Below, one piece after another: positions 1 to 64,000 of a stretch of 64,000 nt of DNA. The DNA lies in the sequence record NC_055712.1. One strand, given 5' to 3'. How positions within the stretch are numbered: the first letter of the stretch is position 1; the number at the start of each line of letters is the position of its first letter. The notes beneath the pieces were generated by a model. The model was not told where the DNA came from. It searched no databases and saw only the letters and a program-made list of their open reading frames with translations. The position numbers and the translations under genes are program-made. This stretch comes from Escherichia phage phT4A.

Positions 1-436
1 AGGATTCGGCTTTATGGGTATCACGATGTTAACAGTATTCATCAACTCTGGTTTGTCAATGACTCATAACGAGACAATCATTGATATTCTGAGAAACTAC
101 CGTTTCGATAGTGGTTATCCTAAGTTCTGGCCTGATCGCATTGCGAGTATGGACGGTAACGGAAACCAACAATTCGACCTGGTTACTGGTGAACCTCTGT
201 ACACCGCACACCCGCGAGCGGGGGAACCTTTTGATGTACCTCCGGAATATGACATTGAAGAAAAACCGCTTAACGGTGTTCTTCCTTCTGCGCGACGGTT
301 CGATCAAAGCCCGTTGTTCGATTGCTCAGGCGTTAAATATTCACAGTTCCGTAATTTGGTGGATAAACGACTGAAAGATGATGCAGGAAACCCACGTGAT
401 CCAAATCCTCCATCACAGATTAAGGTAGGAAATTAA
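1..436 (+). CDS. 7: baseplate wedge protein gp7, C-terminal fragment (5' end outside window)
   Basis: ORF runs from the window edge to a stop at 434-436, immediately before the gp8 start; assigned by T4 synteny 7-8-9-10-11-12. Confidence 0.6.
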   Translation, partial: GFGFMGITMLTVFINSGLSMTHNETIIDILRNYRFDSGYPKFWPDRIASMDGNGNQQFDLVTGEPLYTAHPRAGEPFDVPPEYDIEEKPLNGVLPSARRFDQSPLFDCSGVKYSQFRNLVDKRLKDDAGNPRDPNPPSQIKVGN

Positions 437-1429
437 ATGGCACAACAAAACTTGTATCGGTCGGTAATTACTGCAAAATTCCGAACCGAAAACTTGATGA
501 ACTTCAAAGATATGATCGGCGATGCCGCCGATCTAAACACGATTTATATGTCTATTGGGCGAACTGAATCATGGGCGGATAACGAATCCGACCCTAACTT
601 CGCCCCGCCATATCCAAATGATAGCACCGATGGTGTTAGTGATATGTGGACGCATATGATCGGGGCTACTAAAGTTCCTGGTGATATGATAGATGCAATT
701 TTACCACGTAAAGACTGGGGTGATACTCGTTATCCAAACCCGAAAATCTTTTACTTTAACGATATTGTCGTTGTAAACACCGCGCCTTATAACCGTACTG
801 ATCCGGGTAAAGGTTGGATGGTTTATCGTGTAGTCGATGTTCCTGATATCGGTTCTTGCTCCATTTCGAGCATTACCGGAAAACTTGAATGTATCAGGAT
901 CGGCGGTATCTGGAGTCCGTCTCATGAATCTAGTGAACCTCCACGCGGAGAAGCTAACGGGATCGACATGGGCGACGGTTATAAATGGGAATACCTCTAC
1001 ACAATCCCGCCAGATGTCGTGATCAACCGCTGTACAAACGAACATATCGTAGTTCCTTTCCCTGGCGAACTGGAAGAGGATCCGGTACGTTGGGGTTATG
1101 ATAACGTGATTCAATGGTATCCAGGACAATACGATCTAGTGTATCGGTTGAAGGTGAATTCAATGCGTTTTCGTGCATACATGGATTCTCTTTTCTTCCC
1201 GCAATCTACGCTTCCTGGTAACAAAGGGTTCCGTCAGATAAGTATTATTGTAAACCCGTTGATTAAAAAGGCAAGCCCGACCGAACCTGAAAAGAAAGCA
1301 ACTGGTGATTACTATAATGCTAACGCGCTTGAACCTGATTCCGGACGTATGATTTACATGGAAAACAGACAACCTATTATTCGCTCCCTTGATCAGACTG
1401 AGGAAGTGAGTATTGTATTCGAATTCTAA
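437..1429 (+). CDS. 8: baseplate wedge protein gp8
   Basis: 330 aa; co-linear similarity to T4 gp8 (e.g. PPYPxDS..DMWTHM, NRCTNE(Y/H)IVVP, GNKGFRQISII, MIYMENR); synteny. Confidence 0.93.
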   Translation: MAQQNLYRSVITAKFRTENLMNFKDMIGDAADLNTIYMSIGRTESWADNESDPNFAPPYPNDSTDGVSDMWTHMIGATKVPGDMIDAILPRKDWGDTRYPNPKIFYFNDIVVVNTAPYNRTDPGKGWMVYRVVDVPDIGSCSISSITGKLECIRIGGIWSPSHESSEPPRGEANGIDMGDGYKWEYLYTIPPDVVINRCTNEHIVVPFPGELEEDPVRWGYDNVIQWYPGQYDLVYRLKVNSMRFRAYMDSLFFPQSTLPGNKGFRQISIIVNPLIKKASPTEPEKKATGDYYNANALEPDSGRMIYMENRQPIIRSLDQTEEVSIVFEF

Positions 1430-1438
1430 GGAAAAACA

Positions 1439-2302
1439 ATGGCTTACCAAACAGCAAAAAAACTAATTGATGTCGGTGAAATCGGCAACCCATCAACAGG
1501 CGACCCGCTTTATGATGGTGGTGTTAAACTGAACGAAATGATCACCAACGTTTATAATGCGTTTGGTGATGTGCGTATGCTGTCTGCAAACGAAGGTGTC
1601 GGTAACATGGTGATCCATGCTACCGGATACTATCAGAAACTACCACGCACTTACTATTCAAGCACACCGATCGAACTGGGTTCCTTGCATGACATGGATA
1701 CTTCAACAGGTTCGATTACCGTTGTTCTTCCTTCTGGTAAGGTTGGAGAAGGTTGCTACTTCATAAATAGTACGGGTAGTGTCTCTGTTGATCGTCCTAT
1801 CGCGTTTCGTCCTCAAGTTGGCGATACTATCGCGGGGGTTGCAGACCAGTTGTATATCACGTCACCTTACACCTTTGTAAAAATCTGGTGTACCAAAAAA
1901 GAAGGTGCGGTAACAACATGGGATTATTCTGTAGAATCTATGTTCGGTTCTAAAACGATGCCTGTTGACACTACGGCGCTTGTACTGAAAGCAAACCCGA
2001 CTGCTATTCCTATGTTCGGATATAGCGAATTTAGCGGGGCTAAGGTGCTCGTATACGCAGAAAACGTAGCTGGTACAGTTACCAAAATGGCAGAAGTTTT
2101 AATGACCGTGGATCGTGTAAACAAAACGATTTATTCAACGGAATACGCTATTTTGAAAAACAGTGAAGATGAAATGTTTACATTAAACTTTACTGTCGGT
2201 GCTGGTGATGTCGTATACGCTAACGTGCAAGCGATCAAAGAAGATCGAATTAAATTCACGATTAAAGCAATCGATACGATTAAATCAGGGATCGCGTCAT
2301 GA
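1439..2302 (+). CDS. 9: baseplate wedge protein gp9 (long tail fibre attachment)
   Basis: 287 aa; N-terminus KKLIDxGEIGNxSTGD and IHATGYYQK match T4 gp9; synteny. Confidence 0.93.
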   Translation: MAYQTAKKLIDVGEIGNPSTGDPLYDGGVKLNEMITNVYNAFGDVRMLSANEGVGNMVIHATGYYQKLPRTYYSSTPIELGSLHDMDTSTGSITVVLPSGKVGEGCYFINSTGSVSVDRPIAFRPQVGDTIAGVADQLYITSPYTFVKIWCTKKEGAVTTWDYSVESMFGSKTMPVDTTALVLKANPTAIPMFGYSEFSGAKVLVYAENVAGTVTKMAEVLMTVDRVNKTIYSTEYAILKNSEDEMFTLNFTVGAGDVVYANVQAIKEDRIKFTIKAIDTIKSGIAS

Positions 2303-4116
2303 AACAAGAAATTTTAATAGGTCAGGTTGTAGACGATGGTACAGGCGATTACCTGCGTCGAGGTGGTCAAAAGACTAACAGCAACTTTACAGAATTGTAT
2401 AACATGCTGGGGGATGGTGAGATCCCCCATCCAGCAGGTGCCTGGAAAACTTTTGCGGGTACGACGCTATCACCAAAATTTGGTGAATCATGGGCGTTGA
2501 ATACCAGTGCAAACAAAATCACCGTAAACCTCCCGAAAGGCGGCGTAGGCGATTATAACAAAGTTATTCGTCTGCGTGATGTGTGGTCGCGTTGGGCTAC
2601 CAACAACGTTAGACTGATCCCCGCAACTGGTGATACTATCAAAGGTTCCCCAACTCCTAAAGATCTGTTTAAAGATTTTATGGATGTGGAATTGGTGTAT
2701 TGTTCTCCGGGCCGTTGGGAATACGTCGAAAACAAACAGATTGACAAAATCACAACTTCGGATCTGGCAACAGTAGCAAAAGAAACGTATATTGCTACTC
2801 AGGGACAAACTGACTTCCCTAACGTATTCGGTGTTGGTAATGAATACAACCTGCAATCGTTCGAAGTTTACTATCGCGGTAACTTGCTTTTCATCGATGA
2901 GAAAGACGGATTCAATGCTGATAACTCAGACTATGGATCGATTGGTTCTGCTCCTGGTGAACTGGTTGCACTTGATGGTAATTCAGTACGTCTTAAAAAC
3001 CCGTGTAACGCTGGTGACACGCTTCAATTTGTTACCTATCTAGATGGGTTAGCAACATGGCGTTCGAGCTATGAAGCGTATGTGATGCGCATGTATCAGA
3101 CTGGTGATACTTCTCTGGAAACCGTTCCTGGTGAACAGTGGGTAGGTGATCTGGCAACCAAAAAAGAGTTTACACCTGCTGAATTTGGTGTTAACCCTCG
3201 CGTGTTGATTAACCCTAACTCGTTTGAACTGCTTCTCAACGGTAAACAACTGGTTAAAGGCGGTGACGCTGACTATCCGGCGTTTTCCTGTGAAGGTGCG
3301 GAAGGTGTTGATGAAAGTACGTGTGTTGGTAACTCTGGTGTATGGGTTCCGTCAGGACAGGATTATAGTTTAGTATTCACTGATTCTGTAGTGACTTCAA
3401 TCAAGTTTGCTCAGGAACTGGAATCCGGCGACGTTGTAACGATCCGTTGGTTTAACAATGATATTGGTACTCTGATGGATTGGGAAGGAACTGGCGGTAT
3501 TAAAGAAAAAGCTGATAAGGTTTATCTCAATAACGAAGAAGAAGTTATATTGACGAACCGTATCGAATATACCGATTATAATAACCCTTCTCAGAAAACA
3601 ATGCGTAATACAGGGGAAACCTATCAGGGACGTATTCTGGATATTCAGGCTATGTTTGATATTATCCACCCGATCGGAACCATCTATGAAAACGCACACA
3701 ACCCGGCAAACCCTGCTGATTATATGGGATTTGGTGGTTGGAAACGTTACGCAGAAGGTTATTTCCTGGCTGGCTGGACATCAAATGCAGCGGATCCTGA
3801 TTTCGCATTAAACAATAATGATTTAGATAGTGGTGGTCAACCGAGTCATACGGCAGGTGGTACAGGCGGTGATCGTGGTACAGAAATCAAAATCATCAAC
3901 GTTCCTGAACTTGTATCAAAAGATAAAGTTCTGATTGCTGATGAAAATGGTGCTGTGATCATTGGTGGTTGTCAGTTAGATCCTGATGCTTCTGGCCCTG
4001 GATACACTAAATACCGTGAGGATACATTGAAAGTGAATCATGGTAACACATTACCTGATAAAATCAAAACTATTCCACCGTATATGACTGCACATCGCTG
4101 GATAAGGGTTGCATAA
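2299..4116 (+). CDS. 10: baseplate wedge protein gp10
   Basis: 605 aa; MKQ..IGxVVDDGTGDYLR N-terminus and ALNNNDLDSGGxPSHTAGGTGG, YTKYRE near C-terminus as in T4 gp10. Confidence 0.93.
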   Translation: MKQEILIGQVVDDGTGDYLRRGGQKTNSNFTELYNMLGDGEIPHPAGAWKTFAGTTLSPKFGESWALNTSANKITVNLPKGGVGDYNKVIRLRDVWSRWATNNVRLIPATGDTIKGSPTPKDLFKDFMDVELVYCSPGRWEYVENKQIDKITTSDLATVAKETYIATQGQTDFPNVFGVGNEYNLQSFEVYYRGNLLFIDEKDGFNADNSDYGSIGSAPGELVALDGNSVRLKNPCNAGDTLQFVTYLDGLATWRSSYEAYVMRMYQTGDTSLETVPGEQWVGDLATKKEFTPAEFGVNPRVLINPNSFELLLNGKQLVKGGDADYPAFSCEGAEGVDESTCVGNSGVWVPSGQDYSLVFTDSVVTSIKFAQELESGDVVTIRWFNNDIGTLMDWEGTGGIKEKADKVYLNNEEEVILTNRIEYTDYNNPSQKTMRNTGETYQGRILDIQAMFDIIHPIGTIYENAHNPANPADYMGFGGWKRYAEGYFLAGWTSNAADPDFALNNNDLDSGGQPSHTAGGTGGDRGTEIKIINVPELVSKDKVLIADENGAVIIGGCQLDPDASGPGYTKYREDTLKVNHGNTLPDKIKTIPPYMTAHRWIRVA

Positions 4117-4784
4117 TGGCTTACAACAATATTTCAAAAACAAGGGAGGGCGCTCGCGTCCTCTCTAAAGAAGCAGATTACTTACAGTATGATACTTATG
4201 GTAAGTTGCCTCTGATCGGCGGTAAACGTTCGATCGGCGAACCAAACATTGACCAAACAAAACGCGGTGTTCTGTATGGAAACGTACAATCCGCAATTGA
4301 TGACCTGTATACGCTTATCGAGCAAATCCCGATTAACGGCGTTGTTACCATGACTGAGGATGCACCTCCAATCGCCGTACAGCAGGTTGAGAGCGTTTCT
4401 TTTGATGGTATTGTACAGAACATCGATTCAGACCAAGAACAGGCTGTAGTTCACGTATACGGCTTCCCTTTCATCTTTGATAATGGGACTAACGCCGCAA
4501 CCGTTTGTGAAACTGCATACAACAAATTTACTGAATTCGTTGCAGCGGAAAAATATTTCGCAGAAGTTAACCGCAAAGGTGTTGATGGTACGATCCTTGA
4601 ATGTCGATTTATTGATAGTGTTCCGCACCCGGCAACAAATATCTCAGAAAACGGTATTCGTCAAATCGGAACTATCGACGTAGCCGCAAAAAATGGCTAT
4701 GGTTCATGGGTTAAGTTGGGTTCTGGTTTCTTACCTGATGTTACTCCGCAAGTAACCGTGTATTACTTCAAACGAATTGCATAA
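4116..4784 (+). CDS. 11: baseplate wedge protein gp11
   Basis: 222 aa (T4 gp11 219 aa); position between 10 and 12; start overlaps gp10 stop. Confidence 0.85.
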   Translation: MAYNNISKTREGARVLSKEADYLQYDTYGKLPLIGGKRSIGEPNIDQTKRGVLYGNVQSAIDDLYTLIEQIPINGVVTMTEDAPPIAVQQVESVSFDGIVQNIDSDQEQAVVHVYGFPFIFDNGTNAATVCETAYNKFTEFVAAEKYFAEVNRKGVDGTILECRFIDSVPHPATNISENGIRQIGTIDVAAKNGYGSWVKLGSGFLPDVTPQVTVYYFKRIA

Positions 4785-4793
4785 GGATAACAC

Positions 4794-6179
4794 ATGAGTA
4801 ACAATACAATCAACCACGTAAGTGATAAATCCATTTACGTGACATTTGACCCAACAGGTACTGATTGGCCTGATACCATAACCAACGTACAAGATGCGTT
4901 GGAAAAAATAGGTAGTTGGGCGCGTACTGATACTGGGCTTCCTATCGCAACAACTTCTGTTCGTGGTATTGCTCAGATCGCAACCGAAGCTGATATTGAC
5001 GCTGGCACGGATAACACTAAGATTGTTACTCCGAAACTGTTAGCATATCGTATGCAGAACCCTAAAGCATCACAAACCGTATGGGGTTATACGAAGTATT
5101 CGACTGATGCGGAATCTACAACCGTAACTAACGATGCATCGTCTATTACTCCGCGATCTCTGAACTATGTGTTCAATAACCGTAAAGGTACAGAATCGGT
5201 TTGGGGTTCTTCTAAAATTGCTACCACTGCACAGGCGGTTGCTGGTACAGATAACACTGTAACTATGACTCCGCTTAAAGTCAAGCAAGCGATCGCGTCC
5301 CTGGTTCCTGTTCAGTCAAGCGCGACCGAAAGCTCGCAAGGTTTGGTACAACTGGCAACAGTTGCACAGGTTCAGGCTGGTACGATCCGTGAAGGGTATG
5401 CAATTTCACCTTATACGTTTATTCGTTTAACTGCAACTGAAAGCAACCTGGGCGTTATTCGTATCGCATCACAGGCAGAAGCAAACGCGGGTACTGATGA
5501 CACCAAAGCGATTACTGCGAAAAAATTAATCAATACCCGTGCAACTGGATCTCAGTTCGGTGTTGTCAAATTAGCAACAACTGTTGGTTATGTGGCAAAC
5601 ACTGCACTTTCTTCAAACGCTGCTGTATTACCTAGTGATCGAAATGCGGTAATTAACGGTTCTCTTTATGAGAATAGCGCAATATATAACAACAAATATC
5701 AGACGTGGACAGATCTTGATTGGCATTTCCCAGTAGGTGCTATTGTCATGACTGGTTTTCAGACTGACCACGGTAGTTTGTATATTTGTGATGGTCGCTC
5801 ACTGAATAAAAATAACTATCCGTTACTTTTTGAGCGTATAGGTTATACATTTGGTGGTGGCGGTGATTGGTTTAACCTTCCAGATTGTCGAGGCGTTGCA
5901 GTACGTGGTCATGACCGTGGACGCGGATTAAACCCTAATCGTGGGTATGGTACATATGAAGGCGATATGTTGGGCTGGCACGAACACCCATTACAGCTTA
6001 TCTACCAGAACGGCGGTAATATTCCGAAATGGCAAGCAGTTTATGAACTTAAAAGCGCCGAGAAAAACGATCAGAGTGCTCGCGTGTTTGATTCTTCCAT
6101 AACTAAAGCTACTGGTGTGGGCGGAGAAGAAACCCGCATGAAAAACATCGCATTAAACTACGTAATTCGCGTATTATAA
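4794..6179 (+). CDS. 12: short tail fibre protein gp12
   Basis: 461 aa; MSNNT..HVS, SVRGIAQIATEA, ESSQGLVQLATVAQ, REGYAISPYTF repeats and C-terminal NIALNYVIRV match T4 gp12. Confidence 0.93.
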   Translation: MSNNTINHVSDKSIYVTFDPTGTDWPDTITNVQDALEKIGSWARTDTGLPIATTSVRGIAQIATEADIDAGTDNTKIVTPKLLAYRMQNPKASQTVWGYTKYSTDAESTTVTNDASSITPRSLNYVFNNRKGTESVWGSSKIATTAQAVAGTDNTVTMTPLKVKQAIASLVPVQSSATESSQGLVQLATVAQVQAGTIREGYAISPYTFIRLTATESNLGVIRIASQAEANAGTDDTKAITAKKLINTRATGSQFGVVKLATTVGYVANTALSSNAAVLPSDRNAVINGSLYENSAIYNNKYQTWTDLDWHFPVGAIVMTGFQTDHGSLYICDGRSLNKNNYPLLFERIGYTFGGGGDWFNLPDCRGVAVRGHDRGRGLNPNRGYGTYEGDMLGWHEHPLQLIYQNGGNIPKWQAVYELKSAEKNDQSARVFDSSITKATGVGGEETRMKNIALNYVIRVL

Positions 6180-6192
6180 CAGAGGTTATTAA

Positions 6193-7945
6193 ATGATCAT
6201 CGACAAATTAAACCCGTTGCCGAAGATCCCGTTTGTTGATGGCGTCCCAGATGACGCCACGACTCAAACGAAGATTATTTGGATCAAAAACGGTGAAACT
6301 CTGGACGGTTCGCCAGATAAAGTGTCAAACACTGGTAGTCTTAACCGAACTGGTGTAAACATCCAGCAGAACGCGGTTCAGTTAGAACAAAATACCATCA
6401 CCCATAATGATAAAATCAACGAAGTAATCGATCAGGTTAACTTGATTACTGAAAACATTGATGCTATTGGTGATGAGAGCGTAATCAAAAAAAGTTAACC
6501 AGTTGGATCAGGATGTTCAGGCATTAACTTTATCTAACACCCAAACACAGAACAAGGTAGCACAGTTAACCCTTTCTGTAAATGCTCAGAACGATGAAAT
6601 TGGGGAATACGATCCAGAAAAGGATCCTAAACACCGCACAATTCGTAATGATATCATTTACATTAAGAAAGAAGTTGGTTCATATCCTGGATTTAACGTT
6701 GATGGTGATGTTGACCCCTCTTCTACTGGTACTGGCCTTAAATACCGCGTACTGAGTAACCAACGTGCTATTTCTATGCAGGAAACTCGCATAACCAAAC
6801 TGGAAGATGATTGGGCGCTTTCCGAAGTAGGACAACTGACAGAAGAGGTAAAAGAACTTCGTGCTGAAATGGGTGATTCTGGTCTTGCCACAACCCGATC
6901 AATCTATGCGCGAATCAAGATCCTTGAGGATGGTTCTATTGTAATGCAAAATGAACTTGATGCGATTAATAGTTATATCGGTCGCACGTCAGGTTCAACC
7001 AGTTCCATTAACGATCGTGTGAACAGTCTGGAAAACTCCGTTAGTTCTCTGGCTACACAAATCAATGATCCGGTAACTGGTATCACTGCACAAATTGCAA
7101 CCATTAACGGTCAAATCGGTACGGCTTCTGCTCAGGGTAGTATCCGTTATGATATTGCGGAAACTAAACGCAGATTGATGGATATGGAAATGATTCTGGG
7201 TGAATCCGGCGATGATGGATTGCAGGGACAAGTTGCGATCTTAACTGGTGACGTTGGTGAAGATTCAGATCCTACCAGTATCAAAGGCCGTTTGAGTGTT
7301 GTTGAGGGTGAATTACGCACCAACACTAGCGCACTCTGGGAACTGCAAGGCGTTGTAGGTAACTCTTCTAGTGGCCTCGTTGCAACTAGCCAGCAGATTA
7401 ACAAAGAAATCTATGGTGATGGTGTTAGTTCCGATCCTGTTACTCGCGCTGGTTTGAAAACAACAACCCGCAACCTGTTCACTCAGGTAGGAGATAACTC
7501 CGAAGGTAACGAAACGGGCATTTATGCACTGATTGCCGACCTTACTAAACGTGTTGAGGATTTAGAAGCGTTGAACATTGCACAGGCACTTGCAGATCGC
7601 GTAACTATCGAAGATCTGAATGCTAAACTGGCTCTGTACATCAAAGAAGCTGACGCCGATCTCCGTTATGAGAGCAAAAACCCGCCTCTGTCATTCGGTA
7701 CTAACCTAACTGGTGATACTGAATACACTACTGGCGATCCATTGTCTCTAAGCGTAACTATGAATGGTGGTGTTTCTCCGCTGTCTTACCAGTGGACGAA
7801 AAACGGCGTAAACGTTGGTACTGATGCTAACACATTTACCATCGATTCGCTACAGCCTTCTGATTCCGGAACTTACAAAGTAACGGTAACTGATGCAAGC
7901 CATAAAGTCATCGTTTCTGATGAACTGGCGATCACTGTCGCTTAA
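6193..7945 (+). CDS. wac: fibritin (whisker protein), interrupted by a single-base frameshift in an A7 run at 6487-6493; C-terminal Ig-like domain
   Basis: Track ORFs 6193-6498 and 6503-7945 both match T4 Wac (PFVDGxP..WIKNGE; RTIRND..IKxExGxY) and are joined by removing one A from the A7 run. Confidence 0.85.
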
Positions 7946-7953
7946 CGATTAAC

Positions 7954-7974
7954 AAGGGGCTTCGGCCCCTTTTG
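7954..7974 (+). terminator. rho-independent terminator hairpin (ggggc-ttcg-gcccc + T tract)
   Basis: GC stem with ttcg loop followed by tttt directly after the wac stop. Confidence 0.6.
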
Positions 7975-7983
7975 AGGATCTTT

Positions 7984-8910
7984 ATGATTACGAACAACCC
8001 AGCACAATTAAAAGATGAAATTCTGCGCCGTTTAGGTGCTCCGATCGTCAAAATCGAAGTGACAACCGAACAGGTTTATGACTGCATTCAACGAGCATTA
8101 GACCTATATGCAGAATATCATTACAATGGATCTAACAAAGGGTATATCATTCTCACCCTGGGGCCGGACAACCCGAAAAATATTTTCGATCTGAGTAAAG
8201 AACACATTTTCGCAATTACTAAAGTGTTGCGTACTAACATGGGTTCCCTTGTATCGATGGATGGTACTGCGGTTTATCCGTGGTTTACTGATTTCCTGAT
8301 GGGCCTTACTGGTGGTTCTCTGGGCGGTGGTGGTTGTGCATCACGTACCTACGGAATGAACGCATATGGCGCGGATATGGGCTATTTTACCCAGATGATG
8401 AGCTATCAGCGGTCAATGCAAGATCTCCTGTCTCCGCTTCCGGATTACTGGTATAACGACGACACAGGACAGTTTGCAGTATACGGAACCGTTAAAGATG
8501 GTGATATTGTTGTTATCGAAGCAATGATCAGATCCTTTGTTGATGTACCCAGTATGGTCGGTAACGTCGCTGGATACGCTACAGCGGGTTCTGATGGTGA
8601 AGATAAGCCAACTATAGCAGATATATACAATAACCCCTACAAAGCCGTCTCAGGCGGCGTGAAGGCTGGTCAAGGTACAGGCGTTCAGAGTTCATCCTCT
8701 GCGTATAACAACCGTTGGGTGAAAGATTACGCAACTGCTCTTGTTAAAGAGGTAAACGGTCAGGTGCTGGCTAAGTTTCAGGGTATGCAATTGCCTGGTG
8801 GTGTTGCTCCGGATGGAACCAGACTGATTCAGGAAGCTATGCAAGAAAAAGAAAACCTCCGTCAAGAACTTCTGTTACTGTCTGATGCACTTCCAGTGTT
8901 GATGATGTAA
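7984..8910 (+). CDS. 13: neck protein gp13
   Basis: ATG at 7984 (track start 7972 is a TTG); LKDxILRRLGAPIxxxExTxxQxYDCIQRAL matches the T4 gp13 N-terminus. Confidence 0.9.
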   Translation: MITNNPAQLKDEILRRLGAPIVKIEVTTEQVYDCIQRALDLYAEYHYNGSNKGYIILTLGPDNPKNIFDLSKEHIFAITKVLRTNMGSLVSMDGTAVYPWFTDFLMGLTGGSLGGGGCASRTYGMNAYGADMGYFTQMMSYQRSMQDLLSPLPDYWYNDDTGQFAVYGTVKDGDIVVIEAMIRSFVDVPSMVGNVAGYATAGSDGEDKPTIADIYNNPYKAVSGGVKAGQGTGVQSSSSAYNNRWVKDYATALVKEVNGQVLAKFQGMQLPGGVAPDGTRLIQEAMQEKENLRQELLLLSDALPVLMM

Positions 8911-8919
8911 GGGGGAAAA

Positions 8920-9534
8920 ATGCAATTTAGATTATATCTAGTAGAGTTTAAAACTTCTACGGGAATAAAAATATATGGAGGTAAACGCCATTCTCCATTT
9001 AATGATCCTAGACATGATTGTTATTGCGGATCTGGGGTATACATCAAACGAGCATTAAAAAAATATGGAAGAGAATGTATTGTTAATATACAATGGTCAA
9101 AACCGTTTCCAAACAAGGATTTATTAGCGGAAGCCGAAGAATTACTTGTTGATGAGTTGATAGCATCTTATGATAATTGTGTTAATTTAGTTCGTGGCGG
9201 TAAAGGAGGTGCTTCTTTTTATAATCCAGAAGATAACCCTAATTTTGGTTCTAAACGATCTATTGAATCTAAAATAAAGATGTCAGAAAAGGCAAAAAAT
9301 AGGGTTTATAGCGAGGAAGGACTAAAACGAAGACAGGAAGCCACTAGGGTCATGATTCAACACAGAAAGCCTCGTGATGTTTCTGGAAGCAAAAACCCAG
9401 CCGCACGAAGGGTAATTGTGGATGGAGTAGAATACTCAACATTGAAAGAATGTGGAGATCATTACGGGATAACTAAAAACTCCGTCTTTAGTCGAATAAA
9501 ATCTAAGAAATGGGAGGGATGGAATTATGCGTGA
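8920..9534 (+). CDS. putative Seg-like GIY-YIG homing endonuclease (degenerate GIY-YIG N-terminus, NUMOD-like C-terminal DNA-binding repeats)
   Basis: 204 aa inserted between gp13 and gp14 (no gene there in T4); N-terminus YLVEF..GIKIYGGKR, basic C-terminus with IVDGVEYSTLKECGDHYGITKNSVFSRI. Confidence 0.6.
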   Translation: MQFRLYLVEFKTSTGIKIYGGKRHSPFNDPRHDCYCGSGVYIKRALKKYGRECIVNIQWSKPFPNKDLLAEAEELLVDELIASYDNCVNLVRGGKGGASFYNPEDNPNFGSKRSIESKIKMSEKAKNRVYSEEGLKRRQEATRVMIQHRKPRDVSGSKNPAARRVIVDGVEYSTLKECGDHYGITKNSVFSRIKSKKWEGWNYA

Positions 9535-10273
9535 TTGGGATGATAATTTATTCGCACAGTTGGAATCTGGCGAAGGTGTTGATAATAGTTTAAAAACGGA
9601 AGTTACTAACAAATACGTTAACTGGTACAAGTATAACCCTACTCAACAGTTACATGATTCACTAACAGCCGAAGCAATTCAAATGAAATCTCCGGATATG
9701 TATTACGTCCGTCGAGAATTTGTTAATATTGATAAAATTTTGGGTGAAGACCGTGAATCGAAGTTTACAAAATCGTGGAAAATTGCAGCATACATCGATT
9801 CGTATGCAAACTACGAAGGACAGAGAGACTTTTACAGCAAATTCGGTATGATGTCAAACGATGAAATGACACTTGTGATCAATCCTCGTTTATTTGCACA
9901 TCAAACTGATGGCGGGATCCCTGTTCTGGGGGATTTGATTTATTTCCCTATGGATAATAGCCTGTTTGAAATTACATGGATTGAGTTTGATCCGTTCTTC
10001 CAGTTCGGTGATCGTCCTCAACGTAAAATCAACCTCGTTAAATTTATCTATACTGGTGAAGAATTGGATCCTAAACTGCAACGAAATGAAGGGATTAACC
10101 TTGCTCCAGATGCTGATCTGGATCTCGAACCTATTCGAAATCTTGATGGATTGGCTGATACCAATATTGAACAATACGAAGAAGATCAAGCCTTTGAAGA
10201 TGAAGGCGATGAATTCATTGAATCGTTTGATGTTGTTAACGGACGCGGATCACCGTTCGCACAGTTCCCATAA
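9527..10273 (+). CDS. 14: neck protein gp14
   Basis: 248 aa; NLFA(K/Q)LE, FTKxWKxAAY, GDLIYFPxDNSLFEIxW, LQRNEGIN as in T4 gp14. Confidence 0.92.
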   Translation: MRDWDDNLFAQLESGEGVDNSLKTEVTNKYVNWYKYNPTQQLHDSLTAEAIQMKSPDMYYVRREFVNIDKILGEDRESKFTKSWKIAAYIDSYANYEGQRDFYSKFGMMSNDEMTLVINPRLFAHQTDGGIPVLGDLIYFPMDNSLFEITWIEFDPFFQFGDRPQRKINLVKFIYTGEELDPKLQRNEGINLAPDADLDLEPIRNLDGLADTNIEQYEEDQAFEDEGDEFIESFDVVNGRGSPFAQFP

Positions 10274-10353
10274 ATATAACCAGGGGAAACCCTATACATG
10301 TAAGGGTATAAGATTTCTCCTATACCCGCTTTAACCCATACAGGAAAAATAAA

Positions 10354-11174
10354 ATGTTTGGATTTTGGTATAATAGTTCGCTGCGAAATTATATTGTCTT
10401 GATGGGTTGTCTTTTCAATCACGTGCAAGTTAAACGCATTCGCGGCGAACAAGAAAAATTTATCAAGGTTCCGATTACCTACGCATCAAAAGAAAAATTC
10501 CTGGCATCCATGAACAAGCTGAACTATGCATACAGTCAGGAAAATGTTGCTAAAACGGAAACAATTTTACCACGTATGAATCTATCCCTCGTTGATTTGC
10601 AGTATAACGCAATTCGTAAAACGGGGATCGCGGTAAACCAAAAAATGACGCAGTTACGCGCACCTGGAAAAACAGTAACGCAGTTTAACCCTGCTCCGTA
10701 TCGTCTCATGTTCGAACTGGGAGTGTATACCCGTTACGAAGATGATGTGTTTCAGATCATAGAACAGATACTGCCATACTTCCAGCCGCATTTCAACTGT
10801 CGTATTACAGAATTACATAAAAACGACATTAAAATAGACCGAGATATTAAAATATCTCTGCAATCTGTTTCCCCTGATACCACGTTTGAAGGTGATACAA
10901 CGACACGGCGACACATTGAATGGTCTTTAATGTTTGAATTACAGGGCTACCTGTATCCGCCTGTTAACGAGATTAAAGGCGAGATCAGAACAGTATACAC
11001 GGATTTCTTTTCCAATATGAACCCGTTGGACAAAGACAATTTTGAATCCGTTGATGCTCAGGTGGATCCGGTTGATATGCCTATACAGGATTACACGGGA
11101 GAAGAATACGTTCAAACGTATGCTAATGATATCCCAATTCCTAGCGGTGATCAACCTCCTAAACCGAGGGGCCA

Positions 11175-11178
<4 letters not shown>
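10354..11178 (+). CDS. 15: tail sheath stabiliser / tail completion protein gp15
   Basis: 274 aa; MFG(Y/F)(F/W)YNSS, FIxVPITYASKE, FQIxEQILPYFQPHFN, RRxIEWSL match T4 gp15. Confidence 0.92.
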
Positions 11179-13515
<2,337 letters not shown>

Positions 13516-13534
13516 ATTTAGAGGAAACTTAATA

Positions 13535-15526
13535 ATGGCTTTAATCTCTCCAGGCATTGAAACTAAAGAAACATCGGTACAATCTACCGTTGTTCGAAAT
13601 TCAACTGGTCGTGCTGCTATTGTTGGTAAATTTTCATGGGGGCCAGCTTACCAGATCCGTCAGATTTCTAACGAAGTCGAACTGGTAAACTATTTTGGCT
13701 CCCCAGACAATGACACCGCTGATTATTTCATGAACGCTGTAAACTTTTTACAGTTCGGTCAGGATCTGCGTGTTGTTCGTGTCGTCGATAAAGAAGCCGC
13801 AAAAAACGCAACCGCGATCTATAATCAGATCAAAACCACGATCACCGCTGCTGGTTCTAACTATGCAGTAGACGATCAGATCAAAGTTAAACACAATAAC
13901 GTTGTTATTGAAGAAGATGGTGTTGTTACCAGCGTTGATGATCAGGGTAAAATCCTGTCTGTGTTCATTCCGAGCACTAAGATCATCGCACATGCTAAAC
14001 AGGTTGGTGTATATCCGGATCTATCTAGTGGCTGGACTACAGAAATCATTTCCAGTTCTTCTGGTGTTTCTGCTACGATTACAATCGACGGCGTAGAAGT
14101 TGATCCGGGTATTACTCTGCTCAACCTTGATACCGCAAAAGAAACTATTCAGGCAACTGCTTTCCAGGAACTTTGCACCAAATACCAGCTACCGTCTGTT
14201 ATTGCAATTTATCCTGGCGAAATGGGTAGCACCGTAACGGTTGAAATTCTGTCTAAAGCTGCATACGATTCTTCGGCTGTCATTAAGTCTTATCCTTCTG
14301 GTAAGTCTGGTAAAAACAGCGGTCGCAGTTCGATGAACTTTGGCCCTCAGAATGATAACCAATACGCGTTTATCGTTCGCCGTGGTGGTATTATCCAAGA
14401 AACGTTTATCGTGTCAACCGCTAAGGGTGATAAAGATATCTACGGTTCAACGATCTACATGGATGATTTCTTTGCAAACGGTGGTTCGCAGTATCTGTAT
14501 GGTACGTCCCTAAACTGGCCTGTCGGATTCTCCGGCGTTCTGGAACTGGGCGGCGGTACTTCTGCAAACTCCACTGTAGGCGCTGATGAACTCATGGCTG
14601 GTTGGGATATGTTCGCAGATCGTGAATCTCTGCATGTTCCTCTGCTGATTGCGGGTGCTTGTGCTGGCGAAACTGCCGAAATTTCGTCTACTGTACAGAA
14701 ACACGCTGTGTCTATCGGTGAAACCCGTTCAGATTGCGTTGTATTCGTTTCTCCGCCGCGTTCTGCTCTGGTTAATATCCCACTGGCTCAGGCCGTTGAT
14801 AACCTCGTAGAATGGCGTACAGGCTACAAAATCGGTAATACTACCCCAGTTGATAATAACATGAACGTAAGTTCAAGTTATGCGTTCATCGACGGTAACT
14901 ATAAGTTCCAGTATGATAAATACAACGATGTTAACCGTTGGATCCCGCTCGCGGGTGATATGGCTGGCCTCTGTGTTTATACCGATCAGGTATCGCAACC
15001 GTGGATGTCTCCGGCTGGCTACAACCGTGGTCAACTGCGTAACTGCATCAAACTGGCTATCGAACCGACCAACGCGCATCGCGATTCTATGTACCAGGTA
15101 CAGATTAACGCGGTTACTGGTTTCTCTGGTGGTGCCGGATACATTCTGTACGGTGATAAAACCGCAACGACTGTTCCAAGCCCGTTTGACCGTATCAACG
15201 TTCGTCGCTTGTTCAACATGATCAAGAAAGACATTGGCGATAACGCAAAATATAAACTGTTTGAGAATAACGATGATTTCACTCGTTCTTCCTTCCGTAT
15301 GGATGCAGGACAGTATATGTCTAACGTTCGCGCTCTGGGCGGTGTATACGATTACCGTGTGGTTTGTGACACTACGAACAACACGCCGGATGTTATTGAT
15401 CGCAATGAGTTTATTGCATCAATCTACGTCAAACCAGCACGTTCTATCAACTACATCACACTGAACTTCGTAGCAACCTCAACTGGTGCGGATTTCGATG
15501 AGTTGATTGGATCAACGTCAGTATAA
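13535..15526 (+). CDS. 18: tail sheath protein gp18
   Basis: ATG at 13535 gives MALISPGIETKETSVQSTVV, matching the T4 gp18 N-terminus; track ORF start 13466 overlaps gp17 and is rejected. Confidence 0.95.
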   Translation: MALISPGIETKETSVQSTVVRNSTGRAAIVGKFSWGPAYQIRQISNEVELVNYFGSPDNDTADYFMNAVNFLQFGQDLRVVRVVDKEAAKNATAIYNQIKTTITAAGSNYAVDDQIKVKHNNVVIEEDGVVTSVDDQGKILSVFIPSTKIIAHAKQVGVYPDLSSGWTTEIISSSSGVSATITIDGVEVDPGITLLNLDTAKETIQATAFQELCTKYQLPSVIAIYPGEMGSTVTVEILSKAAYDSSAVIKSYPSGKSGKNSGRSSMNFGPQNDNQYAFIVRRGGIIQETFIVSTAKGDKDIYGSTIYMDDFFANGGSQYLYGTSLNWPVGFSGVLELGGGTSANSTVGADELMAGWDMFADRESLHVPLLIAGACAGETAEISSTVQKHAVSIGETRSDCVVFVSPPRSALVNIPLAQAVDNLVEWRTGYKIGNTTPVDNNMNVSSSYAFIDGNYKFQYDKYNDVNRWIPLAGDMAGLCVYTDQVSQPWMSPAGYNRGQLRNCIKLAIEPTNAHRDSMYQVQINAVTGFSGGAGYILYGDKTATTVPSPFDRINVRRLFNMIKKDIGDNAKYKLFENNDDFTRSSFRMDAGQYMSNVRALGGVYDYRVVCDTTNNTPDVIDRNEFIASIYVKPARSINYITLNFVATSTGADFDELIGSTSV

Positions 15527-15533
15527 CATGTAA

Positions 15534-15549
15534 GGGGCTGAAAAGCCCC
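15534..15549 (+). terminator. hairpin after gp18 (ggggc-tgaaaa-gcccc)
   Basis: GC-rich inverted repeat immediately downstream of the gp18 stop. Confidence 0.5.
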
Positions 15550-15557
15550 TATAAATA
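15550..15557 (+). promoter_or_regulatory. T4-type late promoter box TATAAATA upstream of gene 19
   Basis: Exact TATAAATA 18 nt upstream of the gp19 ATG. Confidence 0.6.
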
Positions 15558-15574
15558 CACATAGAGGTTAGAAA

Positions 15575-16060
15575 ATGCTTACTGATATTGTACGCGCCTT
15601 TGAATCCGGTGATTTCGCACGTCCGAACCTGTTCGAAGTAGAGATCCCGTACCTGGGCAAAAACTTTAAATTAAAATGTAAAGCCGCTACTATGCCAGCG
15701 TCTACCGTTGAAAAAGTTCCGGTAGGTTACATGAACCGCAAAATTAACGTTGCTGGTGACCGTACCTATGATGACTGGACAATCACGGTATATAACGACG
15801 ATGCACACACAACCCGTGATGCAATCGTAGCATGGTCAAACATGCTGCATGGTATGGGTGAAGACATTACAGGGGATATCCCTGCAAACTACAAAAAAAC
15901 CGCTACGGTTAAACAAAAAAACCGTAACGACGAAGTAACCGCCGAACATACCATTTATGGCCTGTTCCCGACCAACGTTGGTGAGGTTACTTTAGACTGG
16001 GATAGCAACAACGAAGTGAGCACTTTTGAGTGTACTTTCGCGCTAGACTGGTGGGTTTAA
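15575..16060 (+). CDS. 19: tail tube protein gp19
   Basis: 161 aa; RAFESGDFARPNLF(E/Q)VEI, VGxMNRKINVAGDRT, LDWDSNNE match T4 gp19. Confidence 0.95.
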   Translation: MLTDIVRAFESGDFARPNLFEVEIPYLGKNFKLKCKAATMPASTVEKVPVGYMNRKINVAGDRTYDDWTITVYNDDAHTTRDAIVAWSNMLHGMGEDITGDIPANYKKTATVKQKNRNDEVTAEHTIYGLFPTNVGEVTLDWDSNNEVSTFECTFALDWWV

Positions 16061-16064
16061 ACGC

Positions 16065-16072
16065 TATAAATA
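16065..16072 (+). promoter_or_regulatory. late promoter box TATAAATA upstream of gene 20
   Basis: Exact TATAAATA between the gp19 stop and the gp20 start. Confidence 0.55.
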
Positions 16073-16075
16073 TAG

Positions 16076-16095
16076 GGGTAGCAATACCCCTTATC
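16076..16095 (+). terminator. hairpin (ggggtagcaatacccc) after gene 19
   Basis: Inverted repeat followed by a T-rich stretch. Confidence 0.45.
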
Positions 16096-16115
16096 ATTAT
16101 TTTTCGGAGTTGTAA

Positions 16116-17690
16116 ATGAACTTTTTTGGATTAGACAATGTGTTAGGGTTTTTCAAAAATTTCGCCAAACAGGATGAAATGGAATTTGAAGCCCAATTAA
16201 AAGATGATACAGGTTCGATTGCGCCTCCGAAAAATAACGACGGGGCGCACGAAATCGAAACGGACTTATCAAACCAGCGTTATTCTTCTGTGTTCCAACA
16301 GTTCTATTCCGGACAGGATCCGCGAATTCAGAACAAAACACAGCTAATAAATACATACCGTGGCATCATGACATACCCGGAAGTGGAAAACGCTGTTTCT
16401 GAAATCATTAACGAAGCGATTGTTAATGAACAAGGAAAAGATATTGTTACGATGGATCTTACTAAAACGAATTTTAGTAAAAATATCCAAGATAAGATCA
16501 TGGAAGAACTCGATACCGTAATGAATATTCACGATTTCGATAACCGAGGCTCTCGTTTATTCCGTGATTGGTATGTTGATTCGCGTATCTATTTCCATAA
16601 AATCATGCACAAAAATGAAGCTGACGGCATCAAAGAATTGCGCCAGTTAGATCCCCGTTGCATGGAACTGATCCGAGAATCGGTTACAGAAACCCTACCC
16701 GGTGGGGTTAAAATTTTCCGTGGCTATCGTGAATACTTCGTATACACCGCACCGAAAAACGGTTATAGCTACAACGGACAGATTTATAGTCACAATGACA
16801 AGGTAAAAATTCCTCGCTCTGCGATTGTTTACGCTCATAGCGGCCTTGAAGATTGCGACAACAACATTATAGGCTACCTGCACCGCGCGGTCAAGCCAGC
16901 TAACCAGTTGCGTTTGCTGGAAGATGCTATGGTGATTTACCGTATTACCCGTGCGCCTGAACGTCGTGTGTTCTATATCGACGTAGGTCAGATGGGTGGC
17001 CCTAAAGCTACACAGTACGTAAATAACATTGCACAGGGCTTAAAAAACCGTGTTGTATATGACGCGAGCACTGGTAAAGTTAAGAATCAGCAAAATAACC
17101 TGTCAATGACAGAGGACTATTGGCTGATGCGTCGTGATGGTAAAGCAGTTACCGAAGTTTCAACGCTTCCTGGTGGCACTGCCTTCTCTGATATCGACGA
17201 TGTTAAATGGTTTAACCGTAAGCTGTATGAAGCGTTGCGTATTCCGTTAAGCCGTATGCCTCGCGATGATGGCGGTATCCAGTTGGGTAACGATGGCGGT
17301 ATTACCCGCGACGAATTGAACTTTAGCAAATTTATTCGCGAATTGCAAATTCAATTCAACCCTGTTCTTGCGGATCCGTTAAAAACTAACTTGATCGCGA
17401 AGAAAATCATTACAGAAGATGAATGGGATGAAAACGTAAGTAAGATTGCTTTTGTATATCAGCAAGATTCTTACTATTCCGAAATCAAAGATATTGAGAT
17501 TTTGGAACGCCGTTTAAACCTGATGGGCCAACTTGAAGGAGTGGTCGGCAAATATATCTCCCATAAATACGTAATGAAAGAAGTTCTCCGGATGTCTGAT
17601 GAGGAAATTCAAAGCGAAGCCAAACAGATAGAAGAAGAATCAAAAGAAGAACGTTTTAAAAATCCAGAAGCGGAAGAGGAAAACTTTTGA
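16116..17690 (+). CDS. 20: portal vertex protein gp20
   Basis: 524 aa (T4 gp20 524 aa); extensive co-linear identity (GYLHRAVKPANQL(R/K)LLEDA, NLSMTEDYWL, DEEI(Q/E)xEAKQIEEESKE). Confidence 0.97.
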   Translation: MNFFGLDNVLGFFKNFAKQDEMEFEAQLKDDTGSIAPPKNNDGAHEIETDLSNQRYSSVFQQFYSGQDPRIQNKTQLINTYRGIMTYPEVENAVSEIINEAIVNEQGKDIVTMDLTKTNFSKNIQDKIMEELDTVMNIHDFDNRGSRLFRDWYVDSRIYFHKIMHKNEADGIKELRQLDPRCMELIRESVTETLPGGVKIFRGYREYFVYTAPKNGYSYNGQIYSHNDKVKIPRSAIVYAHSGLEDCDNNIIGYLHRAVKPANQLRLLEDAMVIYRITRAPERRVFYIDVGQMGGPKATQYVNNIAQGLKNRVVYDASTGKVKNQQNNLSMTEDYWLMRRDGKAVTEVSTLPGGTAFSDIDDVKWFNRKLYEALRIPLSRMPRDDGGIQLGNDGGITRDELNFSKFIRELQIQFNPVLADPLKTNLIAKKIITEDEWDENVSKIAFVYQQDSYYSEIKDIEILERRLNLMGQLEGVVGKYISHKYVMKEVLRMSDEEIQSEAKQIEEESKEERFKNPEAEEENF

Positions 17691-17933
17691 TGAAAGAATT
17701 TATCGAAGCAATCAAAAGCGGTAATCTGGTGGAAGCTAAAAAAAACTTTTTACTCCATCATGGAAGACCGCAAAGAAGCGCTTCGTCACGAATTGCGCGT
17801 TGAACTTGCCGAAGCTGTACGCATCGAAGGCGAAGAAGACAAAGAAAAAGACGACGAAGGCGCTGATAAAGATGACGAAAATGGCGATAAAAAGCCAGCC
17901 GAGGATGATAAATCCGATAAAGATGATGAGTGA
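17690..17933 (+). CDS. 67: prohead core protein gp67, interrupted by a single-base indel in an A8-C-T5 tract (17738-17751)
   Basis: N-terminal 24 codons (MKEFIEAIKSGNLVEAKKNF) in one frame, acidic C-terminal part (..IEGEEDKEKDDE..) in the +1 frame; removing one base restores a T4 gp67-like ~81 aa protein. Confidence 0.7.
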
Positions 17934-17941
17934 GGTGTGTA

Positions 17942-18346
17942 ATGCAACTTGACATCGAAATCACCGCCGAAGATCTCCAGGAACATTTAGACGAAGCGAA
18001 AGCCCGTGTAGATATTCTGGGTATCGATGAAGGCACGGTTAAAATCATCGAAAATTTGGCGGTCACCGAACCAAATTTAGCCCTTGCTATGATGGCGGTT
18101 GTTGAAGGTTTAACACTTGATGAGGTAATTGTCAAGCATGTTGATTCCCGTGGCAACGTAGAACGCCTCAAAGACAGGAAAACCCGTGAGCGTAATGCGT
18201 ATCAGACGACCGGATTAACTAAATCCCAACGTCGCCAGATCGCGCGTCGTGCTCTCAAAACAAAACGTGCTAACCCGTCAATTGCTACTCGCGCACAACG
18301 TAAGCGCAAGAAAGCATTGCGTAAACGTGCTGCACTGGGGCTATAA
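17942..18346 (+). CDS. 68: prohead core protein gp68
   Basis: ATG at 17942 (track start 17930 is a GTG); position between 67 and 21; basic C-terminus. Confidence 0.75.
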   Translation: MQLDIEITAEDLQEHLDEAKARVDILGIDEGTVKIIENLAVTEPNLALAMMAVVEGLTLDEVIVKHVDSRGNVERLKDRKTRERNAYQTTGLTKSQRRQIARRALKTKRANPSIATRAQRKRKKALRKRAALGL

Positions 18347-18348
18347 AT

Positions 18349-18996
18349 ATGAATGAATCCCAAATCAACGAAAACGGCGATATGCTTTTAATCGAAGAAT
18401 GGGGTTTACCTTGCGGTGACGTTTCAGAATCTATTTTAGAATCTGTTGGGGAATCAAAAGACGGTAAATTGCGGATCGAAGGTATTTTCCTTCAAGCCGA
18501 AAAGGTTAACCGTAACCGTCGTTTGTATCCTAAAAACGTACTTGAAGAAGCAGTTAACGATTATATTAGAACTCAAGTTAACACCCGTCAAGCATTAGGT
18601 GAAATGAATCACCCTCCGCGCCCGAATGTGGATCCGCGAAATGCTTGCATCCTGATTGAAAAATTGTGGTGGAAGGGTAACGATGTTTGGGGCCGCGCTG
18701 TTGTTGTTGAAGGCGACGGTGGTGATGGTGACAAACTGGCGGCGTTGATTCGTGCTGGTTGGGTTCCTGGTGTTTCTTCCCGTGGATTAGGTAAGCTCTC
18801 CGATTCCGGCAAAGGCTACGGCGTTGTACAAAAGGGCTTTAAATTAGCTGTAGGCGTTGATGTCGTCTGGGGGCCAAGCGCACCTGATGCATATGTTAAG
18901 CCTATAGTGGAAAATCAGCAAAGCAAACCGCTTGTTGAGAATAATAGTGCTGATGACGCTTTTCGGGAATTGTCCGAGCGTTTGAAAGGTCTATAA
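18349..18996 (+). CDS. 21: prohead core scaffold protease gp21
   Basis: 215 aa; EGIFLQAExVNRNxRLYPK, ALGExNHPPRxNVDP, WWKGNDV(W/Y)GRA, GWxPGVSSRGLG as in T4 gp21. Confidence 0.96.
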   Translation: MNESQINENGDMLLIEEWGLPCGDVSESILESVGESKDGKLRIEGIFLQAEKVNRNRRLYPKNVLEEAVNDYIRTQVNTRQALGEMNHPPRPNVDPRNACILIEKLWWKGNDVWGRAVVVEGDGGDGDKLAALIRAGWVPGVSSRGLGKLSDSGKGYGVVQKGFKLAVGVDVVWGPSAPDAYVKPIVENQQSKPLVENNSADDAFRELSERLKGL

Positions 18997-18999
18997 ATA
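18992..18999 (+). promoter_or_regulatory. late promoter box TATAAATA upstream of gene 22
   Basis: Exact TATAAATA about 30 nt upstream of the gp22 ATG. Confidence 0.6.
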
Positions 19000-19028
19000 C
19001 ATTAAACAAAACAACAGGAAAATCAAAA

Positions 19029-19817
19029 ATGCTTAAAGAACAACTGCTGGCGGAAGCCCAGAACCTGGATACTCCGGTCGAGTTAGACAGCATTTTCGAA
19101 TCAGTTGAACTTTCTGATGACGTGAAAGCGACATTCACCACTGTATTCGAACAAGCTGTAAAAGCTGGCGCGGCAAAACTCGCTGAATCCCACATTACCC
19201 AGATCGCGGAACGTTCCGACGAACTGGTCGAAGCTCAGGTAACTGAACGTGCCGCTGAAATCGAAACTAAGCTGTACGAAGATGCTGATAAATATTTTGC
19301 GCACATTTCCGAAGAATGGCTGAAAGAAAACAAAGAAGCCGTTTCCCGTGACATCAAAGCAGATCTGTTTGAATCCCTGATCATGGGCCTCAAAGAAGTT
19401 CTGGTTGAACATAACGTTGTCATTCCGGAAGAACAGGTTGATGTAGTCGCCGAACTGGAAGACGAACTGACTGAGAATCAGCAGGAAGTTAAAACCCTGT
19501 TTGAAGCAAATCAGGAACTGACCAAAGAAATTTCAGAAATGAAACGCAATGCAGTAGTTTCAGAGAAAACTAAAGGTTTGACCGAATCTCAGGTCGAAAA
19601 AGTAGAATCTCTGATTGAAGGGCTGGAATATTCCGCAACCTTCGAAAATAAACTCAGCGCAATTGTTGAAATGGTAGCAACCAAAGCTGAAAAACCCGTT
19701 GACGAGTCTGTAAATACTCCGCAAACGAAAGATGACTTTGTTCCGGTAGTCGAAAGTGTTCCGGCAGAGAAATCCAAGATCAATAAATATGTACAAGCGG
19801 CAAAAGCCCTTTCTTAA
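19029..19817 (+). CDS. 22: prohead core scaffold protein gp22
   Basis: 262 aa; MLKEQL(L/I)AEAQ, KLAESHI, AELFES(L/M), EHNVVxPEExVDVVAE, KLSAIVEMV match T4 gp22. Confidence 0.95.
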   Translation: MLKEQLLAEAQNLDTPVELDSIFESVELSDDVKATFTTVFEQAVKAGAAKLAESHITQIAERSDELVEAQVTERAAEIETKLYEDADKYFAHISEEWLKENKEAVSRDIKADLFESLIMGLKEVLVEHNVVIPEEQVDVVAELEDELTENQQEVKTLFEANQELTKEISEMKRNAVVSEKTKGLTESQVEKVESLIEGLEYSATFENKLSAIVEMVATKAEKPVDESVNTPQTKDDFVPVVESVPAEKSKINKYVQAAKALS

Positions 19818-19836
19818 TTTCAAAAGGTAAGAAACA

Positions 19837-21405
19837 ATGTCTAAGAAAAACGAATTGATGGAAAAATGGAACGATCTTCTGGAGTCTCAGGAAGGCTTAC
19901 CGGATATCGCTACCAAATCCAAAAAACAACTGATTGCTGCCATTATGGAAGCACAGGAAAAAGACGCAGAAGTTGATCCGGTTTACCGCGACGAGAAAAT
20001 CGTTGAATCCTTCGGTGGTTTCCTGGCGGAAGCTGAAATTGCTGGTGACCACGGTTACGACGCAACCAAAATCGCTTCTGGTAACTCAAGCGGTGCTATC
20101 ACCAACATCGGCCCTGCTGTAATCGGTATGGTTCGCCGTGCGATTCCTAACCTGATTGCGTTCGATATCTGCGGTGTTCAGCCTATGACTGGCCCTACTG
20201 GTCAGGTGTTCGCTCTCCGCGCAGTGTACGGCAAAGATCCGCTGGCTTCCGGTGCTAAAGAAGCATTCCATCCGATGTTCTCCCCGGATAGCATGTACTC
20301 CGGTCAGGGCGCGGCTCCGAGCAACGGCTTTAACGAACTGGCTTCCGGTACTGCTATCGCTGACGGCGCTATCGTGTTCCACGATTTCTCTGAAACTGGT
20401 CGTGTGTTCCTCCAGAACGTTTCTGGCTCTCCGGTTACTGTAACTGGTTCTACCGCCGATGCTCTGGATGCTGCTGTTATCGCCGAACAGGAAAAAGGTA
20501 CTCTGGCTGAAATTTCTTACGGTATGGCTACCAGTGTAGCAGAACTGCAAGAACAGTTCAACGGTTCTACTGGCAACCCGTGGAACGAAATGGGCTTCCG
20601 TATCGATAAGCAGGTTATCGAAGCACGTAGCCGCCAACTGAAAGCACAGTACTCTGTAGAACTGGCTCAGGATCTCCGCGCTGTTCACGGTATGGACGCT
20701 GACGCCGAACTGTCTGCTATTCTGGCAACCGAAATCATGCTGGAAATCAACCGCGAAATCGTTGACATGATCAACTATACCGCACAGGTTGGTAAAACTG
20801 GTTTCACTCAGACCGTTGGCTCTAAAGCTGGTGCGTTTGACTTCCAGGATCCGATTGATGTTCGTGGCGCTCGTTGGGCTGGTGAAAGCTACAAAGCTCT
20901 GCTGATTCAGATCGACAAAGAAGCAAACGAAATCGCACGTCAAACTGGTCGTGGTGCTGGTAACTTCATCATCGCTTCCCGTAACGTGGTTTCCGCTCTG
21001 GCTCGTATCGATAGCGGTATCACTCCGGCAGGTCAAGGTCTCCAGAAGACTCTGAACGTTGACACCACTAAAGCAGTATTCGCTGGTGTTCTGGGTGGCG
21101 TGTACAAAGTATACATCGACCAGTATGCACGTGGTGATTACTTCACCGTGGGTTACAAAGGCGATAACGAAATGGATGCTGGTATCTACTACGCTCCGTA
21201 TGTTGCGCTGACCCCGCTGCGTGGTTCTGATCCGAAGAACTTCCAGCCAGTAATGGGCTTCAAAACTCGTTACGGTGTAGGTATCAACCCGTTTGCGAAC
21301 TCTCGCTCTCAGGCTCCGTCCGACCGTATCACTTCTGGTATGATTACCAAAGAAATGTTCGGTAAAAACGCATACTTCCGCAAGGTTTATGTGAAAGGCT
21401 TATAA
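19837..21405 (+). CDS. 23: major capsid protein gp23
   Basis: 522 aa (T4 gp23 521 aa); near-identical blocks (GPAVxGMVRRAIPNLIAFDICGVQPM, GSDPKNFQPVMGFKTRYG). Confidence 0.98.
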   Translation: MSKKNELMEKWNDLLESQEGLPDIATKSKKQLIAAIMEAQEKDAEVDPVYRDEKIVESFGGFLAEAEIAGDHGYDATKIASGNSSGAITNIGPAVIGMVRRAIPNLIAFDICGVQPMTGPTGQVFALRAVYGKDPLASGAKEAFHPMFSPDSMYSGQGAAPSNGFNELASGTAIADGAIVFHDFSETGRVFLQNVSGSPVTVTGSTADALDAAVIAEQEKGTLAEISYGMATSVAELQEQFNGSTGNPWNEMGFRIDKQVIEARSRQLKAQYSVELAQDLRAVHGMDADAELSAILATEIMLEINREIVDMINYTAQVGKTGFTQTVGSKAGAFDFQDPIDVRGARWAGESYKALLIQIDKEANEIARQTGRGAGNFIIASRNVVSALARIDSGITPAGQGLQKTLNVDTTKAVFAGVLGGVYKVYIDQYARGDYFTVGYKGDNEMDAGIYYAPYVALTPLRGSDPKNFQPVMGFKTRYGVGINPFANSRSQAPSDRITSGMITKEMFGKNAYFRKVYVKGL

Positions 21406-21430
21406 GTTATTGAAAAATAACGATATTAAA

Positions 21431-21453
21431 GGGAACCTTCGGGTTCCCTTTTT
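21431..21453 (+). terminator. rho-independent terminator after gene 23 (gggaacc-ttcg-ggttccc + T5)
   Basis: Perfect 7-bp GC stem with ttcg loop and T tract. Confidence 0.7.
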
Positions 21454-21459
21454 CATTTC

Positions 21460-21467
21460 TATAAATA
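21460..21467 (+). promoter_or_regulatory. late promoter box TATAAATA upstream of the seg-like gene
   Basis: Exact TATAAATA. Confidence 0.5.
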
Positions 21468-21490
21468 GTGAAAACAATTGAGGCTATATT

Positions 21491-22126
21491 ATGAAACATA
21501 TTATCTACAAAATAACAAATTTGGTTAATAATAAAATTTATGTTGGTGCTCATTCAACAGAAGACATCAACGATTCATACATGGGTTCAGGGGTGGCTAT
21601 AAAGGCGGCTCAGAGGAAGTATGGTATCGATAAATTTATAAAAGAAATATTACATATTTTTGATACCCGTGAAGAAATGTATGAAAAAGAAAGAGAGATT
21701 GTTAATCTAGAATTTGTTAATAATCCACATACATATAATATGGGTATCGGTGGTGATGGTGGCCCTATGTTGGGTATGTTTCATTCAGAAGAGAAGAAAC
21801 AAGAAATTTCCAAGATTACTAAAGAGAGAATGACAGATGAAGTAAAATCTCGTCTCTCTAAACTTAAAAAGGGTAAACCACAGTCCAAAGAATCCAACAG
21901 GAAGCGCTCAGAGACGTTAAAAGCTAAATATATGAATGGACGTATAGACAGAGAGTATAAACCTCTCACAGAAGCGCACAAGGCGAAATTAGGCCGTTCT
22001 GTATCGATAGATGGAGTTGTATACTCATCCGGATCGGAGGCGGCAAAATCCCTTAGTATGTCCCACTCTGGTTTAAAATATCGGATTAATAGCGACAAAT
22101 ACCCTACCTGGAAATTTGTTGCATAA
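21491..22126 (+). CDS. GIY-YIG homing endonuclease, SegD-like
   Basis: 211 aa; canonical N-terminal GIY-YIG module (IIYKITNLVNNKIYVGAHS ... GSG), basic C-terminal DNA-binding tail; sits between 23 and 24 as segD does in T4. Confidence 0.8.
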   Translation: MKHIIYKITNLVNNKIYVGAHSTEDINDSYMGSGVAIKAAQRKYGIDKFIKEILHIFDTREEMYEKEREIVNLEFVNNPHTYNMGIGGDGGPMLGMFHSEEKKQEISKITKERMTDEVKSRLSKLKKGKPQSKESNRKRSETLKAKYMNGRIDREYKPLTEAHKAKLGRSVSIDGVVYSSGSEAAKSLSMSHSGLKYRINSDKYPTWKFVA

Positions 22127-22158
22127 ATACCATTATACACTTTACGCAGGAACATAAA

Positions 22159-23448
22159 ATGAGTGAAAAATTTTACACAATTAACAAGCTGGTGCGTCAG
22201 TCACAGCTACCGCCTGGCCTGTCTAAAAAGGTTCTTGATGAGGCAACCGGAACAGAAACAATTAACGTAGCTAATACCCGTCCGGATCTGGTATCTCTTA
22301 CCCGTGCGGTAAACAACCTGATCTACGGTGAACTTGTAGCAATTCAGGAAACTAATTTGCCTACCGCAACTCTGTTCGGTGTGCGTTATCGTAACCCTAA
22401 AGGCGATATGACGTTTTCCAGCGCTGCTACCTATTCCGGTAAGTATGCAAGCCGTGATAACATTCCAGTTGGTGCGGTTGGTACTGCCTATACCAAAGGC
22501 CAAGTTTTTAAACATCCGACAAGCGATGTCGTATACGAAGCAACTGATAGCGTAACTCTCGCAGGTGCTGATATTGATGAAGCAATTATGGTCGCAGTAT
22601 TCAGCAATAAATTACGCCTGGCAAGCGAAGCCGCGCCAACAAGTCAGTATGAAACCAGCGAAGATATTAGCACAACTTCTTTCGAAATGGATCGTTGGAA
22701 TATCAACGTTCGTTCCCGTAAATTCAAAACTGAAATGACCGTGGAACTTATGCAGGATCTGGAAGCAAACCAATTCAACGCAGAAAATGTGATTGAAGAT
22801 GTTCTGGGTACTGTTGCCAGCGAAGAAGTAAACAAAGATATCATCCAGACTCTGATCAACGTATCACATCGTTACAACGTTGATGGTGTGGTAACAAATG
22901 GCATTTTCGATGCTACAACCGCATACACTGCAAAGGATGCTCCGGCTTTAGGTCGTTTCCTGTATCAATTAGTGTGTGAAATGGGGCAGGAAATGAATAG
23001 AACGACTTCATTTGAAGCTACCTATGTCCTGGCCTCTTCTCGCGTTGTAAGCGTTCTGTCTGCGTCTGGTTGGATGCATGAAACTGATGAAACCCACCCG
23101 TTAGCAACAGGTCGACTTAAAAACGGTTATTATGTCTATACTGACACCAATACACCGTTTGATTACCTGTTGACTGGTTGCAAGTACGATCTGGGTGAAA
23201 TGGATCATGTTGGCTCTCTGTTCTATACGCCATACACAGAAGCTGATCAGGCAGGTTCTATCAAGATTTCTGTTGATCCTCAATCCTTACAGCCTAAAGT
23301 TGCTATTCTGATGCGCTACGGTTTATCGGTTAACCCGTATACCACTGCTGCTAATGAAAGACTTGTGAAAGGTGATGACTGGGTAAACCTCTCAGGCAAA
23401 TCTAAAATGAGTCAGATTGTTGGTATCAAACTTCCTAAACTGGGTTGA
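22159..23448 (+). CDS. 24: capsid vertex protein gp24
   Basis: 429 aa; TVELxQDLEAN, MVCEM, SIFYxPYTE, VxPYTxA match T4 gp24. Confidence 0.95.
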   Translation: MSEKFYTINKLVRQSQLPPGLSKKVLDEATGTETINVANTRPDLVSLTRAVNNLIYGELVAIQETNLPTATLFGVRYRNPKGDMTFSSAATYSGKYASRDNIPVGAVGTAYTKGQVFKHPTSDVVYEATDSVTLAGADIDEAIMVAVFSNKLRLASEAAPTSQYETSEDISTTSFEMDRWNINVRSRKFKTEMTVELMQDLEANQFNAENVIEDVLGTVASEEVNKDIIQTLINVSHRYNVDGVVTNGIFDATTAYTAKDAPALGRFLYQLVCEMGQEMNRTTSFEATYVLASSRVVSVLSASGWMHETDETHPLATGRLKNGYYVYTDTNTPFDYLLTGCKYDLGEMDHVGSLFYTPYTEADQAGSIKISVDPQSLQPKVAILMRYGLSVNPYTTAANERLVKGDDWVNLSGKSKMSQIVGIKLPKLG

Positions 23449-23481
23449 TAGTATAACCCAACGGGGATAATATTCAATAGG

Positions 23482-23509
23482 TGGAGTAGGGAAACTTACT
23501 CCATCTTTT
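23482..23509 (+). terminator. hairpin (tggagta...tactcca) + T tract after gene 24
   Basis: 7-bp inverted repeat followed by tctttt. Confidence 0.45.
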
Positions 23510-23529
23510 AATAATTATTATAATTAATA

Positions 23530-23735
23530 TTAAATTAGATCTTGAATTTATAAATGATTTATGATAAAATTTATTAATTATAATAATTATAGATCAAACA
23601 ATTTTTGAAATCAAGTAAAAATAAATTTGATTTTATAAATTAGATCATGTATAATTATTCTTTTAATAATATATTATATTAGATCAATTTAAATTTGACT
23701 ACTAATTAATATAGTATATTATAGATCAACTGGGT
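23530..23735. repeat. AT-rich intergenic region with five spaced TAGATC(A/T) iterons (GATC at 23538, 23592, 23643, 23682, 23724)
   Basis: Five copies of the same 7-mer at 39-54 bp spacing in a roughly 85% AT stretch upstream of uvsY. Confidence 0.6.
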
Positions 23736-23752
23736 AAATTGGTGAGTATGTT

Positions 23753-24172
23753 ATGAGTTTGAAATTAGAAGATCTACAAAATGAACTTGAAAAGGATATG
23801 CTGATAGATCCCCTCAAGTTGCAATCAGAATCAGCGGATATCCCGAAGATTTGGGCTAAATGGCTTCGATACCATTCAAACGCTAAGAAAAAATTGATCC
23901 AACTTCATGCGAAAAAAGAAGCTGATGTGAAGGATCGTATGTTGTACTACACCGGAAGGCATGACAAAGAAATGTGCGAAGTGGTGTATACTGGGACTAC
24001 TGAAATTAAAATCGCGATCGCTGGGGATCCGAAAATTGTAGAAACCAACAAGCTGATCCAGTATTATGACATGGTGGTAGATTTCACCAGCAAAGCACTG
24101 GATATCGTCAAAAACAAAGGATACTCTATCAAAAACATGTTAGAGATCCGTAAATTAGAAAGTGGTGCATAA
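23753..24172 (+). CDS. uvsY: recombination mediator protein UvsY
   Basis: 139 aa; LEDLQxEL(E/K)KD, LQxExAxxxxxxxKWL, RxxYYxGR, DxxKxKGxxIK pattern matches T4 UvsY. Confidence 0.9.
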   Translation: MSLKLEDLQNELEKDMLIDPLKLQSESADIPKIWAKWLRYHSNAKKKLIQLHAKKEADVKDRMLYYTGRHDKEMCEVVYTGTTEIKIAIAGDPKIVETNKLIQYYDMVVDFTSKALDIVKNKGYSIKNMLEIRKLESGA

Positions 24173-24348
24173 TGTCTACTGAAAATGAAAAATGTGTAGT
24201 GTGCAAGTGTCCGGTTCCTTCTACTGGTTTTGTGACTGAATCTGGGCGCGTGTGTAGTACTATCTGTGCTGACTACATCGCAGAAAAAACAAAAAACGGC
24301 GAGATCAACGAATCCGATGATCTGAATGAAGTTCAAATGTTGCTGTAG
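24172..24348 (+). CDS. small zinc-ribbon protein (uvsY-adjacent small ORF, 58 aa)
   Basis: ATG overlaps the uvsY stop; CVVCKC...CSTIC cysteine pairs; below the track length cut-off. Confidence 0.45.
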   Translation: MSTENEKCVVCKCPVPSTGFVTESGRVCSTICADYIAEKTKNGEINESDDLNEVQMLL

Positions 24349-24592
24349 GAGGATCTTATGATTGGATACGGTGAAGGAATTACAGATCGTGATGAACATC
24401 CTGATTTTTAGTGCATAAATACTAGCGTACCCGAAAGGGGCTTGATAAAAGAATGCTGGATGATAGGCGTACTCTTTTGCGCCGTCCGATGGAGTTTACC
24501 TTCGGCGGGGTGATTGATAATATACCTTCGATCAAGGGCATGTGAATAGAATAGCCAGAATAGTACAGCACTGGCGTTAAGCAAATGTACAA

Positions 24593-24618
24593 AAGCCCCT
24601 TCCTTTCGGTTGGGGCTT
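24593..24618. terminator. bidirectional terminator between the convergent uvsY operon and uvsW.1
   Basis: aagcccc / ggggctt stem flanked by an A tract upstream and a T tract downstream. Confidence 0.65.
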
Positions 24619-24622
24619 CTTT

Positions 24623-24856
24623 TTAGAACTTTTCTTCTTCTCCGCTTTCGAGTTCGGCCTTTAATTCTTCGGCTCGACCTTTCAGCGCATCGCGCATAGA
24701 AATATCGTCTGACGGCGCAACATCAACTTCTTTTACACGATTTTTGTAATATTTTTCAAGCTCTTTAAGGCCGTCCATAGTACGGCAAGAGGCGACCTTG
24801 CTCATGAAATCATCAATAGCCGCCTCATAAAGTCGAAAATCGTTGAAACTCTTCAT
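24623..24856 (-). CDS. uvsW.1: UvsW.1-like small protein
   Basis: 77 aa ORF immediately downstream of uvsW on the same strand, as in T4. Confidence 0.7.
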   Translation of the reverse strand: MKSFNDFRLYEAAIDDFMSKVASCRTMDGLKELEKYYKNRVKEVDVAPSDDISMRDALKGRAEELKAELESGEEEKF

Positions 24857-24864
24857 TTTGACCT

Positions 24865-26364
24865 CTAAATTTCGATTTGTTTGATCACGTAGTCAAACTT
24901 TTCTTCATTGTAAATGCGTACTCGTTCGATTGCGTGTTTCATACCATAGTTTTTGTATGAATATTTATTTTTAGCATTTTTGGACTTTGCCAGCGTTGCT
25001 AAGTTATCAACCAAATCCCAAACAGTAGCAAGAGATTTAGAATCATGTTTACGCAGTACGCGCCCAATTGACTGTTTGACTATAACAGCAGATTTGCAAG
25101 GATGTCCGAAGATGATGTGATGCAGGTTCTTGACAGAAATACCTGTACTCAGTACACCAATAGAACCGATTACGATCAGTCCCTTCGTTGATTCCGCGAT
25201 CCGTTTCATTTCGTTTCGCTCATCAATCCCCGTTTCCCCAGAAATGTATACAACGTTGTCATATACCTTTTTGAGTTGCTCATACAGCCATTTACCATGT
25301 TTGATCTGATTGAACATCACAAACACGTTTTCATCTTTTTCCCTTGCCAGTTTCAACGCCAGCTTACAGATCCATGCGTTACGCCTGGTATGCGATGTTA
25401 TATACTTGATTTCGCTTTGGTAATCGGCCCCCTTCATTTTCTTAATCTCATCCTCTTTGTATCTCATGAAGATGGTATTAATTCGAAGGTTGGTAACTTG
25501 ACCTTCCTGCATCAACCGATTTGTATCAACTGGCTTGAAGATTTGACCAAAAGCGCCAATGTATTGCATCATGTTTGCTTTGCCTTCTTTCAGAGAACCA
25601 GAAAGGCCAAACTTGAAAATACACTGATCCATTGTGTTGATGATCTTCTGTATGCTTTGTCCTGTTGATTTGTGGCATTCATCCACCATCAAACACATGA
25701 ACTGTTGAAACCACTCAGGAGGCATTTTAACAGCCGATTGCCACGTAGACACGTAGATCAATGCATTACTGTTTTTAGCAGTTCCTGAACGTATTCCAAG
25801 CATTGCCTCGCGAGGTAAAAGGCGATAGTTGACAATATCACCGATCATCTGATCAACAAGGGCGGTTGTTGGGACAATGATTAGTACTTTGCCTGTGTAA
25901 TTTTCCAGACACCAACGAGATATCAACCCCTGGATAAGAGATTTACCCGCTGACGTTGGGAGGTTAAGCACAGCACGGCGGTTTTTAATCGCATGGAACA
26001 CCGATTGTTTTTGATACCAATACGGATCAATCTGCTTGTTTCCGTCGTATACTGGGTGTTCTTCTAACCACTTGTCAAAATCTGGCTGGGTAATTTCTTC
26101 TGTTTCGTGGATCTTAGGATCCATCCAGATAGAATACCCGCGAGACTCCGCGAATTTTGTTACAAGATAGGCTAAACCGTAGGGCAGTTTCCCGTTATAG
26201 TCCATCAAGTATATGTAGCCGTTCCATCCACCATATTTGTATTTTGCCTGGTACTGATAACCTGGCGGCTGGAAGCTGAAATAGTCGCGCAATTCATAGA
26301 CTATGTTAGCCTCTGCCTGAATCTGCACATGACTAGTGTTAAGGAATTTGACTTCGATATCCAC
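24865..26364 (-). CDS. uvsW: UvsW DNA/RNA helicase (SF2)
   Basis: 499 aa; co-linear with T4 UvsW: FSFxxxGYxxxxxYxxGxWxG, NLPTSAG(K/R)SLIQ, IIVPTTAL, DECH, FGLSGSL, SIGRVLRKH. Confidence 0.95.
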   Translation of the reverse strand: MDIEVKFLNTSHVQIQAEANIVYELRDYFSFQPPGYQYQAKYKYGGWNGYIYLMDYNGKLPYGLAYLVTKFAESRGYSIWMDPKIHETEEITQPDFDKWLEEHPVYDGNKQIDPYWYQKQSVFHAIKNRRAVLNLPTSAGKSLIQGLISRWCLENYTGKVLIIVPTTALVDQMIGDIVNYRLLPREAMLGIRSGTAKNSNALIYVSTWQSAVKMPPEWFQQFMCLMVDECHKSTGQSIQKIINTMDQCIFKFGLSGSLKEGKANMMQYIGAFGQIFKPVDTNRLMQEGQVTNLRINTIFMRYKEDEIKKMKGADYQSEIKYITSHTRRNAWICKLALKLAREKDENVFVMFNQIKHGKWLYEQLKKVYDNVVYISGETGIDERNEMKRIAESTKGLIVIGSIGVLSTGISVKNLHHIIFGHPCKSAVIVKQSIGRVLRKHDSKSLATVWDLVDNLATLAKSKNAKNKYSYKNYGMKHAIERVRIYNEEKFDYVIKQIEI

Positions 26365-26434
26365 TATGTGTATCCTATATACGGTTTATATGAATATTTA
26401 TAGGCTAAATAATGATAAACATTGGAGAACTACA

Positions 26435-27058
26435 ATGAGTATTGATTACGAAAAGGTTGAAGGTTTCAAAGCCTTAGAACAAAAAGAAGCCAAATTACAG
26501 CTTGCTACCTACGCGCAAGAAACGTTTGATGTCAAACTGAACCGTCAGAAGTCATTCGAAAATATGCTTGCTGATCTGGAAGCTGCCGTACCGGAAGAAA
26601 AACCGGAACTGTTGATCGACTCCCCTGATCCTGAAATTGTTACATACGAAGGTGAACCATCTGTTCCTGATGTTGTTATTGATGTGACTAACGATTTCAT
26701 GGATTACGTTAAAGAGGTTGCTCCGGAAATCGCAGACCAGATTGAAATTGTTCCCGACGCTCTACAAGCTCCTGTAAGCGATTCTGAGACGGTTTCTGAT
26801 GAACTGGCATGGATGGAAGGGTTTACCCCGTCTATCATCATGATGGGCCGCTCTGTTTCGAATACTGGCTTTTATACGTGTCCGTATTGGATCTATGATT
26901 GGATGAAACAAAATCCGGATTGGTACAAGCATCCTGATGGTTGCCCTCATTATTCAGCGCGTCAAACCCTCAAGTCGCTGGCATGGTACATGCACCGTGA
27001 TGGGATGGTTACTGTACGCGAAACCAGAAATAGCCAGTTCGACACGTTCAAAAAATAA
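26435..27058 (+). CDS. hypothetical protein (acidic N-terminal half, Cys/His/Trp-rich C-terminal half)
   Basis: 207 aa ORF with GGAG RBS 9 nt upstream of the ATG at 26435; divergent from uvsW; no family recognised. Confidence 0.55.
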   Translation: MSIDYEKVEGFKALEQKEAKLQLATYAQETFDVKLNRQKSFENMLADLEAAVPEEKPELLIDSPDPEIVTYEGEPSVPDVVIDVTNDFMDYVKEVAPEIADQIEIVPDALQAPVSDSETVSDELAWMEGFTPSIIMMGRSVSNTGFYTCPYWIYDWMKQNPDWYKHPDGCPHYSARQTLKSLAWYMHRDGMVTVRETRNSQFDTFKK

Positions 27059-27071
27059 TTTTAAAAAGTAG

Positions 27072-27100
27072 TTGACCTTACCCTGCTGTTCGAGTATATT
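27072..27100 (+). promoter_or_regulatory. sigma70-like early promoter (TTGACC-N17-TATATT)
   Basis: Near-consensus -35/-10 pair with 17-nt spacer about 50 nt upstream of the 27151 ORF. Confidence 0.5.
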
Positions 27101-27150
27101 TGTATTCGAAGGCGGGGGAATGGCTCTCGCAGTGAAGAAGGAAATACAAA

Positions 27151-27462
27151 ATGAACATGATGAAAAATGCTTACTACCCAGTTCTGTTTGTTTGGACTAA
27201 TGGTGAAGTTAAGAAAATAGTCAATTCTAAAGCTCCTTATTACACTGTAGGTGAAGCACTTCGCCACGCTGCGGAAGCAAATTATCCTGTTCATGCTGAA
27301 CCTGGTTATGCTCGTTGGAACGGTTCTAAATGGGTTGCTGATACCTGGGACAACTACGAAGAAGAAAGAATGGAGTGTGATCCTGATTACGTATCTCGTC
27401 AAATGGAAGCTCATATGATTGCAGATCGTAGACTGGATAATGAAGCTCGCGGATTTTATTGA
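27151..27462 (+). CDS. hypothetical protein
   Basis: 103 aa ORF with RBS, followed by a terminator; no family recognised. Confidence 0.5.
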   Translation: MNMMKNAYYPVLFVWTNGEVKKIVNSKAPYYTVGEALRHAAEANYPVHAEPGYARWNGSKWVADTWDNYEEERMECDPDYVSRQMEAHMIADRRLDNEARGFY

Positions 27463-27469
27463 TTAACAA

Positions 27470-27492
27470 GGGGCTACGGCCCCTTTTCTTTT
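27470..27492 (+). terminator. rho-independent terminator (ggggc-tacg-gcccc + T tract)
   Basis: GC stem-loop plus ttttctttt. Confidence 0.65.
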
Positions 27493-27501
27493 AGGTGAAA
27501 T

Positions 27502-28071
27502 ATGAACTTAAATCACGAATGTTTAAAAGATTTGAGCGATGGTAACGAGATTGGTAACGTTATTTTTCTTGATATCGATGGCGTTCTAAATAATATGCGG
27601 TGCATGAAATTTGGTGAACATATGGACATCGAATGCGCACGACACTTACGCCGGATAGTGAATCACGCTAATTGTGATATCGTCATTTCCTCTACGTGGA
27701 GAATCGGCAACAGTACCCATAATCTACGTGAAATATTTTATCCGTGGGGATTGTATCGGATCATTGGTAAAACTTGCACTAACTTCCCTCATAGCACTGG
27801 AATGCGTGGTGATGAAATCAAGGCATGGATCGATACTTTCGGATGTAAAAACTATCTCATTCTTGATGATGACACCGATATGCTTTCTTCACAAAAAGAT
27901 CATTTTATTAACACTGATGGGTTTGTTGGGTTGACCGAAGAACAATCCACTTATGCGATCCGTAACATTTTCGGGGTTACTACTCCGTTTTGTCCTGAAT
28001 GCAATGGGTATGGACGTGTTAACGGCTACGACAAATGCGGAACGTGTAACGGTAAAATACTCCGGCTATAA
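27502..28071 (+). CDS. HAD-superfamily phosphatase-like protein with C-terminal zinc ribbon
   Basis: 189 aa; HAD motif I VIFLDIDGVLNN near the N-terminus, ILDDD later; CPECNGYG...CGTCNG at the C-terminus. Confidence 0.6.
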   Translation: MNLNHECLKDLSDGNEIGNVIFLDIDGVLNNMRCMKFGEHMDIECARHLRRIVNHANCDIVISSTWRIGNSTHNLREIFYPWGLYRIIGKTCTNFPHSTGMRGDEIKAWIDTFGCKNYLILDDDTDMLSSQKDHFINTDGFVGLTEEQSTYAIRNIFGVTTPFCPECNGYGRVNGYDKCGTCNGKILRL

Positions 28072-28074
28072 ATA
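28067..28074 (+). promoter_or_regulatory. late promoter box TATAAATA upstream of the hoc-like gene
   Basis: Exact TATAAATA 25 nt upstream of the ATG at 28100. Confidence 0.55.
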
Positions 28075-28099
28075 CCAATAAACATAAGAGGTTAAATTT

Positions 28100-28633
28100 A
28101 TGGCAATTCCTTCTGTAACAATTAGCGCCAACAAAAACGAACTTTTGATTGGTGAAACTTTGACCTTAGAGGTTAAAAATACTGAACTAGATCCGGGTGA
28201 TGTGTTTCTGGCCTACCGTTGGCAAAAAGATGGTGTAGATATTCCAGGCGCAACCGCCGATACTTACACAACTACGGTTGACGGTACAACTGCTGGTGAT
28301 TATACCCTGATCTTAAAACACGGTGCTGATGAAGAATCAGCAACAGAAACCACGTCAGATACAATCACCGTGACCACTTATTCTGATGATCTCGTTTCTA
28401 AATGGACGGTTCACCCGATTCCGTGGCGTGATACCAGCTTTACCCCGATCGGTTATTGGGTACTTGATGAAATTCTGTATCAGAAAGCACAGGGTAAAGA
28501 TTGGAAAACTGATTATGCTGATTACAAGTATAGTGAGGAAGTACAAACGATCCTGAAAGCGTTCATGGAAAACGGTGAATGTGAGATCCAGGATTCACGA
28601 AACGGCTATATTCATAAAATGAGTGAAATCTAA
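28100..28633 (+). CDS. hoc: mini-Hoc: one Ig-like domain + Hoc-type capsid-binding C-terminal domain
   Basis: 177 aa; N-terminal Ig-like segment (YRWQKDG..GATADTYTTTV..GDYTL); C-terminus HPIPWR..S....GYWV(L/M)DEI...GKDWKTD...(Q/I)(D/E)SRNGYIHK resembles the T4 Hoc capsid-binding domain. Confidence 0.7.
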   Translation: MAIPSVTISANKNELLIGETLTLEVKNTELDPGDVFLAYRWQKDGVDIPGATADTYTTTVDGTTAGDYTLILKHGADEESATETTSDTITVTTYSDDLVSKWTVHPIPWRDTSFTPIGYWVLDEILYQKAQGKDWKTDYADYKYSEEVQTILKAFMENGECEIQDSRNGYIHKMSEI

Positions 28634-28643
28634 GAGGCTTTAA

Positions 28644-28919
28644 ATGGCAACTGAAAAATGGACTACGGTTCATCCTATTCCGTGGAGAAATACCAGTTTT
28701 ACATATCTTCCATACTGGCTATACGATATTATCGTTGATGCTTTTGAGAAAGGCGACGACTGGCGCGATTATGCGGAAGAAAAATATAAATTAGAGTTTG
28801 ATACTCTGAAAGAGGCGTTTGAAGATTATGGTGATATTCATGTAATCGAATCTCGTAATGGTAAACTGGTTAGTCTGTTGTCATTGACTCCTGCTCCTGA
28901 ACCAGATCCTGACCAATAA
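28644..28919 (+). CDS. Hoc C-terminal (capsid-binding) domain paralog lacking an Ig domain
   Basis: 91 aa; KWTTVHPIPWRNTSFTYLPYW..DDWRDYAEEKY...IESRNGK is paralogous to the C-terminal half of the preceding gene. Confidence 0.6.
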   Translation: MATEKWTTVHPIPWRNTSFTYLPYWLYDIIVDAFEKGDDWRDYAEEKYKLEFDTLKEAFEDYGDIHVIESRNGKLVSLLSLTPAPEPDPDQ

Positions 28920-28932
28920 AATAAGGCAAACA

Positions 28933-29451
28933 ATGAATACACTTCTTTTTGATTTCGACGACACTTTAGCAGAATTTTCTCAGACTTTTTATGATAAGTT
29001 CGGTGTACGTCCGGAAGGAACGCCAAAAGAACGATATGACGAAATGGCGGCTTCTTTGGTGCGTACTGATTTTTATAAAAACCTTCCCCGTATTCAGGCT
29101 GGGATTGACCTCCTTCAATGGAGTTTCCAACGCCGAATCGGTGATCCTGCTACTTTGCTGCTTCGCGCGGAAGCGGTCAGCCCTCTTTGGGTTATGAAAG
29201 AAAAACTGAACTATACAGATAAGATTTGCGCTGAACTGGGGATCCCTCGTCTCGATTTTAGTCGCATTGACTATCCGGAACAGTTCGCAGAACATGCCTA
29301 TCGTGGTGTTCTGATTTCCCGCAACCAGAAACATCTTGAAATCTGGAACAATTCTCATCTAGCTAATAAAGTTCCTGGTATTTTCCTTGCGGAAACCCTG
29401 GAAGAAAATATTCAGCTAGTCACGGAAGCGCTTGCAAAGGCTAATCAATAA
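28933..29451 (+). CDS. HAD-superfamily hydrolase-like protein
   Basis: 172 aa; N-terminal LLFDFDDTLAEF (DxDx(T/V) motif I). Confidence 0.5.
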   Translation: MNTLLFDFDDTLAEFSQTFYDKFGVRPEGTPKERYDEMAASLVRTDFYKNLPRIQAGIDLLQWSFQRRIGDPATLLLRAEAVSPLWVMKEKLNYTDKICAELGIPRLDFSRIDYPEQFAEHAYRGVLISRNQKHLEIWNNSHLANKVPGIFLAETLEENIQLVTEALAKANQ

Positions 29452-29458
29452 CAAAAAA

Positions 29459-29485
29459 GGGAACCGCAATGGTTCCCTTTCTTTT
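29459..29485. terminator. bidirectional terminator between convergent genes (gggaacc-gcaat-ggttccc + T tract)
   Basis: 7-bp GC stem, A tract upstream, T tract downstream. Confidence 0.6.
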
Positions 29486-29948
29486 ACAATCTTTTTAATT
29501 CATCAAGCGCTGTTTTCTTATCACCAACAAAGAGGATTGCTTTACCTCCTGCTTTTCTGAAAGGCAACACCGCTTTTGCCCGATCGTCAAACAGAATTCC
29601 TTTACCAGCGAATGCTGCTTTTTCATGGCTACTTTTAACGTAGTGGAATTCTGGAACGTAACCCAATACTTTTTGTAATGCTTTACGTTTTTGTTCGGCA
29701 ACACCGTCAGAATTGAATTTACCGACACTGGTTAGTATTGCTACATCACCAAGTGTTCTTAAATGATGGAATAATTCAAATCCTTCTTTGATTGGTTCCA
29801 GATTTTCGTAGAAATCAGTTTTGGCAATTTTTGCTTTGCACTTTTTCAACTCATCTTCTGTCATCATAGAGGGTTCGCCATACATTGGCACAAATGAACC
29901 TTCCCAGTCGAACAATACACCATCCATATCAAAGAAAAACTTATTCAT
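29484..29948 (-). CDS. HAD-family 5'(3')-deoxyribonucleotidase-like phosphatase
   Basis: 154 aa; FFFDMDGVLFDW at the N-terminus, characteristic of NT5C-type HAD nucleotidases. Confidence 0.6.
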   Translation of the reverse strand: MNKFFFDMDGVLFDWEGSFVPMYGEPSMMTEDELKKCKAKIAKTDFYENLEPIKEGFELFHHLRTLGDVAILTSVGKFNSDGVAEQKRKALQKVLGYVPEFHYVKSSHEKAAFAGKGILFDDRAKAVLPFRKAGGKAILFVGDKKTALDELKRL

Positions 29949-29997
29949 ATCAATTCCTCAGTTTGTGTATGCATACTATAATGTTTAATCATTAATG

Positions 29998-30837
29998 TCA
30001 ACCCCAAGTGTCAGTTTTCGGTGCGTATGCTGCAACTTTAGCCACAATTTCCTTATCCAGTTCAGCTACAGATTTCTGAGGCTTACCACGGGCTTTAACT
30101 TTGATGTAGTTTGACTTAACAACAAACATCCCTTTGTTACTTGATTTCTTGATCTCGCTATCAACACCAACTTTGTTAAAGCTGATCCAAATGTCGCCGT
30201 CCATATACTGTTTAAGAGAATCACCCATGTTCAGGATCTTCGCCATAGTAAGGGCCGCGCCTTCGTGGGTATCCATGAGAATTTCTTTAGGAACTACACG
30301 ATCGCGTTTCTGGTTCTGCTGCATAGCAATATGCACATCGTTCATAACCCATACGATATGTACGTTTTCTTTTTTGTATCCCAGCGTTTCGACATCACGT
30401 GCGATGCTTGCCAGCTTGCTCATGCCTTTTAACGTTACGTCAAAGATGAGGTTAGGTTTACGATCTTCTGGTGCTGCCATAATACCGGAATAAACACGGT
30501 TTTGGTTTTTGTTGGAAATGTTGAAAACGTCGGCGATCACATGATGGAGGGTAGATACGTTTTCTGGGTTTTTGAGGTTCATTGTTTTGACATCATGACC
30601 CGTTTGTTTCTTGATCTCTGCTGCGAGTTTATCGCTACCCATTACAAGTTTTTTCAGGGCGTCAACGTCCAGGGTAATACCTTCGATGCCTAGCAGTTTT
30701 TCCAGTGTGAATCCTTTACCGGAACCAGCACCGCCAGCCAGAATAACAACCTGACCGAACTTAGGATAAGCACGGCCCCCGAAGGTGATCAGCGCTTCGG
30801 TTAAGGTGCTTTCTGTGAATTGTTTAAATGACTTCAT
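29998..30837 (-). CDS. glycine-rich-loop nucleotide-binding protein, NMP-kinase-like (function unknown)
   Basis: 279 aa; VVILAGGAGSGKGF resembles the adenylate/NMP-kinase P-loop (GxxGxGKG), later hhhhD (LIFDV) candidate Walker B. Confidence 0.5.
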   Translation of the reverse strand: MKSFKQFTESTLTEALITFGGRAYPKFGQVVILAGGAGSGKGFTLEKLLGIEGITLDVDALKKLVMGSDKLAAEIKKQTGHDVKTMNLKNPENVSTLHHVIADVFNISNKNQNRVYSGIMAAPEDRKPNLIFDVTLKGMSKLASIARDVETLGYKKENVHIVWVMNDVHIAMQQNQKRDRVVPKEILMDTHEGAALTMAKILNMGDSLKQYMDGDIWISFNKVGVDSEIKKSSNKGMFVVKSNYIKVKARGKPQKSVAELDKEIVAKVAAYAPKTDTWG

Positions 30838-30869
30838 GTAAAATTCTCCAGTTTATTTTCTATTATTTA

Positions 30870-30899
30870 TTGACATGCTTTCTGACAGTGGTGTATGGT
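30870..30899 (+). promoter_or_regulatory. sigma70-like early promoter (TTGACA-N18-TATGGT)
   Basis: Consensus -35 and acceptable -10 in the divergent intergenic region upstream of the 30952 ORF. Confidence 0.4.
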
Positions 30900-30951
30900 T
30901 ATGGTGTTCGACGGATAGGCCGGAAGAACTTTAAACCATAAGGTATACGAT

Positions 30952-31827
30952 ATGAAAATCAATTTACATCGCTTCATTGTAGAATTTTCCCGCGACCGCG
31001 ACATGGACTCTTTCAACTACTACTCCCGTGAAATTGAAGATCGTTTTGCGGCTCATGTTGGGTTCCGTCGCCACCATACTCCTAAAATGCGCCCTGACCA
31101 CGATCCGAAGTATAGCCCTATCACATGGCAAGCCCCGATCAATGGTTACGTTGAAGGGATCCGGATCATGACTTTTAACGCGATGTATGGAAACGCTTTG
31201 ATCCATATTGCACGTGAGAAAAGGGCAGAATTCCCTAACGGCTGGCGTATTGATGAAGTGATTCAAACCCTTATGCAGTTACGACGTGAATACAAAGCTG
31301 GTATGTGTCTGCGTAATGAACAGTATCCGATGTATAAAACGTATGCCTATATCTCTAAGCATCTAATTAATTCCATGTTTTACATCGTTGGTAATCATGG
31401 TTCCGCTATAGATATCGGTTCTTATGAAATCGTGGCTTATGCTCGCGAACAAGGAAAGGCCGCTGCACTGAAAATCATTGAATCTGGTGCTATCATTCTT
31501 AACCATCGCATTGATACTATTGCTTACTATGGCGATCAGGTTGAGGTTGAAGGCGTACACCATGAACGATTCAACAAAGCCGTATTTGCTAAAAATGGTT
31601 ATGCTTATGGTAATGACATTATAACTTCTGCTATTCCTTTCGTTCGTCTAACTGTTGAAGGATTTGGAGAAAGGTTGCCTTATAAACTGTCAGAAGCTCA
31701 AATGTGTGCGGCTGCTGAAAGAATCGCCAAAAAGCGGAAAATGTATACCGATGAATACCTGGCGTATGTCAACAAGACAAAAGAAGATGTAGATCGAGAA
31801 ATTTCTTGCATGGATTTGTGCCTTTGA
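30952..31827 (+). CDS. hypothetical protein
   Basis: 291 aa ORF, no family recognised. Confidence 0.55.
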   Translation: MKINLHRFIVEFSRDRDMDSFNYYSREIEDRFAAHVGFRRHHTPKMRPDHDPKYSPITWQAPINGYVEGIRIMTFNAMYGNALIHIAREKRAEFPNGWRIDEVIQTLMQLRREYKAGMCLRNEQYPMYKTYAYISKHLINSMFYIVGNHGSAIDIGSYEIVAYAREQGKAAALKIIESGAIILNHRIDTIAYYGDQVEVEGVHHERFNKAVFAKNGYAYGNDIITSAIPFVRLTVEGFGERLPYKLSEAQMCAAAERIAKKRKMYTDEYLAYVNKTKEDVDREISCMDLCL

Positions 31828-31859
31828 TATAATGTAAGCATCTTTTAAAGGGAGGATGC

Positions 31860-32177
31860 ATGAAAACGATACATTGCAGAAATGAAAACGTTGTTTACTA
31901 TCACGGTTCGTGTACTGCTGCTGGTATTGAAAGCATGTTATTGCCTCCCTGTGATTCTGATACTCTGTCTGAAAAAGGCAGGAAGAAAAATTTAGACCGT
32001 GTTTTCTTTACCGCTGATATCGGGTTAGCTCGTATATACGCTGGAAGGGCCGCGCGTTCTATAGGTGGGGAACCTGTTCTGTACAGGGTTGTGTGTCCGG
32101 TTGATGTTGTATGCATGAACGAAGACAAAGGCGCGAGCGTTTACCATGCAGCATGGGCGTTTTGTGAGGAATTATGA
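31860..32177 (+). CDS. small ART-fold-like protein resembling the NAD-binding lobe of Tpt1/KptA RNA 2'-phosphotransferase (tentative)
   Basis: 105 aa; VYYHGS ... VFFTAD ... RIYAGRAAR...PVLYRV parallels KptA LYHGT ... VHLSAD ... ARKVGARHGSPVILTV. Confidence 0.35.
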   Translation: MKTIHCRNENVVYYHGSCTAAGIESMLLPPCDSDTLSEKGRKKNLDRVFFTADIGLARIYAGRAARSIGGEPVLYRVVCPVDVVCMNEDKGASVYHAAWAFCEEL

Positions 32178-32349
32178 ATGATAAAGTGTTGGCGTATCTC
32201 GTTTTCTTGCTGGGATATCGCTTAGAAGTGATGGGCGCGTATTCATCAATGTATGGTGATTTAACGGCTATCTGGATGGTTGGGTTAGGGGTTGCTTTTA
32301 CATTCCTTTCCTTTGCAATTGTTAATGAATCGGAAAAGGATATTGTATG
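32177..32349 (+). CDS. small hydrophobic protein (57 aa, two predicted membrane helices)
   Basis: ATG overlaps the upstream stop and its stop overlaps the next start; below the track cut-off. Confidence 0.4.
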
Positions 32350-32673
32350 AAACTATATCATGTGATCTACTCTGGTGTTTTAGGCATTGACAAACAAATG
32401 TTAGTTGATGTAATGTGTAAAAAACTCGATGAGCGAATTGGAACCCGATACAAAAATCATGTATCGGAAAGTATCTTCATCAACGTTGACCATCCAAATG
32501 ACATGGAAGAAATGGTTAATACTCTTGATGATCAGCAGATCCCGTTTGTTGACAATTTCAACATGAGCGCTGGAGTGTATACGGTAGTAACTTTTGTTCT
32601 AAAAAATGTTGACAGCCGAAACGATAGCGTGTTGAATGTAGTTGCAAAAATCGATTCTACCAAAGGAAAATAA
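32347..32673 (+). CDS. hypothetical protein
   Basis: 108 aa ORF, translationally coupled to neighbours. Confidence 0.5.
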   Translation: MKLYHVIYSGVLGIDKQMLVDVMCKKLDERIGTRYKNHVSESIFINVDHPNDMEEMVNTLDDQQIPFVDNFNMSAGVYTVVTFVLKNVDSRNDSVLNVVAKIDSTKGK

Positions 32674-32674
32674 T

Positions 32675-33031
32675 ATGAAAATTGTACACCGTAGCATTTC
32701 CGAACTGTCTCAAGCTGAAAAAGTGCAAATTCATTTCAAATTCAATGATTTGCGTAAAGGTTATGCCGAAATTGCCCGTGAACATGGGTTAGATAACGGC
32801 GATATTTACCAGGTAGTACAGGAAATTGAACGTATCCGCGCGTTCCGTTCTGCAAATCTCCCTGTTAAAAATGCAATGCGCCGCGAAGCGATCGAAATCC
32901 ATCGTAAGCGTGTGTACAATTTAGAACGTGCTAAACGTCCGATGAAGAAAGAAAAGAAACCTCGTCCGTTTAAACGTGAACATCTTAACACCTCTATGGC
33001 GCTGGCGTTTCAAGATGCGGGGATTATCTAA
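32675..33031 (+). CDS. hypothetical basic protein
   Basis: ATG at 32675 with RBS; 118 aa, lysine/arginine-rich C-terminus. Confidence 0.5.
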   Translation: MKIVHRSISELSQAEKVQIHFKFNDLRKGYAEIAREHGLDNGDIYQVVQEIERIRAFRSANLPVKNAMRREAIEIHRKRVYNLERAKRPMKKEKKPRPFKREHLNTSMALAFQDAGII

Positions 33032-33555
33032 TGCGTAAATCTGCGATGGATCGTTGGGCTAGTATTGCTACTTCAAACGTAAAACCAAATCAAGCCGCAC
33101 CTGATGTAGAAGCGGTTCGTAAAGCAAAAGAACCTGAGATCGTGGCCCTTAGCCCTGAACTCATCGAGCATCGCCGTCGTGCGTCTGCTATTGAACTGGA
33201 TCTGCGTATTGCGCGTTCATATAATCTCAAGCATGAACACGCCGCAAAGAACAACCATTCTTTTGACCTTACTCTGGAAGATTGGAAAGTGTTGATGACA
33301 ACTGAACGTTGTCAGTATTCCGGCAAGATGTTTAGCAATAAACCAGGTAGCCCATATGCCCGTACAATGGAACGTATTAATCCACGTCTGGGATATACAC
33401 AAGAAAATACAATAGCGGTTATCAACGCCGCTAATGCCGAAAAATCACAGCTTGATGCATTCGTTAAGGGTGATGTCATTCTGGATGAAGTAAAAGTGAA
33501 GTTGCTGCGTAAAGCACTTTATCAAGTCGAAAAACGTGTGAAAATGAAAGGTTAA
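33031..33555 (+). CDS. hypothetical protein, possibly a degenerate HNH-type nuclease domain
   Basis: 174 aa; ERCQYSG...MERINPRLGYTQENTIAVINAANAEK resembles an HNH core with substitutions; weak. Confidence 0.35.
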   Translation: MRKSAMDRWASIATSNVKPNQAAPDVEAVRKAKEPEIVALSPELIEHRRRASAIELDLRIARSYNLKHEHAAKNNHSFDLTLEDWKVLMTTERCQYSGKMFSNKPGSPYARTMERINPRLGYTQENTIAVINAANAEKSQLDAFVKGDVILDEVKVKLLRKALYQVEKRVKMKG

Positions 33556-33558
33556 ATT

Positions 33559-34578
33559 ATGTTTAAGAAATATTCTTCTCTGACTAACCATTATGAAGGT
33601 AAGTTCATCAATGGTGTAATTATGAACGGGCTTACTGGCGGTGTGTGGGTTGCACGTGAAAAGATCCACGGTGCTAACTTTAGTTTTATCACCGATGACG
33701 GTATTACCGTTACCCCCGCAAAGCGTACTGATGTTGTTAAGCCAGCCGAAGATTTTTATGGCTGTTCAGCAGTAGTTGCAAAGTATTCCCCAGGGATCCG
33801 TAAGATGTGGGAAACCCTCAAAAAGACCGGAACTTATGATGATTTGGTTATTCAAGTCTACGGTGAATTTGCGGGGCGCGGTGTACAGAAAGATGTTGAT
33901 TACGGCGAAAAAGATTTCTATGTATTCGATATCCGTGTAAATGGTGAATTCCTTCCGGATAACCTGTGCTCGCTGATCTCTCGATCTCATGGCCTGAAAA
34001 TGGCCCCGCTGTTGGGATATGGTACTTTTGAAGAGATCAAAGAACTGCCGATCACGTTTGAATCTGTTGTGAATAAAGCAAATAGCGGCATTGGTAGCGA
34101 TAATACAGTATATGGTGAATTCGTATATCCTATCATGGAAGTTGAAGAGGGCAACATTGCAGAAGGTTTTGTAATGAAACCTGTTTCACCTGCTTTTATG
34201 CCAAACGGTGAACGCGTTGCAATCAAATGCAAAACAACCAAATTCACTGAGAAGAAAGCGAAGAAAGCAACCCGCTTTAATGCTCCGGTTTCATTGTCAG
34301 AAAAAGACAAAAACCAACTCGATGAGTTTGTTTGTTACCTTACAGAGAACCGTGTGAAAAACGTTCTTTCGAAACTGGATCTGGCTTCGATCACTGCGAA
34401 AGATTTTGGTCGCATTATGGGCTTAACTGTTCAGGATGCTATCGAAGAAATCAGCCGTAATCACGGGCCTTTCCTCGAACAGTTCGAAGACCCAGCAATG
34501 GCTAAGAAGCTGTTTGTAACCGAAGCCCAAAACATGATTCGCCCTGTATGGGGCAAAATCCTGAACCATGAATTTTAA
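33559..34578 (+). CDS. rnlB: RNA ligase 2 (RnlB)
   Basis: 339 aa; MFKKYSSL.NHY..KFI, GGxWVAREKIHG(A/T)NFS (active-site Lys motif), VFGEFAG.G(V/I)QK.VDYG(E/D)KDFYVFDI, VAIKCK, MGLTVQD as in T4 Rnl2. Confidence 0.93.
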   Translation: MFKKYSSLTNHYEGKFINGVIMNGLTGGVWVAREKIHGANFSFITDDGITVTPAKRTDVVKPAEDFYGCSAVVAKYSPGIRKMWETLKKTGTYDDLVIQVYGEFAGRGVQKDVDYGEKDFYVFDIRVNGEFLPDNLCSLISRSHGLKMAPLLGYGTFEEIKELPITFESVVNKANSGIGSDNTVYGEFVYPIMEVEEGNIAEGFVMKPVSPAFMPNGERVAIKCKTTKFTEKKAKKATRFNAPVSLSEKDKNQLDEFVCYLTENRVKNVLSKLDLASITAKDFGRIMGLTVQDAIEEISRNHGPFLEQFEDPAMAKKLFVTEAQNMIRPVWGKILNHEF

Positions 34579-35149
34579 TCAGATTCTGGTTGATGCAAAA
34601 GCGGCTACCCTGATCGGTAGCCGTAAACCTCCTGAACGTATCGCAAACATTGCTGTTAAAATCGGACGTGCTTTGAACGAACGCGGGATCAGGGCTTATT
34701 CTGGCGGCGCTCCTGGTATGGATAGTCACTTTCTGTTTGACTATAGTCCGGATAACAGATGTATAATCCTTCCTGATAACGGGTTTAACGGCCTTTTCTC
34801 AAACGGAAAGGATATCATCGACTTTCGAGATTTAAACACACAGAAAGCTGCTGACGAAGCCAGAAAGGTAGCAGGTAACTTCGATACACAGAATGAATAC
34901 GTTCAAAGAAGGTATGCGCGAAACACGATTCAAGTTCTTCGTGAAAATCTTGACAATCCAACTGATTTTGTTTTATTTTGGGCGGAAGAACGTGAAGGAT
35001 GTGTTAAAGGTGGAACCGCGATCGCTGTAAGATTGGCTAGGTTGTACAGGGTTCCATGTTTCAATCTCTTCAAAGAAAGTGTATTGAACGATGTGTGTGA
35101 TACGTTAGGGATCAATATCAAACCCCCAACGTTGGATTTTTTATGGTAA
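34568..35149 (+). CDS. SLOG/DprA-LOG-like Rossmann-fold protein (putative nucleotide-binding)
   Basis: 193 aa; IRAYSGGAPGMDSHF matches the SGGxxGxD signature of the DprA/Smf-LOG (SLOG) fold. Confidence 0.45.
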   Translation: MNFNQILVDAKAATLIGSRKPPERIANIAVKIGRALNERGIRAYSGGAPGMDSHFLFDYSPDNRCIILPDNGFNGLFSNGKDIIDFRDLNTQKAADEARKVAGNFDTQNEYVQRRYARNTIQVLRENLDNPTDFVLFWAEEREGCVKGGTAIAVRLARLYRVPCFNLFKESVLNDVCDTLGINIKPPTLDFLW

Positions 35150-35661
35150 TTGAACATGCGCCCTTACTTCGTGAAACATACGAAAGATGGGCTGTTAATA
35201 ACGCAATAGGTGAAAATATGATTCATGTACGTAGTATCGGTGCTGACGGCGAAACTCCAGTAGAAGGCCGATCGCCCACTCTCGCAGAACGAGCAAGAGA
35301 AATTATCAACGATCAGAATGCTAAGATGATCGAACATGCGCGGGATACAATCACAAAAGGTGTTCTGAAACACGCGACACAACAAAACCTTATCTATGAT
35401 ATGAAGCACGATATCGGCTCTTGTCTGGGTATTGAATGTACTCGCTATGCATTCCAACGAGTTTCTGAATGGTTGGAAGAAGAAGGGCTAAAATTCGATA
35501 CAGAAGAAAAACGCAACGCCGCTAAGATCACAAATTCTCTGGCTAGTAAGTACAATCAAACGTATAGAAACCAGGAAGAACGTGAAGTGTTCGGTTTCAA
35601 AATTCCTGAAAGGAAAACAGATCGCCGTGTAAGTGAATTCACTTTTTACATTAGTTGGTAA
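35143..35661 (+). CDS. hypothetical protein
   Basis: 172 aa ORF; start uncertain. Confidence 0.45.
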   Translation: MVIEHAPLLRETYERWAVNNAIGENMIHVRSIGADGETPVEGRSPTLAERAREIINDQNAKMIEHARDTITKGVLKHATQQNLIYDMKHDIGSCLGIECTRYAFQRVSEWLEEEGLKFDTEEKRNAAKITNSLASKYNQTYRNQEEREVFGFKIPERKTDRRVSEFTFYISW

Positions 35662-35668
35662 AAAGGTG

Positions 35669-35697
35669 TTGACGGGGGTTGGTTATAGTAGTATTCT
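35669..35697 (+). promoter_or_regulatory. sigma70-like early promoter (TTGACG-N17-TATTCT)
   Basis: -35/-10-like pair upstream of the 35739 ORF. Confidence 0.35.
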
Positions 35698-35738
35698 AAC
35701 TCCCGTAGACAAGACACTAACTCAGAAGGATAAACATC

Positions 35739-35999
35739 ATGGAAATCGTAATGAAAGCAACTTATGCTGGATACTGCCTGGAAGCAAAAGGTGTTGCTAA
35801 CAATGGTAAAGGCTTACGGGCCAATGTTGAAGCAATGCTGGATGAATTACATGCAATGTACGAATATGACAACGTAGCGGGTAGTGTTCTTATCCAGGCG
35901 TTGGAAGTCGATGGTGTTGATTGTGCTGGTTGGTGGGATGCTTACATTGACTACAACGATAACCGGGTTTACCTGTTGAGCAACAAAGATTATTTCTAA
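35739..35999 (+). CDS. hypothetical protein
   Basis: 86 aa ORF. Confidence 0.45.
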   Translation: MEIVMKATYAGYCLEAKGVANNGKGLRANVEAMLDELHAMYEYDNVAGSVLIQALEVDGVDCAGWWDAYIDYNDNRVYLLSNKDYF

Positions 36000-36008
36000 G
36001 GAACCATT

Positions 36009-36458
36009 ATGAGCGATGAAGCTGAGGCTTTAGAAGATTGGGCTGATTTTGATGACGAAGAAGACGGTGAATATTTCTGCGTTAATCGTGGTGCTTATAA
36101 AGACCGTTTAGAACTCCGTAAACTTTTATCGGGTTCCTCTCAAATATCAGGATCCAAACGAAAAAGTAGTAAACAAAAAGTTCAGTATAGTGATGGTTCT
36201 GTACGTGATGAAACTGTTGTTGCTGAATTCCGTGGTCGGGTTATCACAAAAGAAAGACAAATTGATGTAAAGAACTTGTATGAAGTGGCTAAGGCTGCTA
36301 AAATAGGTTCTGTGATTGTTTGCCCTGTGTGCAAAGAAAAACACACAAAGACAACGTATCACAAAGTTTTCTGTTCGAATGGCAGAAAAACCAGTAAGGA
36401 TTGTAAGTCTAAATATCACAATACAATCCATCCCGAACGACTGGATCGGGTATTTTAA
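36009..36458 (+). CDS. hypothetical zinc-ribbon protein
   Basis: 149 aa; acidic N-terminus, CPVCKEKH...C(17)CKSKYHN Cys/His cluster. Confidence 0.5.
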   Translation: MSDEAEALEDWADFDDEEDGEYFCVNRGAYKDRLELRKLLSGSSQISGSKRKSSKQKVQYSDGSVRDETVVAEFRGRVITKERQIDVKNLYEVAKAAKIGSVIVCPVCKEKHTKTTYHKVFCSNGRKTSKDCKSKYHNTIHPERLDRVF

Positions 36459-36485
36459 AATAAACCTAAAACGTGGAGTACGTTT

Positions 36486-37919
36486 ATGAACAACAAAACT
36501 TTCGAAGAACTGAACAGCATCATCACTTCCGTAGATTCCTATAAGGTTTCTCACTGGTCGCAATATCCAACTGGCTCCGAAGAGGCGCTGTTTTATATTG
36601 AATCTCGTGGTGGTAAATTTGATCAAGTAGTTACGGCTGGCTGTAACCGCCTTGCGCAAATCCTATCACGTCCGGTGACTATGGAAAACGTAGATTTTGC
36701 TAATCGGTTGTACAAAATGCACTTTGGGCGCGAAATCTTCAACTACAAAGGTTGGAAAGAAATTGCAGAACTGGGTTACATCCCTCTTGAATTCAGAGCG
36801 ATTCCGGAAGGAACCCCAGTAGCGGTTAAAAATCCGGTTGCAACTTTCCATGCTGGGAAAAATGCGCTGTGGTTAGCAGGACACGTAGAAACCCTGGCGA
36901 TCAGGGGAGTATGGTTCCCTTCAACCGTAGCAACTCTATCCCGCGAATGTAAAAAAGTGTTGAAGAAATATCTCAAGAAAACCTCCGATCTCGAAGGTGA
37001 AGCATTTGATATGGTATTACGTACCCGTTTGCATGACTTCGGCGCACGTGGAACCTCTTCTGCTGAATCTGCTGGTATTGGTGGCCTTGCTCATCTGTAT
37101 AACTTCCTCGGTACTGATACCGTAGAAGCGCTGATTATGGCTATCTCTCTGTTTGAAGATTGTCAGAAAGCGTTTGATGATGGTGAAATGGCGGCTGGTA
37201 TTTCAATTCCTGCTCGCGAACATTCCACTACCGTTTCTTACGGCAAAGAAAACGAAGACCTTGCATACAAAAACAGTATTGAGATCTTCGGTGAAGGGAT
37301 GTATGCATGTGTGTATGATTCCTGGGATTTTAAAGCGGCGGTTCGCCGTATCGCAGAATATAAAGATTCTATTCTTTCTAAGGGCGGTACTCTGGTAGTT
37401 CGTCCGGATTCTGGCGATATGGTAGACAATATCATGTACGCTCTTGAAGAACTGGGCCGTATCTTTGGCTATACAGTGAACTCAAAAGGGTATAAAGTAC
37501 TACACCCAGCAGTAAGGATCATTCAAGGCGATGAAATTCATGGCCCTGAAACAATCAATCGGGTGTTGAACTGGATGGAGTCTAACCGTTGGGCGTCTGA
37601 AAACATCGCGTTTGGTATGGGCGGCGGATTGCTTCAAGAAGTTACCCGCGACACTCAAAAATATGCGATGAAAATGTGCGCAATCAAAATTAACGGTGTG
37701 TGGACTGGTGTGTATAAATGTCCAAAAGGCGCTGAATGGAAAAAGAGTAAAAAAGGGTTGTTAATGACTATCACTGATGGTGTTAACTTTAAAACCATTG
37801 ATACTCTGGAACAGAAAGTGCCGGAAGGCTGGAAAGATGCTATGATCACATACTATGTCAACGGAAAGATTACTGCCCGTGACACTTTAGAGGAAATTAG
37901 GAACCGTGCCGGGATTTAG
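36486..37919 (+). CDS. nadV: nicotinamide phosphoribosyltransferase family protein (NadV/NAMPT-like)
   Basis: 477 aa; N-terminal DSYKVSHW signature, HDFGARG, GxGGGLLQ-type C-terminal block typical of the NAMPT family. Confidence 0.88.
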   Translation: MNNKTFEELNSIITSVDSYKVSHWSQYPTGSEEALFYIESRGGKFDQVVTAGCNRLAQILSRPVTMENVDFANRLYKMHFGREIFNYKGWKEIAELGYIPLEFRAIPEGTPVAVKNPVATFHAGKNALWLAGHVETLAIRGVWFPSTVATLSRECKKVLKKYLKKTSDLEGEAFDMVLRTRLHDFGARGTSSAESAGIGGLAHLYNFLGTDTVEALIMAISLFEDCQKAFDDGEMAAGISIPAREHSTTVSYGKENEDLAYKNSIEIFGEGMYACVYDSWDFKAAVRRIAEYKDSILSKGGTLVVRPDSGDMVDNIMYALEELGRIFGYTVNSKGYKVLHPAVRIIQGDEIHGPETINRVLNWMESNRWASENIAFGMGGGLLQEVTRDTQKYAMKMCAIKINGVWTGVYKCPKGAEWKKSKKGLLMTITDGVNFKTIDTLEQKVPEGWKDAMITYYVNGKITARDTLEEIRNRAGI

Positions 37920-38208
37920 TATCCGCAAAAACGACAAAGGAACCGTGATTTTCTATGACAACATGCCCCTTGTAGCTCGCAAGGGGCTTTTTGCTAAAAT
38001 CGCTGGGTATTCCTTTAAACTGGAAGAAGTCAACGACGAAACACTAAAAGAGATCGTAAGAATTGCCTTACAGTTAAGAGGTAAGAAAGACGAACAAAAA
38101 GCTATTGACATGATCAATAAATTGGGTGAAACTCAATGCTTCATAGTGAATCGTGGTTACAAGTACGATACCATTGCAAAATTTGAAAAAGGGCTTTGTG
38201 AATTATGA
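37906..38208 (+). CDS. hypothetical protein
   Basis: 100 aa ORF overlapping the nadV end; start uncertain. Confidence 0.4.
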   Translation: MPGFSIRKNDKGTVIFYDNMPLVARKGLFAKIAGYSFKLEEVNDETLKEIVRIALQLRGKKDEQKAIDMINKLGETQCFIVNRGYKYDTIAKFEKGLCEL

Positions 38209-39056
38209 GTTATTATGGTGTGATCCCATACACAGGAAACAAGCAAAAGCTACTTCCTGAACTGTTCAAATTATTTCCAGACAGAAACAGCTATATGCGA
38301 TTCATCGACTGTTTTTGTGGTGGTTTGAGTGTGTCGCTAAACGTCCCTAAACCCGTTCTAAGCAACGATTACGATCGGACGTTGATTGATATGTATAAGC
38401 GCCTTCAAATGCTTCCTGACCTCTCTCCTGTGCGAGAATTGATTAAACAGCATGGTCTGGGTAAGAACGAGAAAGAAGCGTATCTCACATTTCGTGATGC
38501 GTATAATAAGAACAAGGATCCTCTATGGCTCTACGTTCTGATCCTTCATTCGTTTAGTAATGTTAATCGAACCAACGATAAAGGCGATTTTAACGCCAAT
38601 TTTGGTTGTAGAACGTTGAATGATTCTACCGTTAAACGGTTTGAACACTTCAAAAATAATGTTCGGGGGATTGAATTCTCTAGCGCATCGTTTAAGGATC
38701 TTGATATCTGTTTGAATGATTTTGTGTACTGCGATCCGCCGTACCTGATCACTGATGCAGTTTATAACAAGTTCTGGAACGAAGAACGCGAGCATGAATT
38801 ATATGATTTTCTCGATAATTTAAACTCTGATGGTATCAAGTTTGGTTTATCAAACGTGACACATCATGCAGGAAAGCAAAATGATATCCTGATCGAGTGG
38901 ATGCAAAAATATAATGTGCATAACCTCGATAAAAAGTATCTGTTAGGCCAGCATACTGATTCTTACGAACAAAATAAAACGCAAGAAGTCTACGTGTGCA
39001 ACTACCAGAAACGCGACGTAAATACATACCCTGAAACACTGGATGACTTAATGTAA
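38205..39056 (+). CDS. dam: DNA adenine methyltransferase (Dam, GATC-specific family)
   Basis: 283 aa; YTGNKQKLLPEL, FxDCFCGGLSVSLN, DPPYLIT, KFGLSNV match T4 Dam. Confidence 0.93.
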   Translation: MSYYGVIPYTGNKQKLLPELFKLFPDRNSYMRFIDCFCGGLSVSLNVPKPVLSNDYDRTLIDMYKRLQMLPDLSPVRELIKQHGLGKNEKEAYLTFRDAYNKNKDPLWLYVLILHSFSNVNRTNDKGDFNANFGCRTLNDSTVKRFEHFKNNVRGIEFSSASFKDLDICLNDFVYCDPPYLITDAVYNKFWNEEREHELYDFLDNLNSDGIKFGLSNVTHHAGKQNDILIEWMQKYNVHNLDKKYLLGQHTDSYEQNKTQEVYVCNYQKRDVNTYPETLDDLM

Positions 39057-39064
39057 GGTAACAT

Positions 39065-39340
39065 ATGTTTAAGATTTTTGGTTATATCCCTTCTGTTTAC
39101 AATTGCGCTCCATGCCTGAATTCTAAACGTCTCCTGGACGCAAAACGAAAAGAATATGAGTTTGTTTCTGTAGCCGATGAAAAAGACGCAGACGGCAAAC
39201 CGATCCTGAATGAAACGGTCATTTCTGAACTCGAAAGCCTGTTAGGTACTCGTAGACTGACCATGCCTCAAATTTTCCACGATGGTAAGCACATCGGCGG
39301 CTTTGACCAACTGCGTGAGTACGTTCGCACGTTGGGATAA
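39065..39340 (+). CDS. nrdC: glutaredoxin/thioredoxin NrdC-like
   Basis: 91 aa; CxxC active site (CAPC), LTMPQIFHDGKHIGGFDQLREY matches T4 NrdC. Confidence 0.88.
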   Translation: MFKIFGYIPSVYNCAPCLNSKRLLDAKRKEYEFVSVADEKDADGKPILNETVISELESLLGTRRLTMPQIFHDGKHIGGFDQLREYVRTLG

Positions 39341-39371
39341 ATATTAACACCTTTATTTGATTGGTGTTATT

Positions 39372-39854
39372 ATGCTCACTAAACGTATTACTAAGAAAGA
39401 TTATCCATCCATTAAACAAGCTCTTTTTGAACAGCAAAACGGCTTGTGCGCGTTATGTGGTCGCCCTTTAGAGGGTGACCTTGAAAAGCATCACCTTGAC
39501 CATGATCATGCTCTATCTGGCTCTAATGCCGGACGTGTGCGCGGCCTCCTATGTAACCTATGCAACGGTACAGAAGGTATTGTAAAGCACAAATTTAATC
39601 GTTCTGGTCTGGTTTCCCGTGATGTTGATTACATCGAATGGCTAGAAAGCCTGGTAGCATACCTCAAACGCGACTATTCACAAAACCGTATGCACGACAA
39701 ATTTATACCCGATAAGGTTAAATGGTTTACACGCCTGACTAAATCGGATATGATAGCCGAAATGATTTCTATGGGCTTTGAGTACTCAGAAACTGAGGAT
39801 CGCAAGGCTTTAGCAAAGAGCTATAGAAGACAATTAATGAAGGCAACCAAATGA
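39372..39854 (+). CDS. 49: endonuclease VII (Holliday junction resolvase gp49)
   Basis: ATG at 39372 (track start 39357 is a TTG); QNGxCxxCxRxL, HLDHDH, (K/R)VRGLLCNLCN, KHKFNRSGL, DYxEWLExL, GFEY match T4 gp49. Confidence 0.93.
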   Translation: MLTKRITKKDYPSIKQALFEQQNGLCALCGRPLEGDLEKHHLDHDHALSGSNAGRVRGLLCNLCNGTEGIVKHKFNRSGLVSRDVDYIEWLESLVAYLKRDYSQNRMHDKFIPDKVKWFTRLTKSDMIAEMISMGFEYSETEDRKALAKSYRRQLMKATK

Positions 39855-40113
39855 AAGTAGAAAAANNNNNNNNNNNNNNNNNNNNNNNNNNNNNNNNNNN
39901 NNNNNNNNNNNNNNNNNNNNNNNNNNNNNNNNNNNNNNNNNNNNNNNNNNNNNNNNNNNNNNNNNAAAACGTAGGTTATGGACAGGATATACCCTGGAGG
40001 CTTTACAGGCCGACCCAGAACGTTCTAAGCTACTTCCTTACATTGATGTTCTGATTGATGGTAAGTATGAAAAAGATTTGCCAACAGAAAAAGCCGTTTC
40101 GCGGTTCAGATAA
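39851..40113 (+). CDS. nrdG: ORF interrupted by scaffold gap; the C-terminal 46 codons resemble the NrdG (anaerobic RNR activase) C-terminus
   Basis: MKVEK start overlaps the gp49 stop; after the gap ..WTGYTLEAL...VLIDGKYEKDL resembles E. coli NrdG ..WTGYKLDEL...VLVDGKF.QDL. Confidence 0.45.
39866..39965. other. scaffold gap (100 N)
   Basis: Exactly 100 N; true size unknown. Confidence 0.99.
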
Positions 40114-40166
40114 TCAACGTATGATCGAATTCGCAATAAAAATTCGATAGAAATTAAAAATATTGC

Positions 40167-40194
40167 TTGACCTAATGTGTAACTATGGTAATCT
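40167..40194 (+). promoter_or_regulatory. candidate early/middle promoter (TTGACC-N16-TAATCT, overlapping a TGCTT MotA-box-like motif)
   Basis: ATTGCTTGACC ... TAATCT about 45 nt upstream of the 40240 ATG. Confidence 0.35.
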
Positions 40195-40239
40195 TACCAC
40201 ATCGTAAATGACGATTAACTTTAATTGAGAGATAATATC

Positions 40240-41208
40240 ATGATCCTGAATTTCAAAACCCGTAAAGAAGCGCGTAACTACTGCTGGAAGTGGAACATTC
40301 CCCTGAAAACCATCCGTAATACAGGGCGCGGTTCTTGCCCGTGGACAGTTCAAGCAAATGAACTGAAAACGTTCGTGGTTGGTAAAACTTACAAACTGGT
40401 TGACCGTGAAGGGTTTACTACCAATTCACACGGCGGATCTAACACCGCAAACACTATCCAGGCGAGACAGATCGAAAAATTCCTGAATAACGAGGTAAAA
40501 ATTATCTCGAAAACCAATTCAGATACTTTCAAAATTGAGCATACTCCGGAAATGACTTTTAGCTCTCTGCGTTCGTGGGAAGCTCGTTATTTCGTCGAAG
40601 TTGGCGCGGCTCCGGTTAAGAAAACGAAAGCTAAACCGAAAAAAGCCAACGTTACGGCTCCGGTCGCACCTGTTGCACCAGTAACAGCAGTAACAGCAGA
40701 TCTTGATCAAATGCTTGATGGTGGTTCGGCAATGTCGGTTGAACTGGATCCGACTAAATTTGTTGAAGGCCGTTCGTATGTTCTGGTTAAACCGCAGCAA
40801 TTTAAAAATCGTTGTGGCGCTAACCACGGGATCAAATCATATACCGATGAACACAGTAATGGTGTATACACCGTTTACCATACGACTTCGCTCGGTCATC
40901 ATCAATTGAGCAAAACGGTAGAAACCATTGATTCCCAGACCGGAAAAGTTGGTTACTATCTGCTTGATTCTGAACGTTCGTTCTTCCGTGAACTGGCGAC
41001 AGGAATTGTTGATGAACCTGTTAGCGTTTCCGGTAATAGCGCTATCGCTATCAATGTAGACGAAGCGGCTAAGAAAGAAGAAATCGCAAAAGCAATGACA
41101 CAGCTTGAAGAAGCGGTTAAGGCCCATGATGACGCTCTTCAAAATCTGCGTACTGCTTCCGACCTGGTTCGCAAAGCTGCTCGAAAAGTAGCAGAAGTAA
41201 GCAAGTAA
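40240..41208 (+). CDS. hypothetical protein with internal tandem-duplicated domain, Pro/Ala/Val-rich linker and C-terminal coiled coil
   Basis: 322 aa from the ATG at 40240; repeats ..FVVGKTYKLVDREGF..SHGGSN.. and ..FVEGRSYVLVKPQQF..ANHG..; linker APVAPVAPVTAVTA. Confidence 0.55.
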   Translation: MILNFKTRKEARNYCWKWNIPLKTIRNTGRGSCPWTVQANELKTFVVGKTYKLVDREGFTTNSHGGSNTANTIQARQIEKFLNNEVKIISKTNSDTFKIEHTPEMTFSSLRSWEARYFVEVGAAPVKKTKAKPKKANVTAPVAPVAPVTAVTADLDQMLDGGSAMSVELDPTKFVEGRSYVLVKPQQFKNRCGANHGIKSYTDEHSNGVYTVYHTTSLGHHQLSKTVETIDSQTGKVGYYLLDSERSFFRELATGIVDEPVSVSGNSAIAINVDEAAKKEEIAKAMTQLEEAVKAHDDALQNLRTASDLVRKAARKVAEVSK

Positions 41209-41216
41209 ATTAAACT

Positions 41217-41239
41217 GGGTGCTCCGGCACCCTTTTTTA
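41217..41239 (+). terminator. rho-independent terminator (gggtgc-tccg-gcaccc + T6)
   Basis: Perfect GC stem and T tract after the stop. Confidence 0.65.
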
Positions 41240-41250
41240 TGAGGTGACAC

Positions 41251-41919
41251 ATGGAATTATTAGAAGGTAAATCTTATACCCTGAACATCGACGCTAAAGA
41301 ATTTGCAGAAAAAACCTGGCGAAATGCTTTAGCTGAATTGATCAAAAACAACGGCTATATTACAATCGATCGTATTGCGATTGGGGATACTGAGGACATT
41401 GCTTATGTTCTGCAAGATGATTTCGAATATGAGATCCCTAGCCATATCTGGAAATACTTTAAACCATATGATTTACCGGAAGAAGAACCGAAGATTGCTA
41501 CTAAAGAAGAAATCGCCGCGCCTGATTTAAATTTCGTATCTTCCGATCCTAAAATGTGGATGACTGTAAAACCTGTTCAACAAGATATCAATGATCTGCG
41601 ATTTGATTATCCTTTTGTCAAGCGGATCACTTCGATTTCTGTACTACCAGCGCCGACGGATTCACAGGCACTTGAATTTGCATTACAGCATGTTTTCGGT
41701 GATAATAAGCTGTACGCGATTGACAAGGAAGCTGCTATTGATGAACAGAAAAAGGAAATCATCAACCTTCTTTCTCTGCATCAACAACTTGAAGCGGTGG
41801 AATTGATTGAGCGTATGCTTTCTGATACAAAGAAAGATATCATTAGCAAAATCACTCCGGCACGAAGGAAAGCAATTGATGAAAATCGAGATTTACGGTA
41901 TTCCCGAATCGCTTCATAA
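41251..41919 (+). CDS. hypothetical protein
   Basis: 222 aa ORF; 3' end overlaps the next gene by 41 nt. Confidence 0.5.
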   Translation: MELLEGKSYTLNIDAKEFAEKTWRNALAELIKNNGYITIDRIAIGDTEDIAYVLQDDFEYEIPSHIWKYFKPYDLPEEEPKIATKEEIAAPDLNFVSSDPKMWMTVKPVQQDINDLRFDYPFVKRITSISVLPAPTDSQALEFALQHVFGDNKLYAIDKEAAIDEQKKEIINLLSLHQQLEAVELIERMLSDTKKDIISKITPARRKAIDENRDLRYSRIAS

Positions 41920-42160
41920 ATGTTATGGTTGTATTGAAGCTCGGAAATTACTTGATGAGCATGGATTAGAATACGAATTTTATTCTGTTCTAAAGCCAGC
42001 AAATAACAGTGTGGGGTTTGATTACGATCGGCCCCGCATTGAAGAGTTAGCGAAACGTGTTCGTAGTCGAAGCATGGCATTTACTTACCCTCGGATCTTT
42101 GTAGATGGTAATTTTATTGGCGGTTATATGCAATTGAAAGAGTATTTGGGTGAAGCATGA
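41879..42160 (+). CDS. glutaredoxin-like protein (possible NrdH-type redoxin)
   Basis: 93 aa from the ATG at 41879; CYGC active site, TYPRIFVDGNFIGGY glutaredoxin signature. Confidence 0.7.
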   Translation: MKIEIYGIPESLHKCYGCIEARKLLDEHGLEYEFYSVLKPANNSVGFDYDRPRIEELAKRVRSRSMAFTYPRIFVDGNFIGGYMQLKEYLGEA

Positions 42161-42456
42161 ATAAAGAATACATTCGCAAAGTAGCAAACGCTATTCACGC
42201 AACAACGATTGATTTTCTGGAAGGGTTTGATCATATTATCCATCCCGAAACGTTGGATAGTTGGGAAGCCAAACTGTTTAAAAGTATCAATGAACAGTTT
42301 CCGGAAAAGGTTAAGCGCTGGTTTATCAGACAGGAAATCGTAGCAACGATCCTTAATGAACGTGGTGTTGAGGCGTTCGGTGTAACCCCTCTATATAAAC
42401 GAAACCAGATTACAGACGAAACAATCAAGAAATATAAAAAGATGGTTCGGAAGTAA
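42157..42456 (+). CDS. hypothetical protein
   Basis: 99 aa ORF, start overlaps the upstream stop. Confidence 0.5.
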   Translation: MNKEYIRKVANAIHATTIDFLEGFDHIIHPETLDSWEAKLFKSINEQFPEKVKRWFIRQEIVATILNERGVEAFGVTPLYKRNQITDETIKKYKKMVRK

Positions 42457-42472
42457 TAAATAATCAGTTAAA

Positions 42473-42492
42473 TGGCCTTCGGGCCATTTTTT
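42473..42492 (+). terminator. terminator hairpin (tggcc-ttcg-ggcca + T6)
   Basis: Stem-loop plus T tract before the gene 34 late promoter. Confidence 0.55.
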
Positions 42493-42495
42493 GTA

Positions 42496-42503
42496 TATAA
42501 ATA
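42496..42503 (+). promoter_or_regulatory. late promoter box TATAAATA upstream of gene 34
   Basis: Exact TATAAATA 33 nt upstream of the gp34 ATG. Confidence 0.6.
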
Positions 42504-42535
42504 TTGGTATTGAATACAATATAGGAAAAAAGATA

Positions 42536-45500
42536 ATGGTAGCTAAATCATTCCGCGCACGAAGTGGCCTTGATGCTGCTGGTGAAAAAGTTATCAACGT
42601 TGGGAAGGCTGATCGTAATACGCTGAGTGACGGCGTTAACGTTGACTTTTTCAATGAATTTAACGGAATCCAGCAGTATGACCCGACCCGTGGTTATTCT
42701 CAAGACATGGCGATCATTTATGCGCGTCGTATCTGGTACGCAAAACAGAATATTGCTTCCCCTGCTGGGGCTTTCGACGAATCCAAATGGATCGCAACTC
42801 GTAATGACCCGAAATGGGTTTATAGTAACGTAACCACTCCGGACGGTAGTATTATCGATTCTGGTAGTTACATTATGGCTGATGGGCGTTTTACCGAACT
42901 TCTGTACCTGCTGCCGGACAACCCGACAGAAGGCGACGTAATCACGTTTAAAGATTGCGGTGGTTTGGTTGGTGTAAACAGTATCCTCGTTAAGTCTAAC
43001 ACTCGTCAGATCCGTTTACGTGCGGTACAATCAGCGCAATATAGATTAACTCATCCTTACATGATCGCAACGTTTATCTATAACGGTAACGTGTGGCGTG
43101 TTTCTGAGGCGCTGGATAACCGTGATTCTGAAATAGTAAATGCAACCGGAACAGGTTCATTCCAGTTACAATCTGGCATGACAGTTTTCCGTAATAGCGC
43201 TACAGGTAAAATCACTCTCCAGTTACCAAAATATGCAAACGACGGTGATGTGATCACAACCTACGACGCTGATAAAATGAACTCTATCAACGTAGCCGTT
43301 TTGCAGATATATCCGGGTAGCGGACACACTATTTCTGATGGTGCAAGTACTGGTGTTACTTCGGTAACTAGCCAGAAATCCGGCTTTGGCATGTTCATCT
43401 TTGATGCACAGAATAGCCAATGGAAAGTATACGATGCGGATAACCGTGTTCGTCTACGTCGTATCTATAGTGATTTAAACGCAGTTCCAAATGATTATGT
43501 TTTTGTTACTGCAAACCCTTCTGGGGCTGTACCAAACGTTACTGTTACTCTCCCAACTGATGTTGCTGATGGTGACCGTGTTTACGTATCCCTGTATATG
43601 ATGGGTAAAAACCAGAACTGTACAATCAAAGTTAAAGATGGTACTACGGATAAGATCCGAACCAATAAAAACATGATGCAGTTCCCGCAGCGCAAAGATT
43701 ATCCGCCCGATGATTGGTTTAGCGTAACGTCTCTTGCTTTTAACGCAGGTAGCGATTACCTCCCTTATATCGAGTTTTCTTACCTGAAAGCTACGAAAGA
43801 ATGGGTTGTTGCTAACTATCGTCCGATTGTTGAACGCGTTGATGCAACAAACCGTACTCGTACTGGTGTTATTGCTCTGGCTGCTCAGGCAGAAGTTAAC
43901 AAAAACCTGGAAGATAACCCGAACGACGAAACGGCTATTACTCCGATGACGTTAGCAAATAAAACAGCTACTGAAACGCGTCGTGGTATTGCGAGACTGG
44001 CAACTACTGCCGAAGTTAACAAACTATCTACAGATACCTATCTGGATGATGTGATTGTTACTCCTAAGAAGCTGAACGAAAGAACAGCTACTGAAACGCG
44101 TCGTGGTTTGGCTGAGATTGCAACCCAGGCAGAAACAAACGGAAGTACCGATGACATTACGATCGTGACTCCTAAAAAGCTGCATAATCGTATCGCATCA
44201 CCAACATTAACGGGGATCCTTGCTCTTGTTGCAACTGGTGGTACTGCAAACACCAACACAGACCGTGCTCAGGCTGGTACTGGAATTTACGATCACTCAG
44301 ATTATCAAAAGGCGGTAACGCCTAAAACACTGCGTGAATATAAAGCAACTGAATTACAATCCGGTGCTGTATGGCTGGCAAACCTGAATGAAGTTATTAA
44401 CGGTACTGTTGCAAGTTCTAACATTCCGACCGTCGTTACTCCGGAAATGTTACACAAGAAAACTTCTACTGATGCGCGTATTGGTTTGATTGAGATCGCG
44501 ACTCAGGCAGAAACCAACGCAGGGACTGATTACACGCGAGCGGTAACGCCTAAAACGCTTAATGATCGTACTGCTACCGAAGGTCTAACCGGGATTATTG
44601 CAATTGCAACCACTGCCGAAGTATCAGCAGGTACTGTAACGAATAAAGCGATCGTACCGTCTAAACTGAAAGGTTATCTGGACGATACAAGTCATATTAC
44701 TGTTGCTACTGCTGACGGGTTAACTCAATCTGGTACTATCTGGACTACGGTTAACATCGGTATTCAATCAGCAACTGAAACTCAACGTGGTACTTTACGC
44801 GTTGCTACGCAGTCTGAGACGAACGCAGGGACATTAGATACAGTATTTGTCACCCCTAAGAAGTTACACGCTAAGAAAGCGACTGAGAGCGCAGAAGGTA
44901 TCATTCAGGTGGCTACGGCTGCTGAAACTACCGCTGGCACCGTTGCAAACAAAGCTGTTTCTCCTAAGAACTTGAAAAATACGATTCAGGTTGATACTTC
45001 ATGGCAAGCTACCGATCTGGTACGTGGTACGGTGAAACTGTCTAAAGGTGCTGGTACTTGGTCTGGTAATGATGTGGCTGGTTCTACTCTTCCTGATGAT
45101 GGTTACGCCGCTGTAGGTGTTGCTGTTTCTCCGTATGAATTGAACTTAACGCTGAAACATTATCTGCCTATCGGTGCTAAAGCTGTTGATGCTGATAAAC
45201 TTGATAATCTGGATTCTTCTCAGTTTATTCGTCGTGATGTTGCACAAACTGTTAATGGTGCGTTGACCCTGACACAAACAACCACTGTACAAGCTAACAT
45301 CAACTCAACTGCTGATGCATCTTTTCGTGTGATGAATGTCAACGGTGATTTAAACGTTGGCGACGGTTCGTCGATGGGTAAACTTCGTCTGAATGGTGGT
45401 TCAGCTAACGACTGGTCTATTCAAGCCAGTGCTGCTTCTGGGCGTATTGCGATGATTTCGACGGGTAATACTAGCACAGTTCATCTTTCTGTGTATAATG

Positions 45501-46309
45501 ATACTCGCGGCGTTGTAGCTAACGTTAAATTTCAGGCTCCTGAAATTCAGGCAACTAGCAAAGTGTCTTTAGGTAGTGATAGCGTTATTTCTGCAAGCGG
45601 TTCTAACCTTTTACTGGGGGTGAACAGTAAGACAACGCAGATCAATACATCCGATGCAGGTAACATTGTAGCGGCTGAATCTGGGAACTCTTACAAAGTC
45701 TTTACTGAGAAGAACGCGCAAACCTTGCTGAATCCTACGTATGTACGTAAAGCAGGTGATACGATGTCTGGACGGTTGACAATCAACAACAGTTCTCTTA
45801 TCATCGCAGGTCAAGCGGCTTGGTCAACTCAGGATGCAGTAAACGAAGCATCACGGGGATACTGGACAGCAGAAATTACCTCTGCTGCACAATACAACTT
45901 GCTTCCTGGTTATGCGGTTCCGGTTCTCGAACCAGATCCGATTAACCCAGATATTATGATTGTAACCCGTTATACCTACGTTAAAGCACCTGGTACGTTA
46001 ACTCAGTTTGGTAACGGAACCGCATACACTTATCAGATTTGGGCACCTCGTCCGACCTCTGGTACTGGTGTTAACGCGTTGGCGCAATCCTTCTGGATCC
46101 GTCAAATGAATCCAATTACAGGTAAATTTGATGAATGGGGCCGCATGTATACGAGCAACAACCCGCCTACTGCTGGTGAAATTGGGGCAACGTCTGCTGT
46201 TGGTACTACGGTTAAAAACATGACTGTTACTGATTGGATCAAAGTTGGTAATGTTAAGATTTACCCAGATCCGGTTACTCAGACAGTTAAATTTGAGTGG
46301 GTGGCATAA
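42536..46309 (+). CDS. 34: long tail fibre proximal subunit gp34
   Basis: 1257 aa from the ATG at 42536; N-terminus GLDAAGEK(V/I)INV..ADRNT.SDGVNVD, QQYDPTRGY, TATETRRG(I/L)A repeats and C-terminal PDPVTQTVKFEWV match T4 gp34. Confidence 0.95.
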   Translation: MVAKSFRARSGLDAAGEKVINVGKADRNTLSDGVNVDFFNEFNGIQQYDPTRGYSQDMAIIYARRIWYAKQNIASPAGAFDESKWIATRNDPKWVYSNVTTPDGSIIDSGSYIMADGRFTELLYLLPDNPTEGDVITFKDCGGLVGVNSILVKSNTRQIRLRAVQSAQYRLTHPYMIATFIYNGNVWRVSEALDNRDSEIVNATGTGSFQLQSGMTVFRNSATGKITLQLPKYANDGDVITTYDADKMNSINVAVLQIYPGSGHTISDGASTGVTSVTSQKSGFGMFIFDAQNSQWKVYDADNRVRLRRIYSDLNAVPNDYVFVTANPSGAVPNVTVTLPTDVADGDRVYVSLYMMGKNQNCTIKVKDGTTDKIRTNKNMMQFPQRKDYPPDDWFSVTSLAFNAGSDYLPYIEFSYLKATKEWVVANYRPIVERVDATNRTRTGVIALAAQAEVNKNLEDNPNDETAITPMTLANKTATETRRGIARLATTAEVNKLSTDTYLDDVIVTPKKLNERTATETRRGLAEIATQAETNGSTDDITIVTPKKLHNRIASPTLTGILALVATGGTANTNTDRAQAGTGIYDHSDYQKAVTPKTLREYKATELQSGAVWLANLNEVINGTVASSNIPTVVTPEMLHKKTSTDARIGLIEIATQAETNAGTDYTRAVTPKTLNDRTATEGLTGIIAIATTAEVSAGTVTNKAIVPSKLKGYLDDTSHITVATADGLTQSGTIWTTVNIGIQSATETQRGTLRVATQSETNAGTLDTVFVTPKKLHAKKATESAEGIIQVATAAETTAGTVANKAVSPKNLKNTIQVDTSWQATDLVRGTVKLSKGAGTWSGNDVAGSTLPDDGYAAVGVAVSPYELNLTLKHYLPIGAKAVDADKLDNLDSSQFIRRDVAQTVNGALTLTQTTTVQANINSTADASFRVMNVNGDLNVGDGSSMGKLRLNGGSANDWSIQASAASGRIAMISTGNTSTVHLSVYNDTRGVVANVKFQAPEIQATSKVSLGSDSVISASGSNLLLGVNSKTTQINTSDAGNIVAAESGNSYKVFTEKNAQTLLNPTYVRKAGDTMSGRLTINNSSLIIAGQAAWSTQDAVNEASRGYWTAEITSAAQYNLLPGYAVPVLEPDPINPDIMIVTRYTYVKAPGTLTQFGNGTAYTYQIWAPRPTSGTGVNALAQSFWIRQMNPITGKFDEWGRMYTSNNPPTAGEIGATSAVGTTVKNMTVTDWIKVGNVKIYPDPVTQTVKFEWVA

Positions 46310-47245
46310 TGTCAAACTTAATGGCGGGGTTCGGCCCCGATTTTGTAGAAACGCAAATTCTATCGGAAACAAACAGCGTAACTTACAGAATAACCGCAAA
46401 GGCAACACATCCCAATGCGGTTCCTAATCAGTATGAGTTTACACTAAATCAAAAGGCGGTAGGGACACCGCCTAGTGTTGGGATCAACGTATGGAGAATT
46501 AACAATGCTGTAGTTGATCCAATTAAAACCTTCACATTATCGAATGATAATTCAGCAACTGCAAACAAAGCGTTTGTTGAATATATGGATGCTCAACCTT
46601 CTGGGCTGTATTTGATAATGACTAACGGTGAATACAAAACAAGCCAAATCGTTGATGATTGGTTTGCTAAAAACAGATCCGTTATGTGGCAAGGCGCTGA
46701 TTTCGCTCAGAGATTCCCAAATTCTGCATATGTTGCATTGTATGGGGCTTCAAAATCTCGTATACTGATTGAATCGTTTTACGCGAACGATGGAGTTTTA
46801 AAAGAAGATTCACGCGCATCAATCGATCTTGTCTATGATAACGTTGGTGATGTTGGGCGAACTGGTGTACCTTTCCGATCTGTTGAAGATACGGAAGAAT
46901 ACAATTCAACCAATGGATCTGAATATAAAGTATATCCTGTTGCAAACCCAGTGATCTCTAAACTGGCTGATTATGGTATGGCTCCTGGATTAGCTATGAT
47001 GATTGCTGGTGATTTTTACGCCAGCAAAGCATTATTGGATGCTGGATCAACAACAAGGGTTACTGTTCGATGGTTTACGGGTACTGCTCAAACTTCATCA
47101 TCGGTGATTGAAGTTCCTGCAAATAAACCTGATGAGTGGTTACGATTTGAACAGTTCTATACGATCCCTAGTGGTTGTGATGGATTTAACGTTGCTGTAT
47201 CTCGTTATCCTAAACCCGCTACGGATAGTTTATCTGCGTATCCGT
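46309..47245 (+). CDS. 35: long tail fibre hinge protein gp35 (3' end lost in scaffold gap), assigned by position
   Basis: ATG overlaps the gp34 stop; 312 codons before the gap (T4 gp35 is 372 aa); the track's 1640-aa ORF is an artefact of reading through N. Confidence 0.55.
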
Positions 47246-47345
47246 NNNNNNNNNNNNNNNNNNNNNNNNNNNNNNNNNNNNNNNNNNNNNNNNNNNNNNN
47301 NNNNNNNNNNNNNNNNNNNNNNNNNNNNNNNNNNNNNNNNNNNNN
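47246..47345. other. scaffold gap (100 N)
   Basis: Exactly 100 N; probably hides the gp35 3' end, possibly gp36, and the first codons of the distal fibre gene. Confidence 0.99.
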
Positions 47346-50300
47346 TTTAGCAAAAATTCAATTCCTACGTAGCACAGTTGCGGGGAAAACACCTACTACA
47401 AGTCAGCTTGCAGATGGTGAACTGGCGATCAACATGGCTGATTATGCCATTTACACGAAAAATGGTTCTTCGATCGTTCAGTTAGCGGGTAAAGGTATCC
47501 CAGAAACAAATACCAAAAAATTAACAGTAAATGGGCCTAGTGCTCTTAATGATACCGTTACCGTAGCGGAAGGTAAAACTATTACTTTCACCAACGCGGA
47601 TTTGAGCGGGGGTATGGTTCGTCATATCACTGGTAAAAACGCGCTTAATGATGGTTGGTACATCGGTTCTGGTGGTGAGAGCAATAAAGGGTTTTTAGAA
47701 ATCGGTACAATTGATGACGGTGATGAAGAGATCCGTTTCGTTTCCCGTGGTTCTGGTGATACTGTTCGTCGTACTCTGAAACTTATTGATTCCGGTGGTA
47801 ACACTCGCGTACCAGGTAACATCTATATTGATGAAGCTATGGGCGGTGGTGGTTCTGCTTTTATTTCAAAAAACAAAGCATATTTCGGTGCTGGCGGTGC
47901 TGATATCTATATGCGTAACACTGCTGGCGGTGCGACAAATCAGTTAACGATCACTGATGGCGGTGAATTGCTGTTTCAAGCAAAACCTGTATACTGGGAC
48001 GGTCGTAAACCGACTTTAACCGAATTGGGGATCGGGCGGGTTGAAAACGCGCGTCAAATGCAGCAAGACAATTGGCCTATAACTACAGGTAATGAAACCC
48101 GATGGGTTAAAGTTGCTCTTTTAAAAGATCCTGGCTCAGGTCATAGTCGCTTGCAACTGATGGTGACTAACGGCGGTAACTATGGTTCTACACGCGGATC
48201 GTTCGATTTTATCGATTGTTCTGCTCGTAGTATGCCTTCAACATTAACGGCTGCAAATATTCGTTCTTATCTGCAAATTCGTCGATTGGGCGATCCGGCA
48301 ATGGATGACACTAACCAGATGCGTTATAGTTTGGTTCGCACATCCGAAGGTTTGGAATTGTGGTTTACTCAAAGATCGTTCATCGGTAGTACAAAAATTG
48401 CTCTGTTATCTACGGCTGGCGTGACTGAATATTATATTCCTAGTGGATATACATCACAAACAACCGCTCCGGATGGTTTGATCGAGAGTAAGCCTATTCG
48501 TATCTATGACGAAATGAACAAACCTAGCCTTGACGATGGTACTGATGGTATTCTGTCTGTTGCTAAAGGTGGTACAGGCGCAAGTACAGCGGCTGCTGCT
48601 CGCACAAACTTAGGTTTGGGTACTGCTGCAACCCGTGATGTTGGTACAGGTTCCGGACAAGTAATGCTTGTTGGTGCTTACGGTTTAGGCGGTAAGGGTA
48701 CATCATATAGCATCGCAAATGCTCGCGACTTCCTGAAACAACTGCGTACTGATGGTTCTCAGTTCATGCGAAATACGCTTGGTACTGACATTAACTATGG
48801 TATGGGCGCAAGTTTTTATAGTTCCGTATCAGATGTTCATGCAGTGATCTCGGTTGATTGGAATACTGGTCGCGTTAAAGTTGGTGCAACTAATGATACT
48901 AACCTTAACTCAGATACAGGAAGAATCAACTTCCAGGAACTGTACGGTACTGCATTTAAACCGACTCCGGATGACGTAGGGGCTGTTGCACGTGCTGGTG
49001 ATACGATGTCTGGTGATCTGACGATCTCTAAAGTGTCGCCTGGTTTCCATTTGAATGCTGAGAGCGGAAACTCCGTAATTTGGTTTAAGTATAAAGGGGT
49101 TGAAAGTGGTGCTGTGTGGGCGTTGCCTAATACTGCCTCTTCTGGTGAAGTTCGCATTCGTGCCAGAACGTCGGGCGGAACGACTGGGGGCGAATTCTCA
49201 TTTAAATCAGACGGTACATTTACATCACCTGGTAATATCAATATTACTAGCGGCGCTTTCAACGGTAAAAGTGTCAATACTCAGTATGCGAACTTTAATA
49301 ACACAAGTTCAACAACAACCGAACAAACCGTTTCTATTAGTGGTTCGCAGCACACTCCTCTGTTACTGAATAGACCGACTAACTCGAACTTGTCTATCGG
49401 GTTTAAACTTTCCGGAATGAACATGAAACGTTTGGGTATCGATGTAAACGGTGATATTCGTTACGGTGAAGCCGAAAACCAGACACAAAACGCATGGCTG
49501 TTGACTTCGGATACCATAAACAGATGGAGTGTTAACTTCGGGCGTGATATTAACGTTGCAGGTGTAGTTAATTCAACTGGTGGATTTACTGGCCCTGTTA
49601 CTGCATATGATTTGACCGGGGTAACTCAGGATCTTGATGCTTTAACATTGAACAATGCCGAACCAGGACATATTAAAGTTTATTCGTGCCGTAGTATGGG
49701 TGGCGGTGATAACATCACCAATAAACCTTCCGGCGTAGGTGGTAACTTTATTGTTATCGTTGAATGTCTCCGTAAAGTCGGCGATACTGATTACACTAAC
49801 CGTCAAGTATTACGCGCATCGGACAATAAACGCAGTTGGGAACGTTGGTTTACTGTTAGCGGTACTGCTAAAGCCTGGACACCGTGGAGAATGAACGTTG
49901 TTAGCGGAAACGATGACGATGTATCATTTAAATCTGTTACCACAACTACAGGAAACCTGAACAGTGGAAACGATCTGATTGTTGCGAACAACGCTCGCGT
50001 AGGTGGCAACTTAGGGTTAGGTGGTGCTTCTTCCACGACATACACTGATAAAGGTGTTGTGATTGGTAACGGTAGTGCGCTGTTAGAATCCACTGATGGT
50101 CGCATGATTATTGGTAGTTCTGGTGCTGGTCGTGCTGTTGAATTGCGTCCTGGTGGCCCAACTCAAACCAACAACGGGATCAAAGTGACTGCTACCTCTG
50201 GAAGTGGTGGTGATACTGCGATCGAGTATGCGCAAGGGGTGAAAATCCGGGCAAATAACGGTGGTGCGTTGATTATTTCTGCTAAAGCTGGACAAACGAT

Positions 50301-51219
50301 TTATCTACGTCCTCAAGGAGATACATCCAGCACAAACGAAACAAGGATTGATTCTAGTGGTAACATGATAGTTAATGGTAATATCAGTGCAAACGGAAAT
50401 ATGTCTGCTACTGGTACGTTAACTGTTTCTGGTGCTACTACATTAAACAACACATTAACGGTTAATAATGTAGGGCCAATCGAGAAACGGGGGATCAGGA
50501 CGTATACAGAAGGTTCTGTTACTGTCAACGAAACCGACGGCATTACGATGTTTGGTAATGGCACAATTCATGGCACAATGCGATTAGTTGAGAGAGTGAA
50601 TAATACTACTTTCATCGGTCTGCAAACTTCCATTAATGACACTACAAACGGTTGGTTTGAATTCCACCACACAGGAAAATTCAAATCAAACAATATCGAA
50701 GCCTCTGGTAATATTGTTAGTTTGACTGGTTCCATTGGTGCTGTTGGTGCATTGACTGTAACGGCTCCTTCTTCTGATAACGGTACTGACCATATTTGGT
50801 TCCGTAACTCTGATGGATCTGAACGTGGTGTTATCTATATGCCAGGCAATGCTAATATTGGCGGTTTCCGCGTTCGTGGTGTGGAATGGCAATTTGATGG
50901 CGGTGCTAGTCAGTTTATCGGCCCTGGTGCTCGTTGGCGTATTCACCCTGATGGTAATATTCAGGCTGATGTTTTTAGCGGTTATCTGAATAACTACATC
51001 AATGATCGGTTTAACGCGTGTGCTCAGTGGGTTCGTACTGGTGCTCAACAGGACTTTGGTCAGATCGGTCGTCCTGCTCCTGGTTTAACAGTTCCTGCTG
51101 GTTGGGTTTTAGTTGGTCTTAACGCCAACGGTAACGAAGCTAACCAGAACATGCAGTTAATCGGTGGTCGTTTGCAGGTATGGAAGAATAACGTTCAATG
51201 GGTTGATTCTGCAACTTGA
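47346..51219 (+). CDS. 37: long tail fibre distal subunit, gp37-type (fibre A; 5' end in gap)
   Basis: Begins (truncated) LAKIQFLRSTVAGKTPT.SQLADGELAINM, matching the T4 gp37 N-terminus MATLKQIQFKRS..AGTRP...LAEGELAINL; about 1290 aa; no C-terminal chaperone domain; followed by a gp38-like chaperone. Confidence 0.8.
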
Positions 51220-51226
51220 TAAAATA

Positions 51227-51240
51227 GGGGCTTCGGCCCC
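51227..51240 (+). terminator. GC hairpin (ggggc-ttcg-gcccc) after fibre A, weak T tract
   Basis: Same hairpin type as other terminators in the window but followed by ttcattc. Confidence 0.35.
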
Positions 51241-51261
51241 TTCATTCTTAAAGGTAAAATA

Positions 51262-51663
51262 ATGATTGTTAAACAAATGAAAGGTATTCGCTGGCATCAT
51301 AATTTTGAAGGTGGTGCTTACTATCGTGATTGTAATGACAAGTGCTGGTATGAATTTCGTAATTCTTTGGATAAAAATTCCCATATCATTATAGTTGATG
51401 CTAAAACCAATAAAATCATTAACTATTATAACGGTGATGATCCTACGATGATTGGATTGTTTGCTGATAAAGAAATGATTCTTAATGTGTATCAGCTATC
51501 AGAATTTCCTGTTAATGACTGGGGAGAATTCTCTAAGCGAGAATTTAAGTTCGAAGATGATAAGGTAGTCATGACGAAAGATGTTGAACTTCCGAAATCT
51601 CGAACAAAAGAAGATATCATGGCAGATTTGATAAAACTTCAAAAAGAGCTAGAGGTAATGTAA
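51262..51663 (+). CDS. 38: tail fibre assembly chaperone, gp38-like
   Basis: 133 aa directly after fibre A; pattern similarity to the T4 gp38 chaperone (..IIIVDAKTNKIINYY.. vs ..YAVVFDERTQDWIY..; ..FPVNDWGEF.. vs ..FDEPGEFDIW..). Confidence 0.5.
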   Translation: MIVKQMKGIRWHHNFEGGAYYRDCNDKCWYEFRNSLDKNSHIIIVDAKTNKIINYYNGDDPTMIGLFADKEMILNVYQLSEFPVNDWGEFSKREFKFEDDKVVMTKDVELPKSRTKEDIMADLIKLQKELEVM

Positions 51664-51669
51664 TTTCTA

Positions 51670-51747
51670 AGGCTACCTATATGGTAGCCTTTTTGTTGTA
51701 TGCTAAATATACCTATAGCAACCTAAGAAGAGTCTTATAAAATGGCT
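51670..51747 (+). repeat. intergenic element copy 1: terminator hairpin (aggctacc...ggtagcct + T5) + AT box + ATGGCT start
   Basis: About 90% identical to 56445-56513. Confidence 0.8.
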
Positions 51748-51847
51748 NNNNNNNNNNNNNNNNNNNNNNNNNNNNNNNNNNNNNNNNNNNNNNNNNNNNN
51801 NNNNNNNNNNNNNNNNNNNNNNNNNNNNNNNNNNNNNNNNNNNNNNN
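51748..51847. other. scaffold gap (100 N)
   Basis: Exactly 100 N; flanks share ggct, compatible with a direct join giving ATG GCT GAT TTA (MADL...). Confidence 0.99.
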
Positions 51848-54800
51848 GGCTGATTTAGCAAAAATTCAATTCCTACGTAGCACAGTTACGGGGAAAACAC
51901 CTACTACAAGTCAGCTTGCAGATGGTGAACTGGCGATCAACATGGCTGATTATGCCATTTACACGAAAAATGGTTCTTCGATCGTTCAGTTAGCGGGTAA
52001 AGGTATCCCAGAAACAAATACCAAAAAATTAACAGTTGATGGGCCTAGTGCTCTTAATGATACCGTTACCGTAGCGGAAGGTAAAACTATTACTTTCACC
52101 AACGAGGATTTAAGTGGTGGAATAACTCGTCATATCGTTGGCAAATGCGCCACTAATGATGGTTGGTACATCGGTTCCGGTGGTACAAGCAACAATGGTA
52201 TTCTTGAAATCGGTACTATTGATGACGGCGTTGAAACCATCCAGATCGTACAGCGCGGCGCAGGCAACGTTGAAGCCAGAAAGTTAGTCTTGCTTGATGG
52301 TTCGGGTAATACGAATCTTCCTGGTGATTTAAGATTAACCACCAATAAAGCTGTTAAAATTTCGAATGGAAGCACTCTTACACTAGAAATGGGCGTAGGT
52401 GCTAACGATGTATACATTAAAAACCTGAAAGGCTCTGGCGTTCTTCAATTAACCAATGATAGTAATCTGTCGTTCAGAAATTACCAGGTTTATTATGCCA
52501 TGAGTGGAAAAGGCCCTGGTAAAGATGGTACTCTTCTGACTAATGTAGAAAACGAGCGCCAACTTAAACAGGATAATTTCCCTATAACTACAGGCAACGA
52601 AGCTCGGTGGACTAAAGTTGCTCTTTTAGTAGACCCCGGCTCAGGGCCGAGTCGCTTGCAACTGATGGTGACGAACGGCGGTAACTTTGGTTCTACGCGT
52701 GGCTCTATCGACTTTATCGATTGTAGCGCTAGAAACTTTCCCGCAACATTAACAAGCAGTAACATTCGTTCTTATCTGCAAATTCGTCGAATCGGCGATC
52801 CTGGACTTGATGGCACAAACCAATTACGTTATAGTCTAGTTCGTACCTCTGAGGGTTTAGAACTGTGGTTTACACAACGCGCGTTTATTAGTGGTGTTAA
52901 AGTTGCTCTGCTGTCTATTGATGGTAATACTAAATATTATCTGCCTACTGGTTACACGACTACTTCAACTGCTCCAGAAGGTTTAGTTGAGAGTACGGCT
53001 ATTCGTATCTATGATGAGGTAAACAAGCCTAATCTCGACGATGGTACTGATGGTATTCTGTCTATTGCTAAAGGTGGTACAGGTGCAAGTACAGTAGATG
53101 CCGCTCGCACAAACTTAGGTTTGGGTACGGCTGCAACCCGTGATGTTGGTACAGGTTCCGGACAAGTAATGCTTGTTGGTGCTTACGGTTTAGGCGGTAA
53201 GGGTAAATCCTATAGTAGTTCAACCTCTCGCGATTACCTGAAACAACTGCGTGCTGATGGTTCTCAGTTCATGCGAAATACGCTTGGTACTGAAATTAAC
53301 TATGGTATGGGCGCAAGTTTTTATAGTTCCGTATCAGATGTTCATGCGGTGATCTCGGTCGATTGGAATACTGGACGCGTTAAAGTTGGTGCGACTAATG
53401 ATGCTAACTTGAACTCAGATACCGGAAAAATCAGCTCTCAGGAACTGTACGGTACTGCATTTAAACCAACTCCGGATGACGTAGGGGCTGTTGCTCGTAC
53501 TGGTGATACAATGTCTGGTGATTTGCTTATCAGTAAAGAGTCACCTGGGTTATTTTTGAATGCCACTAATGATACCGGAAACTCTGTAATTTGGTTTAGA
53601 AACAAAGGAGTTGAGACAGGTGCTGTATGGGCAATACCTAACACCGAGTCTTCGGGTGAGGTTCGAATTCGTGCTAGAACGACTGCTGGGGTCACAGGCG
53701 GCGAGTTCAAATTTAAATCTGACGGTACATTTACATCACCTGGTGATGTAAATATCACCAGCGGTGCTTTCAACGGTAAAAGTATCAACACTCAGTATGC
53801 GAACTTTAATAACACAAGTTCAACCACAACCGAACAAACCGTTACTATTAGTGGTTCACAGCACACTCCGCTGTTACTGGATAGACCGACTAACGCGAAC
53901 TTGTCTATCGGGTTTAAACTTTCCGGAATGAACATGAAACGTTTGGGTATTGATGTAAACGGTGATATTCATTACGGTGAAGCAGAAAACCAGACAAACA
54001 ACGCATGGCTGTTGACTTCGGATACAGTAAACAGATGGGTTGTTAACTTTGGTCGTGATATTAACGTTGCTGGTGTGGTTAATTCGACTGGTGGATTTGC
54101 TGGCCCTGTCGCAGCGTATGATTTGGCTGATGTTAAACTAGATCTTAATGATTTAACGCTAACTGGCGCTACCCCAGGCCATGTTAAAGTTTATTCATGC
54201 CCTAGTATGGGTGGCGGTAATAACATCACCAATAAACCTTCTGGCGTCGGTGGTAACTTTATTGTTATTGTTGAATGTCTCCGTAAAATAAACGATACCG
54301 ATTACACTAACCGTCAAGTATTACGCACATCTGATAGTAAACGCAGTTGGGAACGTTGGTTAACTGTTAGCGGTACTTCTAAAATCTGGACACCGTGGCG
54401 TGTTAATATTGTTAATGGGAATGATGACGATGTATCATTTAAATCCGTTACCACGACTACAGGAAACCTGAACAGCGGAAATGATTTGATTGTTGCTAAC
54501 AACGCTCGCGTAGGTGGTAACTTAGGGTTAGGTGGTGCTTCTTCAACGAAATACGCTGATAAAGGTGTTGTGATTGGCAAAGGTAGTGCTCTGTTAGAAA
54601 CTACTGATGGTCGTGTGATTATTGGTAGTTCTGGTGGTGGTAATGCTGTTGAATTGCGTCCCGGTGGCCCAACTCAAACCAACAACAGGATCAAAGTAAC
54701 TGCTACCTCTGGAAGTGGTGGTGATACTGCGATCGAGTATGAACAAGGCGCTAAAATTCGTGCTAATAATGGTGGTGATTTGATTGTTTCTGCTAAAGCA

Positions 54801-55823
54801 GGTCAAGCAATTTATCTGCGACCGCAAGGTGATGCATCCAGCACAAACGAAACCCGTATTGATGCAAACGGTAGTATCACGATTAACGGCAATATTAACG
54901 CCAACGGTACATTAACTTGTACTGGTGGTGCTGTTAACGGAGACTTGACTGTATCAGGAAAAGTAGATATCACTGGAAACCAGTTAAAAACTACATCGCT
55001 CTGGGTTACTGGAGATGCTGCTGTTAACGGTGTTTTAACTGTTGATGGAAGGGCTAGGTTTAATCAAGAGTTCATTGTATCAACTTCGGTTAACGTCCAG
55101 AACACTGGTAACAGTCATTTGGTCTTCCGTAAAGCTGATGGTACAGAAAAAGGACTTATTTGGGCTGATGAGCCTGGTAGCGTTAGTATAAGAGCAGGTG
55201 GTGTCTCTGGGCCAACGTGGAATTTCTGGAACAGTGGTTCTTGCCAATTCCCAGGTGCTATTAGTAACTTTAATGGTGTTAATAGTACTACTAATTACCC
55301 TGGCGGCGGAAGTGGCGCGTATTTAAATACCGCTGGCTTAACAAGTAGATTTAGTAATGGTGCTTATGTTTCCTTATACTTCCAAGAATATGTAGGAAAT
55401 TATCACCAGGCTATTCTTAATGTTAACGGCTATGGTCGAGATGACAATTTCTATTTCAGGGCCGGCGGTGACTTCTTCTGTACTCGTAACGGTTCTTTTG
55501 ATAACGTTGAGATTCGTTCTGACCGTAGAGCCAAATCGGATATCAAAGTTATTGAAAATGCTTTAGAAAAGGTTGAAACATTATCTGGTAATACTTATGA
55601 ACTTCATAACACTTCTGGCGGTACTACTCGTTCTGCTGGGTTGATTGCTCAGGAAGTTCAAGAAATCTTACCGGAAGCAGTTACTCAAGATAATGAAGAA
55701 GATGGCGGTATGCTTCGTCTGAATTATAACTCAGTAATTGCACTTCTTGTTGAATCTGTTAAAGAGCTTTCTGCCGAAGTTAAAAATCTTAAAGCAGAAA
55801 TTGAAGAACTTAAATCTAAATAA
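51848..55823 (+). CDS. second gp37-type distal tail fibre (fibre B) with C-terminal S74-type intramolecular chaperone domain
   Basis: Reads (M)ADLAKIQFLRSTVTGKTPT... from the gap edge; co-linear with fibre A at 70-95% aa identity over about 1100 aa, then a different tip. Confidence 0.8.
55518..55823 (+). other. C-terminal intramolecular chaperone (peptidase S74-like) domain of fibre B
   Basis: SDRRAKSDIK.IENALEKVETLSG.TYEL......RSAGLIAQEVQEILPEAV...........LNYNSVIALLVESVKEL matches the T5 pb1 / endosialidase CIMCD consensus. Confidence 0.8.
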
Positions 55824-55826
55824 TGC

Positions 55827-55850
55827 ATGGGGCTTCGGCCCCATCTTTTA
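55827..55850 (+). terminator. hairpin (atggggc-ttcg-gccccat) after fibre B
   Basis: 7-bp stem, ttcg loop, then ctttt. Confidence 0.5.
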
Positions 55851-55862
55851 GGAGAAATAACT

Positions 55863-56390
55863 ATGGCAGTAACAGGGCCGTGGGTCGGAAGTTCAGCAAA
55901 GGCTGAAACTGGTGAGTCGTGGATGGCTCAAGCTGGGGCCAAATTAAGAATAGGGACACCGTTTTGGATGTCTAATATGATTGGACAAAGCGTATTCCAT
56001 TTAATTTTCAGAATTAACTATGCACAGGGTTCTTCTGGTGATCCATCTAGATATAGAGGATTCTTTAAAAGAGGGTTAGCAGTAAGTGTAGGAGATTCTG
56101 CTAACCAACCGACGCTGAATGCGTTCCCTGGCGGAGATGTGGGTTCACTAGTAGCTATTACAAATATCAAAGGCGACCCTTATTGCCTTTCTATTTGGAA
56201 TGGTCAAGATAGGCGAGTTAAAGTTTCTATTTTTAGAAGCGATGGAGCCGAACAATACGATGTTTATTTTAGCGGAACTACTATGGCTGACGGGTGGAGA
56301 AGGTATAAATGCGAAGATGCTGGAGGTCTCAATGGGTATTTTGAGGCTAGAATGGATAACCAGTTTGGTGCTTTATTAGAATATGTTTGA
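55863..56390 (+). CDS. hypothetical protein in the gp38 position downstream of fibre B (possible fibre accessory/adhesin)
   Basis: 175 aa from the ATG at 55863 with AGGAG RBS; Gly/Ser/Trp-rich; no family recognised. Confidence 0.5.
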   Translation: MAVTGPWVGSSAKAETGESWMAQAGAKLRIGTPFWMSNMIGQSVFHLIFRINYAQGSSGDPSRYRGFFKRGLAVSVGDSANQPTLNAFPGGDVGSLVAITNIKGDPYCLSIWNGQDRRVKVSIFRSDGAEQYDVYFSGTTMADGWRRYKCEDAGGLNGYFEARMDNQFGALLEYV

Positions 56391-56444
56391 TAGGTAAACC
56401 AACAAATTCACCTCATAATATTAAATAGATTAAAAGGCTACCAT

Positions 56445-56513
56445 ACAGGTAGCCTTTTTGTTGTATCCTAAATATACGTATAGTAACCTAAGAAGAGTCT
56501 TATAAAAATGGCT
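56445..56513 (+). repeat. intergenic element copy 2 (terminator hairpin + AT box + ATGGCT holin start)
   Basis: About 90% identical to 51670-51747. Confidence 0.8.
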
Positions 56514-56742
56514 GAGAGAAATCCCGTAGATAAACTAGCCTTATTTGATCGGGTAATCTCGTTTGTGATGGGTGTGAAAACATGGAAACAATTGCTGATA
56601 AAAATAATTCTAATAATGGTTATGTTTCTTATGGTAGTAACTTGGTACAAATGGACTGATATATTCCCGATGATAAAAGGTGCCCTTGTAGTCGATACAA
56701 GGGCTATCGAAATGGAAAGAACTGAAAAGTTTAATCAATCCG
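56508..56742 (+). other. t: 5' portion of holin gene t, duplicated on the left side of a scaffold gap (probable unmerged contig overlap)
   Basis: 56506-56742 is identical base-for-base to 56843-57079. Confidence 0.85.
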
Positions 56743-56842
56743 NNNNNNNNNNNNNNNNNNNNNNNNNNNNNNNNNNNNNNNNNNNNNNNNNNNNNNNNNN
56801 NNNNNNNNNNNNNNNNNNNNNNNNNNNNNNNNNNNNNNNNNN
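56743..56842. other. scaffold gap (100 N), probably spurious
   Basis: Flanked by a 237-bp exact overlap. Confidence 0.95.
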
Positions 56843-56845
56843 AAA

Positions 56846-57493
56846 ATGGCTGAGAGAAATCCCGTAGATAAACTAGCCTTATTTGATCGGGTAATCTCGT
56901 TTGTGATGGGTGTGAAAACATGGAAACAATTGCTGATAAAAATAATTCTAATAATGGTTATGTTTCTTATGGTAGTAACTTGGTACAAATGGACTGATAT
57001 ATTCCCGATGATAAAAGGTGCCCTTGTAGTCGATACAAGGGCTATCGAAATGGAAAGAACTGAAAAGTTTAATCAATCCGCGTTGGAACAGTTGAGCATA
57101 GTTCATCTTACTTCCAACGCGGATTTTTCAGCGGTATTGGCATTCAGACCAAAGAATATAAACTATTTTGTTGACATTGTAGAATATCAGGGAAAACTAC
57201 CATCCCAGATCGATCCTAAAAACCTCGGCGGTTATCCGATCGATAAAACATCCGAAGAATACACGAATCATATAAATGGCTTGTATTATTCATCCACTAA
57301 AGCAAGTTCCTACCTACCGACACGTGGTTTTGTGCCAGTAGCTTATACTTTTAGTTGCCCTTATTTTAATCTTGATAACTACTATTCTGGATCGGTTTTG
57401 ATGGAATGGTACGCAAAGCGGCCTAATATACCAGATATGAAGCTAAACATCATATGTGGACAGGCCGCGCGTATTTTAGGTCGAGTGAGGTGA
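56846..57493 (+). CDS. t: holin T (lysis/lysis-inhibition)
   Basis: 215 aa; N-terminal TM segment, ALEQL.IVH..S.ADFSAV..FRPKN.NYFVDI..Y.GKLPS, LGGYP.DKT, SCPYFNLDN.Y.G, ICxQAARILGR match the T4 gpt holin. Confidence 0.93.
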   Translation: MAERNPVDKLALFDRVISFVMGVKTWKQLLIKIILIMVMFLMVVTWYKWTDIFPMIKGALVVDTRAIEMERTEKFNQSALEQLSIVHLTSNADFSAVLAFRPKNINYFVDIVEYQGKLPSQIDPKNLGGYPIDKTSEEYTNHINGLYYSSTKASSYLPTRGFVPVAYTFSCPYFNLDNYYSGSVLMEWYAKRPNIPDMKLNIICGQAARILGRVR

Positions 57494-57763
57494 TTAACGT
57501 AATGCTGGTGTTAAATTGTGTGTTCTTCCAATAGCCCGTTTGATTGCTTTAAAGAAGTTCATCACCGGGCTATTTTTCTCGTAAATATCCCAAACTTTCA
57601 ATTTGTCCCACGGATCCGGAACATAATCTTCATTCCTTGCCGAAAACCCCAACGTAACCCGCCTGTATCCAGCGCTGTCGTGATAATACACGAAGAATGG
57701 CCTACCTATTGGCGCAACTTTACAACCTCTCTTAGCGGCTCTCATAGCCTCATCGAACGTCAT
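57494..57763 (-). CDS. small hypothetical protein, possibly DUF2829-like
   Basis: 89 aa from internal ATG; FDEAMRAAKRGCKVA...PWDKLKVWDIYE loosely follows the DUF2829 pattern; low confidence. Confidence 0.4.
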   Translation of the reverse strand: MTFDEAMRAAKRGCKVAPIGRPFFVYYHDSAGYRRVTLGFSARNEDYVPDPWDKLKVWDIYEKNSPVMNFFKAIKRAIGRTHNLTPALR

Positions 57764-58050
57764 TGATACCCCCAAAAATTTCTATGCATGAATGGTCGAA
57801 TTCCGATAGTTTCACTCAAAATGAATATCGGATGATCTAGCTCATCGTGGTTTTCTTCGTCAATGACGATATCCCAATCAGTAGCCTTTTGTTCTTCTAC
57901 CGTGGCAATGAATACCTGGTTTACTTCACACTTGCGGTGTGTACGTCTGATGATTGTATCCCCTTCACGAAACACAATCATATCAGGGTTGGTAGTGCGG
58001 TACGCGGTTTTACCCGCGCACACTTCATTAAGCATATCTTCGTATGTCAT
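57760..58050 (-). CDS. hypothetical protein
   Basis: 96 aa ORF, translationally coupled. Confidence 0.5.
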   Translation of the reverse strand: MTYEDMLNEVCAGKTAYRTTNPDMIVFREGDTIIRRTHRKCEVNQVFIATVEEQKATDWDIVIDEENHDELDHPIFILSETIGIRPFMHRNFWGYQ

Positions 58051-58847
58051 TATAAAACCTTTACACGTTGAACGATGGTTTGTTTAACGTCTTTGTATTC
58101 TCCGTGCTCTTTAACGGTTGCTTTGAAAGTGATTTCATCACCTTCGTTTGCAATGTTATTACCGAAGTAAACAACAACATTACCATCAACATTAATTTTG
58201 GTCATGAATCTTTCTACAGAAGTGTAGTAAGAAACTTGAGTATATCCCAGTGAAATCACTTTCTCAACGGTTCCGGTCATTTCCAGACGCTGTTTGATTT
58301 CACCGATGTGGTTAGCTTTAGAAATGCGTTCCTGACGCTCTTGTTCCCACTGTTCGCGGATTTCTTCGCGTTTGGCGATATAATCCTTCTCCAGTGCAAC
58401 ACCCATGCAGTAAGCACACACGGCGTCAAATACAGGGCTGTTTTTGTTGTCTTCTTTAGACTGGTCAGCCCACCAAAGAACAGTAAACATTGGCATTTCT
58501 GCAATTACTTCGCCTTTACGCTTGCCAATCGGCATGATCCCTTTTTCCAGCAGTTCCAGTTTTTCAGTATCGAACACTGACAGTTTACCGCGACGTTCGA
58601 ACAGATCGAAATCTGCAAAGCCCTGGAATACCATTTTGAAAGTATCAGTTTCAGTTAAACGGGCTGAAACACGGTCGAAATACTCACGCGCTTTCGCTTC
58701 CGCTTTCTCCGGATCGGTAGATAAGTTGCAGATATAGTTATCAGAAGTATAACCGCCACCTCTACGCTCAACACGCAAGGTGTACATTGCATTTTTACGA
58801 CCAGAAGAAATGAAGTAAGTGGTAGTAACTACGGTTGCGTTAGTCAT
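58050..58847 (-). CDS. hypothetical protein
   Basis: 265 aa from the ATG at 58845-58847 with AAGGAG RBS 8 nt upstream; no family recognised. Confidence 0.55.
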   Translation of the reverse strand: MTNATVVTTTYFISSGRKNAMYTLRVERRGGGYTSDNYICNLSTDPEKAEAKAREYFDRVSARLTETDTFKMVFQGFADFDLFERRGKLSVFDTEKLELLEKGIMPIGKRKGEVIAEMPMFTVLWWADQSKEDNKNSPVFDAVCAYCMGVALEKDYIAKREEIREQWEQERQERISKANHIGEIKQRLEMTGTVEKVISLGYTQVSYYTSVERFMTKINVDGNVVVYFGNNIANEGDEITFKATVKEHGEYKDVKQTIVQRVKVL

Positions 58848-58897
58848 GGTATTTCTCCTTAAAGGGTATCTCGTTTCGATATGGCTAATATAGCAAA

Positions 58898-58925
58898 AGC
58901 CCCTGACCGAAGTCAAGGGCTTTTT
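58898..58925. terminator. bidirectional terminator hairpin (gcccctgac...gtcaagggc) flanked by A and T tracts
   Basis: Imperfect 9-bp inverted repeat with flanking A4/T5. Confidence 0.5.
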
Positions 58926-58927
58926 CA

Positions 58928-59155
58928 TCATTCATTCGAATCTTTCATTGTTTTATGAAGATGAATATCAAAAATTTTCCAGTACGCCTTTCCGCGAGGA
59001 TAAATTTTTGCTTTGTCAATATCGTTGTTGCTTCCCCATGTGTTGTTTGGGCCACGACATCGATTTTTTATATAATCTGTATGCCAGAATAAGCGCTGAA
59101 CCGATGATTCCGTACCTAATGGATCTTCTTTACTGAACAGAATTTGTATACTCAT
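58928..59155 (-). CDS. small hypothetical protein
   Basis: 75 aa ORF between the terminator and the upstream gene. Confidence 0.4.
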   Translation of the reverse strand: MSIQILFSKEDPLGTESSVQRLFWHTDYIKNRCRGPNNTWGSNNDIDKAKIYPRGKAYWKIFDIHLHKTMKDSNE

Positions 59156-59571
59156 AAGAAGAACCCTGTTCTAACTACTAAATCGATCTGTTTTTCCGGT
59201 ATCAGTGGCACATCTGCATCAACGTTGCACTGATAATACATCCCGACATACTCATGAGGAATGTTGGATTCACTCGCCCATGCCAGGTTGTCGTCTGTAC
59301 GCGGCCCTAACATGAGGTTAACGATATCGACAGCGCGATCCTGTTCTGGGGTGTTGTTGCATCCGTTCACATAATGCCCGTGAGCGGTTTTGAGGATTTC
59401 AATGATATCTTCGTCGGCTTCAACGAGATACAGCCCCGTGTTTTCTGGGATTTCCTCAAGAATAATCAAAGCGGTTTTCATCACACTTACCTTTATGTTT
59501 CTGCTTACGTTTTGCTTCTTTAAGTGCTCGCTTGCGATCGCGGTGAGTAGAAGCGCGGTTAATCCATGCAT
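59152..59571 (-). CDS. hypothetical protein (start uncertain; alternative ATG at 59481)
   Basis: 139 aa ORF; acidic. Confidence 0.45.
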   Translation of the reverse strand: MHGLTALLLTAIASEHLKKQNVSRNIKVSVMKTALIILEEIPENTGLYLVEADEDIIEILKTAHGHYVNGCNNTPEQDRAVDIVNLMLGPRTDDNLAWASESNIPHEYVGMYYQCNVDADVPLIPEKQIDLVVRTGFFL

Positions 59572-59589
59572 GTTTCGCTACCAGATTGT

Positions 59590-59820
59590 TCATCGAGGAT
59601 ATAATGGCACATGATGTTGAATACTGACTTCACCATACATTTTTACGATAGTTAAGCTATCAGATCCTTTAACAATTCTGTATTTTTCTGGAACAACGCG
59701 GTCGATTTCTTTTTTGACGAAGTTAAGCAATCCGAAGTCATCTATATCTTTTGGTGCTTTGGAAATAGAAGACAGTGATACTCGTTGACGCGAATCATAG
59801 TACGAAGAAATTACAAACAT
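59590..59820 (-). CDS. small hypothetical protein
   Basis: 76 aa ORF. Confidence 0.4.
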   Translation of the reverse strand: MFVISSYYDSRQRVSLSSISKAPKDIDDFGLLNFVKKEIDRVVPEKYRIVKGSDSLTIVKMYGEVSIQHHVPLYPR

Positions 59821-59864
59821 ATATTATTTTCCTTATTGGGGCTTTTCAGCCCCATTTTAGAGAA

Positions 59865-60113
59865 TTAATCCAGCAATTTGCGGATCTTGTCTGCGATACG
59901 TCCGGCACGGGTTGCGCTTTCGGTATGATTGCTTTCTTTGGTAGCCAGTTCAGCCAGCTTACGCTGATGTTCTTCTTCTGCTGCTTGGCGATCTGCTGCA
60001 ACCTGTGCAACCTGCTCATTATCGTGAGCAATACGCGCTTCCAGTTCAGACAGGGTTTTGTCGAAAGTTGCTACGATTTCATCTACAGAACGAATTTTAT
60101 TAAACAGTTTCAT
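59865..60113 (-). CDS. small coiled-coil protein
   Basis: 82 aa, Ala/Glu/Arg-rich heptad-like sequence. Confidence 0.45.
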   Translation of the reverse strand: MKLFNKIRSVDEIVATFDKTLSELEARIAHDNEQVAQVAADRQAAEEEHQRKLAELATKESNHTESATRAGRIADKIRKLLD

Positions 60114-60149
60114 AATTTATCTCAATTGGTTAGTTTTAATCAGTATACA

Positions 60150-60587
60150 TCAATACGGCTGGAATTCAAAATCATAAATGTCATTCAGTGCGCGGTTCCA
60201 CTCGGTGTAGTTTTCACCAGCACCATAACGCATTTGAATAGCACTTTCGAACGTTGATCCGTTGAGGTTCGGGAAACCGAACAGGTTTTTGATTTTGTCA
60301 TGTGCTACATAGTACAAAGAAGCACTTTCCAGCATCGCAACCATCGCAGACGGTTCGTGTTCGCGGCGCTTGATACGTAACAGAGTACGACTAGCACCAG
60401 TTTTACGGCGTTGATTTGGTGCTACGTAGAAACGGAATACTACGCGCCCTGTTTTATCATCAACTACCAGGTAAAACCCGTTTTCTTTCAGATCCACGCC
60501 TTCGAATTTCTTGAAGGTTCCGCGTTTCATGTCACCAATTTTAATTGCATATTTGTGAATGTCAAGTCTTGTCAGAATTCTTTTCAT
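60150..60587 (-). CDS. ndd: nucleoid disruption protein Ndd-like
   Basis: 145 aa; FYLVVDDKTGR..FRFYVAPNQRRKTG and C-terminal YTEWNRALNDIYDFEFQPY resemble T4 Ndd (FYFLVSKLDGR..ARFYVGNQRSKQG; ..FKFVLQAY). Confidence 0.6.
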   Translation of the reverse strand: MKRILTRLDIHKYAIKIGDMKRGTFKKFEGVDLKENGFYLVVDDKTGRVVFRFYVAPNQRRKTGASRTLLRIKRREHEPSAMVAMLESASLYYVAHDKIKNLFGFPNLNGSTFESAIQMRYGAGENYTEWNRALNDIYDFEFQPY

Positions 60588-60936
60588 ATTTTTTAGATAC
60601 CAGTTTGCCTAATTTTGTAATTTCGCCTGTTTTTACGTTAACAAACAAGGCGATGCTCAGAAATGGGATGCTAATCACTACGCTGATCAATGTAAACAGA
60701 AAACGTATCACAAAAAGAACAGCACGTTCAAGATATCGTTGCATCCACGCGATTCCTAAACAACTATACCCTACTATAAAGGTGGTTGCAACATAAAATG
60801 CACCAAATCCTTTACGAAATACGTAACCTTTCCCGGATTCTATCCGGTCGTCGGCCCACATTTCACGGGCAGTTTTCAGAATAGATTCACCACTAGCGCG
60901 AGTTTCGTTAGCCGAAGGCATGTTTTTAAATTTCAT
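60562..60936 (-). CDS. hypothetical membrane protein
   Basis: 124 aa with two hydrophobic segments. Confidence 0.5.
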   Translation of the reverse strand: MKFKNMPSANETRASGESILKTAREMWADDRIESGKGYVFRKGFGAFYVATTFIVGYSCLGIAWMQRYLERAVLFVIRFLFTLISVVISIPFLSIALFVNVKTGEITKLGKLVSKKYEKNSDKT

Positions 60937-60981
60937 GATAGTCTCCTATGCGCCCAGAACTCTCCAGGCGCGGTTGTTTAG

Positions 60982-61890
60982 TTAGTAATGGCTAAAACCA
61001 TATGTAACATCAATCATGACTTTATAACGGCATACACGCATTTTTGCGTTATTGTAATCCACTGGGATCGCTACCACGTCAGCAGGATCCACCTTTACCT
61101 GAATGACTCTACCAACACCGCCCCCGTAGTGTGGAAGGTATGATTTAGCCGCAACGTGTAGGCCAGTAGAACAGGTGCGCGTTTTATCTTCGTCTACCAT
61201 GTTTCGAGGCATGGAGACAGTCACACCAGGACTATTATCAAATTTGCCAGTAGCGAGATCTTTATAGTTATCGCGTACACGTTTCCAGGCAAGAAAACAA
61301 CCATCATCGGTCAGTTCAATGTCATTATGTACAAGGAACCCATAAAGCTGGTATACAGCATCGCGTGAAGGGTTTCGCATCAACCGTTCAAAGAAGTTCA
61401 CCAGATGTTCATACGGACGATCGTTATACATTTCGCGAATGATTCGTTGAGTGATATCAGAATCAAACACTACATCTTTATATAGAAGCTGATGACCAAT
61501 GATTTTAATGTTGCCTTTGCTATAGGTTCGGATCGCTTCTTGAGTATCCAAACAAGTTACAGCACCTTTGACATCACCAGCTTTCAGCATTTCATGCGCT
61601 TTCTTAAAGTTCGGATGTGTTTCACCCGCCATGAAAACGCGCCCTTCGTATACAACCGTAATGAACGATTCAGATCCGATCATACGCGGTACAGTGTCTG
61701 ATACTTTAGGCTTTTGTTTTACATCCCTTTTCTTAGGGAATTCCGCTAACTTGCGGTTGATAACGCGCCCAATGGTTCGGGCGCTTACGTTGAACTGTTG
61801 GGCCAGTGCTGTTTTACTTGCCCCCGTCAACCATCCATTATAGATAGCTTTCTGTTGTACTTCGTCAAGAATTTTGACCATTATTTCCAC
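60982..61890 (-). CDS. rIIB: rIIB protein
   Basis: 302 aa; N-terminal HTH-like, F.FLV.NDIE(L/I)T(D/E)DG.F.AWK.VR.NY, DNSPG, TCS(T/R)GLHV, SYL/IPH(Y/F)G, VKV.P.DVV.IP.DYN.AKMR.C.Y.V match T4 rIIB. Confidence 0.93.
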   Translation of the reverse strand: MEIMVKILDEVQQKAIYNGWLTGASKTALAQQFNVSARTIGRVINRKLAEFPKKRDVKQKPKVSDTVPRMIGSESFITVVYEGRVFMAGETHPNFKKAHEMLKAGDVKGAVTCLDTQEAIRTYSKGNIKIIGHQLLYKDVVFDSDITQRIIREMYNDRPYEHLVNFFERLMRNPSRDAVYQLYGFLVHNDIELTDDGCFLAWKRVRDNYKDLATGKFDNSPGVTVSMPRNMVDEDKTRTCSTGLHVAAKSYLPHYGGGVGRVIQVKVDPADVVAIPVDYNNAKMRVCRYKVMIDVTYGFSHY

Positions 61891-64000
61891 CGTATTAATT
61901 TCTTAAACTCACTGAGATTCTTTTCGTTGTTGTAAATCGGACGAATTGAATAAGAATCGCTATGTTCAACAAGTGAAGCCAGTAACGGGTTTAGTGATTT
62001 AAAGATTTCCCATGCCTGATCAACACGTTTTTTCATATTGCTGCGTTTAACGCGCATTGATGCTACAGATTCACGCAGAATCGGACAACGCGCCCTGGAA
62101 AGATTTTTACCATCTTTCTCATACCCTTCCAGACACACTATACGTTCGAGGGTATCAACAATCTTATACAGTTTTTCATTATATCGGTTTTTCACAATCC
62201 GATCAAGCGATACACCAAAACGGCTATGCAATGCGTCTGTTTCTGTTGAGTGTTCCTTACCAATCCATCCAGGCAAGCAATTATCTTTCAATGCCTTTTC
62301 GGATTTAACATACTGCTTGCACAGCATATCATCAAAGCATACCAGATTTGAATCCGGGATCCACTTCCAGAGGCTGTTACGGATAGCAAACACAACAGGG
62401 ATCCCAGTATGGCGCATGATACGCGATAAAGTAGATTCTTTCATTGCTGAATCCATAGACAACCTGGAATTTTCACCATCTAAGCGGCTATATTCATCAA
62501 TACCATACAACCGAACACCTGGGGCTTTATCCAGTGATAAAAACTCTGATTTTGTCATAAACAGAGAAGTTTTTGCCAGATTGCCGTTACTATCCAACTC
62601 ATAACGATATACGGTCGGGGTTTTTGGGCGCGGTTCTGAATTTTTCGGTGCATATAGCGCTTTTGATTTTTCGCGATCTGCATCATAGATCTCTTTTTCT
62701 TTTGTCATTTCACTGGTACGGAGATACACAATTTCCGATTCATCAAAATGACCTTTCCGAACGATATCATTAACAATCTCACGCTTTGAATCACTATCGT
62801 AATATGCAACAAAGCTAACACGGCTTAGGTTATGCATTTTAGCATACCCGACGATATACGGTTTAACCGTGTTGGTATCCACTTTTAACAGAATGAGTTT
62901 CTTCTGTTTCCACGGATAATAAATGCGTGTGATGTCCTGGCGTTTGGTTGTTTCTGGCTTATACTTGCTCCAGCGGCCTCCGCTACCCGTTACCTGATAC
63001 CATGCATCTTTACCGTCGTATTCGTTCGCCCAATACCCAGCAACATAATCATCATTATATTTGTTTGGTTTGACTAGTTCGCTATGGATCCAGCCAATAG
63101 AATCACCATTGATGCGAAAATTAGCATCTTTACCAACAAAGTTTTGTACCATTGAAGGCAGAGAATGGAACCACGTCAGTTTATCACGAACGGTTTGTAA
63201 CTTATCGAATTCTGATTTAACTCGATTGAAATACACCCGGCTGATTTGTTTCAGACGTTCTTTAACAATCCCTACTGTCATTTTATCCATACTCAACTCT
63301 TCGCGAGAAGGCATGAAATCAAGTTCACCGATCGGGAAGTCAATAATATACGTATACTGGCTTTCGGTATAACAATAGAACATCGATGTATCATACAAAT
63401 CTTTATCCAGGGGATAAATGATGTTACCCATGCGAGCATATACACCGCTCGTGTATGCTGATTTGTGACGGATCACCCCACTATCGTTGGTTGCTTCTTT
63501 CGGCTGATAGTTGATTTTGAGAATAGAAGCACCAACAAAGTTAGGACGAATATCAGTAAATGATTCGTATACCCTTGCTGCTTCGTTTTCCCATTCTTTG
63601 ATATCTTCAACCTTAACCGGAACCGTGATAGTAACCCCGTTAGGTTCATCGCTTTCAATCTCATACAGAGGATCGCAGAACGGTTCCCCATCATCCATAT
63701 AGATTGTATAACCGCATTTGATACCGTCTTTTACAGATTCAACTGTGAACGCATCGGAATAGCAAAGCGGAGATTTGCAACCCAGACCCATAGAACCGAT
63801 CAGGTCGTTTGAATCATTTTTAGTTGATTCGAAGTAAACGGTAAACGCATCACTAACGAAATCAGGAGACATACCGATCCCGTAGTCACGAATAACAAAA
63901 CGAGGATCAACAGCAGTTGGCAACTGGACATCAAACGGGTTCTGATTTCCCGCTTCTTTGTGTCCATCGATCGCATTACAAGACAGTTCGCGAATGATTG
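61881..64000 (-). CDS. rIIA: rIIA protein (N-terminus beyond the window edge)
   Basis: ORF stays open to position 64000; RDYGIGM (GHKL ATPase-like G1 box) near the N-terminal end; upstream of rIIB as in T4. Confidence 0.85.
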   Translation of the reverse strand, partial: IIRELSCNAIDGHKEAGNQNPFDVQLPTAVDPRFVIRDYGIGMSPDFVSDAFTVYFESTKNDSNDLIGSMGLGCKSPLCYSDAFTVESVKDGIKCGYTIYMDDGEPFCDPLYEIESDEPNGVTITVPVKVEDIKEWENEAARVYESFTDIRPNFVGASILKINYQPKEATNDSGVIRHKSAYTSGVYARMGNIIYPLDKDLYDTSMFYCYTESQYTYIIDFPIGELDFMPSREELSMDKMTVGIVKERLKQISRVYFNRVKSEFDKLQTVRDKLTWFHSLPSMVQNFVGKDANFRINGDSIGWIHSELVKPNKYNDDYVAGYWANEYDGKDAWYQVTGSGGRWSKYKPETTKRQDITRIYYPWKQKKLILLKVDTNTVKPYIVGYAKMHNLSRVSFVAYYDSDSKREIVNDIVRKGHFDESEIVYLRTSEMTKEKEIYDADREKSKALYAPKNSEPRPKTPTVYRYELDSNGNLAKTSLFMTKSEFLSLDKAPGVRLYGIDEYSRLDGENSRLSMDSAMKESTLSRIMRHTGIPVVFAIRNSLWKWIPDSNLVCFDDMLCKQYVKSEKALKDNCLPGWIGKEHSTETDALHSRFGVSLDRIVKNRYNEKLYKIVDTLERIVCLEGYEKDGKNLSRARCPILRESVASMRVKRSNMKKRVDQAWEIFKSLNPLLASLVEHSDSYSIRPIYNNEKNLSEFKKLIRWK

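Follow-up and report, generated by a model that had tools for sequence, protein, structure and literature searches.

Two variants of one locus, wrongly assembled in series, most likely account for the tandem tail-fibre genes and repeated holin start of a Slopekvirus draft scaffold

The stretch of DNA analysed here (64,000 nt; hereafter the window) appears to encode two tail-fibre tip cassettes one behind the other, followed by two copies of the start of a holin gene, and the region is interrupted by runs of N. Does a phage genome carry this arrangement, or was it produced by the assembly?

The window contains four N runs (39866-39965, 47246-47345, 51748-51847 and 56743-56842), each exactly 100 nt, as a preliminary description had reported and a count over the window confirmed; there are no other non-ACGT bases anywhere in the 64,000 nt. 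Splitting at these runs yields five contigs (c1-c5), collinear in order with related genomes. The window is a draft scaffold of a Slopekvirus (a KP15-like, T4-type Klebsiella phage), its five contigs joined by conventional 100-N spacers. Mapping to relatives upheld the earlier reading of the N runs as scaffold joins whose sizes were not measured, and supported the warning that local gene order and gap sizes are unreliable. The accompanying proposal that the flanks of all four gaps overlap holds for gaps 1, 3 and 4; at gap 2 there is no overlap. Comparison with the nearest complete genomes shows that the gaps are not all of one type.

The relatives VAC13 (vB_KpnM_VAC13, MZ322895), KLB23 (vB_KM5a1-KLB23, PP554337) and K14-2 (PP978606) have the same gene order as the window, 94-99.7% nucleotide identity contig by contig, and the same terminator element upstream of the holin. 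Unlike the window, they keep the nrdD-nrdG block intact and gp35 and gp36 complete, and each has a single fibre cassette and a single holin start.

The two cassettes lie on either side of gap 3, with these features:

47346..51219, + strand: gp37 version A, distal long-tail-fibre subunit, without its first 8 nt (phrog_10316 match)
51262..51663, + strand: Tfa-type tail-fibre assembly chaperone, 133 aa, partner of gp37 A (phrog_136)
51669..51747, + strand: terminator-plus-leader element, copy 1 (89% to copy 2), then ATGGCT, the end of contig 3
51748..51847, no strand: gap 3, 100 N, between two alternative versions of one locus
51848..55823, + strand: gp37 version B, initial AT (2 nt) absent; Peptidase_S74 intramolecular chaperone domain at the C-terminus
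55827..56390, + strand: gp38-type adhesin, 187 aa, partner of gp37 B (PF21721 Gp38_N, phrog_1121)
56434..56507, + strand: terminator-plus-leader element, copy 2, with five A's before the ATG (four in copy 1)

Contigs 3 and 4 are alternative tail-fibre tip cassettes, a relationship absent from the preliminary description. Their matches in VAC13 are 15509-19921 (contig 3) and 15503-20150 (contig 4), the same interval from gp37 start to holin start, and the false duplication is therefore larger than 238 bp, at ~4.5 kb. In contig 3, gp37 A has no detectable Peptidase_S74 and no Pfam match at all; over the stretches compared, it is 99.4% identical to KLB23 and 99.9-100% identical to the Logan contig L025. 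The 133-aa protein matches phrog_136, 'tail fiber assembly protein' (E = 6e-13), with no Pfam match; the annotators of KLB23 had called it Tfa-like by HHpred. An assembly protein directly downstream of gp37 A and a fibre with no gp38 partner make this a Tfa-chaperoned tip of the T4/lambda type. All 10 exact carriers of the chaperone among the matches listed have the holin directly next and one cassette. Contig 4 holds a gp37 plus gp38 cassette of the T2/T6/S16 type. Here gp37 B carries PF13884 at residues 1224-1279 (E = 4e-15), and the 187-aa protein, unrelated to the 133-aa chaperone, matches PF21721 Gp38_N (E = 6e-23) and phrog_1121, 'tail fiber adhesin'. Two public contigs encode this exact gp38-type protein, each with one holin next to it. 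The closest homologue of gp37 B (P0001, 96%) lies on the single-cassette contig L030, between gp36 and gp38-holin. The two gp37 versions share 71% amino-acid identity over the first ~1015 residues, with a single differing position in the first 60, and have unrelated tips.

In related genomes and contigs examined, the cassette is always between gp36 and the holin, and none has more than one; L025 and L030, for example, carry one each. As queries, contigs 4 and 3 found matches in 260 and 128 phage records, respectively, at one place per record among the matches listed, and annotated records show the order fibre, accessory gene, holin. Both copies thus occupy one locus in relatives, and in the window an assembly gap separates them, as gap 4 separates the two holin starts.

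At gap 3, contig 3 ends ...TATAAAATGGCT and contig 4 starts GGCTGATTTAGC; collapse of the GGCT overlap gives ATGGCTGATTTAGC, the start of a gp37 gene. The earlier observation that this overlap keeps the frame open if the N are removed is accurate, but the simple closure it suggested is not supported, contigs 3 and 4 being the same VAC13 interval. Contig 3 stops at ATGGCT, 2 nt before the first base distinguishing the holin from gp37 B. Its end overlaps the start of contig 5 by 9 nt, versus 4 nt for the start of contig 4, and so fits contig 5 better. The holin is the natural continuation of this end in every relative examined: in L025, KLB23 and VAC13, the terminator element is followed by GAGAGAAATCC, the holin gene. 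In L025, sequence matching the contig 2 end and contig 3 at 99.9-100% identity leads directly into the holin, contig 3 ending at L025 position 624 and contig 5 beginning at 616. The two copies of the element are 89% identical over 74 nt, and it is annotated in KLB23 as a terminator and ribosome-binding site upstream of the holin. Between the chaperone's element and the second gp37 of the window, continuous sequence is replaced by the N run. A 96-nt synthetic junction (contig 3 end plus gp37 start) matched 112 phage records at 224 places, none spanning it. The junction 23-mer has no exact match in viral, metagenome or genome collections, where control sequences found only 2-3 Slopekvirus contigs, in the viral and metagenome sets.

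Gap 4 adds three features:

56505..56742, + strand: contig 4 end, holin 5' end (78 codons), duplicate of 56843-57080
56743..56842, no strand: gap 4, 100 N, unmerged contig overlap
56846..57493, + strand: T-type holin gene, complete, at the start of contig 5 (PF11031 match)

Gap 4 is a true unmerged contig overlap. Positions 56505-56742 and 56843-57080 are 100% identical over 238 nt, comprising three A's and the first 235 nt of the holin gene, and both copies translate to the same 78 residues; the exact duplicate had been recognised before, with its length given as 237 bp. Two independent public assemblies, JGI contig Ga0181864_147573 (L011) and Logan contig SRR22111975_956 (L012), are identical to the end of contig 4 and continue into contig 5, leading uninterrupted from gp38 through the terminator element to one holin. 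The initial interpretation of this gap as an unmerged overlap is borne out by their continuity through the site with a single holin. The opening bases of contig 5, AAAATGG, are the first that contigs 3 and 4 share at their 3' ends. Its start coincides exactly with the final difference between these two arms, which have four and five A's, respectively, ahead of the holin ATG. This is where alternative assembly paths would merge. Its first ~750 nt, including the holin, are identical to the version-B contigs L011 and L012 and have 14-17 differences from the A-linked L025.

Upstream of the cassettes, gap 2 interrupts the fibre genes:

42536..46309, + strand: gp34, proximal long-tail-fibre subunit, 1257 aa, intact within contig 2
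46309..47245, + strand: gp35 (hinge connector), N-terminal ~312 codons, truncated by gap 2 (phrog_1154 match)
47246..47345, no strand: gap 2, 100 N, ~923 bp absent (VAC13 14586-15508 has no match in the window)

Missing here are the 3' end of gp35 (374 codons in VAC13), the whole of gp36, and the ATGGCTGA of gp37. L025 holds this stretch and is 99.9% identical on both sides of the gap. The 1640-aa ORF (46297-51219), already suspected of being an artefact, is confirmed as one: it joins the N-terminal 316 codons of gp35 through 34 X codons to gp37 from residue 4, across ~923 bp of absent sequence. The long tail fibre requires gp36. Its absence at gap 2 therefore demonstrates that the assembly drops real sequence, and it may have done so at gap 1 as well.

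Gap 1 lies in the nrdD-nrdG block:

39851..39865, + strand: contig 1 end, first five nrdD codons (ATGAAAGTAGAAAAA), aligning to VAC13 2352-2366
39866..39965, no strand: gap 1, 100 N; relatives have nrdD, ~seven small ORFs and the 5' part of nrdG between the flanks
39966..40168, + strand: contig 2 start, remaining 3' part of nrdG, its frame shifted by three indel events

The last bases of contig 1 are ...ATGAAAGTAGAAAAA and the first of contig 2 are AAAACGTAGG...; when the 4-A overlap is collapsed, the open frame MKVEKRRLWTGYTLEALQADPERSKLLPYI... results. The preliminary description was right about this short A-run overlap and the frame, but not about a simple closure, as the flanks are 4,951 bp apart in VAC13, at nrdD codon 5 and nrdG codon ~97. 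VAC13 2367-7317 has no match anywhere in the window, and the nrdD-nrdG block is present in the other relatives inspected. The exact gp34 protein of the window occurs in VAC13, PSKm4DII and two Logan contigs, each of the four with a single fibre cassette; both full genomes contain the whole of nrdD-nrdG, and small ORFs and nrdG are visible in both Logan contigs. Gap 1 is either ~5 kb of absent sequence from nrdD to nrdG or a deletion joint in part or all of the population.

That the gap marks a real microhomology-mediated nrdD-nrdG deletion in some or all of the phage population, and not merely absent sequence, is a tentative proposal. The 4-nt overlap sits within a shared 9-mer, AGAAAAACG, in which contig 1 ends at position 7 and contig 2 starts at position 4. 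The 9-mer is found in VAC13 at both wild-type sites (2360-2368 and 7315-7323), with both contig ends falling inside it. In a simulation of random contig ends on the window's own sequence, overlaps of 4 nt or more within a microhomology of 9 nt or longer, as at gap 1, had a probability of 1.3e-4; within one of 8 nt or longer, as at gap 3, the probability was 4e-4. In T4, the anaerobic ribonucleotide reductase genes are dispensable in aerobic laboratory culture. However, a fixed deletion would have let the assembly run straight through, and 100 N stand between the flanks. The deletion is absent from related genomes, the collapsed joint as a synthetic query being spanned by 0/171 matching phage records. 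The nrdG remnant further lacks a T at 39974 and has an extra A at 40086 and an extra AA at 40135-40136, three events all within the first 171 nt of contig 2 that suggest sparse coverage leading up to a real gap. As no indels separate contigs 3 and 5 from their nearest relatives, the start of contig 2 appears to be a contig end of low quality. An in-frame nrdD-nrdG fusion would need a 1-nt deletion that is itself among these indel errors. The deletion overlaps with the explanations of the fibre locus given below and does not exclude any of them. The other end of contig 2 also carries an indel, a T inserted in gp35 at 47239, 7 nt from the contig end. Real holes (~923 bp including gp36) and poor ends (the contig 2 indels) are thus both seen in this assembly, in keeping with an artefact.

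Taken as a whole, the tandem tail-fibre genes and repeated holin start most likely arose as artefacts during assembly, from two variants of a single locus. Both cassettes map to one interval, all relatives examined have a single copy, and gap 4 is an overlap. A mixed template whose two alleles were placed in series is, with some reservation, the probable cause. The sequenced material would have held two closely related genotypes differing at the distal long-tail-fibre locus, one with gp37 and the Tfa-type chaperone (contig 3) and the other with gp37 ending in a Peptidase_S74 domain and the gp38 adhesin (contig 4). Both alleles would have been assembled because the arms were too divergent to be collapsed, and placed one after the other because both map to the same place. 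Contig 3 (9-nt overlap) and contig 4 (238-nt overlap) would then both run on into contig 5, gap 2 would hide ~0.9 kb of real sequence including gp36, and gap 1 would hide ~5 kb or mark a deletion joint. The outcome would be a false 'heterotype' duplication, its copies separated by a gap.

Four observations bear on a mixed template from the other side. A second genotype several percent different should leave duplicate contigs, and none is seen in the window: contig 1 is unbroken for 39.8 kb, and neither contig 2 nor the holin region recurs as a duplicate contig; outside the cassette, the second genotype would thus have to be nearly identical. The parentage of the contigs is also what one unequal crossover would give. 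The in-register overlaps at gaps 1 and 3 (9-nt and 8-nt microhomologies) are not expected of random coverage breaks. Finally, contig 3 breaks off 2 nt before the holin and gp37 B could be told apart.

In a second explanation, the order gp36 - gp37A - chaperone - gp37B - gp38 - holin is real and the phage has two mechanistically different distal long-tail-fibre cassettes in tandem. We consider this unlikely. It would involve an unequal crossover between two co-infecting Slopekviruses at ATGGCTGA, an 8-nt identity common to the holin and gp37 starts. The extra 4.4-4.7 kb would be offset by the 4,951-bp deletion of dispensable nrdD-nrdG between two copies of AGAAAAACG, keeping the genome within one headful. 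As the N-termini of the two gp37 versions are almost identical, both could dock on gp36, and virions could bear two kinds of long tail fibre with two receptor specificities. Each contig is then used exactly once, and the GGCT merge gives gp37 B a complete start preceded by the element with terminator and ribosome-binding site. To the left of gap 3, everything resembles one parental type (contigs 1-3 are 99.4-100% like VAC13/KLB23/L025 types), and contig 4 and the holin end of contig 5 match B-carrying types. The ends at gaps 1 and 3 overlap in register in microhomologies rare by chance, and the sizes nearly cancel (+4,415 or +4,662 bp versus -4,951 bp). In T4, tandem duplications reportedly select compensating deletions under headful packaging (Weil and co-workers, 1965; Homyk and Weil, 1974). 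Against this, no contig crosses either novel junction, and continuity is lost exactly at the would-be novel places; the synthetic tandem and deletion junctions are spanned by 0/112 and 0/171 records, respectively. The break between contigs 4 and 5, with its 238-nt overlap, has no obvious cause in a single tandem genome, the sequence being continuous in L011 and L012. The required gp36 is itself missing at gap 2, so sequence at gap 1 may likewise have been dropped, and the nrdD-nrdG fusion depends on a 1-nt deletion in an error-rich contig end. Nor is size compensation strictly required, since complete Slopekvirus genomes (records matched by the contig 3 and contig 4 queries) range from ~170.7 to 178.9 kb. 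If the order were real, this phage would be the first among the natural T-even-type phages examined to combine two different long-tail-fibre tip systems, and a present-day case of a duplication offset by a deletion under headful packaging.

A patchwork, with contigs 1-3 from one phage and contigs 4-5 from another, both incompletely assembled from one sample or pooled library and tiled along a reference, is quite improbable: the best relative does change by contig (VAC13 for contigs 1 and 2, 99.4-99.7%; KLB23 for contig 3, 99.4%; K14-2 and L030 for contig 5, 99.2%), segments are absent and contig ends are error-prone, but contig 5 is about equally near the A-type L025 (99.0%) and the B-type L030 (99.2%), such mosaic similarity is normal among these phages, and two distinct phages should yield many more duplicated stretches than one, whereas contig 1 is unbroken for 39.8 kb and 99.7% identical to VAC13 right to its last base. 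On this reading, no single genome would match the window, even with the duplication removed.

Returning to two variants of one locus, the tandem fibre feature as drawn in the scaffold is most likely not a real feature. Four annotations are not to be trusted: the fibre genes in tandem, the additional truncated holin, the fusion ORF of 1640 aa, and the seeming absence of nrdD-nrdG and gp36. Gap 4 and one 238-nt copy can safely be removed; gaps 1, 2 and 3 must not be closed by deleting the N. The scaffold probably reflects one sample in which the same phage backbone was present with two different receptor-binding variants. This would fit known cassette swapping in Slopekvirus and bears on host-range prediction for therapeutic Klebsiella phages.

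Compared with classical T4 rII duplications, a gain of ~4.5 kb with loss of ~4.95 kb of dispensable genes at short-identity joints would be the same pattern, if the order were real. The window differs in that its copies are different alleles, not one gene doubled, and in that it contains no junction sequence. T-even-like phages have two types of fibre tip: a gp37 tip with a chaperone (T4 type), and a gp37 whose C-terminal chaperone domain is cleaved, accompanied by a gp38 adhesin (T2, T6, S16 type). Contig 4, with its C-terminal Peptidase_S74 and Gp38_N adhesin, resembles the latter; contig 3 carries the other tip, with a Tfa-type assembly protein. Both cassettes are found in relatives between gp36 and the holin gene. 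The two tip types are mutually exclusive at one locus in described genomes, whereas the window scaffold shows both. In Slopekvirus, the Tfa and gp38 versions have been reported as alternative, swapped variants at one locus (bioRxiv 10.64898/2026.05.12.724579, Discussion, Fig. S25).

Ambiguity at this locus has a precedent in near-identical T4-like Klebsiella phages, whose long-tail-fibre genes were ambiguous in whole-genome sequence and resolved by Sanger sequencing (PMC13119998). In false 'heterotype' duplication, an assembly retains two divergent alleles and sets them next to each other (Kelley and Salzberg 2010, PMC2864568; Ko et al. 2022, PMC9516828), and a gap separating the duplicated copies on one scaffold is a hallmark of it (PMC9516828). 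The artefact was reported in diploid eukaryotes and is defined by read-depth and read-pair criteria; in the present case, two phage genotypes in one lysate or sample would take the place of the 'haplotypes'. The likeness lies in the layout: the diverged copies in the window are adjacent with a gap between them, single-copy in relatives, and share their flanks.

A phage-record search with positions 38000-59000 matched 329 records, nearly all of them T4-like phages of Klebsiella, Enterobacter or Raoultella in the genus Slopekvirus (KP15 group). The top overall match was the Klebsiella phage vB_KpnM_VAC13 (96% identity, 89% of the query). The gene order is standard: endonuclease VII, nrdD through nrdG, gp34, gp35, gp36, gp37, an accessory gene and the holin gene (t), with rIIB and rIIA following on the opposite strand. 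The preliminary description held that all four N runs are exactly 100 nt long, and both count and coordinates agree with this (39866-39965, 47246-47345, 51748-51847 and 56743-56842, gaps 1 to 4); the window contains no ambiguous bases outside them. Mapping of the five intervening contigs (c1-c5) on VAC13 indicates that the four gaps are four different things.

Contigs of the window and their placement on VAC13 (L001, MZ322895)
1-39865: c1, ending at VAC13 2366; 99.7% identity
39966-47245: c2, VAC13 7318-14585; 99.4% identity
47346-51747: c3, VAC13 15509-19921; 94% identity (99.4% to Klebsiella phage KLB23, PP554337)
51848-56742: c4, VAC13 15503-20150, in pieces; 85-99% identity
56843-64000: c5, starting at VAC13 19913; 96% identity (99.2% to Klebsiella phage K14-2)

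Collapse of an overlap is a valid closure for gap 4 only. Here, the end of c4 (56505-56742) and the start of c5 (56843-57080) are the same 238 nt; the exact duplicate described previously is thus present, one nucleotide longer than the 237 nt reported. Two independent assemblies that encode the exact 187-aa gp38 of c4, JGI Ga0181864_147573 and Logan SRR22111975_956, match the end of c4 exactly and run on into c5, passing without interruption from gp38 through a terminator element to a single holin gene. Gap 4 is therefore an unmerged contig overlap, as had been proposed, and the second holin 5' end is not real. SRR22111975, though a carrier of the exact gp38 protein, was rejected as the source of the window because 11 sites differ over 2.1 kb. 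Further into c5, the ORF at 58050-58931 (minus strand), annotated as a ssDNA-binding protein in VAC13, has 293 aa in the window and in SRR22111975_956, and 265 aa in VAC13, KLB23, K14-2, the JGI contig and most Logan contigs; the extra length appears to be an N-terminal extension.

Gap 2 conceals real sequence. Its flanks share no overlap, and VAC13 14586-15508 (923 bp), comprising the last 63 codons of gp35, gp36 in full and the opening 8 nt of gp37, is missing from the entire window. A Logan contig (L025) fills in the missing stretch, and shows 99.9% identity over the 1 kb of c2 and the 1 kb of c3 that border the gap. The 1640-aa ORF across this gap links gp35 codons to gp37 residue 4 via 34 N-containing codons and stays open only because 100 N's happen to connect two frames; with 923 bp absent at this point, its earlier designation as an artefact is correct. 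The nearest relative also switches across the gap (39966-51747): c2 is 99.4% identical to VAC13 and 94.2% to KLB23, and c3 is 99.4% identical to KLB23 and 94.2% to VAC13. The Logan contig SRR11277063_967 is 99.9-100% identical to both c2 and c3 over the stretches compared. Judged from these identities, the missing gp35-gp36 stretch or its vicinity must contain a putative natural recombination breakpoint.

The flanks of gap 1 lie at nrdD codon 5 and nrdG codon ~97, which are 4,951 bp apart in VAC13. The preliminary description noted a short overlap that keeps the reading frame continuous. The AAAA overlap is present and MKVEK fused to RRLWTGYTLEAL... does read through, but at this distance in VAC13 the gap is not a simple overlap. 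The nrdD-nrdG block is also found in KLB23 and K14-2, and among the four contigs with an exact gp34 match, two complete genomes carry the whole block and two Logan contigs carry the small ORFs and nrdG. A synthetic version of the collapsed joint matched 171 phage records, none of which spans the joint. Moreover, the frame is continuous only through a 1-nt deletion located 8 nt from the c2 start. The nrdG 3' remnant (39966-40168) shows almost no substitution and, within the first 171 nt of c2, three frameshifting indels:

39974: missing T
40086: extra A
40135-40136: extra AA

The last 7 nt of c2 hold one more frameshifting insertion, of 1 nt; elsewhere c2 has only a single 9-nt in-frame insertion, and c3 and c5 have no indels relative to their nearest relatives. 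With indels clustered in this way, the ends of c2 look like poorly supported sequence; a decaying pseudogene at the c2 start is a less likely explanation of the remnant. The 9-mer AGAAAAACG is present at each of the two wild-type sites, and the contig ends at gap 1 lie within it in register, an arrangement reached by chance at a frequency of 1.3e-4 (300,000 random end pairs from c1). Gap 1 would represent either missing sequence or, less probably, a deletion joint carried by part of the population.

The spot just upstream of nrdD is variable within the genus. In K14-2 an additional ORF of 109 aa (~300 nt) separates endonuclease VII from nrdD, at the equivalent of window ~39856 and ~10 nt from the c1 end, and the first 500 nt of nrdD show only 69-87% identity between K14-2 and VAC13. 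This structural difference was rejected as the cause of gap 1, as c2 starts within a stretch that the two phages share at 100% identity. Elsewhere in K14-2 (L008, PP978606), a DNA adenine methylase homologue at 30727-31578 is named "IS1595 family transposase ISCco4", and in VAC13 a 133-aa tail-fibre assembly protein at 19435-19836 is named "single-stranded DNA-binding protein"; both are probable mis-annotations. Within c2, the 9-nt insertion relative to VAC13 (TAACAGCAG, 40691-40699) lies in a hypothetical-protein ORF (40225-41208) listed with 327 aa from a TTG start, compared with 319 aa in relatives. The surrounding 250-nt bin is a local variable patch, holding 22 of the 45 differences between c2 and VAC13. 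Inside gp34 (43938-44796), a ~55-nt unit occurs four times at irregular spacing (120, 378 and 306 nt) with 62-76% identity, and probably encodes a structural motif that recurs along the proximal fibre shaft.

Gap 3 parts two alleles of one locus, a relation that the preliminary description overlooked. The flank overlap described there, GGCT (4 nt), is present, and c3 and c4 map to the same VAC13 interval as alternative alleles; the general caution about gene order was justified. Each of the two contigs contains a ~1,300-codon gp37-like gene, an accessory gene and a terminator-plus-leader element (74 nt, copies 89% identical), followed by ATGGCT(GA). The gp37 proteins of c3 (version A) and c4 (version B) share 71% identity up to residue ~1,015, and their tips are unrelated; the genes do not align at ~52300-52540. 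In the c4 protein, the C-terminus is formed by a Peptidase_S74 intramolecular chaperone domain, and the accessory gene behind it encodes a gp38 adhesin (Gp38_N, phrog_1121). The c3 protein lacks Peptidase_S74, and its accessory gene encodes a Tfa-type assembly protein of 133 aa (phrog_136). The adhesin and the assembly protein are unrelated to each other. A recent preprint treats exactly these fibre versions as variants that replace one another at one Slopekvirus locus (10.64898/2026.05.12.724579, Discussion and Fig. S25). Homogenisation of the gp37 5' ends within one genome was considered and rejected: their identity, ~92% over the first 388 nt, equals that between unrelated carriers, and a value of "97%" was inflated by N-to-N matches. 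No record of a partial or internal-ATG form of the gp37 B protein was found.

With moderate confidence, we favour a mixed template as the origin of this arrangement. The template would have contained two near-identical genotypes that differ at the fibre-tip cassette; both cassette arms would have been assembled and then strung together with spacer N's. The important artefact is thus probably that two fibre cassettes of 4.4-4.7 kb, which are alternatives to each other, stand in series, and the fibre "duplication" is probably not a real biological feature. The 3' end of c3 (...TCTTATAAAATGGCT) is followed in L025, KLB23 and VAC13 by GAGAGAAATCC, the holin. L025 carries the final 624 nt of c3 at 100% identity and places the end of c3 at 624 and the start of c5 at 616, a 9-nt overlap. 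The overlap between c3 and c4 is only 4 nt, and arises because holin and gp37 both start ATGGCTGA. Contig c3 ends 2 nt short of the first base that tells holin from gp37: after ...TCTTATAAAATGGCTGA, the sequence GAGAAATCC would be the holin, and TTTAGCAAAA followed by a B-specific A (equivalent to 51888) would be gp37 B. Contig c5 starts with AAAATGG, exactly where the 3' ends of c3 (four A's) and c4 (five A's) become alike, as expected of a contig boundary where two alternative paths merge.

A real tandem of the two cassettes would also place breaks at ATGGCTGA, so this geometry does not by itself separate the two models. The start of c4, exactly 40 nt before the first A/B difference, would fit k = 41; the start of c3 lies 34 nt before it, and the 3' end of c3 does not fit. 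Identification of an assembler from such distances was rejected. In a tandem, no contig would be left over or used twice. One set of relatives (VAC13, KLB23, L025) matches contigs 1-3 at 99.4-100%, and the opening ~750 nt of c5 agree fully with B-carrying contigs and differ from the A-linked L025 at 14-17 sites (56975, 57056, 57057, 57061 and 57074, among others), the combination expected from one unequal crossover at ATGGCTGA. Both putative joints lie inside microhomologies, and a gain of 4,415 or 4,662 bp would nearly offset the 4,951-bp loss; in classical T4, duplications are tied to compensating deletions under headful packaging. Nevertheless, a tandem is unlikely. Neither novel joint is crossed by any sequence, neither rearrangement is seen in any relative examined, and complete Slopekvirus genomes already span 170.7 to 178.9 kb. 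The required gp36 is missing as well, so the assembly demonstrably drops real sequence, and the break between c4 and c5, whose connection is unique and continuous as in the two independent assemblies, is unexplained in a single tandem genome. Less probable still is that two different phages, each incompletely assembled, were pieced together, given that c5 resembles the two types to much the same degree (99.0% and 99.2%) and that only a single stretch is duplicated.

Searches for the tandem elsewhere agree with the mixed-template reading. The c4 and c3 queries matched 260 and 128 phage records, respectively, and among the matches listed each record was hit in one place, with the order fibre, accessory gene, holin where annotated. 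With a 96-nt synthetic junction made of the c3 end and a gp37 start, 112 records gave 224 matching places, none of them spanning the junction; at an average of two per record, these are presumably the holin leader and the start of gp37. The junction 23-mer was absent from viral, metagenome and genome collections, and a c4-specific 29-mer from viral and genome collections. Controls found only two or three Slopekvirus contigs in the viral and metagenome collections; the phage-record collection alone is well populated with them, so negatives outside the latter weigh little. Among the matches listed, all ten carriers of the exact chaperone have the order gp36-gp37-chaperone-holin, and the closest homologue of gp37 B (P0001, 96%) lies between gp36 and gp38-holin. 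Annotations of the Klebsiella phages CPRSA and CPRSB show two assembly catalysts and 6-7 "L-shaped tail fiber" genes; of the two, CPRSB was inspected and rejected as a fibre duplication, being one cassette split by frameshifts.

Comparable ambiguity has been met before: near-identical T4-like Klebsiella phages gave ambiguous whole-genome data at the long-tail-fibre genes and needed Sanger sequencing (PMC13119998). The arrangement around gap 3 would be the phage counterpart of false heterotype duplication (see also PMC2864568), with which it shares the gap between copies, a stated hallmark of such duplications (PMC9516828).

Follow-up and report, generated by a model that had tools for sequence, protein, structure and literature searches.

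The double tail-fibre locus in the phT4A record is probably two alternative Slopekvirus cassettes scaffolded in tandem

Introduction

Heterozygous or strain-variant haplotypes can be falsely duplicated when an assembly bubble is linearised in tandem, a general artefact of genome assembly. At phage tail-fibre loci, two arrangements are relevant to such a case. In the Tfa type (lambda Tfa, Mu U, P2 G), a small gene lies directly after its fibre gene. In the gp37-gp38 adhesin system of the T2, S16 and RB49 type (PDB 6F45; PMC9569957), gp37 ends in a self-cleaving S74 chaperone, and a gp38 with an N-terminal gp37-attachment domain is encoded downstream of it.

Both arrangements appear to occur in Slopekvirus. 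In genomes with an A-type cassette (vB_KM5a1-KLB23, PP554337; vB_KpnM_Lemur_ER36, PP738775; VAC13, MZ322895), the fibre gene is followed by a gene for a 133-aa Tfa-like protein, and this cassette stands alone between gp36 and the holin gene t. In genomes with a B-type cassette (KP15, GU295964; LR881140.1; K14-2; P60_7), the genes for a fibre of ~1325 aa ending in S74 and for a 175-aa Gp38_N protein come in this order before t. The swap between Tfa and gp38 adhesin at this locus was reported in a 2026 preprint, and cassette exchange within Slopekvirus is thus already described.

The window analysed here is a 64,000-nt stretch of record NC_055712.1, Escherichia phage phT4A. By sequence similarity it is assigned to Slopekvirus (KP15-like Straboviridae, Klebsiella T4-type phages): named Klebsiella phages match its flanking contigs at 99.4-99.6% identity, and the order gp34-gp35-(gp36)-gp37-accessory-t is conserved with KP15-like genomes. 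A preliminary description of the locus reported two gp37-type modules, A and B, one after the other, and offered two readings, a dual long-tail-fibre genome or population alleles scaffolded in tandem. We find that both modules map to one and the same interval, which favours the second reading over the first, and put the probability that the double locus is an assembly artefact, with two alternative versions of one cassette set in tandem, at about 0.88.

Results

Contig structure of the locus

Five contigs are scaffolded in the window, and a scan for N runs found four, each exactly 100 N long, one at every join. Contig 3 (47346-51747) carries fibre A and its 133-aa gene, and contig 4 (51848-56742) carries fibre B and its 175-aa gene (Table 1). 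The heads of both lie at most 9 nt from the gp37 start codon, and the tails of both lie at, or just within, t. Neither fibre gene has an intact start codon; both open at a contig head, fibre A lacking its first 8 nt and fibre B the first 2 nt of its ATG. No uninterrupted sequence runs from A to B: contig 3 ends in ...TATAAAATGGCT, contig 4 starts with GGCTGATT, and only the 100-N spacer stands between them. A hypothetical direct A-to-B junction would read ...TATAAAATGGCT followed immediately by GATTTAGC..., and a real tandem would carry ...TATAAAATGGCTGATTTAGC... across the junction.

Table 1 Features of the double tail-fibre locus (positions in the window)
Feature	Position	Strand	Match or remark
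gp35 (proximal hinge connector), truncated by the end of contig 2	46309..47245	+	phrog_1154, E 2e-119
100-N spacer	47246-47345	.	contig 2 / contig 3; real sequence missing
Fibre A, gp37-type distal long-tail-fibre subunit	47346..51219	+	phrog_10316, E 0
GGGGCTTCGGCCCC hairpin, immediately downstream of the fibre A stop codon	51227..51240	+	
133-aa Tfa-like tail fibre assembly protein, module A	51262..51663	+	phrog_136
End of contig 3: terminator hairpin, TATAAA, first 6 nt (ATGGCT) of holin t	51669..51747	+	
100-N spacer	51748-51847	.	separates the two probable alleles; nothing shows them to be physically adjacent
Fibre B, gp37-type distal subunit	51848..55823	+	phrog_10316
Peptidase_S74 intramolecular chaperone domain of fibre B (predicted)	55518..55823	+	PF13884 and motif
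Same GGGGCTTCGGCCCC hairpin, immediately downstream of the fibre B stop codon	55829..55842	+	
175-aa gp38-type tail-fibre adhesin (probable), module B	55863..56390	+	PF21721, phrog_1121, PDB 6F45_D
Tail of contig 4: terminator, TATAAAA, first 235 nt of holin t	56432..56742	+	
100-N spacer	56743-56842	.	set between contigs 4 and 5, which overlap by 238 nt
Holin t, complete copy, head of contig 5	56846..57493	+	PF11031 Phage_holin_T, E 3e-52

The spacer sizes are nominal. Measured against relatives, the first gap stands for ~4.95 kb, the nrdD-nrdG region, and the second for ~923 nt (the 3' end of gp35, all of gp36 and the first 8 nt of gp37), since contig 2 stops at reference position 2745 and contig 3 begins at 3669 (KP15, KLB23). 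The truncated gp35, which maps to KP15 gp35, breaks off at about nt 937 of 1125. The flanks of the fourth gap overlap: positions 56505-56742 are 100% identical to 56843-57080, and these 238 nt were left unmerged.

Both modules map to the same interval

In every related genome, contigs 3 and 4 both map to one interval, between gp36 and t. Contig 3 aligns to positions 3669-8070 of the KLB23 locus with 99.4% identity across all 4402 nt, and contig 4 to positions 3663-8562 of the KP15 locus. The end of contig 3 (51669..51747) matches KLB23 and Lemur_ER36 at 100% identity, with holin t coming directly next in both, and the A-type genomes share with it the terminator and promoter leading into t; here, 100 N and a second cassette come instead. 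Among B-type cassettes, contig 4 shows 98.5% identity to that of LR881140.1 and about 87% to that of KP15; beyond allelic divergence and its probably artefactual placement, nothing sets it apart from them. The lineage that matches contigs 2 and 3 is L006 (100.0% and 99.6%), and the one that matches contig 5 (99.4%) together with contig 4 is LR881140.1. Within the window the flanking regions are present in one version only.

The two fibres are alike over much of their length and differ in their tips

Comparison of the fibres upheld the preliminary account of two homologous gp37-type genes. Their first 251 nt differ at only 3 positions, consistent with the near-identical 5' region described there; the proteins share 70.6% amino acid identity over 1,195 aa (blastp), with 50-aa windows mostly at 62-92% and a variable island at aa ~150-245. 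The C-terminal tips diverge as claimed, with essentially no similarity past aa ~1010-1040; the A-specific tip begins at about 50397 and the B-specific tip at about 54908.

The S74 domain proposed for fibre B was recovered as Pfam Peptidase_S74 (aa 1224-1279; E 4e-15; score 56.1 bits, cut-off 22), and the fibre B C-terminus matches S16 gp37 (PDB 6F45_A, E 1.7e-14). The domain begins with the Ser-x4-Lys motif SDRRAK at aa 1224 (Ser/Lys dyad), so that release of ~101 aa is predicted. Fibre B thus resembles, at the level of sequence, the T2/S16-type gp37 with its putative self-cleaving chaperone. In fibre A, neither an S74 domain nor any Pfam match was found, and a PDB sequence search with its tip gave no meaningful match. 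An NCBIfam search with five proteins of the locus returned nothing useful.

The accessory genes belong to different types

The small gene after fibre A had been described as a gp38-like chaperone, and the one after fibre B as encoding an unrelated protein. The 133-aa protein of module A has no Gp38 or Gp38_N match in Pfam or PHROGs; its residues 1-130 align with PHROG 136, 'tail fiber assembly protein' (E 6e-13), and the KLB23 depositor noted an HHpred similarity to assembly protein U, in agreement with the Tfa type. The protein has no Pfam match even at E<=10, and hence none to the Pfam tail-fibre-assembly model, and no NCBIfam or meaningful PDB match. Its gene begins 43 nt past the fibre A stop codon, an arrangement shared by at least 10 independent contigs, and this placement directly after the fibre gene fits the Tfa type.

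The 175-aa protein of module B carries Gp38_N (E 6e-23; score 80.9 bits, cut-off 25), matches the N-terminus of S16 gp38 (PDB 6F45_D, E 4e-8, residues about 1-44) and belongs to a short adhesin family, phrog_1121 (E 4e-47). By these matches it appears to be a gp38 with its N-terminal gp37-attachment domain, encoded downstream of gp37. S16 gp38 is longer (249 aa), and detectable similarity is confined to residues 1-44; past residue 44 there is no S16 gp38 similarity, and there are no poly-Gly motifs of the kind expected for a glycine-rich-motif C-terminal receptor-binding domain. In 7 independent contigs the gene was annotated at 175 aa, and the ATG at 55827, inside the hairpin, is not its start. 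With Gp38_N in the 175-aa protein and none in the 133-aa protein, the earlier labels are reversed, and the gp38 homologue of module B is most likely an adhesin rather than a chaperone. The suggestion of two chaperone strategies survives in spirit, A having a separate Tfa-like protein and B an intramolecular S74, but the gp38 homologue sits in module B and not in A.

No related sequence carries both modules

Among about 250 related phage records, and among 17 independent public contigs with the exact accessory proteins, not one has both modules. The exact 133-aa protein (at least 10 contigs) always lies in the order gp34-gp35-gp36-fibre-133aa-holin, and the exact 175-aa protein (7 contigs) always in the order gp34-gp35-gp36-fibre(S74)-175aa-holin. 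With an 11.5-kb query, no span exceeded 7.5 kb among the best 30 listed records; the hypothetical A-to-B junction was spanned by 0 of 172 related records; and a query joining the A and B tips matched 246 records in 247 places, none of which covered both tips. A 50-mer of contig 4 (searched in IMG/VR, GTDB genomes and JGI metagenomes) and the exact fibre B protein matched single-cassette slopekviruses only. The junction 32- and 33-mers, in both A-run variants, were absent from IMG/VR, a weak test in which the positive control found only KP15. By sequence comparison, then, each copy appears to have no position of its own, and a tandem no counterpart among relatives.

Contig breaks coincide with divergence and convergence points

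Upstream of t, contig 5 opens at the first base that versions A and B have in common, and this start, with contigs 4 and 5 left unmerged, gives the picture of a closing assembly bubble. At the branch points the contigs overlap by different amounts, 34 and 40 nt for the heads and 9 and 238 nt for the tails, a misfit with contig ends set by a single fixed k-mer size, as in simple de Bruijn output. Both contigs stay whole across a 148-nt exact stretch common to the two, and the breaks sit at points where the stretch shared in a tandem genome would be no longer than 42 nt. When contig ends were compared with lineage-variant sites, contig 2 was found to end 6 nt before one, and the tail of contig 4 not to lie just before one. 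Compared with 11 relatives, contig 2 also carries one extra T, inserted 7 nt short of its end.

Discussion

As in haplotype false duplication, two paths between the same flanks stand here in series, separated by fixed-length N gaps, with breaks at the points of divergence and convergence. We propose that the read set held two versions of the Slopekvirus distal long-tail-fibre cassette, which may have come from two phages that occurred or were isolated together, from variants of the cassette within a single phage, or from contamination. A mixture of two genomes would need further contigs outside the window or a shared backbone, since the window holds one version of the flanks. Since the paths diverge at the conserved gp37 start and meet again just upstream of t, the assembler would have put each version into a contig of its own. 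A scaffolding step would then have ordered the contigs, most likely against a reference, and, as both map to the same interval, set them one after the other with 100-N spacers. Such an artefact accounts for the 1640-aa open reading frame joining gp35 to gp37 through Ns, as well as for the absent gp36 and the doubled 5' end of t.

We considered whether the tandem could be real. An A-type and a B-type slopekvirus would then have undergone unequal crossover at ATGGCTGA, 8 nt common to the gp37 start and the t start, yielding two complete distal-fibre cassettes that the assembler merely broke at repeats. A single crossover would explain why the left flank and A match one lineage while B and the right flank match another, and the window has no second copy of the flanks. 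However, no sequence crosses the junction, none of the related records and contigs compared is tandem, the junction k-mers are absent from IMG/VR, and repeats of at most 42 nt should not break an assembly that resolved an exact repeat of 148 nt. A real tandem also leaves unexplained why contigs 4 and 5 overlap by 238 nt without being merged, why contig 5 starts precisely where A and B converge and why gp36 is lost, and in it fibre B would be stripped of its conserved gp36-coupled ribosome-binding context. We therefore regard a genuine tandem as very unlikely. That the N runs merely mask continuous sequence whose order and adjacency are genuine has a negligible probability: all four are 100 N long, as masks might be, but 100 masked bases would leave the flanks collinear with relatives except for a 100-nt hole. 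Instead, about 4.95 kb and about 923 nt are missing at the first two gaps and the fourth has a size of minus 238 nt; the exact 238-nt duplication on either side of 56743-56842 contradicts the masking reading outright.

With two alternative cassettes scaffolded in tandem as the preferred reading, each would be a complete and, in this sample, probably mutually exclusive solution. By homology, the C-terminal tip of gp37 in cassette A is the presumed receptor binder, and its folding may be aided by the separate Tfa-like protein. In cassette B, gp37 would trimerise with its C-terminal S74 intramolecular chaperone, which would cut itself off and expose the tip to which the separate gp38 adhesin attaches, as in T2 and S16.

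Taken at face value, the record describes a T4-type phage with two alternative receptor-binding half-fibres, a striking host-range strategy. If the tandem were true, long tail fibres of two kinds could be assembled by the phage on a single gp34-gp36 scaffold, one with a Tfa-dependent tip and one an S74 fibre with a gp38 adhesin; the reading as an artefact heads off a false claim of this kind. Two fibre-cassette variants were evidently in the sample, which bears on purity checks of therapeutic Klebsiella phage preparations. The locus illustrates the known exchange of cassettes between conserved linkers.

Contig order and gap sizes in the tail-fibre region

The tail-fibre region belongs to Slopekvirus, the KP15-like T4-type Klebsiella phages. 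It matched 266 phage records, in which the reference gene order is gp34, gp35, gp36, gp37-like fibre, accessory gene and holin t. With its four runs of exactly 100 N, the window consists of five contigs joined via fixed spacers. Contigs 3 and 4 occupy one and the same place in relatives: contig 3 aligned with the A-type slopekvirus KLB23 at 99.4% identity over its full 4402 nt (locus positions 3669-8070), and contig 4 with the B-type KP15 at locus positions 3663-8562. The gp37 reading frame is entered at nt 9 by contig 3 and at nt 3 by contig 4.

With contig 2 ending at reference position 2745, gap 2 hides ~923 nt, comprising the gp35 end, gp36 as a whole and the opening 8 nt of gp37; gp36 is wholly missing from the window. 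Gap 1 hides ~4.95 kb, since the contig 1 tail maps to Roth22 147242-153107 and the first base of contig 2 to 158060; the missing stretch is the nrdD to nrdG region of relatives. Gap 4 is negative, at 238 nt. These sizes rule out Ns that mask 100 real bases and, together with the contig mapping, indicate that placeholder gaps connect contigs whose order was set, most likely from a reference.

Features of the window
Feature	Position	Remark
Gap 1	39866-39965	100 N
gp34 repeat	43938-44796	55-nt motif, four copies, 62-100% identity to reference copy; internal repeat of proximal fibre shaft
Listed 1640-aa ORF	46297-51219	Artefact: gp35 reads in frame across 100 N into gp37
Surplus T	47239	Contig 2, seven bases from contig end, against all 11 relatives compared; probably a contig-end error
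Gap 2	47246-47345	100 N
Fibre A	47346-51219	Begins at contig 3 base 1
Exact shared stretch	47381-47528; 51889-52036	148 nt
Second divergent island	~47790-48080; ~52295-52585	aa ~150-245, 26-34% identity
Hairpin GGGGCTTCGGCCCC	51227-51240; 55829-55842; 7956-7969	14 nt, UUCG-type, identical copies; first two directly past fibre A and B stop codons
133-aa gene	51262-51663	After fibre A
Gap 3	51748-51847	100 N
Fibre B	51848-55823	Begins at contig 4 base 1
175-aa gene	55863-56390	True start at 55863
Holin t 5' end, duplicated	56505-56742; 56843-57080	Final 238 nt of contig 4 and opening 238 nt of contig 5, 100% identical
Gap 4	56743-56842	100 N

Comparison of the two modules

The fibre A and fibre B genes are homologous. 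The near-identical 5' region of about 230 nt reported in the preliminary description was recovered, with 3 mismatches within the first 251 nt, as was the internal homology, with 70.6% identity across 1,195 aa by blastp and most 50-aa windows at 62-92%. The tips diverge as described, with no meaningful similarity past aa ~1010-1040 by blastp or in 50-aa windows. The second island, within the otherwise conserved N-terminal part of gp37, suggests a further mosaic segment in addition to the tip. The S74 domain proposed for fibre B was confirmed by Pfam (Peptidase_S74, aa 1224-1279), by an SDRRAK Ser/Lys motif at its start and by C-terminal similarity to S16 gp37 (6F45_A) in a PDB sequence search. 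A Pfam search with fibre A returned no match.

Judged by their database matches, the accessory genes had been mislabelled. The supposed gp38-like chaperone after fibre A is the 133-aa gene, whose sole match was PHROG 136 ("tail fiber assembly protein") and for which the KLB23 depositors annotated HHpred similarity to assembly protein U. The 175-aa protein after fibre B, previously called unrelated, matched Pfam Gp38_N far over threshold and PHROG 1121 ("tail fiber adhesin"), and resembles the first 44 residues of S16 gp38. Annotation of this locus cannot be relied on. In VAC13, an A-type slopekvirus, the homologue of the Tfa-like 133-aa gene (L003 16060-16461, MZ322895.1 78059-78460), is annotated "single-stranded DNA-binding protein", and several records name gp37 "L-shaped tail fiber protein" or "chaperone of endosialidase".

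Search for both modules together

With an 11.5-kb query, matches in the 30 top-ranked listed records extended over no more than ~7.5 kb of each record's own sequence. Of 172 records, none bridged a synthetic junction that linked the 133-aa gene to the start of fibre B; the contig 3 half of this junction was found at 100% in KLB23 and the A-type Lemur_ER36, both running on into the holin. When the A tip with the Tfa gene was joined to the B tip with the gp38 gene, 246 records matched at 247 places, none covering both halves. By exact-sequence look-up, contigs encoding the identical 133-aa protein always carried gp34-gp35-gp36-fibre-133aa-holin (10 places among the matches listed), and those encoding the identical 175-aa protein always gp34-gp35-gp36-fibre(S74)-175aa-holin (7 places). 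The preliminary description had offered either a dual locus or two alleles in tandem; the two genes and their relationship stand, but their side-by-side order is most likely not real, as both contigs map to one interval and no relative among the records searched carries both.

Signs of a probable assembly bubble

Contig 3 ends in ...TATAAAATGGCT, six bases inside t, contig 4 extends 235 nt inside t, and contig 5 starts 3 nt upstream of the t start codon. The t 5' end is duplicated because the overlapping contigs 4 and 5 were N-joined instead of merged. Their perfect overlap remained unmerged, which implies a second path into the contig 5 head, a role that the contig 3 tail fits. The sequence immediately before t is TATAAAATGG in the A version and TATAAAAATGG in the B version; with its opening AAAATGG, contig 5 begins at the first base that A and B have in common. 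The assembler crossed the 148-nt shared stretch in both fibre contigs, and the assembly breaks where the fibre gene and t begin, points at which the sequence shared in a tandem genome would be 42 nt at most. Taken together, the contig ends and overlaps, along with the lineage matches below, would point to an assembly bubble.

The independent contig L006 shares 100.0% identity with contig 2 and 99.6% with contig 3, and the B-type genome LR881140.1 shares 98.5% with contig 4 and 99.4% with contig 5; the cross-comparisons reach only 92.2% and 97.8%. All three mismatches between A and B within the first 251 nt recur, unchanged, between L006 and LR881140.1. The change of lineage across the A/B gap would also be expected had a single unequal crossover, at the shared ATGGCTGA, joined modules A and B in a real tandem, and each flank is present in one version only within the window; we nevertheless consider such a tandem very improbable. 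From the contigs and relatives, an artefactual order is most likely, and we infer that the modules are mutually exclusive in the sample.

Proposed function and exchange of the cassettes

In the T2/S16/RB49 pattern, the S74 domain drives trimerisation and self-cleaves, and then a gp38 monomer, docked on the tip by its N-terminal domain, binds the receptor (PMC9569957). Module B follows this pattern by homology. At 175 aa, its gp38 is short, and it has none of the glycine-rich architecture seen in S16 gp38. Most likely, S74 would trimerise the fibre and cut itself away, after which gp38 would sit on the tip as receptor binder. Module A has no intramolecular chaperone; from homology, its Tfa-like protein presumably helps to fold a receptor-binding tip that belongs to gp37 itself.

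Both cassette types are already known within Slopekvirus, and a Tfa/gp38 cassette swap was reported in a 2026 preprint (bioRxiv 10.64898/2026.05.12.724579). As understood here, the preprint assigns the intramolecular chaperone to the Tfa-type variant; across 17 public contigs (L005-L021), precomputed Pfam hits place S74 solely in fibres with a Gp38_N protein encoded just after them. The GGGGCTTCGGCCCC copy number is far over chance expectation (0.01), and the hairpin may represent a conserved linker, or an RNA element, that lies between variable tip and accessory gene. Both cassettes also share the gp37 5' region and, ahead of t, a terminator plus TATAAA element, and with these conserved flanking elements the arrangement suits cassette exchange by recombination.

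Follow-up and report, generated by a model that had tools for sequence, protein, structure and literature searches.

Two copies of an intergenic element, direct repeats of about 80 nt, flank a tail-fibre and adhesin module in the 64-kb window (the whole stretch of DNA that we analyzed). On sequence grounds, both are copies of a conserved Slopekvirus spacer (KP15-like phages of Klebsiella) that separates gene 38 or tfa from the holin gene t. The duplicated element as such is most likely not a real feature. Instead, it is highly probable that two alleles from a mixed population were placed in series by scaffolding; we infer both the mixture and the artefact, whereas the repeat itself, the geometry of the contigs, the identities of the genes, and the single-module synteny of all relatives examined are shown directly. 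The sequence-only reading of this DNA had offered a cassette boundary, a recombination site, or an assembly-graph bubble. The bubble fits best: the contigs end where the two versions converge, the third and fourth contigs overlap by 238 nt, relatives have a single module, and the junction between the two modules is found nowhere in public data.

The repeated spacer and its presumed signals

The two copies and their parts are as follows.

51669 to 51747, plus strand: spacer copy 1 (38/tfa-t spacer), from the repeat search, terminator scan, and fold
51669 to 51691: predicted terminator hairpin of copy 1, followed by a T-run
51703 to 51710: CTAAATAT box of copy 1
51725 to 51732: putative ribosome-binding site of copy 1, AAGAAGAG
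51742 to 51747: ATGGCT of copy 1 (codons 1–2 of t)
56432 to 56513, plus strand: spacer copy 2 (38-t spacer), from the repeat search, terminator scan, and fold
56432 to 56458: predicted hairpin of copy 2
56468 to 56475: CTAAATAT box of copy 2
56490 to 56497: putative ribosome-binding site of copy 2
56508 to 56513: ATGGCT of copy 2

Self-BLAST aligned 51669–51747 with 56434–56513 (81 columns, 91.4% identity, E = 1.9e-22), in agreement with the identity of about 90% that had been read from the letters. A repeat search gave 89% over 74 ungapped nt (51669–51742 vs. 56434–56507). Copy 2 had been thought to start at 56445; it starts at 56434, or at 56432 if an A/T extension of the stem is included. 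Of the eight mismatches, five fall within the loop of the hairpin, which is 5 nt long (TATAT vs. ATACA). The rest of the element has 3 differences in 69 positions, plus one A in the run before the ATG. Both end in ATGGCT, as was noticed at the outset, and the last 9 nt of copy 1 (51739–51747, AAAATGGCT) are indeed identical to the first 9 nt after gap 4 (56843–56851), as well as to 56505–56513. The copies are in direct orientation; the only inverted signal in the repeat search is the hairpin within each copy.

Copy 2 is downstream of the gp38 stop (56390) and leads up to the ATG of t (56508), and ATGGCTGAGAGAAAT is the start of t (Pfam Phage_holin_T, E = 3e-52), so its placement upstream of the holin gene was correct. 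Copy 1 begins after the tfa stop (51663), and its ATGGCT matches the t start of orthologues that are 100% identical. The last 91 nt up to the end of copy 1 match the spacer of the public contigs L001, L005, L007, and L010–L012 at 100%, and in these GAGAGAAAT of the holin comes next. Copy 2 has the same sequence as the spacer, likewise followed by the holin, in nine independent contigs (L002, L014, L015, L020, L024–L026, L029, and L030). Overall, we found 31 instances of this region in relatives, with 13 variants; the variant of copy 1 is at 6 loci and that of copy 2 is at 9. The spacer is present once, and in the same place, in all of the Slopekviruses examined, whichever module they contain, while the scaffold has two.

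We infer terminator and promoter activities for the spacer from its layout. Both copies match the predicted form of an intrinsic (Rho-independent) terminator, which is a GC-rich stem-loop with a T-run directly after it. According to the terminator scan, the stem of copy 1 contains 9 pairs, including 5 G-C, with a loop of 5 and then TTTGTTGT, and that of copy 2 contains 11 pairs. The hairpin is kept in centroid folds of the spacer, and its stem is constant across the 13 variants except for one A-to-G change, which gives a G-U pair. Also, GenBank records of relatives annotate a terminator and a ribosome-binding site in this region. For a T4-type late promoter (gp55-dependent), our criterion was TATAAATA at about -10, 20–35 nt upstream of a late gene start. 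The box in the spacer, gCTAAATAt, matches TATAAATA at 6 of 8 positions and is 32 nt before the ATG. Within the window, TATAAATA is present without mismatches ahead of gp34 and of other genes, and the arrangement of hairpin, TATAAATA, ribosome-binding site, and ATG recurs upstream of gp34 and other late genes. CTAAATA is not enriched within the window (10 found vs. 11.4 expected), and it is reported as a late motif only in phage Aeh1 (PMC1524935).

Together, these features suggest that the GC-rich hairpin and T-run may terminate or attenuate the g37-g38 late transcript, that the CTAAATAT box, at a distance of 32 nt from the ATG, may be a late-promoter-like element for t, and that AAGAAGAG, 9 nt before the ATG, is probably the ribosome-binding site of t. 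ATGGCT encodes residues 1–2 of the holin.

Two fibre modules on separate contigs

The window consists of five contigs joined by 100-N placeholders. Contig c2 spans 47346–51747 and contig c3 spans 51848–56742; c1 precedes c2, and c4 follows c3.

47246 to 47345: gap 2, 100 N, mapped on KLB23 and L007
47346 to 51219, plus strand: gp37-type distal long-tail-fibre gene, version A (phrog_10316 tail fiber protein, E = 0)
51226 to 51241, plus strand: hairpin GGGGCTTCGGCCCC just past the gp37 A stop, in the 37-38 spacer (terminator-like scan, repeat family, and fold)
51262 to 51663, plus strand: Tfa-like tail-fibre assembly chaperone, 133 aa, partner of fibre A (phrog_136, E = 5.8e-13)
51748 to 51847: gap 3, 100 N, between c2 and c3
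51848 to 55823, plus strand: gp37-type distal fibre gene, version B, 1325 aa including Met (Pfam PF13884, E = 4.4e-15)
55863 to 56390, plus strand: gp38-type adhesin, 175 aa, partner of fibre B (Pfam Gp38_N, E = 5.6e-23; phrog_1121 tail fiber adhesin)
56505 to 56742, plus strand: end of c3, with the first 235 nt of holin gene t; exact duplicate of 56843–57080
56743 to 56842: gap 4, 100 N
56846 to 57493, plus strand: holin gene t, 215 aa, on c4 (Pfam Phage_holin_T, E = 3e-52)

The gp37 gene of version A lacks its first 9 nt because c2 begins at nucleotide 10 of the coding sequence. It is 99.4–99.6% identical to the gp37 of KLB23 and of L007, both of which have gp36 upstream. The exact Tfa protein is on 23 of the contigs that we read, with the holin directly next in 8/8 cases among the matches listed. 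Version B lacks its first 2 nt: the sequence after gap 3 resumes at GGCTGATTTAGC, which is nucleotide 3 of (M)ADLAKIQ. Its C-terminus is a Peptidase_S74 intramolecular chaperone domain. It is collinear with LR881140.1 (L028) at 98.5%, again with gp36 upstream. The exact gp38 protein is on 10 contigs, and all 6 of those that reach upstream, among the matches listed, have the order gp36-gp37-gp38-holin. The hairpin past the gp37 A stop has a counterpart at 55827–55844, and a 187-aa mechanical ORF from 55827 has its start inside this counterpart.

Contigs c2 and c3 are homologous and collinear from end to end. In addition to the spacers, self-BLAST aligned two blocks: 47346–47727 with 51854–52235 (91.6%), and 48040–50396 with 52545–54907 (84.8%). 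Besides the c2/c3 blocks, spacers included, the only self-matches in the 64 kb are the overlap of c3 with c4 and a weak match within gp34 (44057–44192 vs. 44435–44570, 137 nt, 72%).

The gaps are informative about the assembly. Compared to relatives, gap 1 hides about 4.9 kb (the nrdD region) and gap 2 hides about 923 nt (the last part of gp35, the whole of gp36, and nucleotides 1–9 of gp37). The N runs are thus only placeholders, in an assembly that was troubled in general, as expected for a strain mixture. Copy 1 directly abuts the gap before fibre B, as previously stated, and the ends of c2 and c3 that flank this gap overlap by just 4 nt (GGCT). Gap 4 has no missing sequence because c3 and c4 overlap: 56505–56742 and 56843–57080 are 100% identical over 238 nt across the gap, which the earlier reading did not mention.

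The contig ends coincide with the points where c2 and c3 become identical. Contig c4 begins at 56843 (AAAATGGCT...), which corresponds to the base right after the last difference between c2 and c3 (51738 T vs. 56504 A), and its first 651 nt are identical to L002, L014, and L015. At 100% identity, c2 overlaps into c4 by 9 nt and c3 does so by 238 nt. At the other end, the first mutual difference (47380 G vs. 51888 A) comes 34 nt into c2 and 40 nt into c3. As a counterpoint, overhangs of 9, 34, 40, and 238 nt suit no single k-mer size, and a bubble of c2 and c3 alone does not account for the break where c1 stops, 923 nt ahead of gp37.

These observations bear on the possibility of a true tandem, that is, one genome with gp36, gp37 A, tfa, the spacer, gp37 B, gp38, the spacer, and t, which we consider unlikely. 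In its favor, c2 ends in AAAATGGCT and c3 starts with GGCTGATTTAGC; these share GGCT, and joining them in frame gives MADLAK. But the junction itself is 100 N, with no sequenced join between the two units, and a clonal phage would give no reason to break at either contig boundary: exact c2/c3 repeats of 148, 76, 66, 55, and 53 nt lie within unbroken contigs, so the repeats of 42 nt (c2|c3) or 11 nt (c3|c4) would not break a true tandem, given that repeats of 76–148 nt were resolved. A tandem also does not explain why the first base of c4 is precisely the point of convergence of c2 and c3 or why c3 duplicates 238 nt of c4. Another argument against it is that the added DNA, about 4.8 kb, would consume most of the terminal redundancy that T4-type headful packaging provides.

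Our preferred explanation is that the scaffold is a draft of a Slopekvirus genome (a KP15-like Klebsiella phage, Straboviridae), and that the sequenced material had two variants differing in the distal long-tail-fibre module. Variant A (c2) would encode gp37 and a Tfa-type chaperone, and variant B (c3) would encode gp37 with a Peptidase_S74 C-terminus and a gp38-type adhesin; either module fills the same slot between gp36 and holin t. The assembler was probably unable to merge the variants and would have broken the contigs at the points of convergence, after which both alleles would have been placed end to end by the scaffolder. With the alleles in series, the "duplicated element" would be two orthologous copies of one ordinary 38/tfa-t spacer. 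The mixture would require two phages with near-identical flanks, or de-replication that dropped redundant flank contigs.

Evidence from relatives

The lineages of the contigs change along the scaffold. Contigs c1 and c2 are 99.97% and 99.6% identical to L007 (with 0 mismatches over 3.1 kb for c1), and c3 and c4 belong to another lineage (98.5–99.4% identical to L028/KLB27). Contig c1 is only about 93% identical to the L028/KLB27 lineage, and the start of c4 is only about 95% identical to the L007 lineage. Self-BLAST found no second version of c1 or c4 in the window. Both the lack of alternatives and the switch of lineage exactly at the c2/c3 junction are in line with a tandem, which might have arisen by unequal crossing-over of co-infecting Slopekviruses at an 8-nt microhomology, ATGGCTGA, of the gp37 and t starts. 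A pattern with lineage A on the left and lineage B on the right is the exact product of a single such crossover.

Another possibility is that c2 or c3 is foreign to the sample, due to carry-over from another sample or a reference-derived patch, instead of being from a co-existing variant. The scaffold is clearly stitched, and c2 is as close to public sequences such as KLB23 and L007 as stated above (99.4–99.6%). However, c1, next to c2, is of the same lineage (it is the contig that matches L007 without a mismatch for 3.1 kb). Lineage A thus extends beyond c2, and we consider a foreign contig very unlikely.

The sequence-only reading had proposed a comparison with related T4-like genomes, and in all of the relatives that we examined, the fibre module between gp36 and t is single. 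All of the finished or long relatives have the order gp36-gp37-(Tfa or gp38)-t with one module, including Lemur_ER36, KLB27, R2_1, and KLB23. In KLB23, c2 corresponds to locus positions 14387–18788 and c4 corresponds to the sequence from locus position 18780, so c2 abuts c4. In LR881140.1, c3 and c4 are contiguous (98.5% and 99.4% identity), with gp36 directly upstream of c3. Thus, the statement that the repeats bracket the fibre B module is true of the scaffold but probably not of the phage.

Against a tandem, every examined contig with the exact Tfa or gp38 allele that reaches the relevant neighbor has a single module. A synthetic junction of the spacer and the gp37 start, in either order, was spanned by 0 of the 112 Slopekvirus records in the phage collection. 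There were also no matches in three contig collections (viral, metagenome, and genome), which is weak evidence because positive controls show only 2–5 Slopekvirus contigs there; the 112 phage records carry the weight.

We also considered a dedicated recombination site, or the boundary of a mobile cassette (as in the Mu G and P1 C segments), that would move the fibre B and gp38 module. Tail-fibre switching systems with repeat-flanked segments are known, and in the scaffold two copies of about 80 nt flank a tail-fibre and adhesin module. But the copies are direct and not inverted, and the ORFs between and beside them encode fibres, Tfa, gp38, and the holin. Among the genes of 47346–57493 (gp37, tfa, gp37, gp38, and t), we found no recombinase gene. 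Furthermore, all 31 instances in relatives are single and in the same place with either module, the layout (terminator, promoter box, ribosome-binding site) is generic for late intergenic regions, and the left end of the "cassette" is inside the gp37 coding sequence instead of in a copy of the element. A dedicated site is extremely improbable, with its defining traits already contradicted. A cassette boundary does make sense in evolutionary terms, as the conserved right flank of a module that is swapped by homologous recombination: the spacer and t are conserved and the module upstream is not, which makes the spacer the right-hand homology arm for the swap.

Implications and comparison with known systems

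It is already known that Slopekviruses swap the gp37 tip and its matching partner (Tfa or gp38) as a unit. The homology arms of the swap are the conserved 5' end of gp36/gp37 and the 38-t spacer with the holin. The swapping of two module types at one Slopekvirus locus has been described (bioRxiv 10.64898/2026.05.12.724579, Fig. S25), as has recombinational shuffling in conserved flanks in the T4 superfamily (PMC3157838).

An annotator would read the scaffold as a Klebsiella phage that has two long-tail-fibre tips and in which the holin start is duplicated, and this might feed conclusions about host range or engineering; the evidence is for two alleles of one slot. Our results suggest that the sequenced material contained at least two fibre variants, a point of importance where the phage preparation is intended for use in therapy or host-range studies. 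If the tandem order were true, then copy 1 would drive fibre B, so that the second fibre would be expressed from a captured holin promoter and ribosome-binding site. Such a T4-like phage would have a choice of two long-tail-fibre tips. Either module could be lost through the direct repeats, which are the spacer and the 5' end of gp37, and the arrangement would thus act as a reversible host-range switch.

The scaffold resembles false haplotig duplication in mixed or heterozygous samples, with which it shares collinear divergent segments, identical flanks, ends at convergence, redundant overlaps, and placeholder gaps; it differs in that the overhang lengths fit no single k. The copies share their position, hairpin, CTAAATATAC box, ribosome-binding site, and holin start with the 38/tfa-t intergenic region of Slopekvirus (KP15, KP27, KLB23, KLB27, Lemur_ER36, and others). 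These relatives have one spacer per genome, whereas the scaffold has two, parted by a second fibre module and N gaps. Module A pairs gp37 with a Tfa chaperone, as in the T4-type distal fibre (a gp37 tip and a chaperone). Module B, with Peptidase_S74 and Gp38_N, is like the T2/S16-type (gp37 with an intramolecular chaperone domain, and a gp38 adhesin). These types are alternatives between genomes, whereas here both are in one scaffold. Finally, the invertible segments Mu G and P1 C also have two alternative sets of fibre tip and chaperone at one locus that is bounded by repeats. However, those systems have inverted repeats, a dedicated serine recombinase, and genes in opposite orientation, while the scaffold has direct repeats, no recombinase among the genes of 47346–57493, and both modules in the same orientation.

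The spacer and its place in the scaffold

The repeated spacer is an ordinary intergenic region, already annotated in related phages, and it probably appears twice because two alleles of one locus were placed in series in a gapped scaffold. By megablast, the region belongs to Slopekvirus (KP15-like Klebsiella phages, Straboviridae), for which many finished genomes are 85–100% identical. There are four runs of N in the window, so it comprises five contigs:

1-39865: contig c0
39866-39965: gap 1, exactly 100 N
39966-47245: contig c1, with gp34 and most of gp35
47246-47345: gap 2, exactly 100 N
47346-51747: contig c2, with a gp37-type distal fibre (gp37 A) whose first 9 nt are absent, a tail-fibre assembly protein of 133 aa (Tfa; phrog_136), spacer copy 1, and ATGGCT
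51748-51847: gap 3, exactly 100 N
51848-56742: contig c3, with a gp37-type fibre (gp37 B, or fibre B) lacking its first 2 nt and ending in a Peptidase_S74 C-terminus, gp38, spacer copy 2, and 235 nt from the 5' end of holin gene t
55863 (true start): gp38-type adhesin on c3, 175 aa, Pfam Gp38_N
56743-56842: gap 4, exactly 100 N
56843-64000: contig c4, which begins 3 nt 5' of the ATG of t (Pfam Phage_holin_T)

The contig ends that flank gap 1 are ~4.9 kb apart in the Slopekvirus genome KLB23 (the nrdD region) and are adjacent in none of 172 related records. nrdD and its neighbouring genes are absent from the scaffold, and c0 stops 15 nt into the nrdD coding sequence. At gap 2, the scaffold lacks ~923 nt that related genomes have: the final 190 nt of gp35, the whole of gp36 (an essential hinge protein of the fibre), and 9 nt at the start of gp37. 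The mechanical ORF that runs through the Ns (46297-51219) is therefore an artificial gp35/gp37 fusion. Because gaps 1 and 2 hide ~4.9 kb and ~0.9 kb relative to all relatives, the N runs are placeholders and the assembly is fragmentary. c3 overlaps c4 by 238 nt at 100% identity and c2 runs 9 nt into c4, so gap 4 hides nothing; if both modules were truly in tandem, neither would gap 3.

Of the eight internal contig ends, five (39865, 47346, 51747, 51848, and 56843) are no more than 15 nt away from a start codon: nrdD +15, gp37 +9 and +2, t +6 and -3. Such positions would fit co-assembled variants whose sequence similarity switches at gene boundaries.

Composition of the spacer

The two copies (51669-51747 and 56434-56513) are 91.4% identical with one gap (E = 1.9e-22); an ungapped alignment of 51669-51742 with 56434-56507 (74 nt) gives 89%. 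The sequence-only reading had reported two copies of ~90% identity that both end in ATGGCT, with the last 9 nt of copy 1 matching the first 9 nt of c4, and all of this held up in the alignment, except that copy 2 starts ~11 nt earlier than was noted. Each copy contains, upstream of the start codon of t:

hairpin of 9-11 bp, GC-rich, followed by a T-run; terminator-like
box CTAAATAT(AC), 32 nt 5' of the ATG
AAGAAGAG, 9 nt 5' of the ATG

The hairpin is retained in the centroid folds of both copies, and two scans of the spacers found 3 and 5 terminator-like sites, versus 0.3 and 0.6 in shuffled sequences. A terminator and a ribosome-binding site are annotated at this element in GenBank records. 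In the window, gp34 (42496) and several other genes also have a hairpin, then TATAAATA, then a ribosome-binding site ahead of their ATG. The element is therefore the generic unit between T4-type late genes, here with a late box that matches at 6 of 8 positions. We only infer that the CTAAATAT box may act as a promoter, because CTAAATA is reported as a late motif in phage Aeh1 only (PMC1524935) and is not enriched in the window. We dropped the idea that CTAAATA is the late promoter of RB49, as that paper assigns the motif to Aeh1. A scan of both spacers for sigma-70 promoters gave nothing above the shuffle expectation.

Most of the divergence between the copies is in the 5-nt hairpin loop, which holds 5 of the 8 mismatches. 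Elsewhere, there are three substitutions and a one-A difference in the length of the run that precedes the ATG. Across the window copies (loops at 51678-51682 and 56443-56447) and seven public loci (L002, L003, L004, L016, L023, L027, and L028), the loops form reverse-complement pairs, TATAT/ATATA and ATACA/TGTAT, on a constant stem. The loop seems to have been inverted more than once, perhaps by template switching within the palindrome.

Other hairpins lie nearby. GGGGCTTCGGCCCC, with a UUCG loop, follows both gp37 stop codons (51226-51241 and 55827-55844); on c3, a mechanical 187-aa ORF starts at an ATG within it, while the real gp38 starts at 55863 (175 aa, as annotated in the related genome KLB27). 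A perfect 9-bp hairpin, GCCCTTGTA-GTCGA-TACAAGGGC, lies within the holin coding sequence (56682-56704 and 57020-57042) and is annotated in KLB27 as a terminator inside the gene.

One slot in related genomes

In a self-BLAST, c2 and c3 are homologous and collinear over their full length. The only other self-matches in the 64 kb are the c3/c4 overlap and a weak match (137 nt, 72%) inside gp34. In KLB23, c2 aligns at 14387-18788 of the locus (99.4%) and c4 starts at 18780, so c2 abuts c4. In LR881140.1, c3 (98.5%) and c4 (99.4%) are contiguous, and gp36 is immediately 5' of c3. The gene order is gp34-gp35-gp36-gp37-(Tfa or gp38)-t in Lemur_ER36, KLB27, R2_1, and KLB23. Among 23 contigs with the exact 133-aa Tfa allele, the holin is directly next in all 8 that were shown; for the exact 175-aa gp38 allele (10 contigs), gp36 precedes the associated gp37 in all 6 shown that reach upstream. 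An exact 43-mer of gp38 had no matches in the genome and viral contig collections. The comparison with relatives that the sequence-only reading had proposed found just one module, of the Tfa or the gp38 type, in each genome examined. A preprint also describes both module types as alternatives at one Slopekvirus locus (bioRxiv 10.64898/2026.05.12.724579).

Several apparent natural tandems were rejected. CPRSA and CPRSB ("L-shaped tail fiber protein" x6-7, "assembly catalyst" x2) have single modules that are fragmented by frameshifts; Raoultella phage M26a ("Tail fiber adhesin" x2) has one split gp38; and R2_1, which is above the usual size at 178.9 kb, has a single module.

Finished genomes and public contigs together gave 31 instances of the spacer, in 13 sequence variants. 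Each locus has just one, and the holin start, ATGGCTGAGAGAAAT, always comes next. Six loci have exactly the sequence of copy 1, and nine others that of copy 2.

Two public contigs that carry the window's 293-aa allele of the ORF at 58050-58931 (- strand), L031 and L032, end inside or just past the spacer between gp38 and t, so other assemblies break there too. This ORF encodes 293 aa in the window, as it does in the three short Logan contigs L015, L031, and L032 (99.4-99.8% identical to c4, not 100%), and 265 aa in most relatives. Also downstream of t, ~270 nt of c4 (59594-59864; 2752-3021 of the contig) are present in KLB27-like genomes and have no aligned counterpart in L007/KLB23-like ones, apparently through an indel or a replacement among small hypothetical genes.

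Two alleles or a tandem

Scaffolding would lay two module alleles of one slot end to end, and the contig ends lie where this would put them. c2 and c3 first differ from each other 34 and 40 nt past their starts (at 47380, G, and 51888, A), and c4 starts on the base that directly follows the last position at which they differ (51738 T, 56504 A). In a mixture, the common flanks would far exceed any read length, and breaks would be expected at exactly these positions. A clonal tandem would have repeats of just 42 nt (ATGGCTGA plus 34 nt) and 11 nt at its two breaks, far shorter than the exact c2/c3 repeats of 53, 55, 66, 76, and 148 nt that the assembly kept intact within contigs.

A genome that truly carries both modules, produced by one unequal crossover at the common ATGGCTGA, would account for the lineage switch that we see. 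c1 and c2 belong to one lineage (the Logan contig L007 has 0 mismatches to the final 3.1 kb of c1 and is 99.6% identical to c2), and c3 and c4 belong to another (98.5-99.4% identity to LR881140.1 and KLB27). c1 is ~93% identical to the second lineage, the first 2.7 kb of c4 is ~95% identical to the first, and there is no second version of c1 or c4 in the window. The joins that distinguish the arrangements are:

tandem join expected from the scaffold order: spacer-ATGGCT-GATTTAGC, where GATTTAGC starts the fibre B side
copy 1-to-t join: holin side GAGAGAAAT
gp36-to-fibre B join: gp36 end …GGTGAAAC; fibre B ATGGCTGATTTAGC…CAGTTA

With either length of the A-run, the tandem join had no matches in viral, metagenome, and genome contig collections, where the power was weak (positive controls matched 2-5 Slopekvirus contigs). 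We also searched the phage collection with synthetic junctions of 300 nt, one for each order. They matched 112 Slopekvirus records, none of which spanned the junction (one place covering at least 80% of the query); the halves always map apart. We consider a true tandem unlikely.

The allelic explanation requires two phages with near-identical flanks, or else that redundant flank contigs were removed before scaffolding. Also, a c2/c3 bubble does not by itself explain the end of c1 or the missing gp36. c1 stops (47245) at the end of a 217-nt run that is free of SNPs between the lineages, with the next such SNP 6 nt on, and c3 stops 6 nt past one in t. These ends hint that the reads come from more than one lineage, although with ~1 SNP per 45-50 nt each coincidence has a ~12% chance of arising randomly and is not significant alone.

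The sequence-only reading had offered a cassette boundary, a recombination site, or an assembly bubble. One slot and convergent contig ends favor the bubble. A dedicated switching site does not fit: the copies are direct, not inverted; no gene from gp37 A through t encodes a recombinase; and the element is single in every relative examined, whichever module is present. In evolution, the element is the conserved right-hand flank of a module that is swapped by homologous recombination, the type of exchange described for T4-type adhesin loci (PMC3157838).

Follow-up and report, generated by a model that had tools for sequence, protein, structure and literature searches.

Organization of the fibre locus

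The window analysed here is a 64,000-nucleotide stretch of the record of Escherichia phage phT4A (NC_055712.1), and on sequence grounds we assign it to a KP15-like Klebsiella Slopekvirus (Straboviridae). Matches to its fibre locus come from 266 phage records, almost all of them from Klebsiella, with 88% identity to KP15 and 94–95% to P60_7 and K14-2, and stretches elsewhere in the window are 99.9% identical to those of deposited Slopekviruses. Along the fibre locus the genes are collinear with the gp34-35-36-37-38-t order of KP15, with gp36 and the 3′ end of gp35 falling in a scaffold gap.

The gene that concerns us most is a gene 37 homologue for the distal long-tail-fibre subunit (positions 51,848–55,823, plus strand), which we call fibre B. 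It matches PHROG 10316 ('tail fiber protein') at E=0 and shares 86–92% DNA identity with KP15 gp37. The open reading frame as listed runs without interruption from 51,942 to 55,823 on the plus strand and encodes 1293 residues, beginning at an internal methionine (Met33, position 51,942). The gene start itself lies at the edge of a run of 100 Ns (51,748–51,847), in which the first two bases of the ATG were lost: 'ATGGCT' stands before the run and 'GGCTGATTTAGC' follows it from 51,848. The DNA after the gap reads 'GGCTGATTTAGCAAAA...', and its translation from 51,848, MADLAKIQFLRSTV..., matches the orthologues. With the start placed at this edge, the full protein has about 1325 residues (139.9 kDa), and the serine of an SDRRAK motif near its end is residue 1225. 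Ser1225 and Lys1230 of the full-length protein are S1193 and K1198 in the listed frame. Codon 1193 of that frame (55,518–55,520, tct) encodes the serine of SDRRAK and the stop codon occupies 55,821–55,823, so that the interval beginning at 55,518 delimits exactly the last 101 residues.

Directly 3′ of the fibre B stop lies a GC-rich hairpin with a UUCG loop (55,827–55,844, plus strand; ATGGGGCTTCGGCCCCAT), at a position equivalent to that of an annotated terminator in KP15. An identical hairpin core with the same loop (GGGGCTTCGGCCCC) follows the stop codons of both gene 37 alleles present in the window, at 51,226–51,241 and 55,827–55,844, in each case before the partner gene. The partner of fibre B is a gene 38 homologue encoding a 175-residue tail-fibre adhesin (55,863–56,390, plus strand); its frame is listed from 55,827, upstream of an ATG at 55,863 that is preceded by a ribosome-binding site. 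The conserved gp37-gp38-t block ends with the holin gene t (56,846–57,493, plus strand; Pfam Phage_holin_T, E=3e-52).

The gp38 homologue matches Pfam Gp38_N (PF21721) at E=6.3e-23 and PHROG 1121 ('tail fiber adhesin') at E=4e-47. Its residues 1–44 form the gp37-docking domain and align with residues 1–45 of gp38 from Salmonella phage S16 (6f45_D, E=3.9e-8), with all three tryptophans kept (W7, W20 and W35). Beyond this domain the proteins differ. Neither a PF05268 match in Pfam nor glycine runs in an alignment with RB69 and RB51 gp38 could be found in the protein encoded here, whereas RB69 gp38 matches PF05268 at 6e-83, and the C-terminal 130 residues are free of the glycine-rich motifs of T2, T6 and S16 gp38. 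The distal domain falls in an existing PHROG family. Judged by sequence, this gp38 is a variant that keeps the docking domain and carries a distal domain different from the polyglycine sandwich of S16.

The C-terminal S74 domain of fibre B

The sequence-only reading of this DNA had assigned the last roughly 100 residues of fibre B to an S74/CIMCD intramolecular chaperone (IMC) domain, and profile searches bear this out. The Pfam profile PF13884 (Peptidase_S74, 'chaperone of endosialidase') aligns over its full length (positions 1–58 of 58) with residues 1193–1248 and scores 56.2 bits where the cut-off is 22 (E=4.3e-15). All three motifs quoted in that reading, SDRRAK, LIAQEVQEILPEAV and LNYNSVIALLVESVKEL, occur in the translation. 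Among solved structures, gp37 of S16 (6f45_A) is the closest relative; a five-sequence profile finds it at E=7.7e-38 and the sequence alone at E=2e-15. In this alignment NVEIR|SDRRAK of fibre B is in register with DLNVS|SDRRIK of S16 gp37, which places the serine at the experimentally defined autocleavage site of S16 (PDB 6F45). The profile also matches the autoproteolytic domain of myelin regulatory factor (MYRF, 7dc3; E=1e-9), which has ADLRAK in place of SDRRAK, with the lysines aligned.

To describe conservation across the family we used an alignment of the fibre B domain with 78 database homologues (n=79), all 78 of which carry PF13884. The aspartate and the lysine five residues after the serine are present in all 79 sequences and the serine in 78, and so the Ser–Lys dyad, which the sequence-only reading had singled out for a conservation check, is kept across the family. 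An S74 match together with this Ser/Asp/Lys conservation is, at the level of sequence, far beyond chance. The predicted autocleavage site is the Arg^Ser bond of NVEIR^SDRRAK (55,515–55,520, plus strand; aligned with DLNVS^SDRRIKK of S16), with the serine as predicted nucleophile and the lysine (55,533–55,535, plus strand; aligned with the MYRF lysine) as predicted general base of the dyad. The domain occupies the extreme C-terminus, the last 101 of about 1325 residues of a gp37-type fibre, and this C-terminus is common to about 20 PHROG tail-fibre families, several of them named 'long tail fiber protein distal subunit'. By analogy with the family, fibre B would be trimeric.

Kinship with the T5 and endosialidase domains, also part of the earlier proposal, holds at the level of the Pfam family. 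Searches of PDB sequences at E≤0.01, with the single sequence or the five-sequence profile, gave no T5 pb1 or endosialidase match and reached only S16 gp37, one further fibre and MYRF; it is through Pfam and the fold search alone that fibre B is linked to the endosialidase IMC. An AlphaFold2 monomer model of the last 230 residues has pLDDT 84–98 over the IMC and is poor upstream of it (pLDDT 41–68), as expected when a single chain of an intertwined trimer is modelled. Using Foldseek against the PDB, the sole confident matches of this model were six chains of 3gw6, the endosialidase IMC, with probabilities of 0.98–0.99 and with an E-value of about 1e-3 and a TM score of 0.26, values that reflect the poor superposition of a monomer model of an intertwined trimer. 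We regard this modelled fold match as supportive rather than decisive. Together with the sequence matches, it leads us to conclude that 55,518–55,820 (plus strand) encodes a genuine C-terminal IMC (MEROPS/Pfam S74) of the gp37 distal long-tail-fibre subunit, 101 residues and 11.1 kDa in size, whose release by autocleavage is predicted.

The residue before the predicted scissile bond is an arginine, which departs from the Tyr/Phe found in the majority of the family alignment. Since cleavage of fibre B is proposed by homology, this departure could suggest that the IMC-like domain stays uncleaved in the mature fibre and serves as a structural or receptor-binding knob. We consider such a knob very unlikely: serine, aspartate and lysine are intact in fibre B; arginine likewise precedes the serine in gp37 of RB69 and RB51, and in the related Tequatrovirus fPS phages the site, as deduced from an alignment with S16, reads DVYIR^SDGRLK (PMC7917993). 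An uncleaved IMC would, moreover, occlude the tip on which Gp38_N docks in S16.

Two gene 37 alleles joined across scaffold gaps

Upstream of fibre B the window carries a second gene 37 allele, 'fibre A' (47,346–51,219, plus strand), with a different C-terminal module and no IMC. It is followed by its own partner, a gene for a Tfa-like tail-fibre assembly chaperone (51,262–51,663, plus strand; PHROG 136 'tail fiber assembly protein', E=5.8e-13), in the same order as in RCIP0009. Fibres A and B have their first 1020 or so residues in common, with 85–92% DNA identity, and diverge completely thereafter, which defines a swappable module consisting of the last ~305 residues of gp37 and the downstream gene. 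Each of the two types is found alone in deposited Slopekviruses.

The block of fibre A is separated from that of fibre B by the N run at 51,748–51,847, one of four runs of exactly 100 N in the window (39,866–39,965, 47,246–47,345, 51,748–51,847 and 56,743–56,842) that look like scaffold gaps. The first block (47,346–51,747) extends from nucleotide 9 of gp37 through the Tfa-like gene to the 5′ region of the holin gene and the first 6 nucleotides of the holin, and is collinear with RCIP0009, whose gp37 has no S74 domain. The second (51,848–56,742) extends from nucleotide 3 of gp37 through gp38 to nucleotide 235 of the holin and is collinear with KP15. The block after it begins 3 nucleotides before the holin, and its positions 56,843–57,080 are a 100% copy of 56,505–56,742 (238 nucleotides, the holin start). 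An exact duplicate on the two sides of a gap indicates overlapping contig ends that were joined by Ns and left unmerged. At the gap 47,246–47,345, the 3′ end of gp35 and the whole of gp36 are missing (about 923 nucleotides in KP15 and RCIP0009).

The same gap accounts for a frame at 46,297–51,219 that, at 1640 residues, could be taken for one giant fibre. We rejected this candidate: its first ~314 residues are gp35 (PHROG 1154), and this gp35 N-terminus is fused to allele A by a frame that stays open across the 100 Ns. At the leftmost gap, DNA in the region 39,000–40,800 (endonuclease VII, thioredoxin, Dam methylase and nrdD) was also inspected. To the left of the gap, several Slopekviruses match at 99.9% identity, and the flanks of 39,866–39,965 map to two separate places in them, which means that part of the reference is absent at that gap.

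Taken literally, the window would describe one phage in which fibre A with its Tfa partner is followed by fibre B with gp38. Both cassettes consist of intact frames on one scaffold, gene 37 duplications have been reported in RB43 and Aeh1 (PMC3157838), and merging a four-nucleotide 'GGCT' overlap across the gap would restore an intact ATGGCTGAT... start of fibre B. If such a tandem were real, two kinds of long-fibre tip, and with them two receptor specificities, could be displayed: an intrinsic tip with a Tfa chaperone on fibre A, and an IMC with a gp38 adhesin on fibre B. We nevertheless find a genuine tandem very unlikely. All junctions lie inside 100-N gaps, the ends of the blocks match RCIP0009 (fibre A) and KP15 (fibre B) exactly, the holin start is repeated identically across the next gap, and gp36 is absent together with the 3′ end of gp35. 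In addition, among 50,697 phage genomes there is none in which tfa and the C-terminus of fibre B with gp38 are covered in one place; the best coverage of the tfa-to-gp38 span in deposited phages is 89% and begins after tfa.

The side-by-side order of fibres A and B is thus probably an artefact of scaffolding. On the simplest reading, the scaffolder placed two alternative alleles of the C-terminal gp37 module, each with its partner gene, end to end, and the source of the alleles could be a phage population that was mixed or polymorphic. The two-fibre look of the locus depends on scaffold gaps and is therefore to be read with caution. This question concerns the context of fibre B and not the identity of its terminal domain.

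A probable S16-type fibre tip in Slopekvirus

The gp37–gp38 tip of S16 provides the closest structural reference (PDB 6F45; Dunne et al. 2018, as described in PMC6851490 and PMC7917993). In S16, gp37 ends in an IMC of 113 residues that cleaves itself off, the cut falls within DLNVS^SDRRIKK, and removal of the IMC uncovers the docking surface for gp38 (PMC7917993); the S16 authors describe three tryptophans of gp38 as inserting into pockets on the gp37 tip (PMC6851490). In T2 and T6, likewise, C-terminal proteolytic cleavage of gp37 is followed by capping with gp38 (PMC3157838). The locus described here resembles that of S16 in that an S74 IMC ends gp37 at an S/R^SDRRxK site, a gp38 with a homologous docking domain follows, and the gene order is the same. 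It differs in the length of the IMC (101 residues here, 113 in S16), in a gp37 shaft before the cleavage site that has no detectable similarity to that of S16, and in gp38, which has 249 residues and a PGII sandwich in S16 and 175 residues with no polyglycine domain here.

Within Slopekvirus, the type species KP15 (KP15_234 and KP15_235 for gp37 and gp38) and phage AYL carry orthologues with gp34-35-36-37-38-t synteny, an S74 domain at the C-terminus of gp37 (E=1e-15) and a 175-residue Gp38_N adhesin of 91–94% identity. KP15 is nonetheless not the nearest relative, its fibre DNA being only 86–92% identical while P60_7 and K14-2 reach 94–95% over the whole locus. The last 127 residues of fibre B are 100% identical in Klebsiella phage AYL, and in a tblastn search they match 1929 phage records, including the annotated gp37 of RB69, RB51, Shf125875 and M1. 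Fibres of the T2/T6/RB69 type share the succession of a gp37 ending in S74, a gp38 with Gp38_N and the holin t, but their gp38 has the PF05268 glycine-rich domain that is absent here, and their IMCs are 44–47% identical to that of fibre B. The order gp37(S74)-gp38(Gp38_N)-holin is found in KP15, AYL, RB69 and RB51.

Carriers of other kinds share the terminal domain. The CIMCD of the K1F endosialidase (3GW6) and the IMC of T5-like L-shaped fibres belong to the same Pfam family, and the T5-like fibre of EscoHU1 aligns at 44% with the fibre B IMC, with Ser, Asp, Arg and Lys conserved; the KP15 orthologue has itself borne an annotation modelled on the L-shaped fibre of T5. The carriers in those cases are a tailspike and a siphovirus side fibre, in contrast to gp37 here, and we know of no separate adhesin that caps the tips of the K1F endosialidase or of T5-like fibres.

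T4 gp37, for its part, is homologous to fibre B in the N-terminal region and central shaft and occupies the same position in the locus. Its tip is intrinsically receptor-binding and has no IMC, and the gp38 of T4 is an unrelated protein, a chaperone (PMC6851490, PMC3157838). PDB sequence searches with the fibre B C-terminus did not reach a T4 gp37 tip structure. A search of the window for gp57A with an unverified T4 query gave no significant match, a result of little weight since the gene could be located beyond the window.

The sequence-only reading had called a self-chaperoned gp37 homologue a chimeric architecture, given that T4-type gp37 normally depends on the separate chaperones gp57A and gp38. 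Spelled out, this would be a rare chimera in which an IMC of T5/endosialidase type was grafted onto a T4-type gp37 that thereby became self-chaperoned and independent of gp38 and gp57A. The domain assignment of that reading stands: the S74 domain is real and common to T5-like fibres, and a Slopekvirus gp37 whose C-terminal ~305 residues can be exchanged together with the downstream gene does have a modular architecture. An unusual chimera that does without gp38 is not supported. An adhesin-type gene 38 homologue lies directly downstream of fibre B, where the chaperone was supposed to have been dispensed with, and the architecture taken as unusual recurs in identical layout in RB69, RB51, KP15 and AYL and belongs to the commoner type among T-even phages (PMC6851490, PMC3157838), T4 itself being the less common one (PMC6851490). 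We therefore give the chimera hardly any credence.

The best explanation, to which we assign a probability of about 90%, is a fibre of the T2/T6/S16/RB69 type and not of the T4 type, with an S74 IMC, predicted autocleavage and capping by gp38. Going by the family, three IMCs would first bring three gp37 chains into register and nucleate the trimeric β-helical tip upstream of them. Once the trimer has folded, the Ser1225/Lys1230 dyad is predicted from the sequence, and from the site demonstrated in S16, to cut the Arg–Ser bond, releasing an 11.1-kDa fragment and leaving a mature chain of 128.9 kDa. The exposed tip would then be capped by one gp38-type adhesin encoded by the next gene, as the Gp38_N match and the synteny suggest; docking would proceed via the three conserved tryptophans, and gp38 would carry the receptor-binding surface. 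What the window itself displays is the S74 domain with its dyad, the Gp38_N docking domain and the gene order; cleavage and capping would be as in the related fibres. Several observations count against this explanation: the ~200 residues upstream of the cleavage site have no sequence similarity to the docking region of S16 except in the last five or so, the monomer model of that part is poor, the match of the modelled IMC to 3gw6 has a low TM score and an E-value of only about 1e-3, and gp38 here has no PF05268 polyglycine receptor-binding domain.

The pairing of an IMC-ending gp37 with a gp38 adhesin is already known as the standard fibre of the T2/S16 type and is documented for Slopekvirus. 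An IMC has been described on the gp37 of most Slopekvirus members as well as on that of T2, T6 and S16 (bioRxiv 10.64898/2026.05.12.724579). The same preprint (Discussion, Fig. S25) appears to pair the IMC-bearing gp37 with a tail-fibre assembly protein and the variant without IMC with a gp38-like adhesin. Every locus that we tested shows the reverse, S74 with Gp38_N and the allele without S74 with a Tfa-like gene: S74 and Gp38_N occur together in KP15, AYL, RB69 and a P1-like Klebsiella element, and neither occurs in the alternative allele of RCIP0009.

Outside Slopekvirus, the fibre B tip with its IMC is most closely related to the end of a 1613-residue frame in Klebsiella variicola (GCA_022048045.1, contig DAGDAP010000006.1, positions 13–5431); 95% of the final 230 residues align, at 62% identity. 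Next to this frame on the 3′ side is a gene for a 178-residue Gp38_N protein, 30% identical to the gp38 of the window, followed by LydB and DarA_N genes, by which the context looks P1-like. IMC-tipped fibre ends and gp38-type adhesins appear to travel as one cassette between phages of unrelated types.

With a standard layout and an S74 domain identical to one in a deposited genome, the locus has little discovery value in itself, and its meaning lies in how such fibres are annotated and used. The mature fibre should be annotated as ending in ...NVEIR, with a predicted mass of 128.9 kDa instead of 139.9 kDa. For studies of host range and for engineering, the target would be the 175-residue gp38 and not the C-terminus of gp37.
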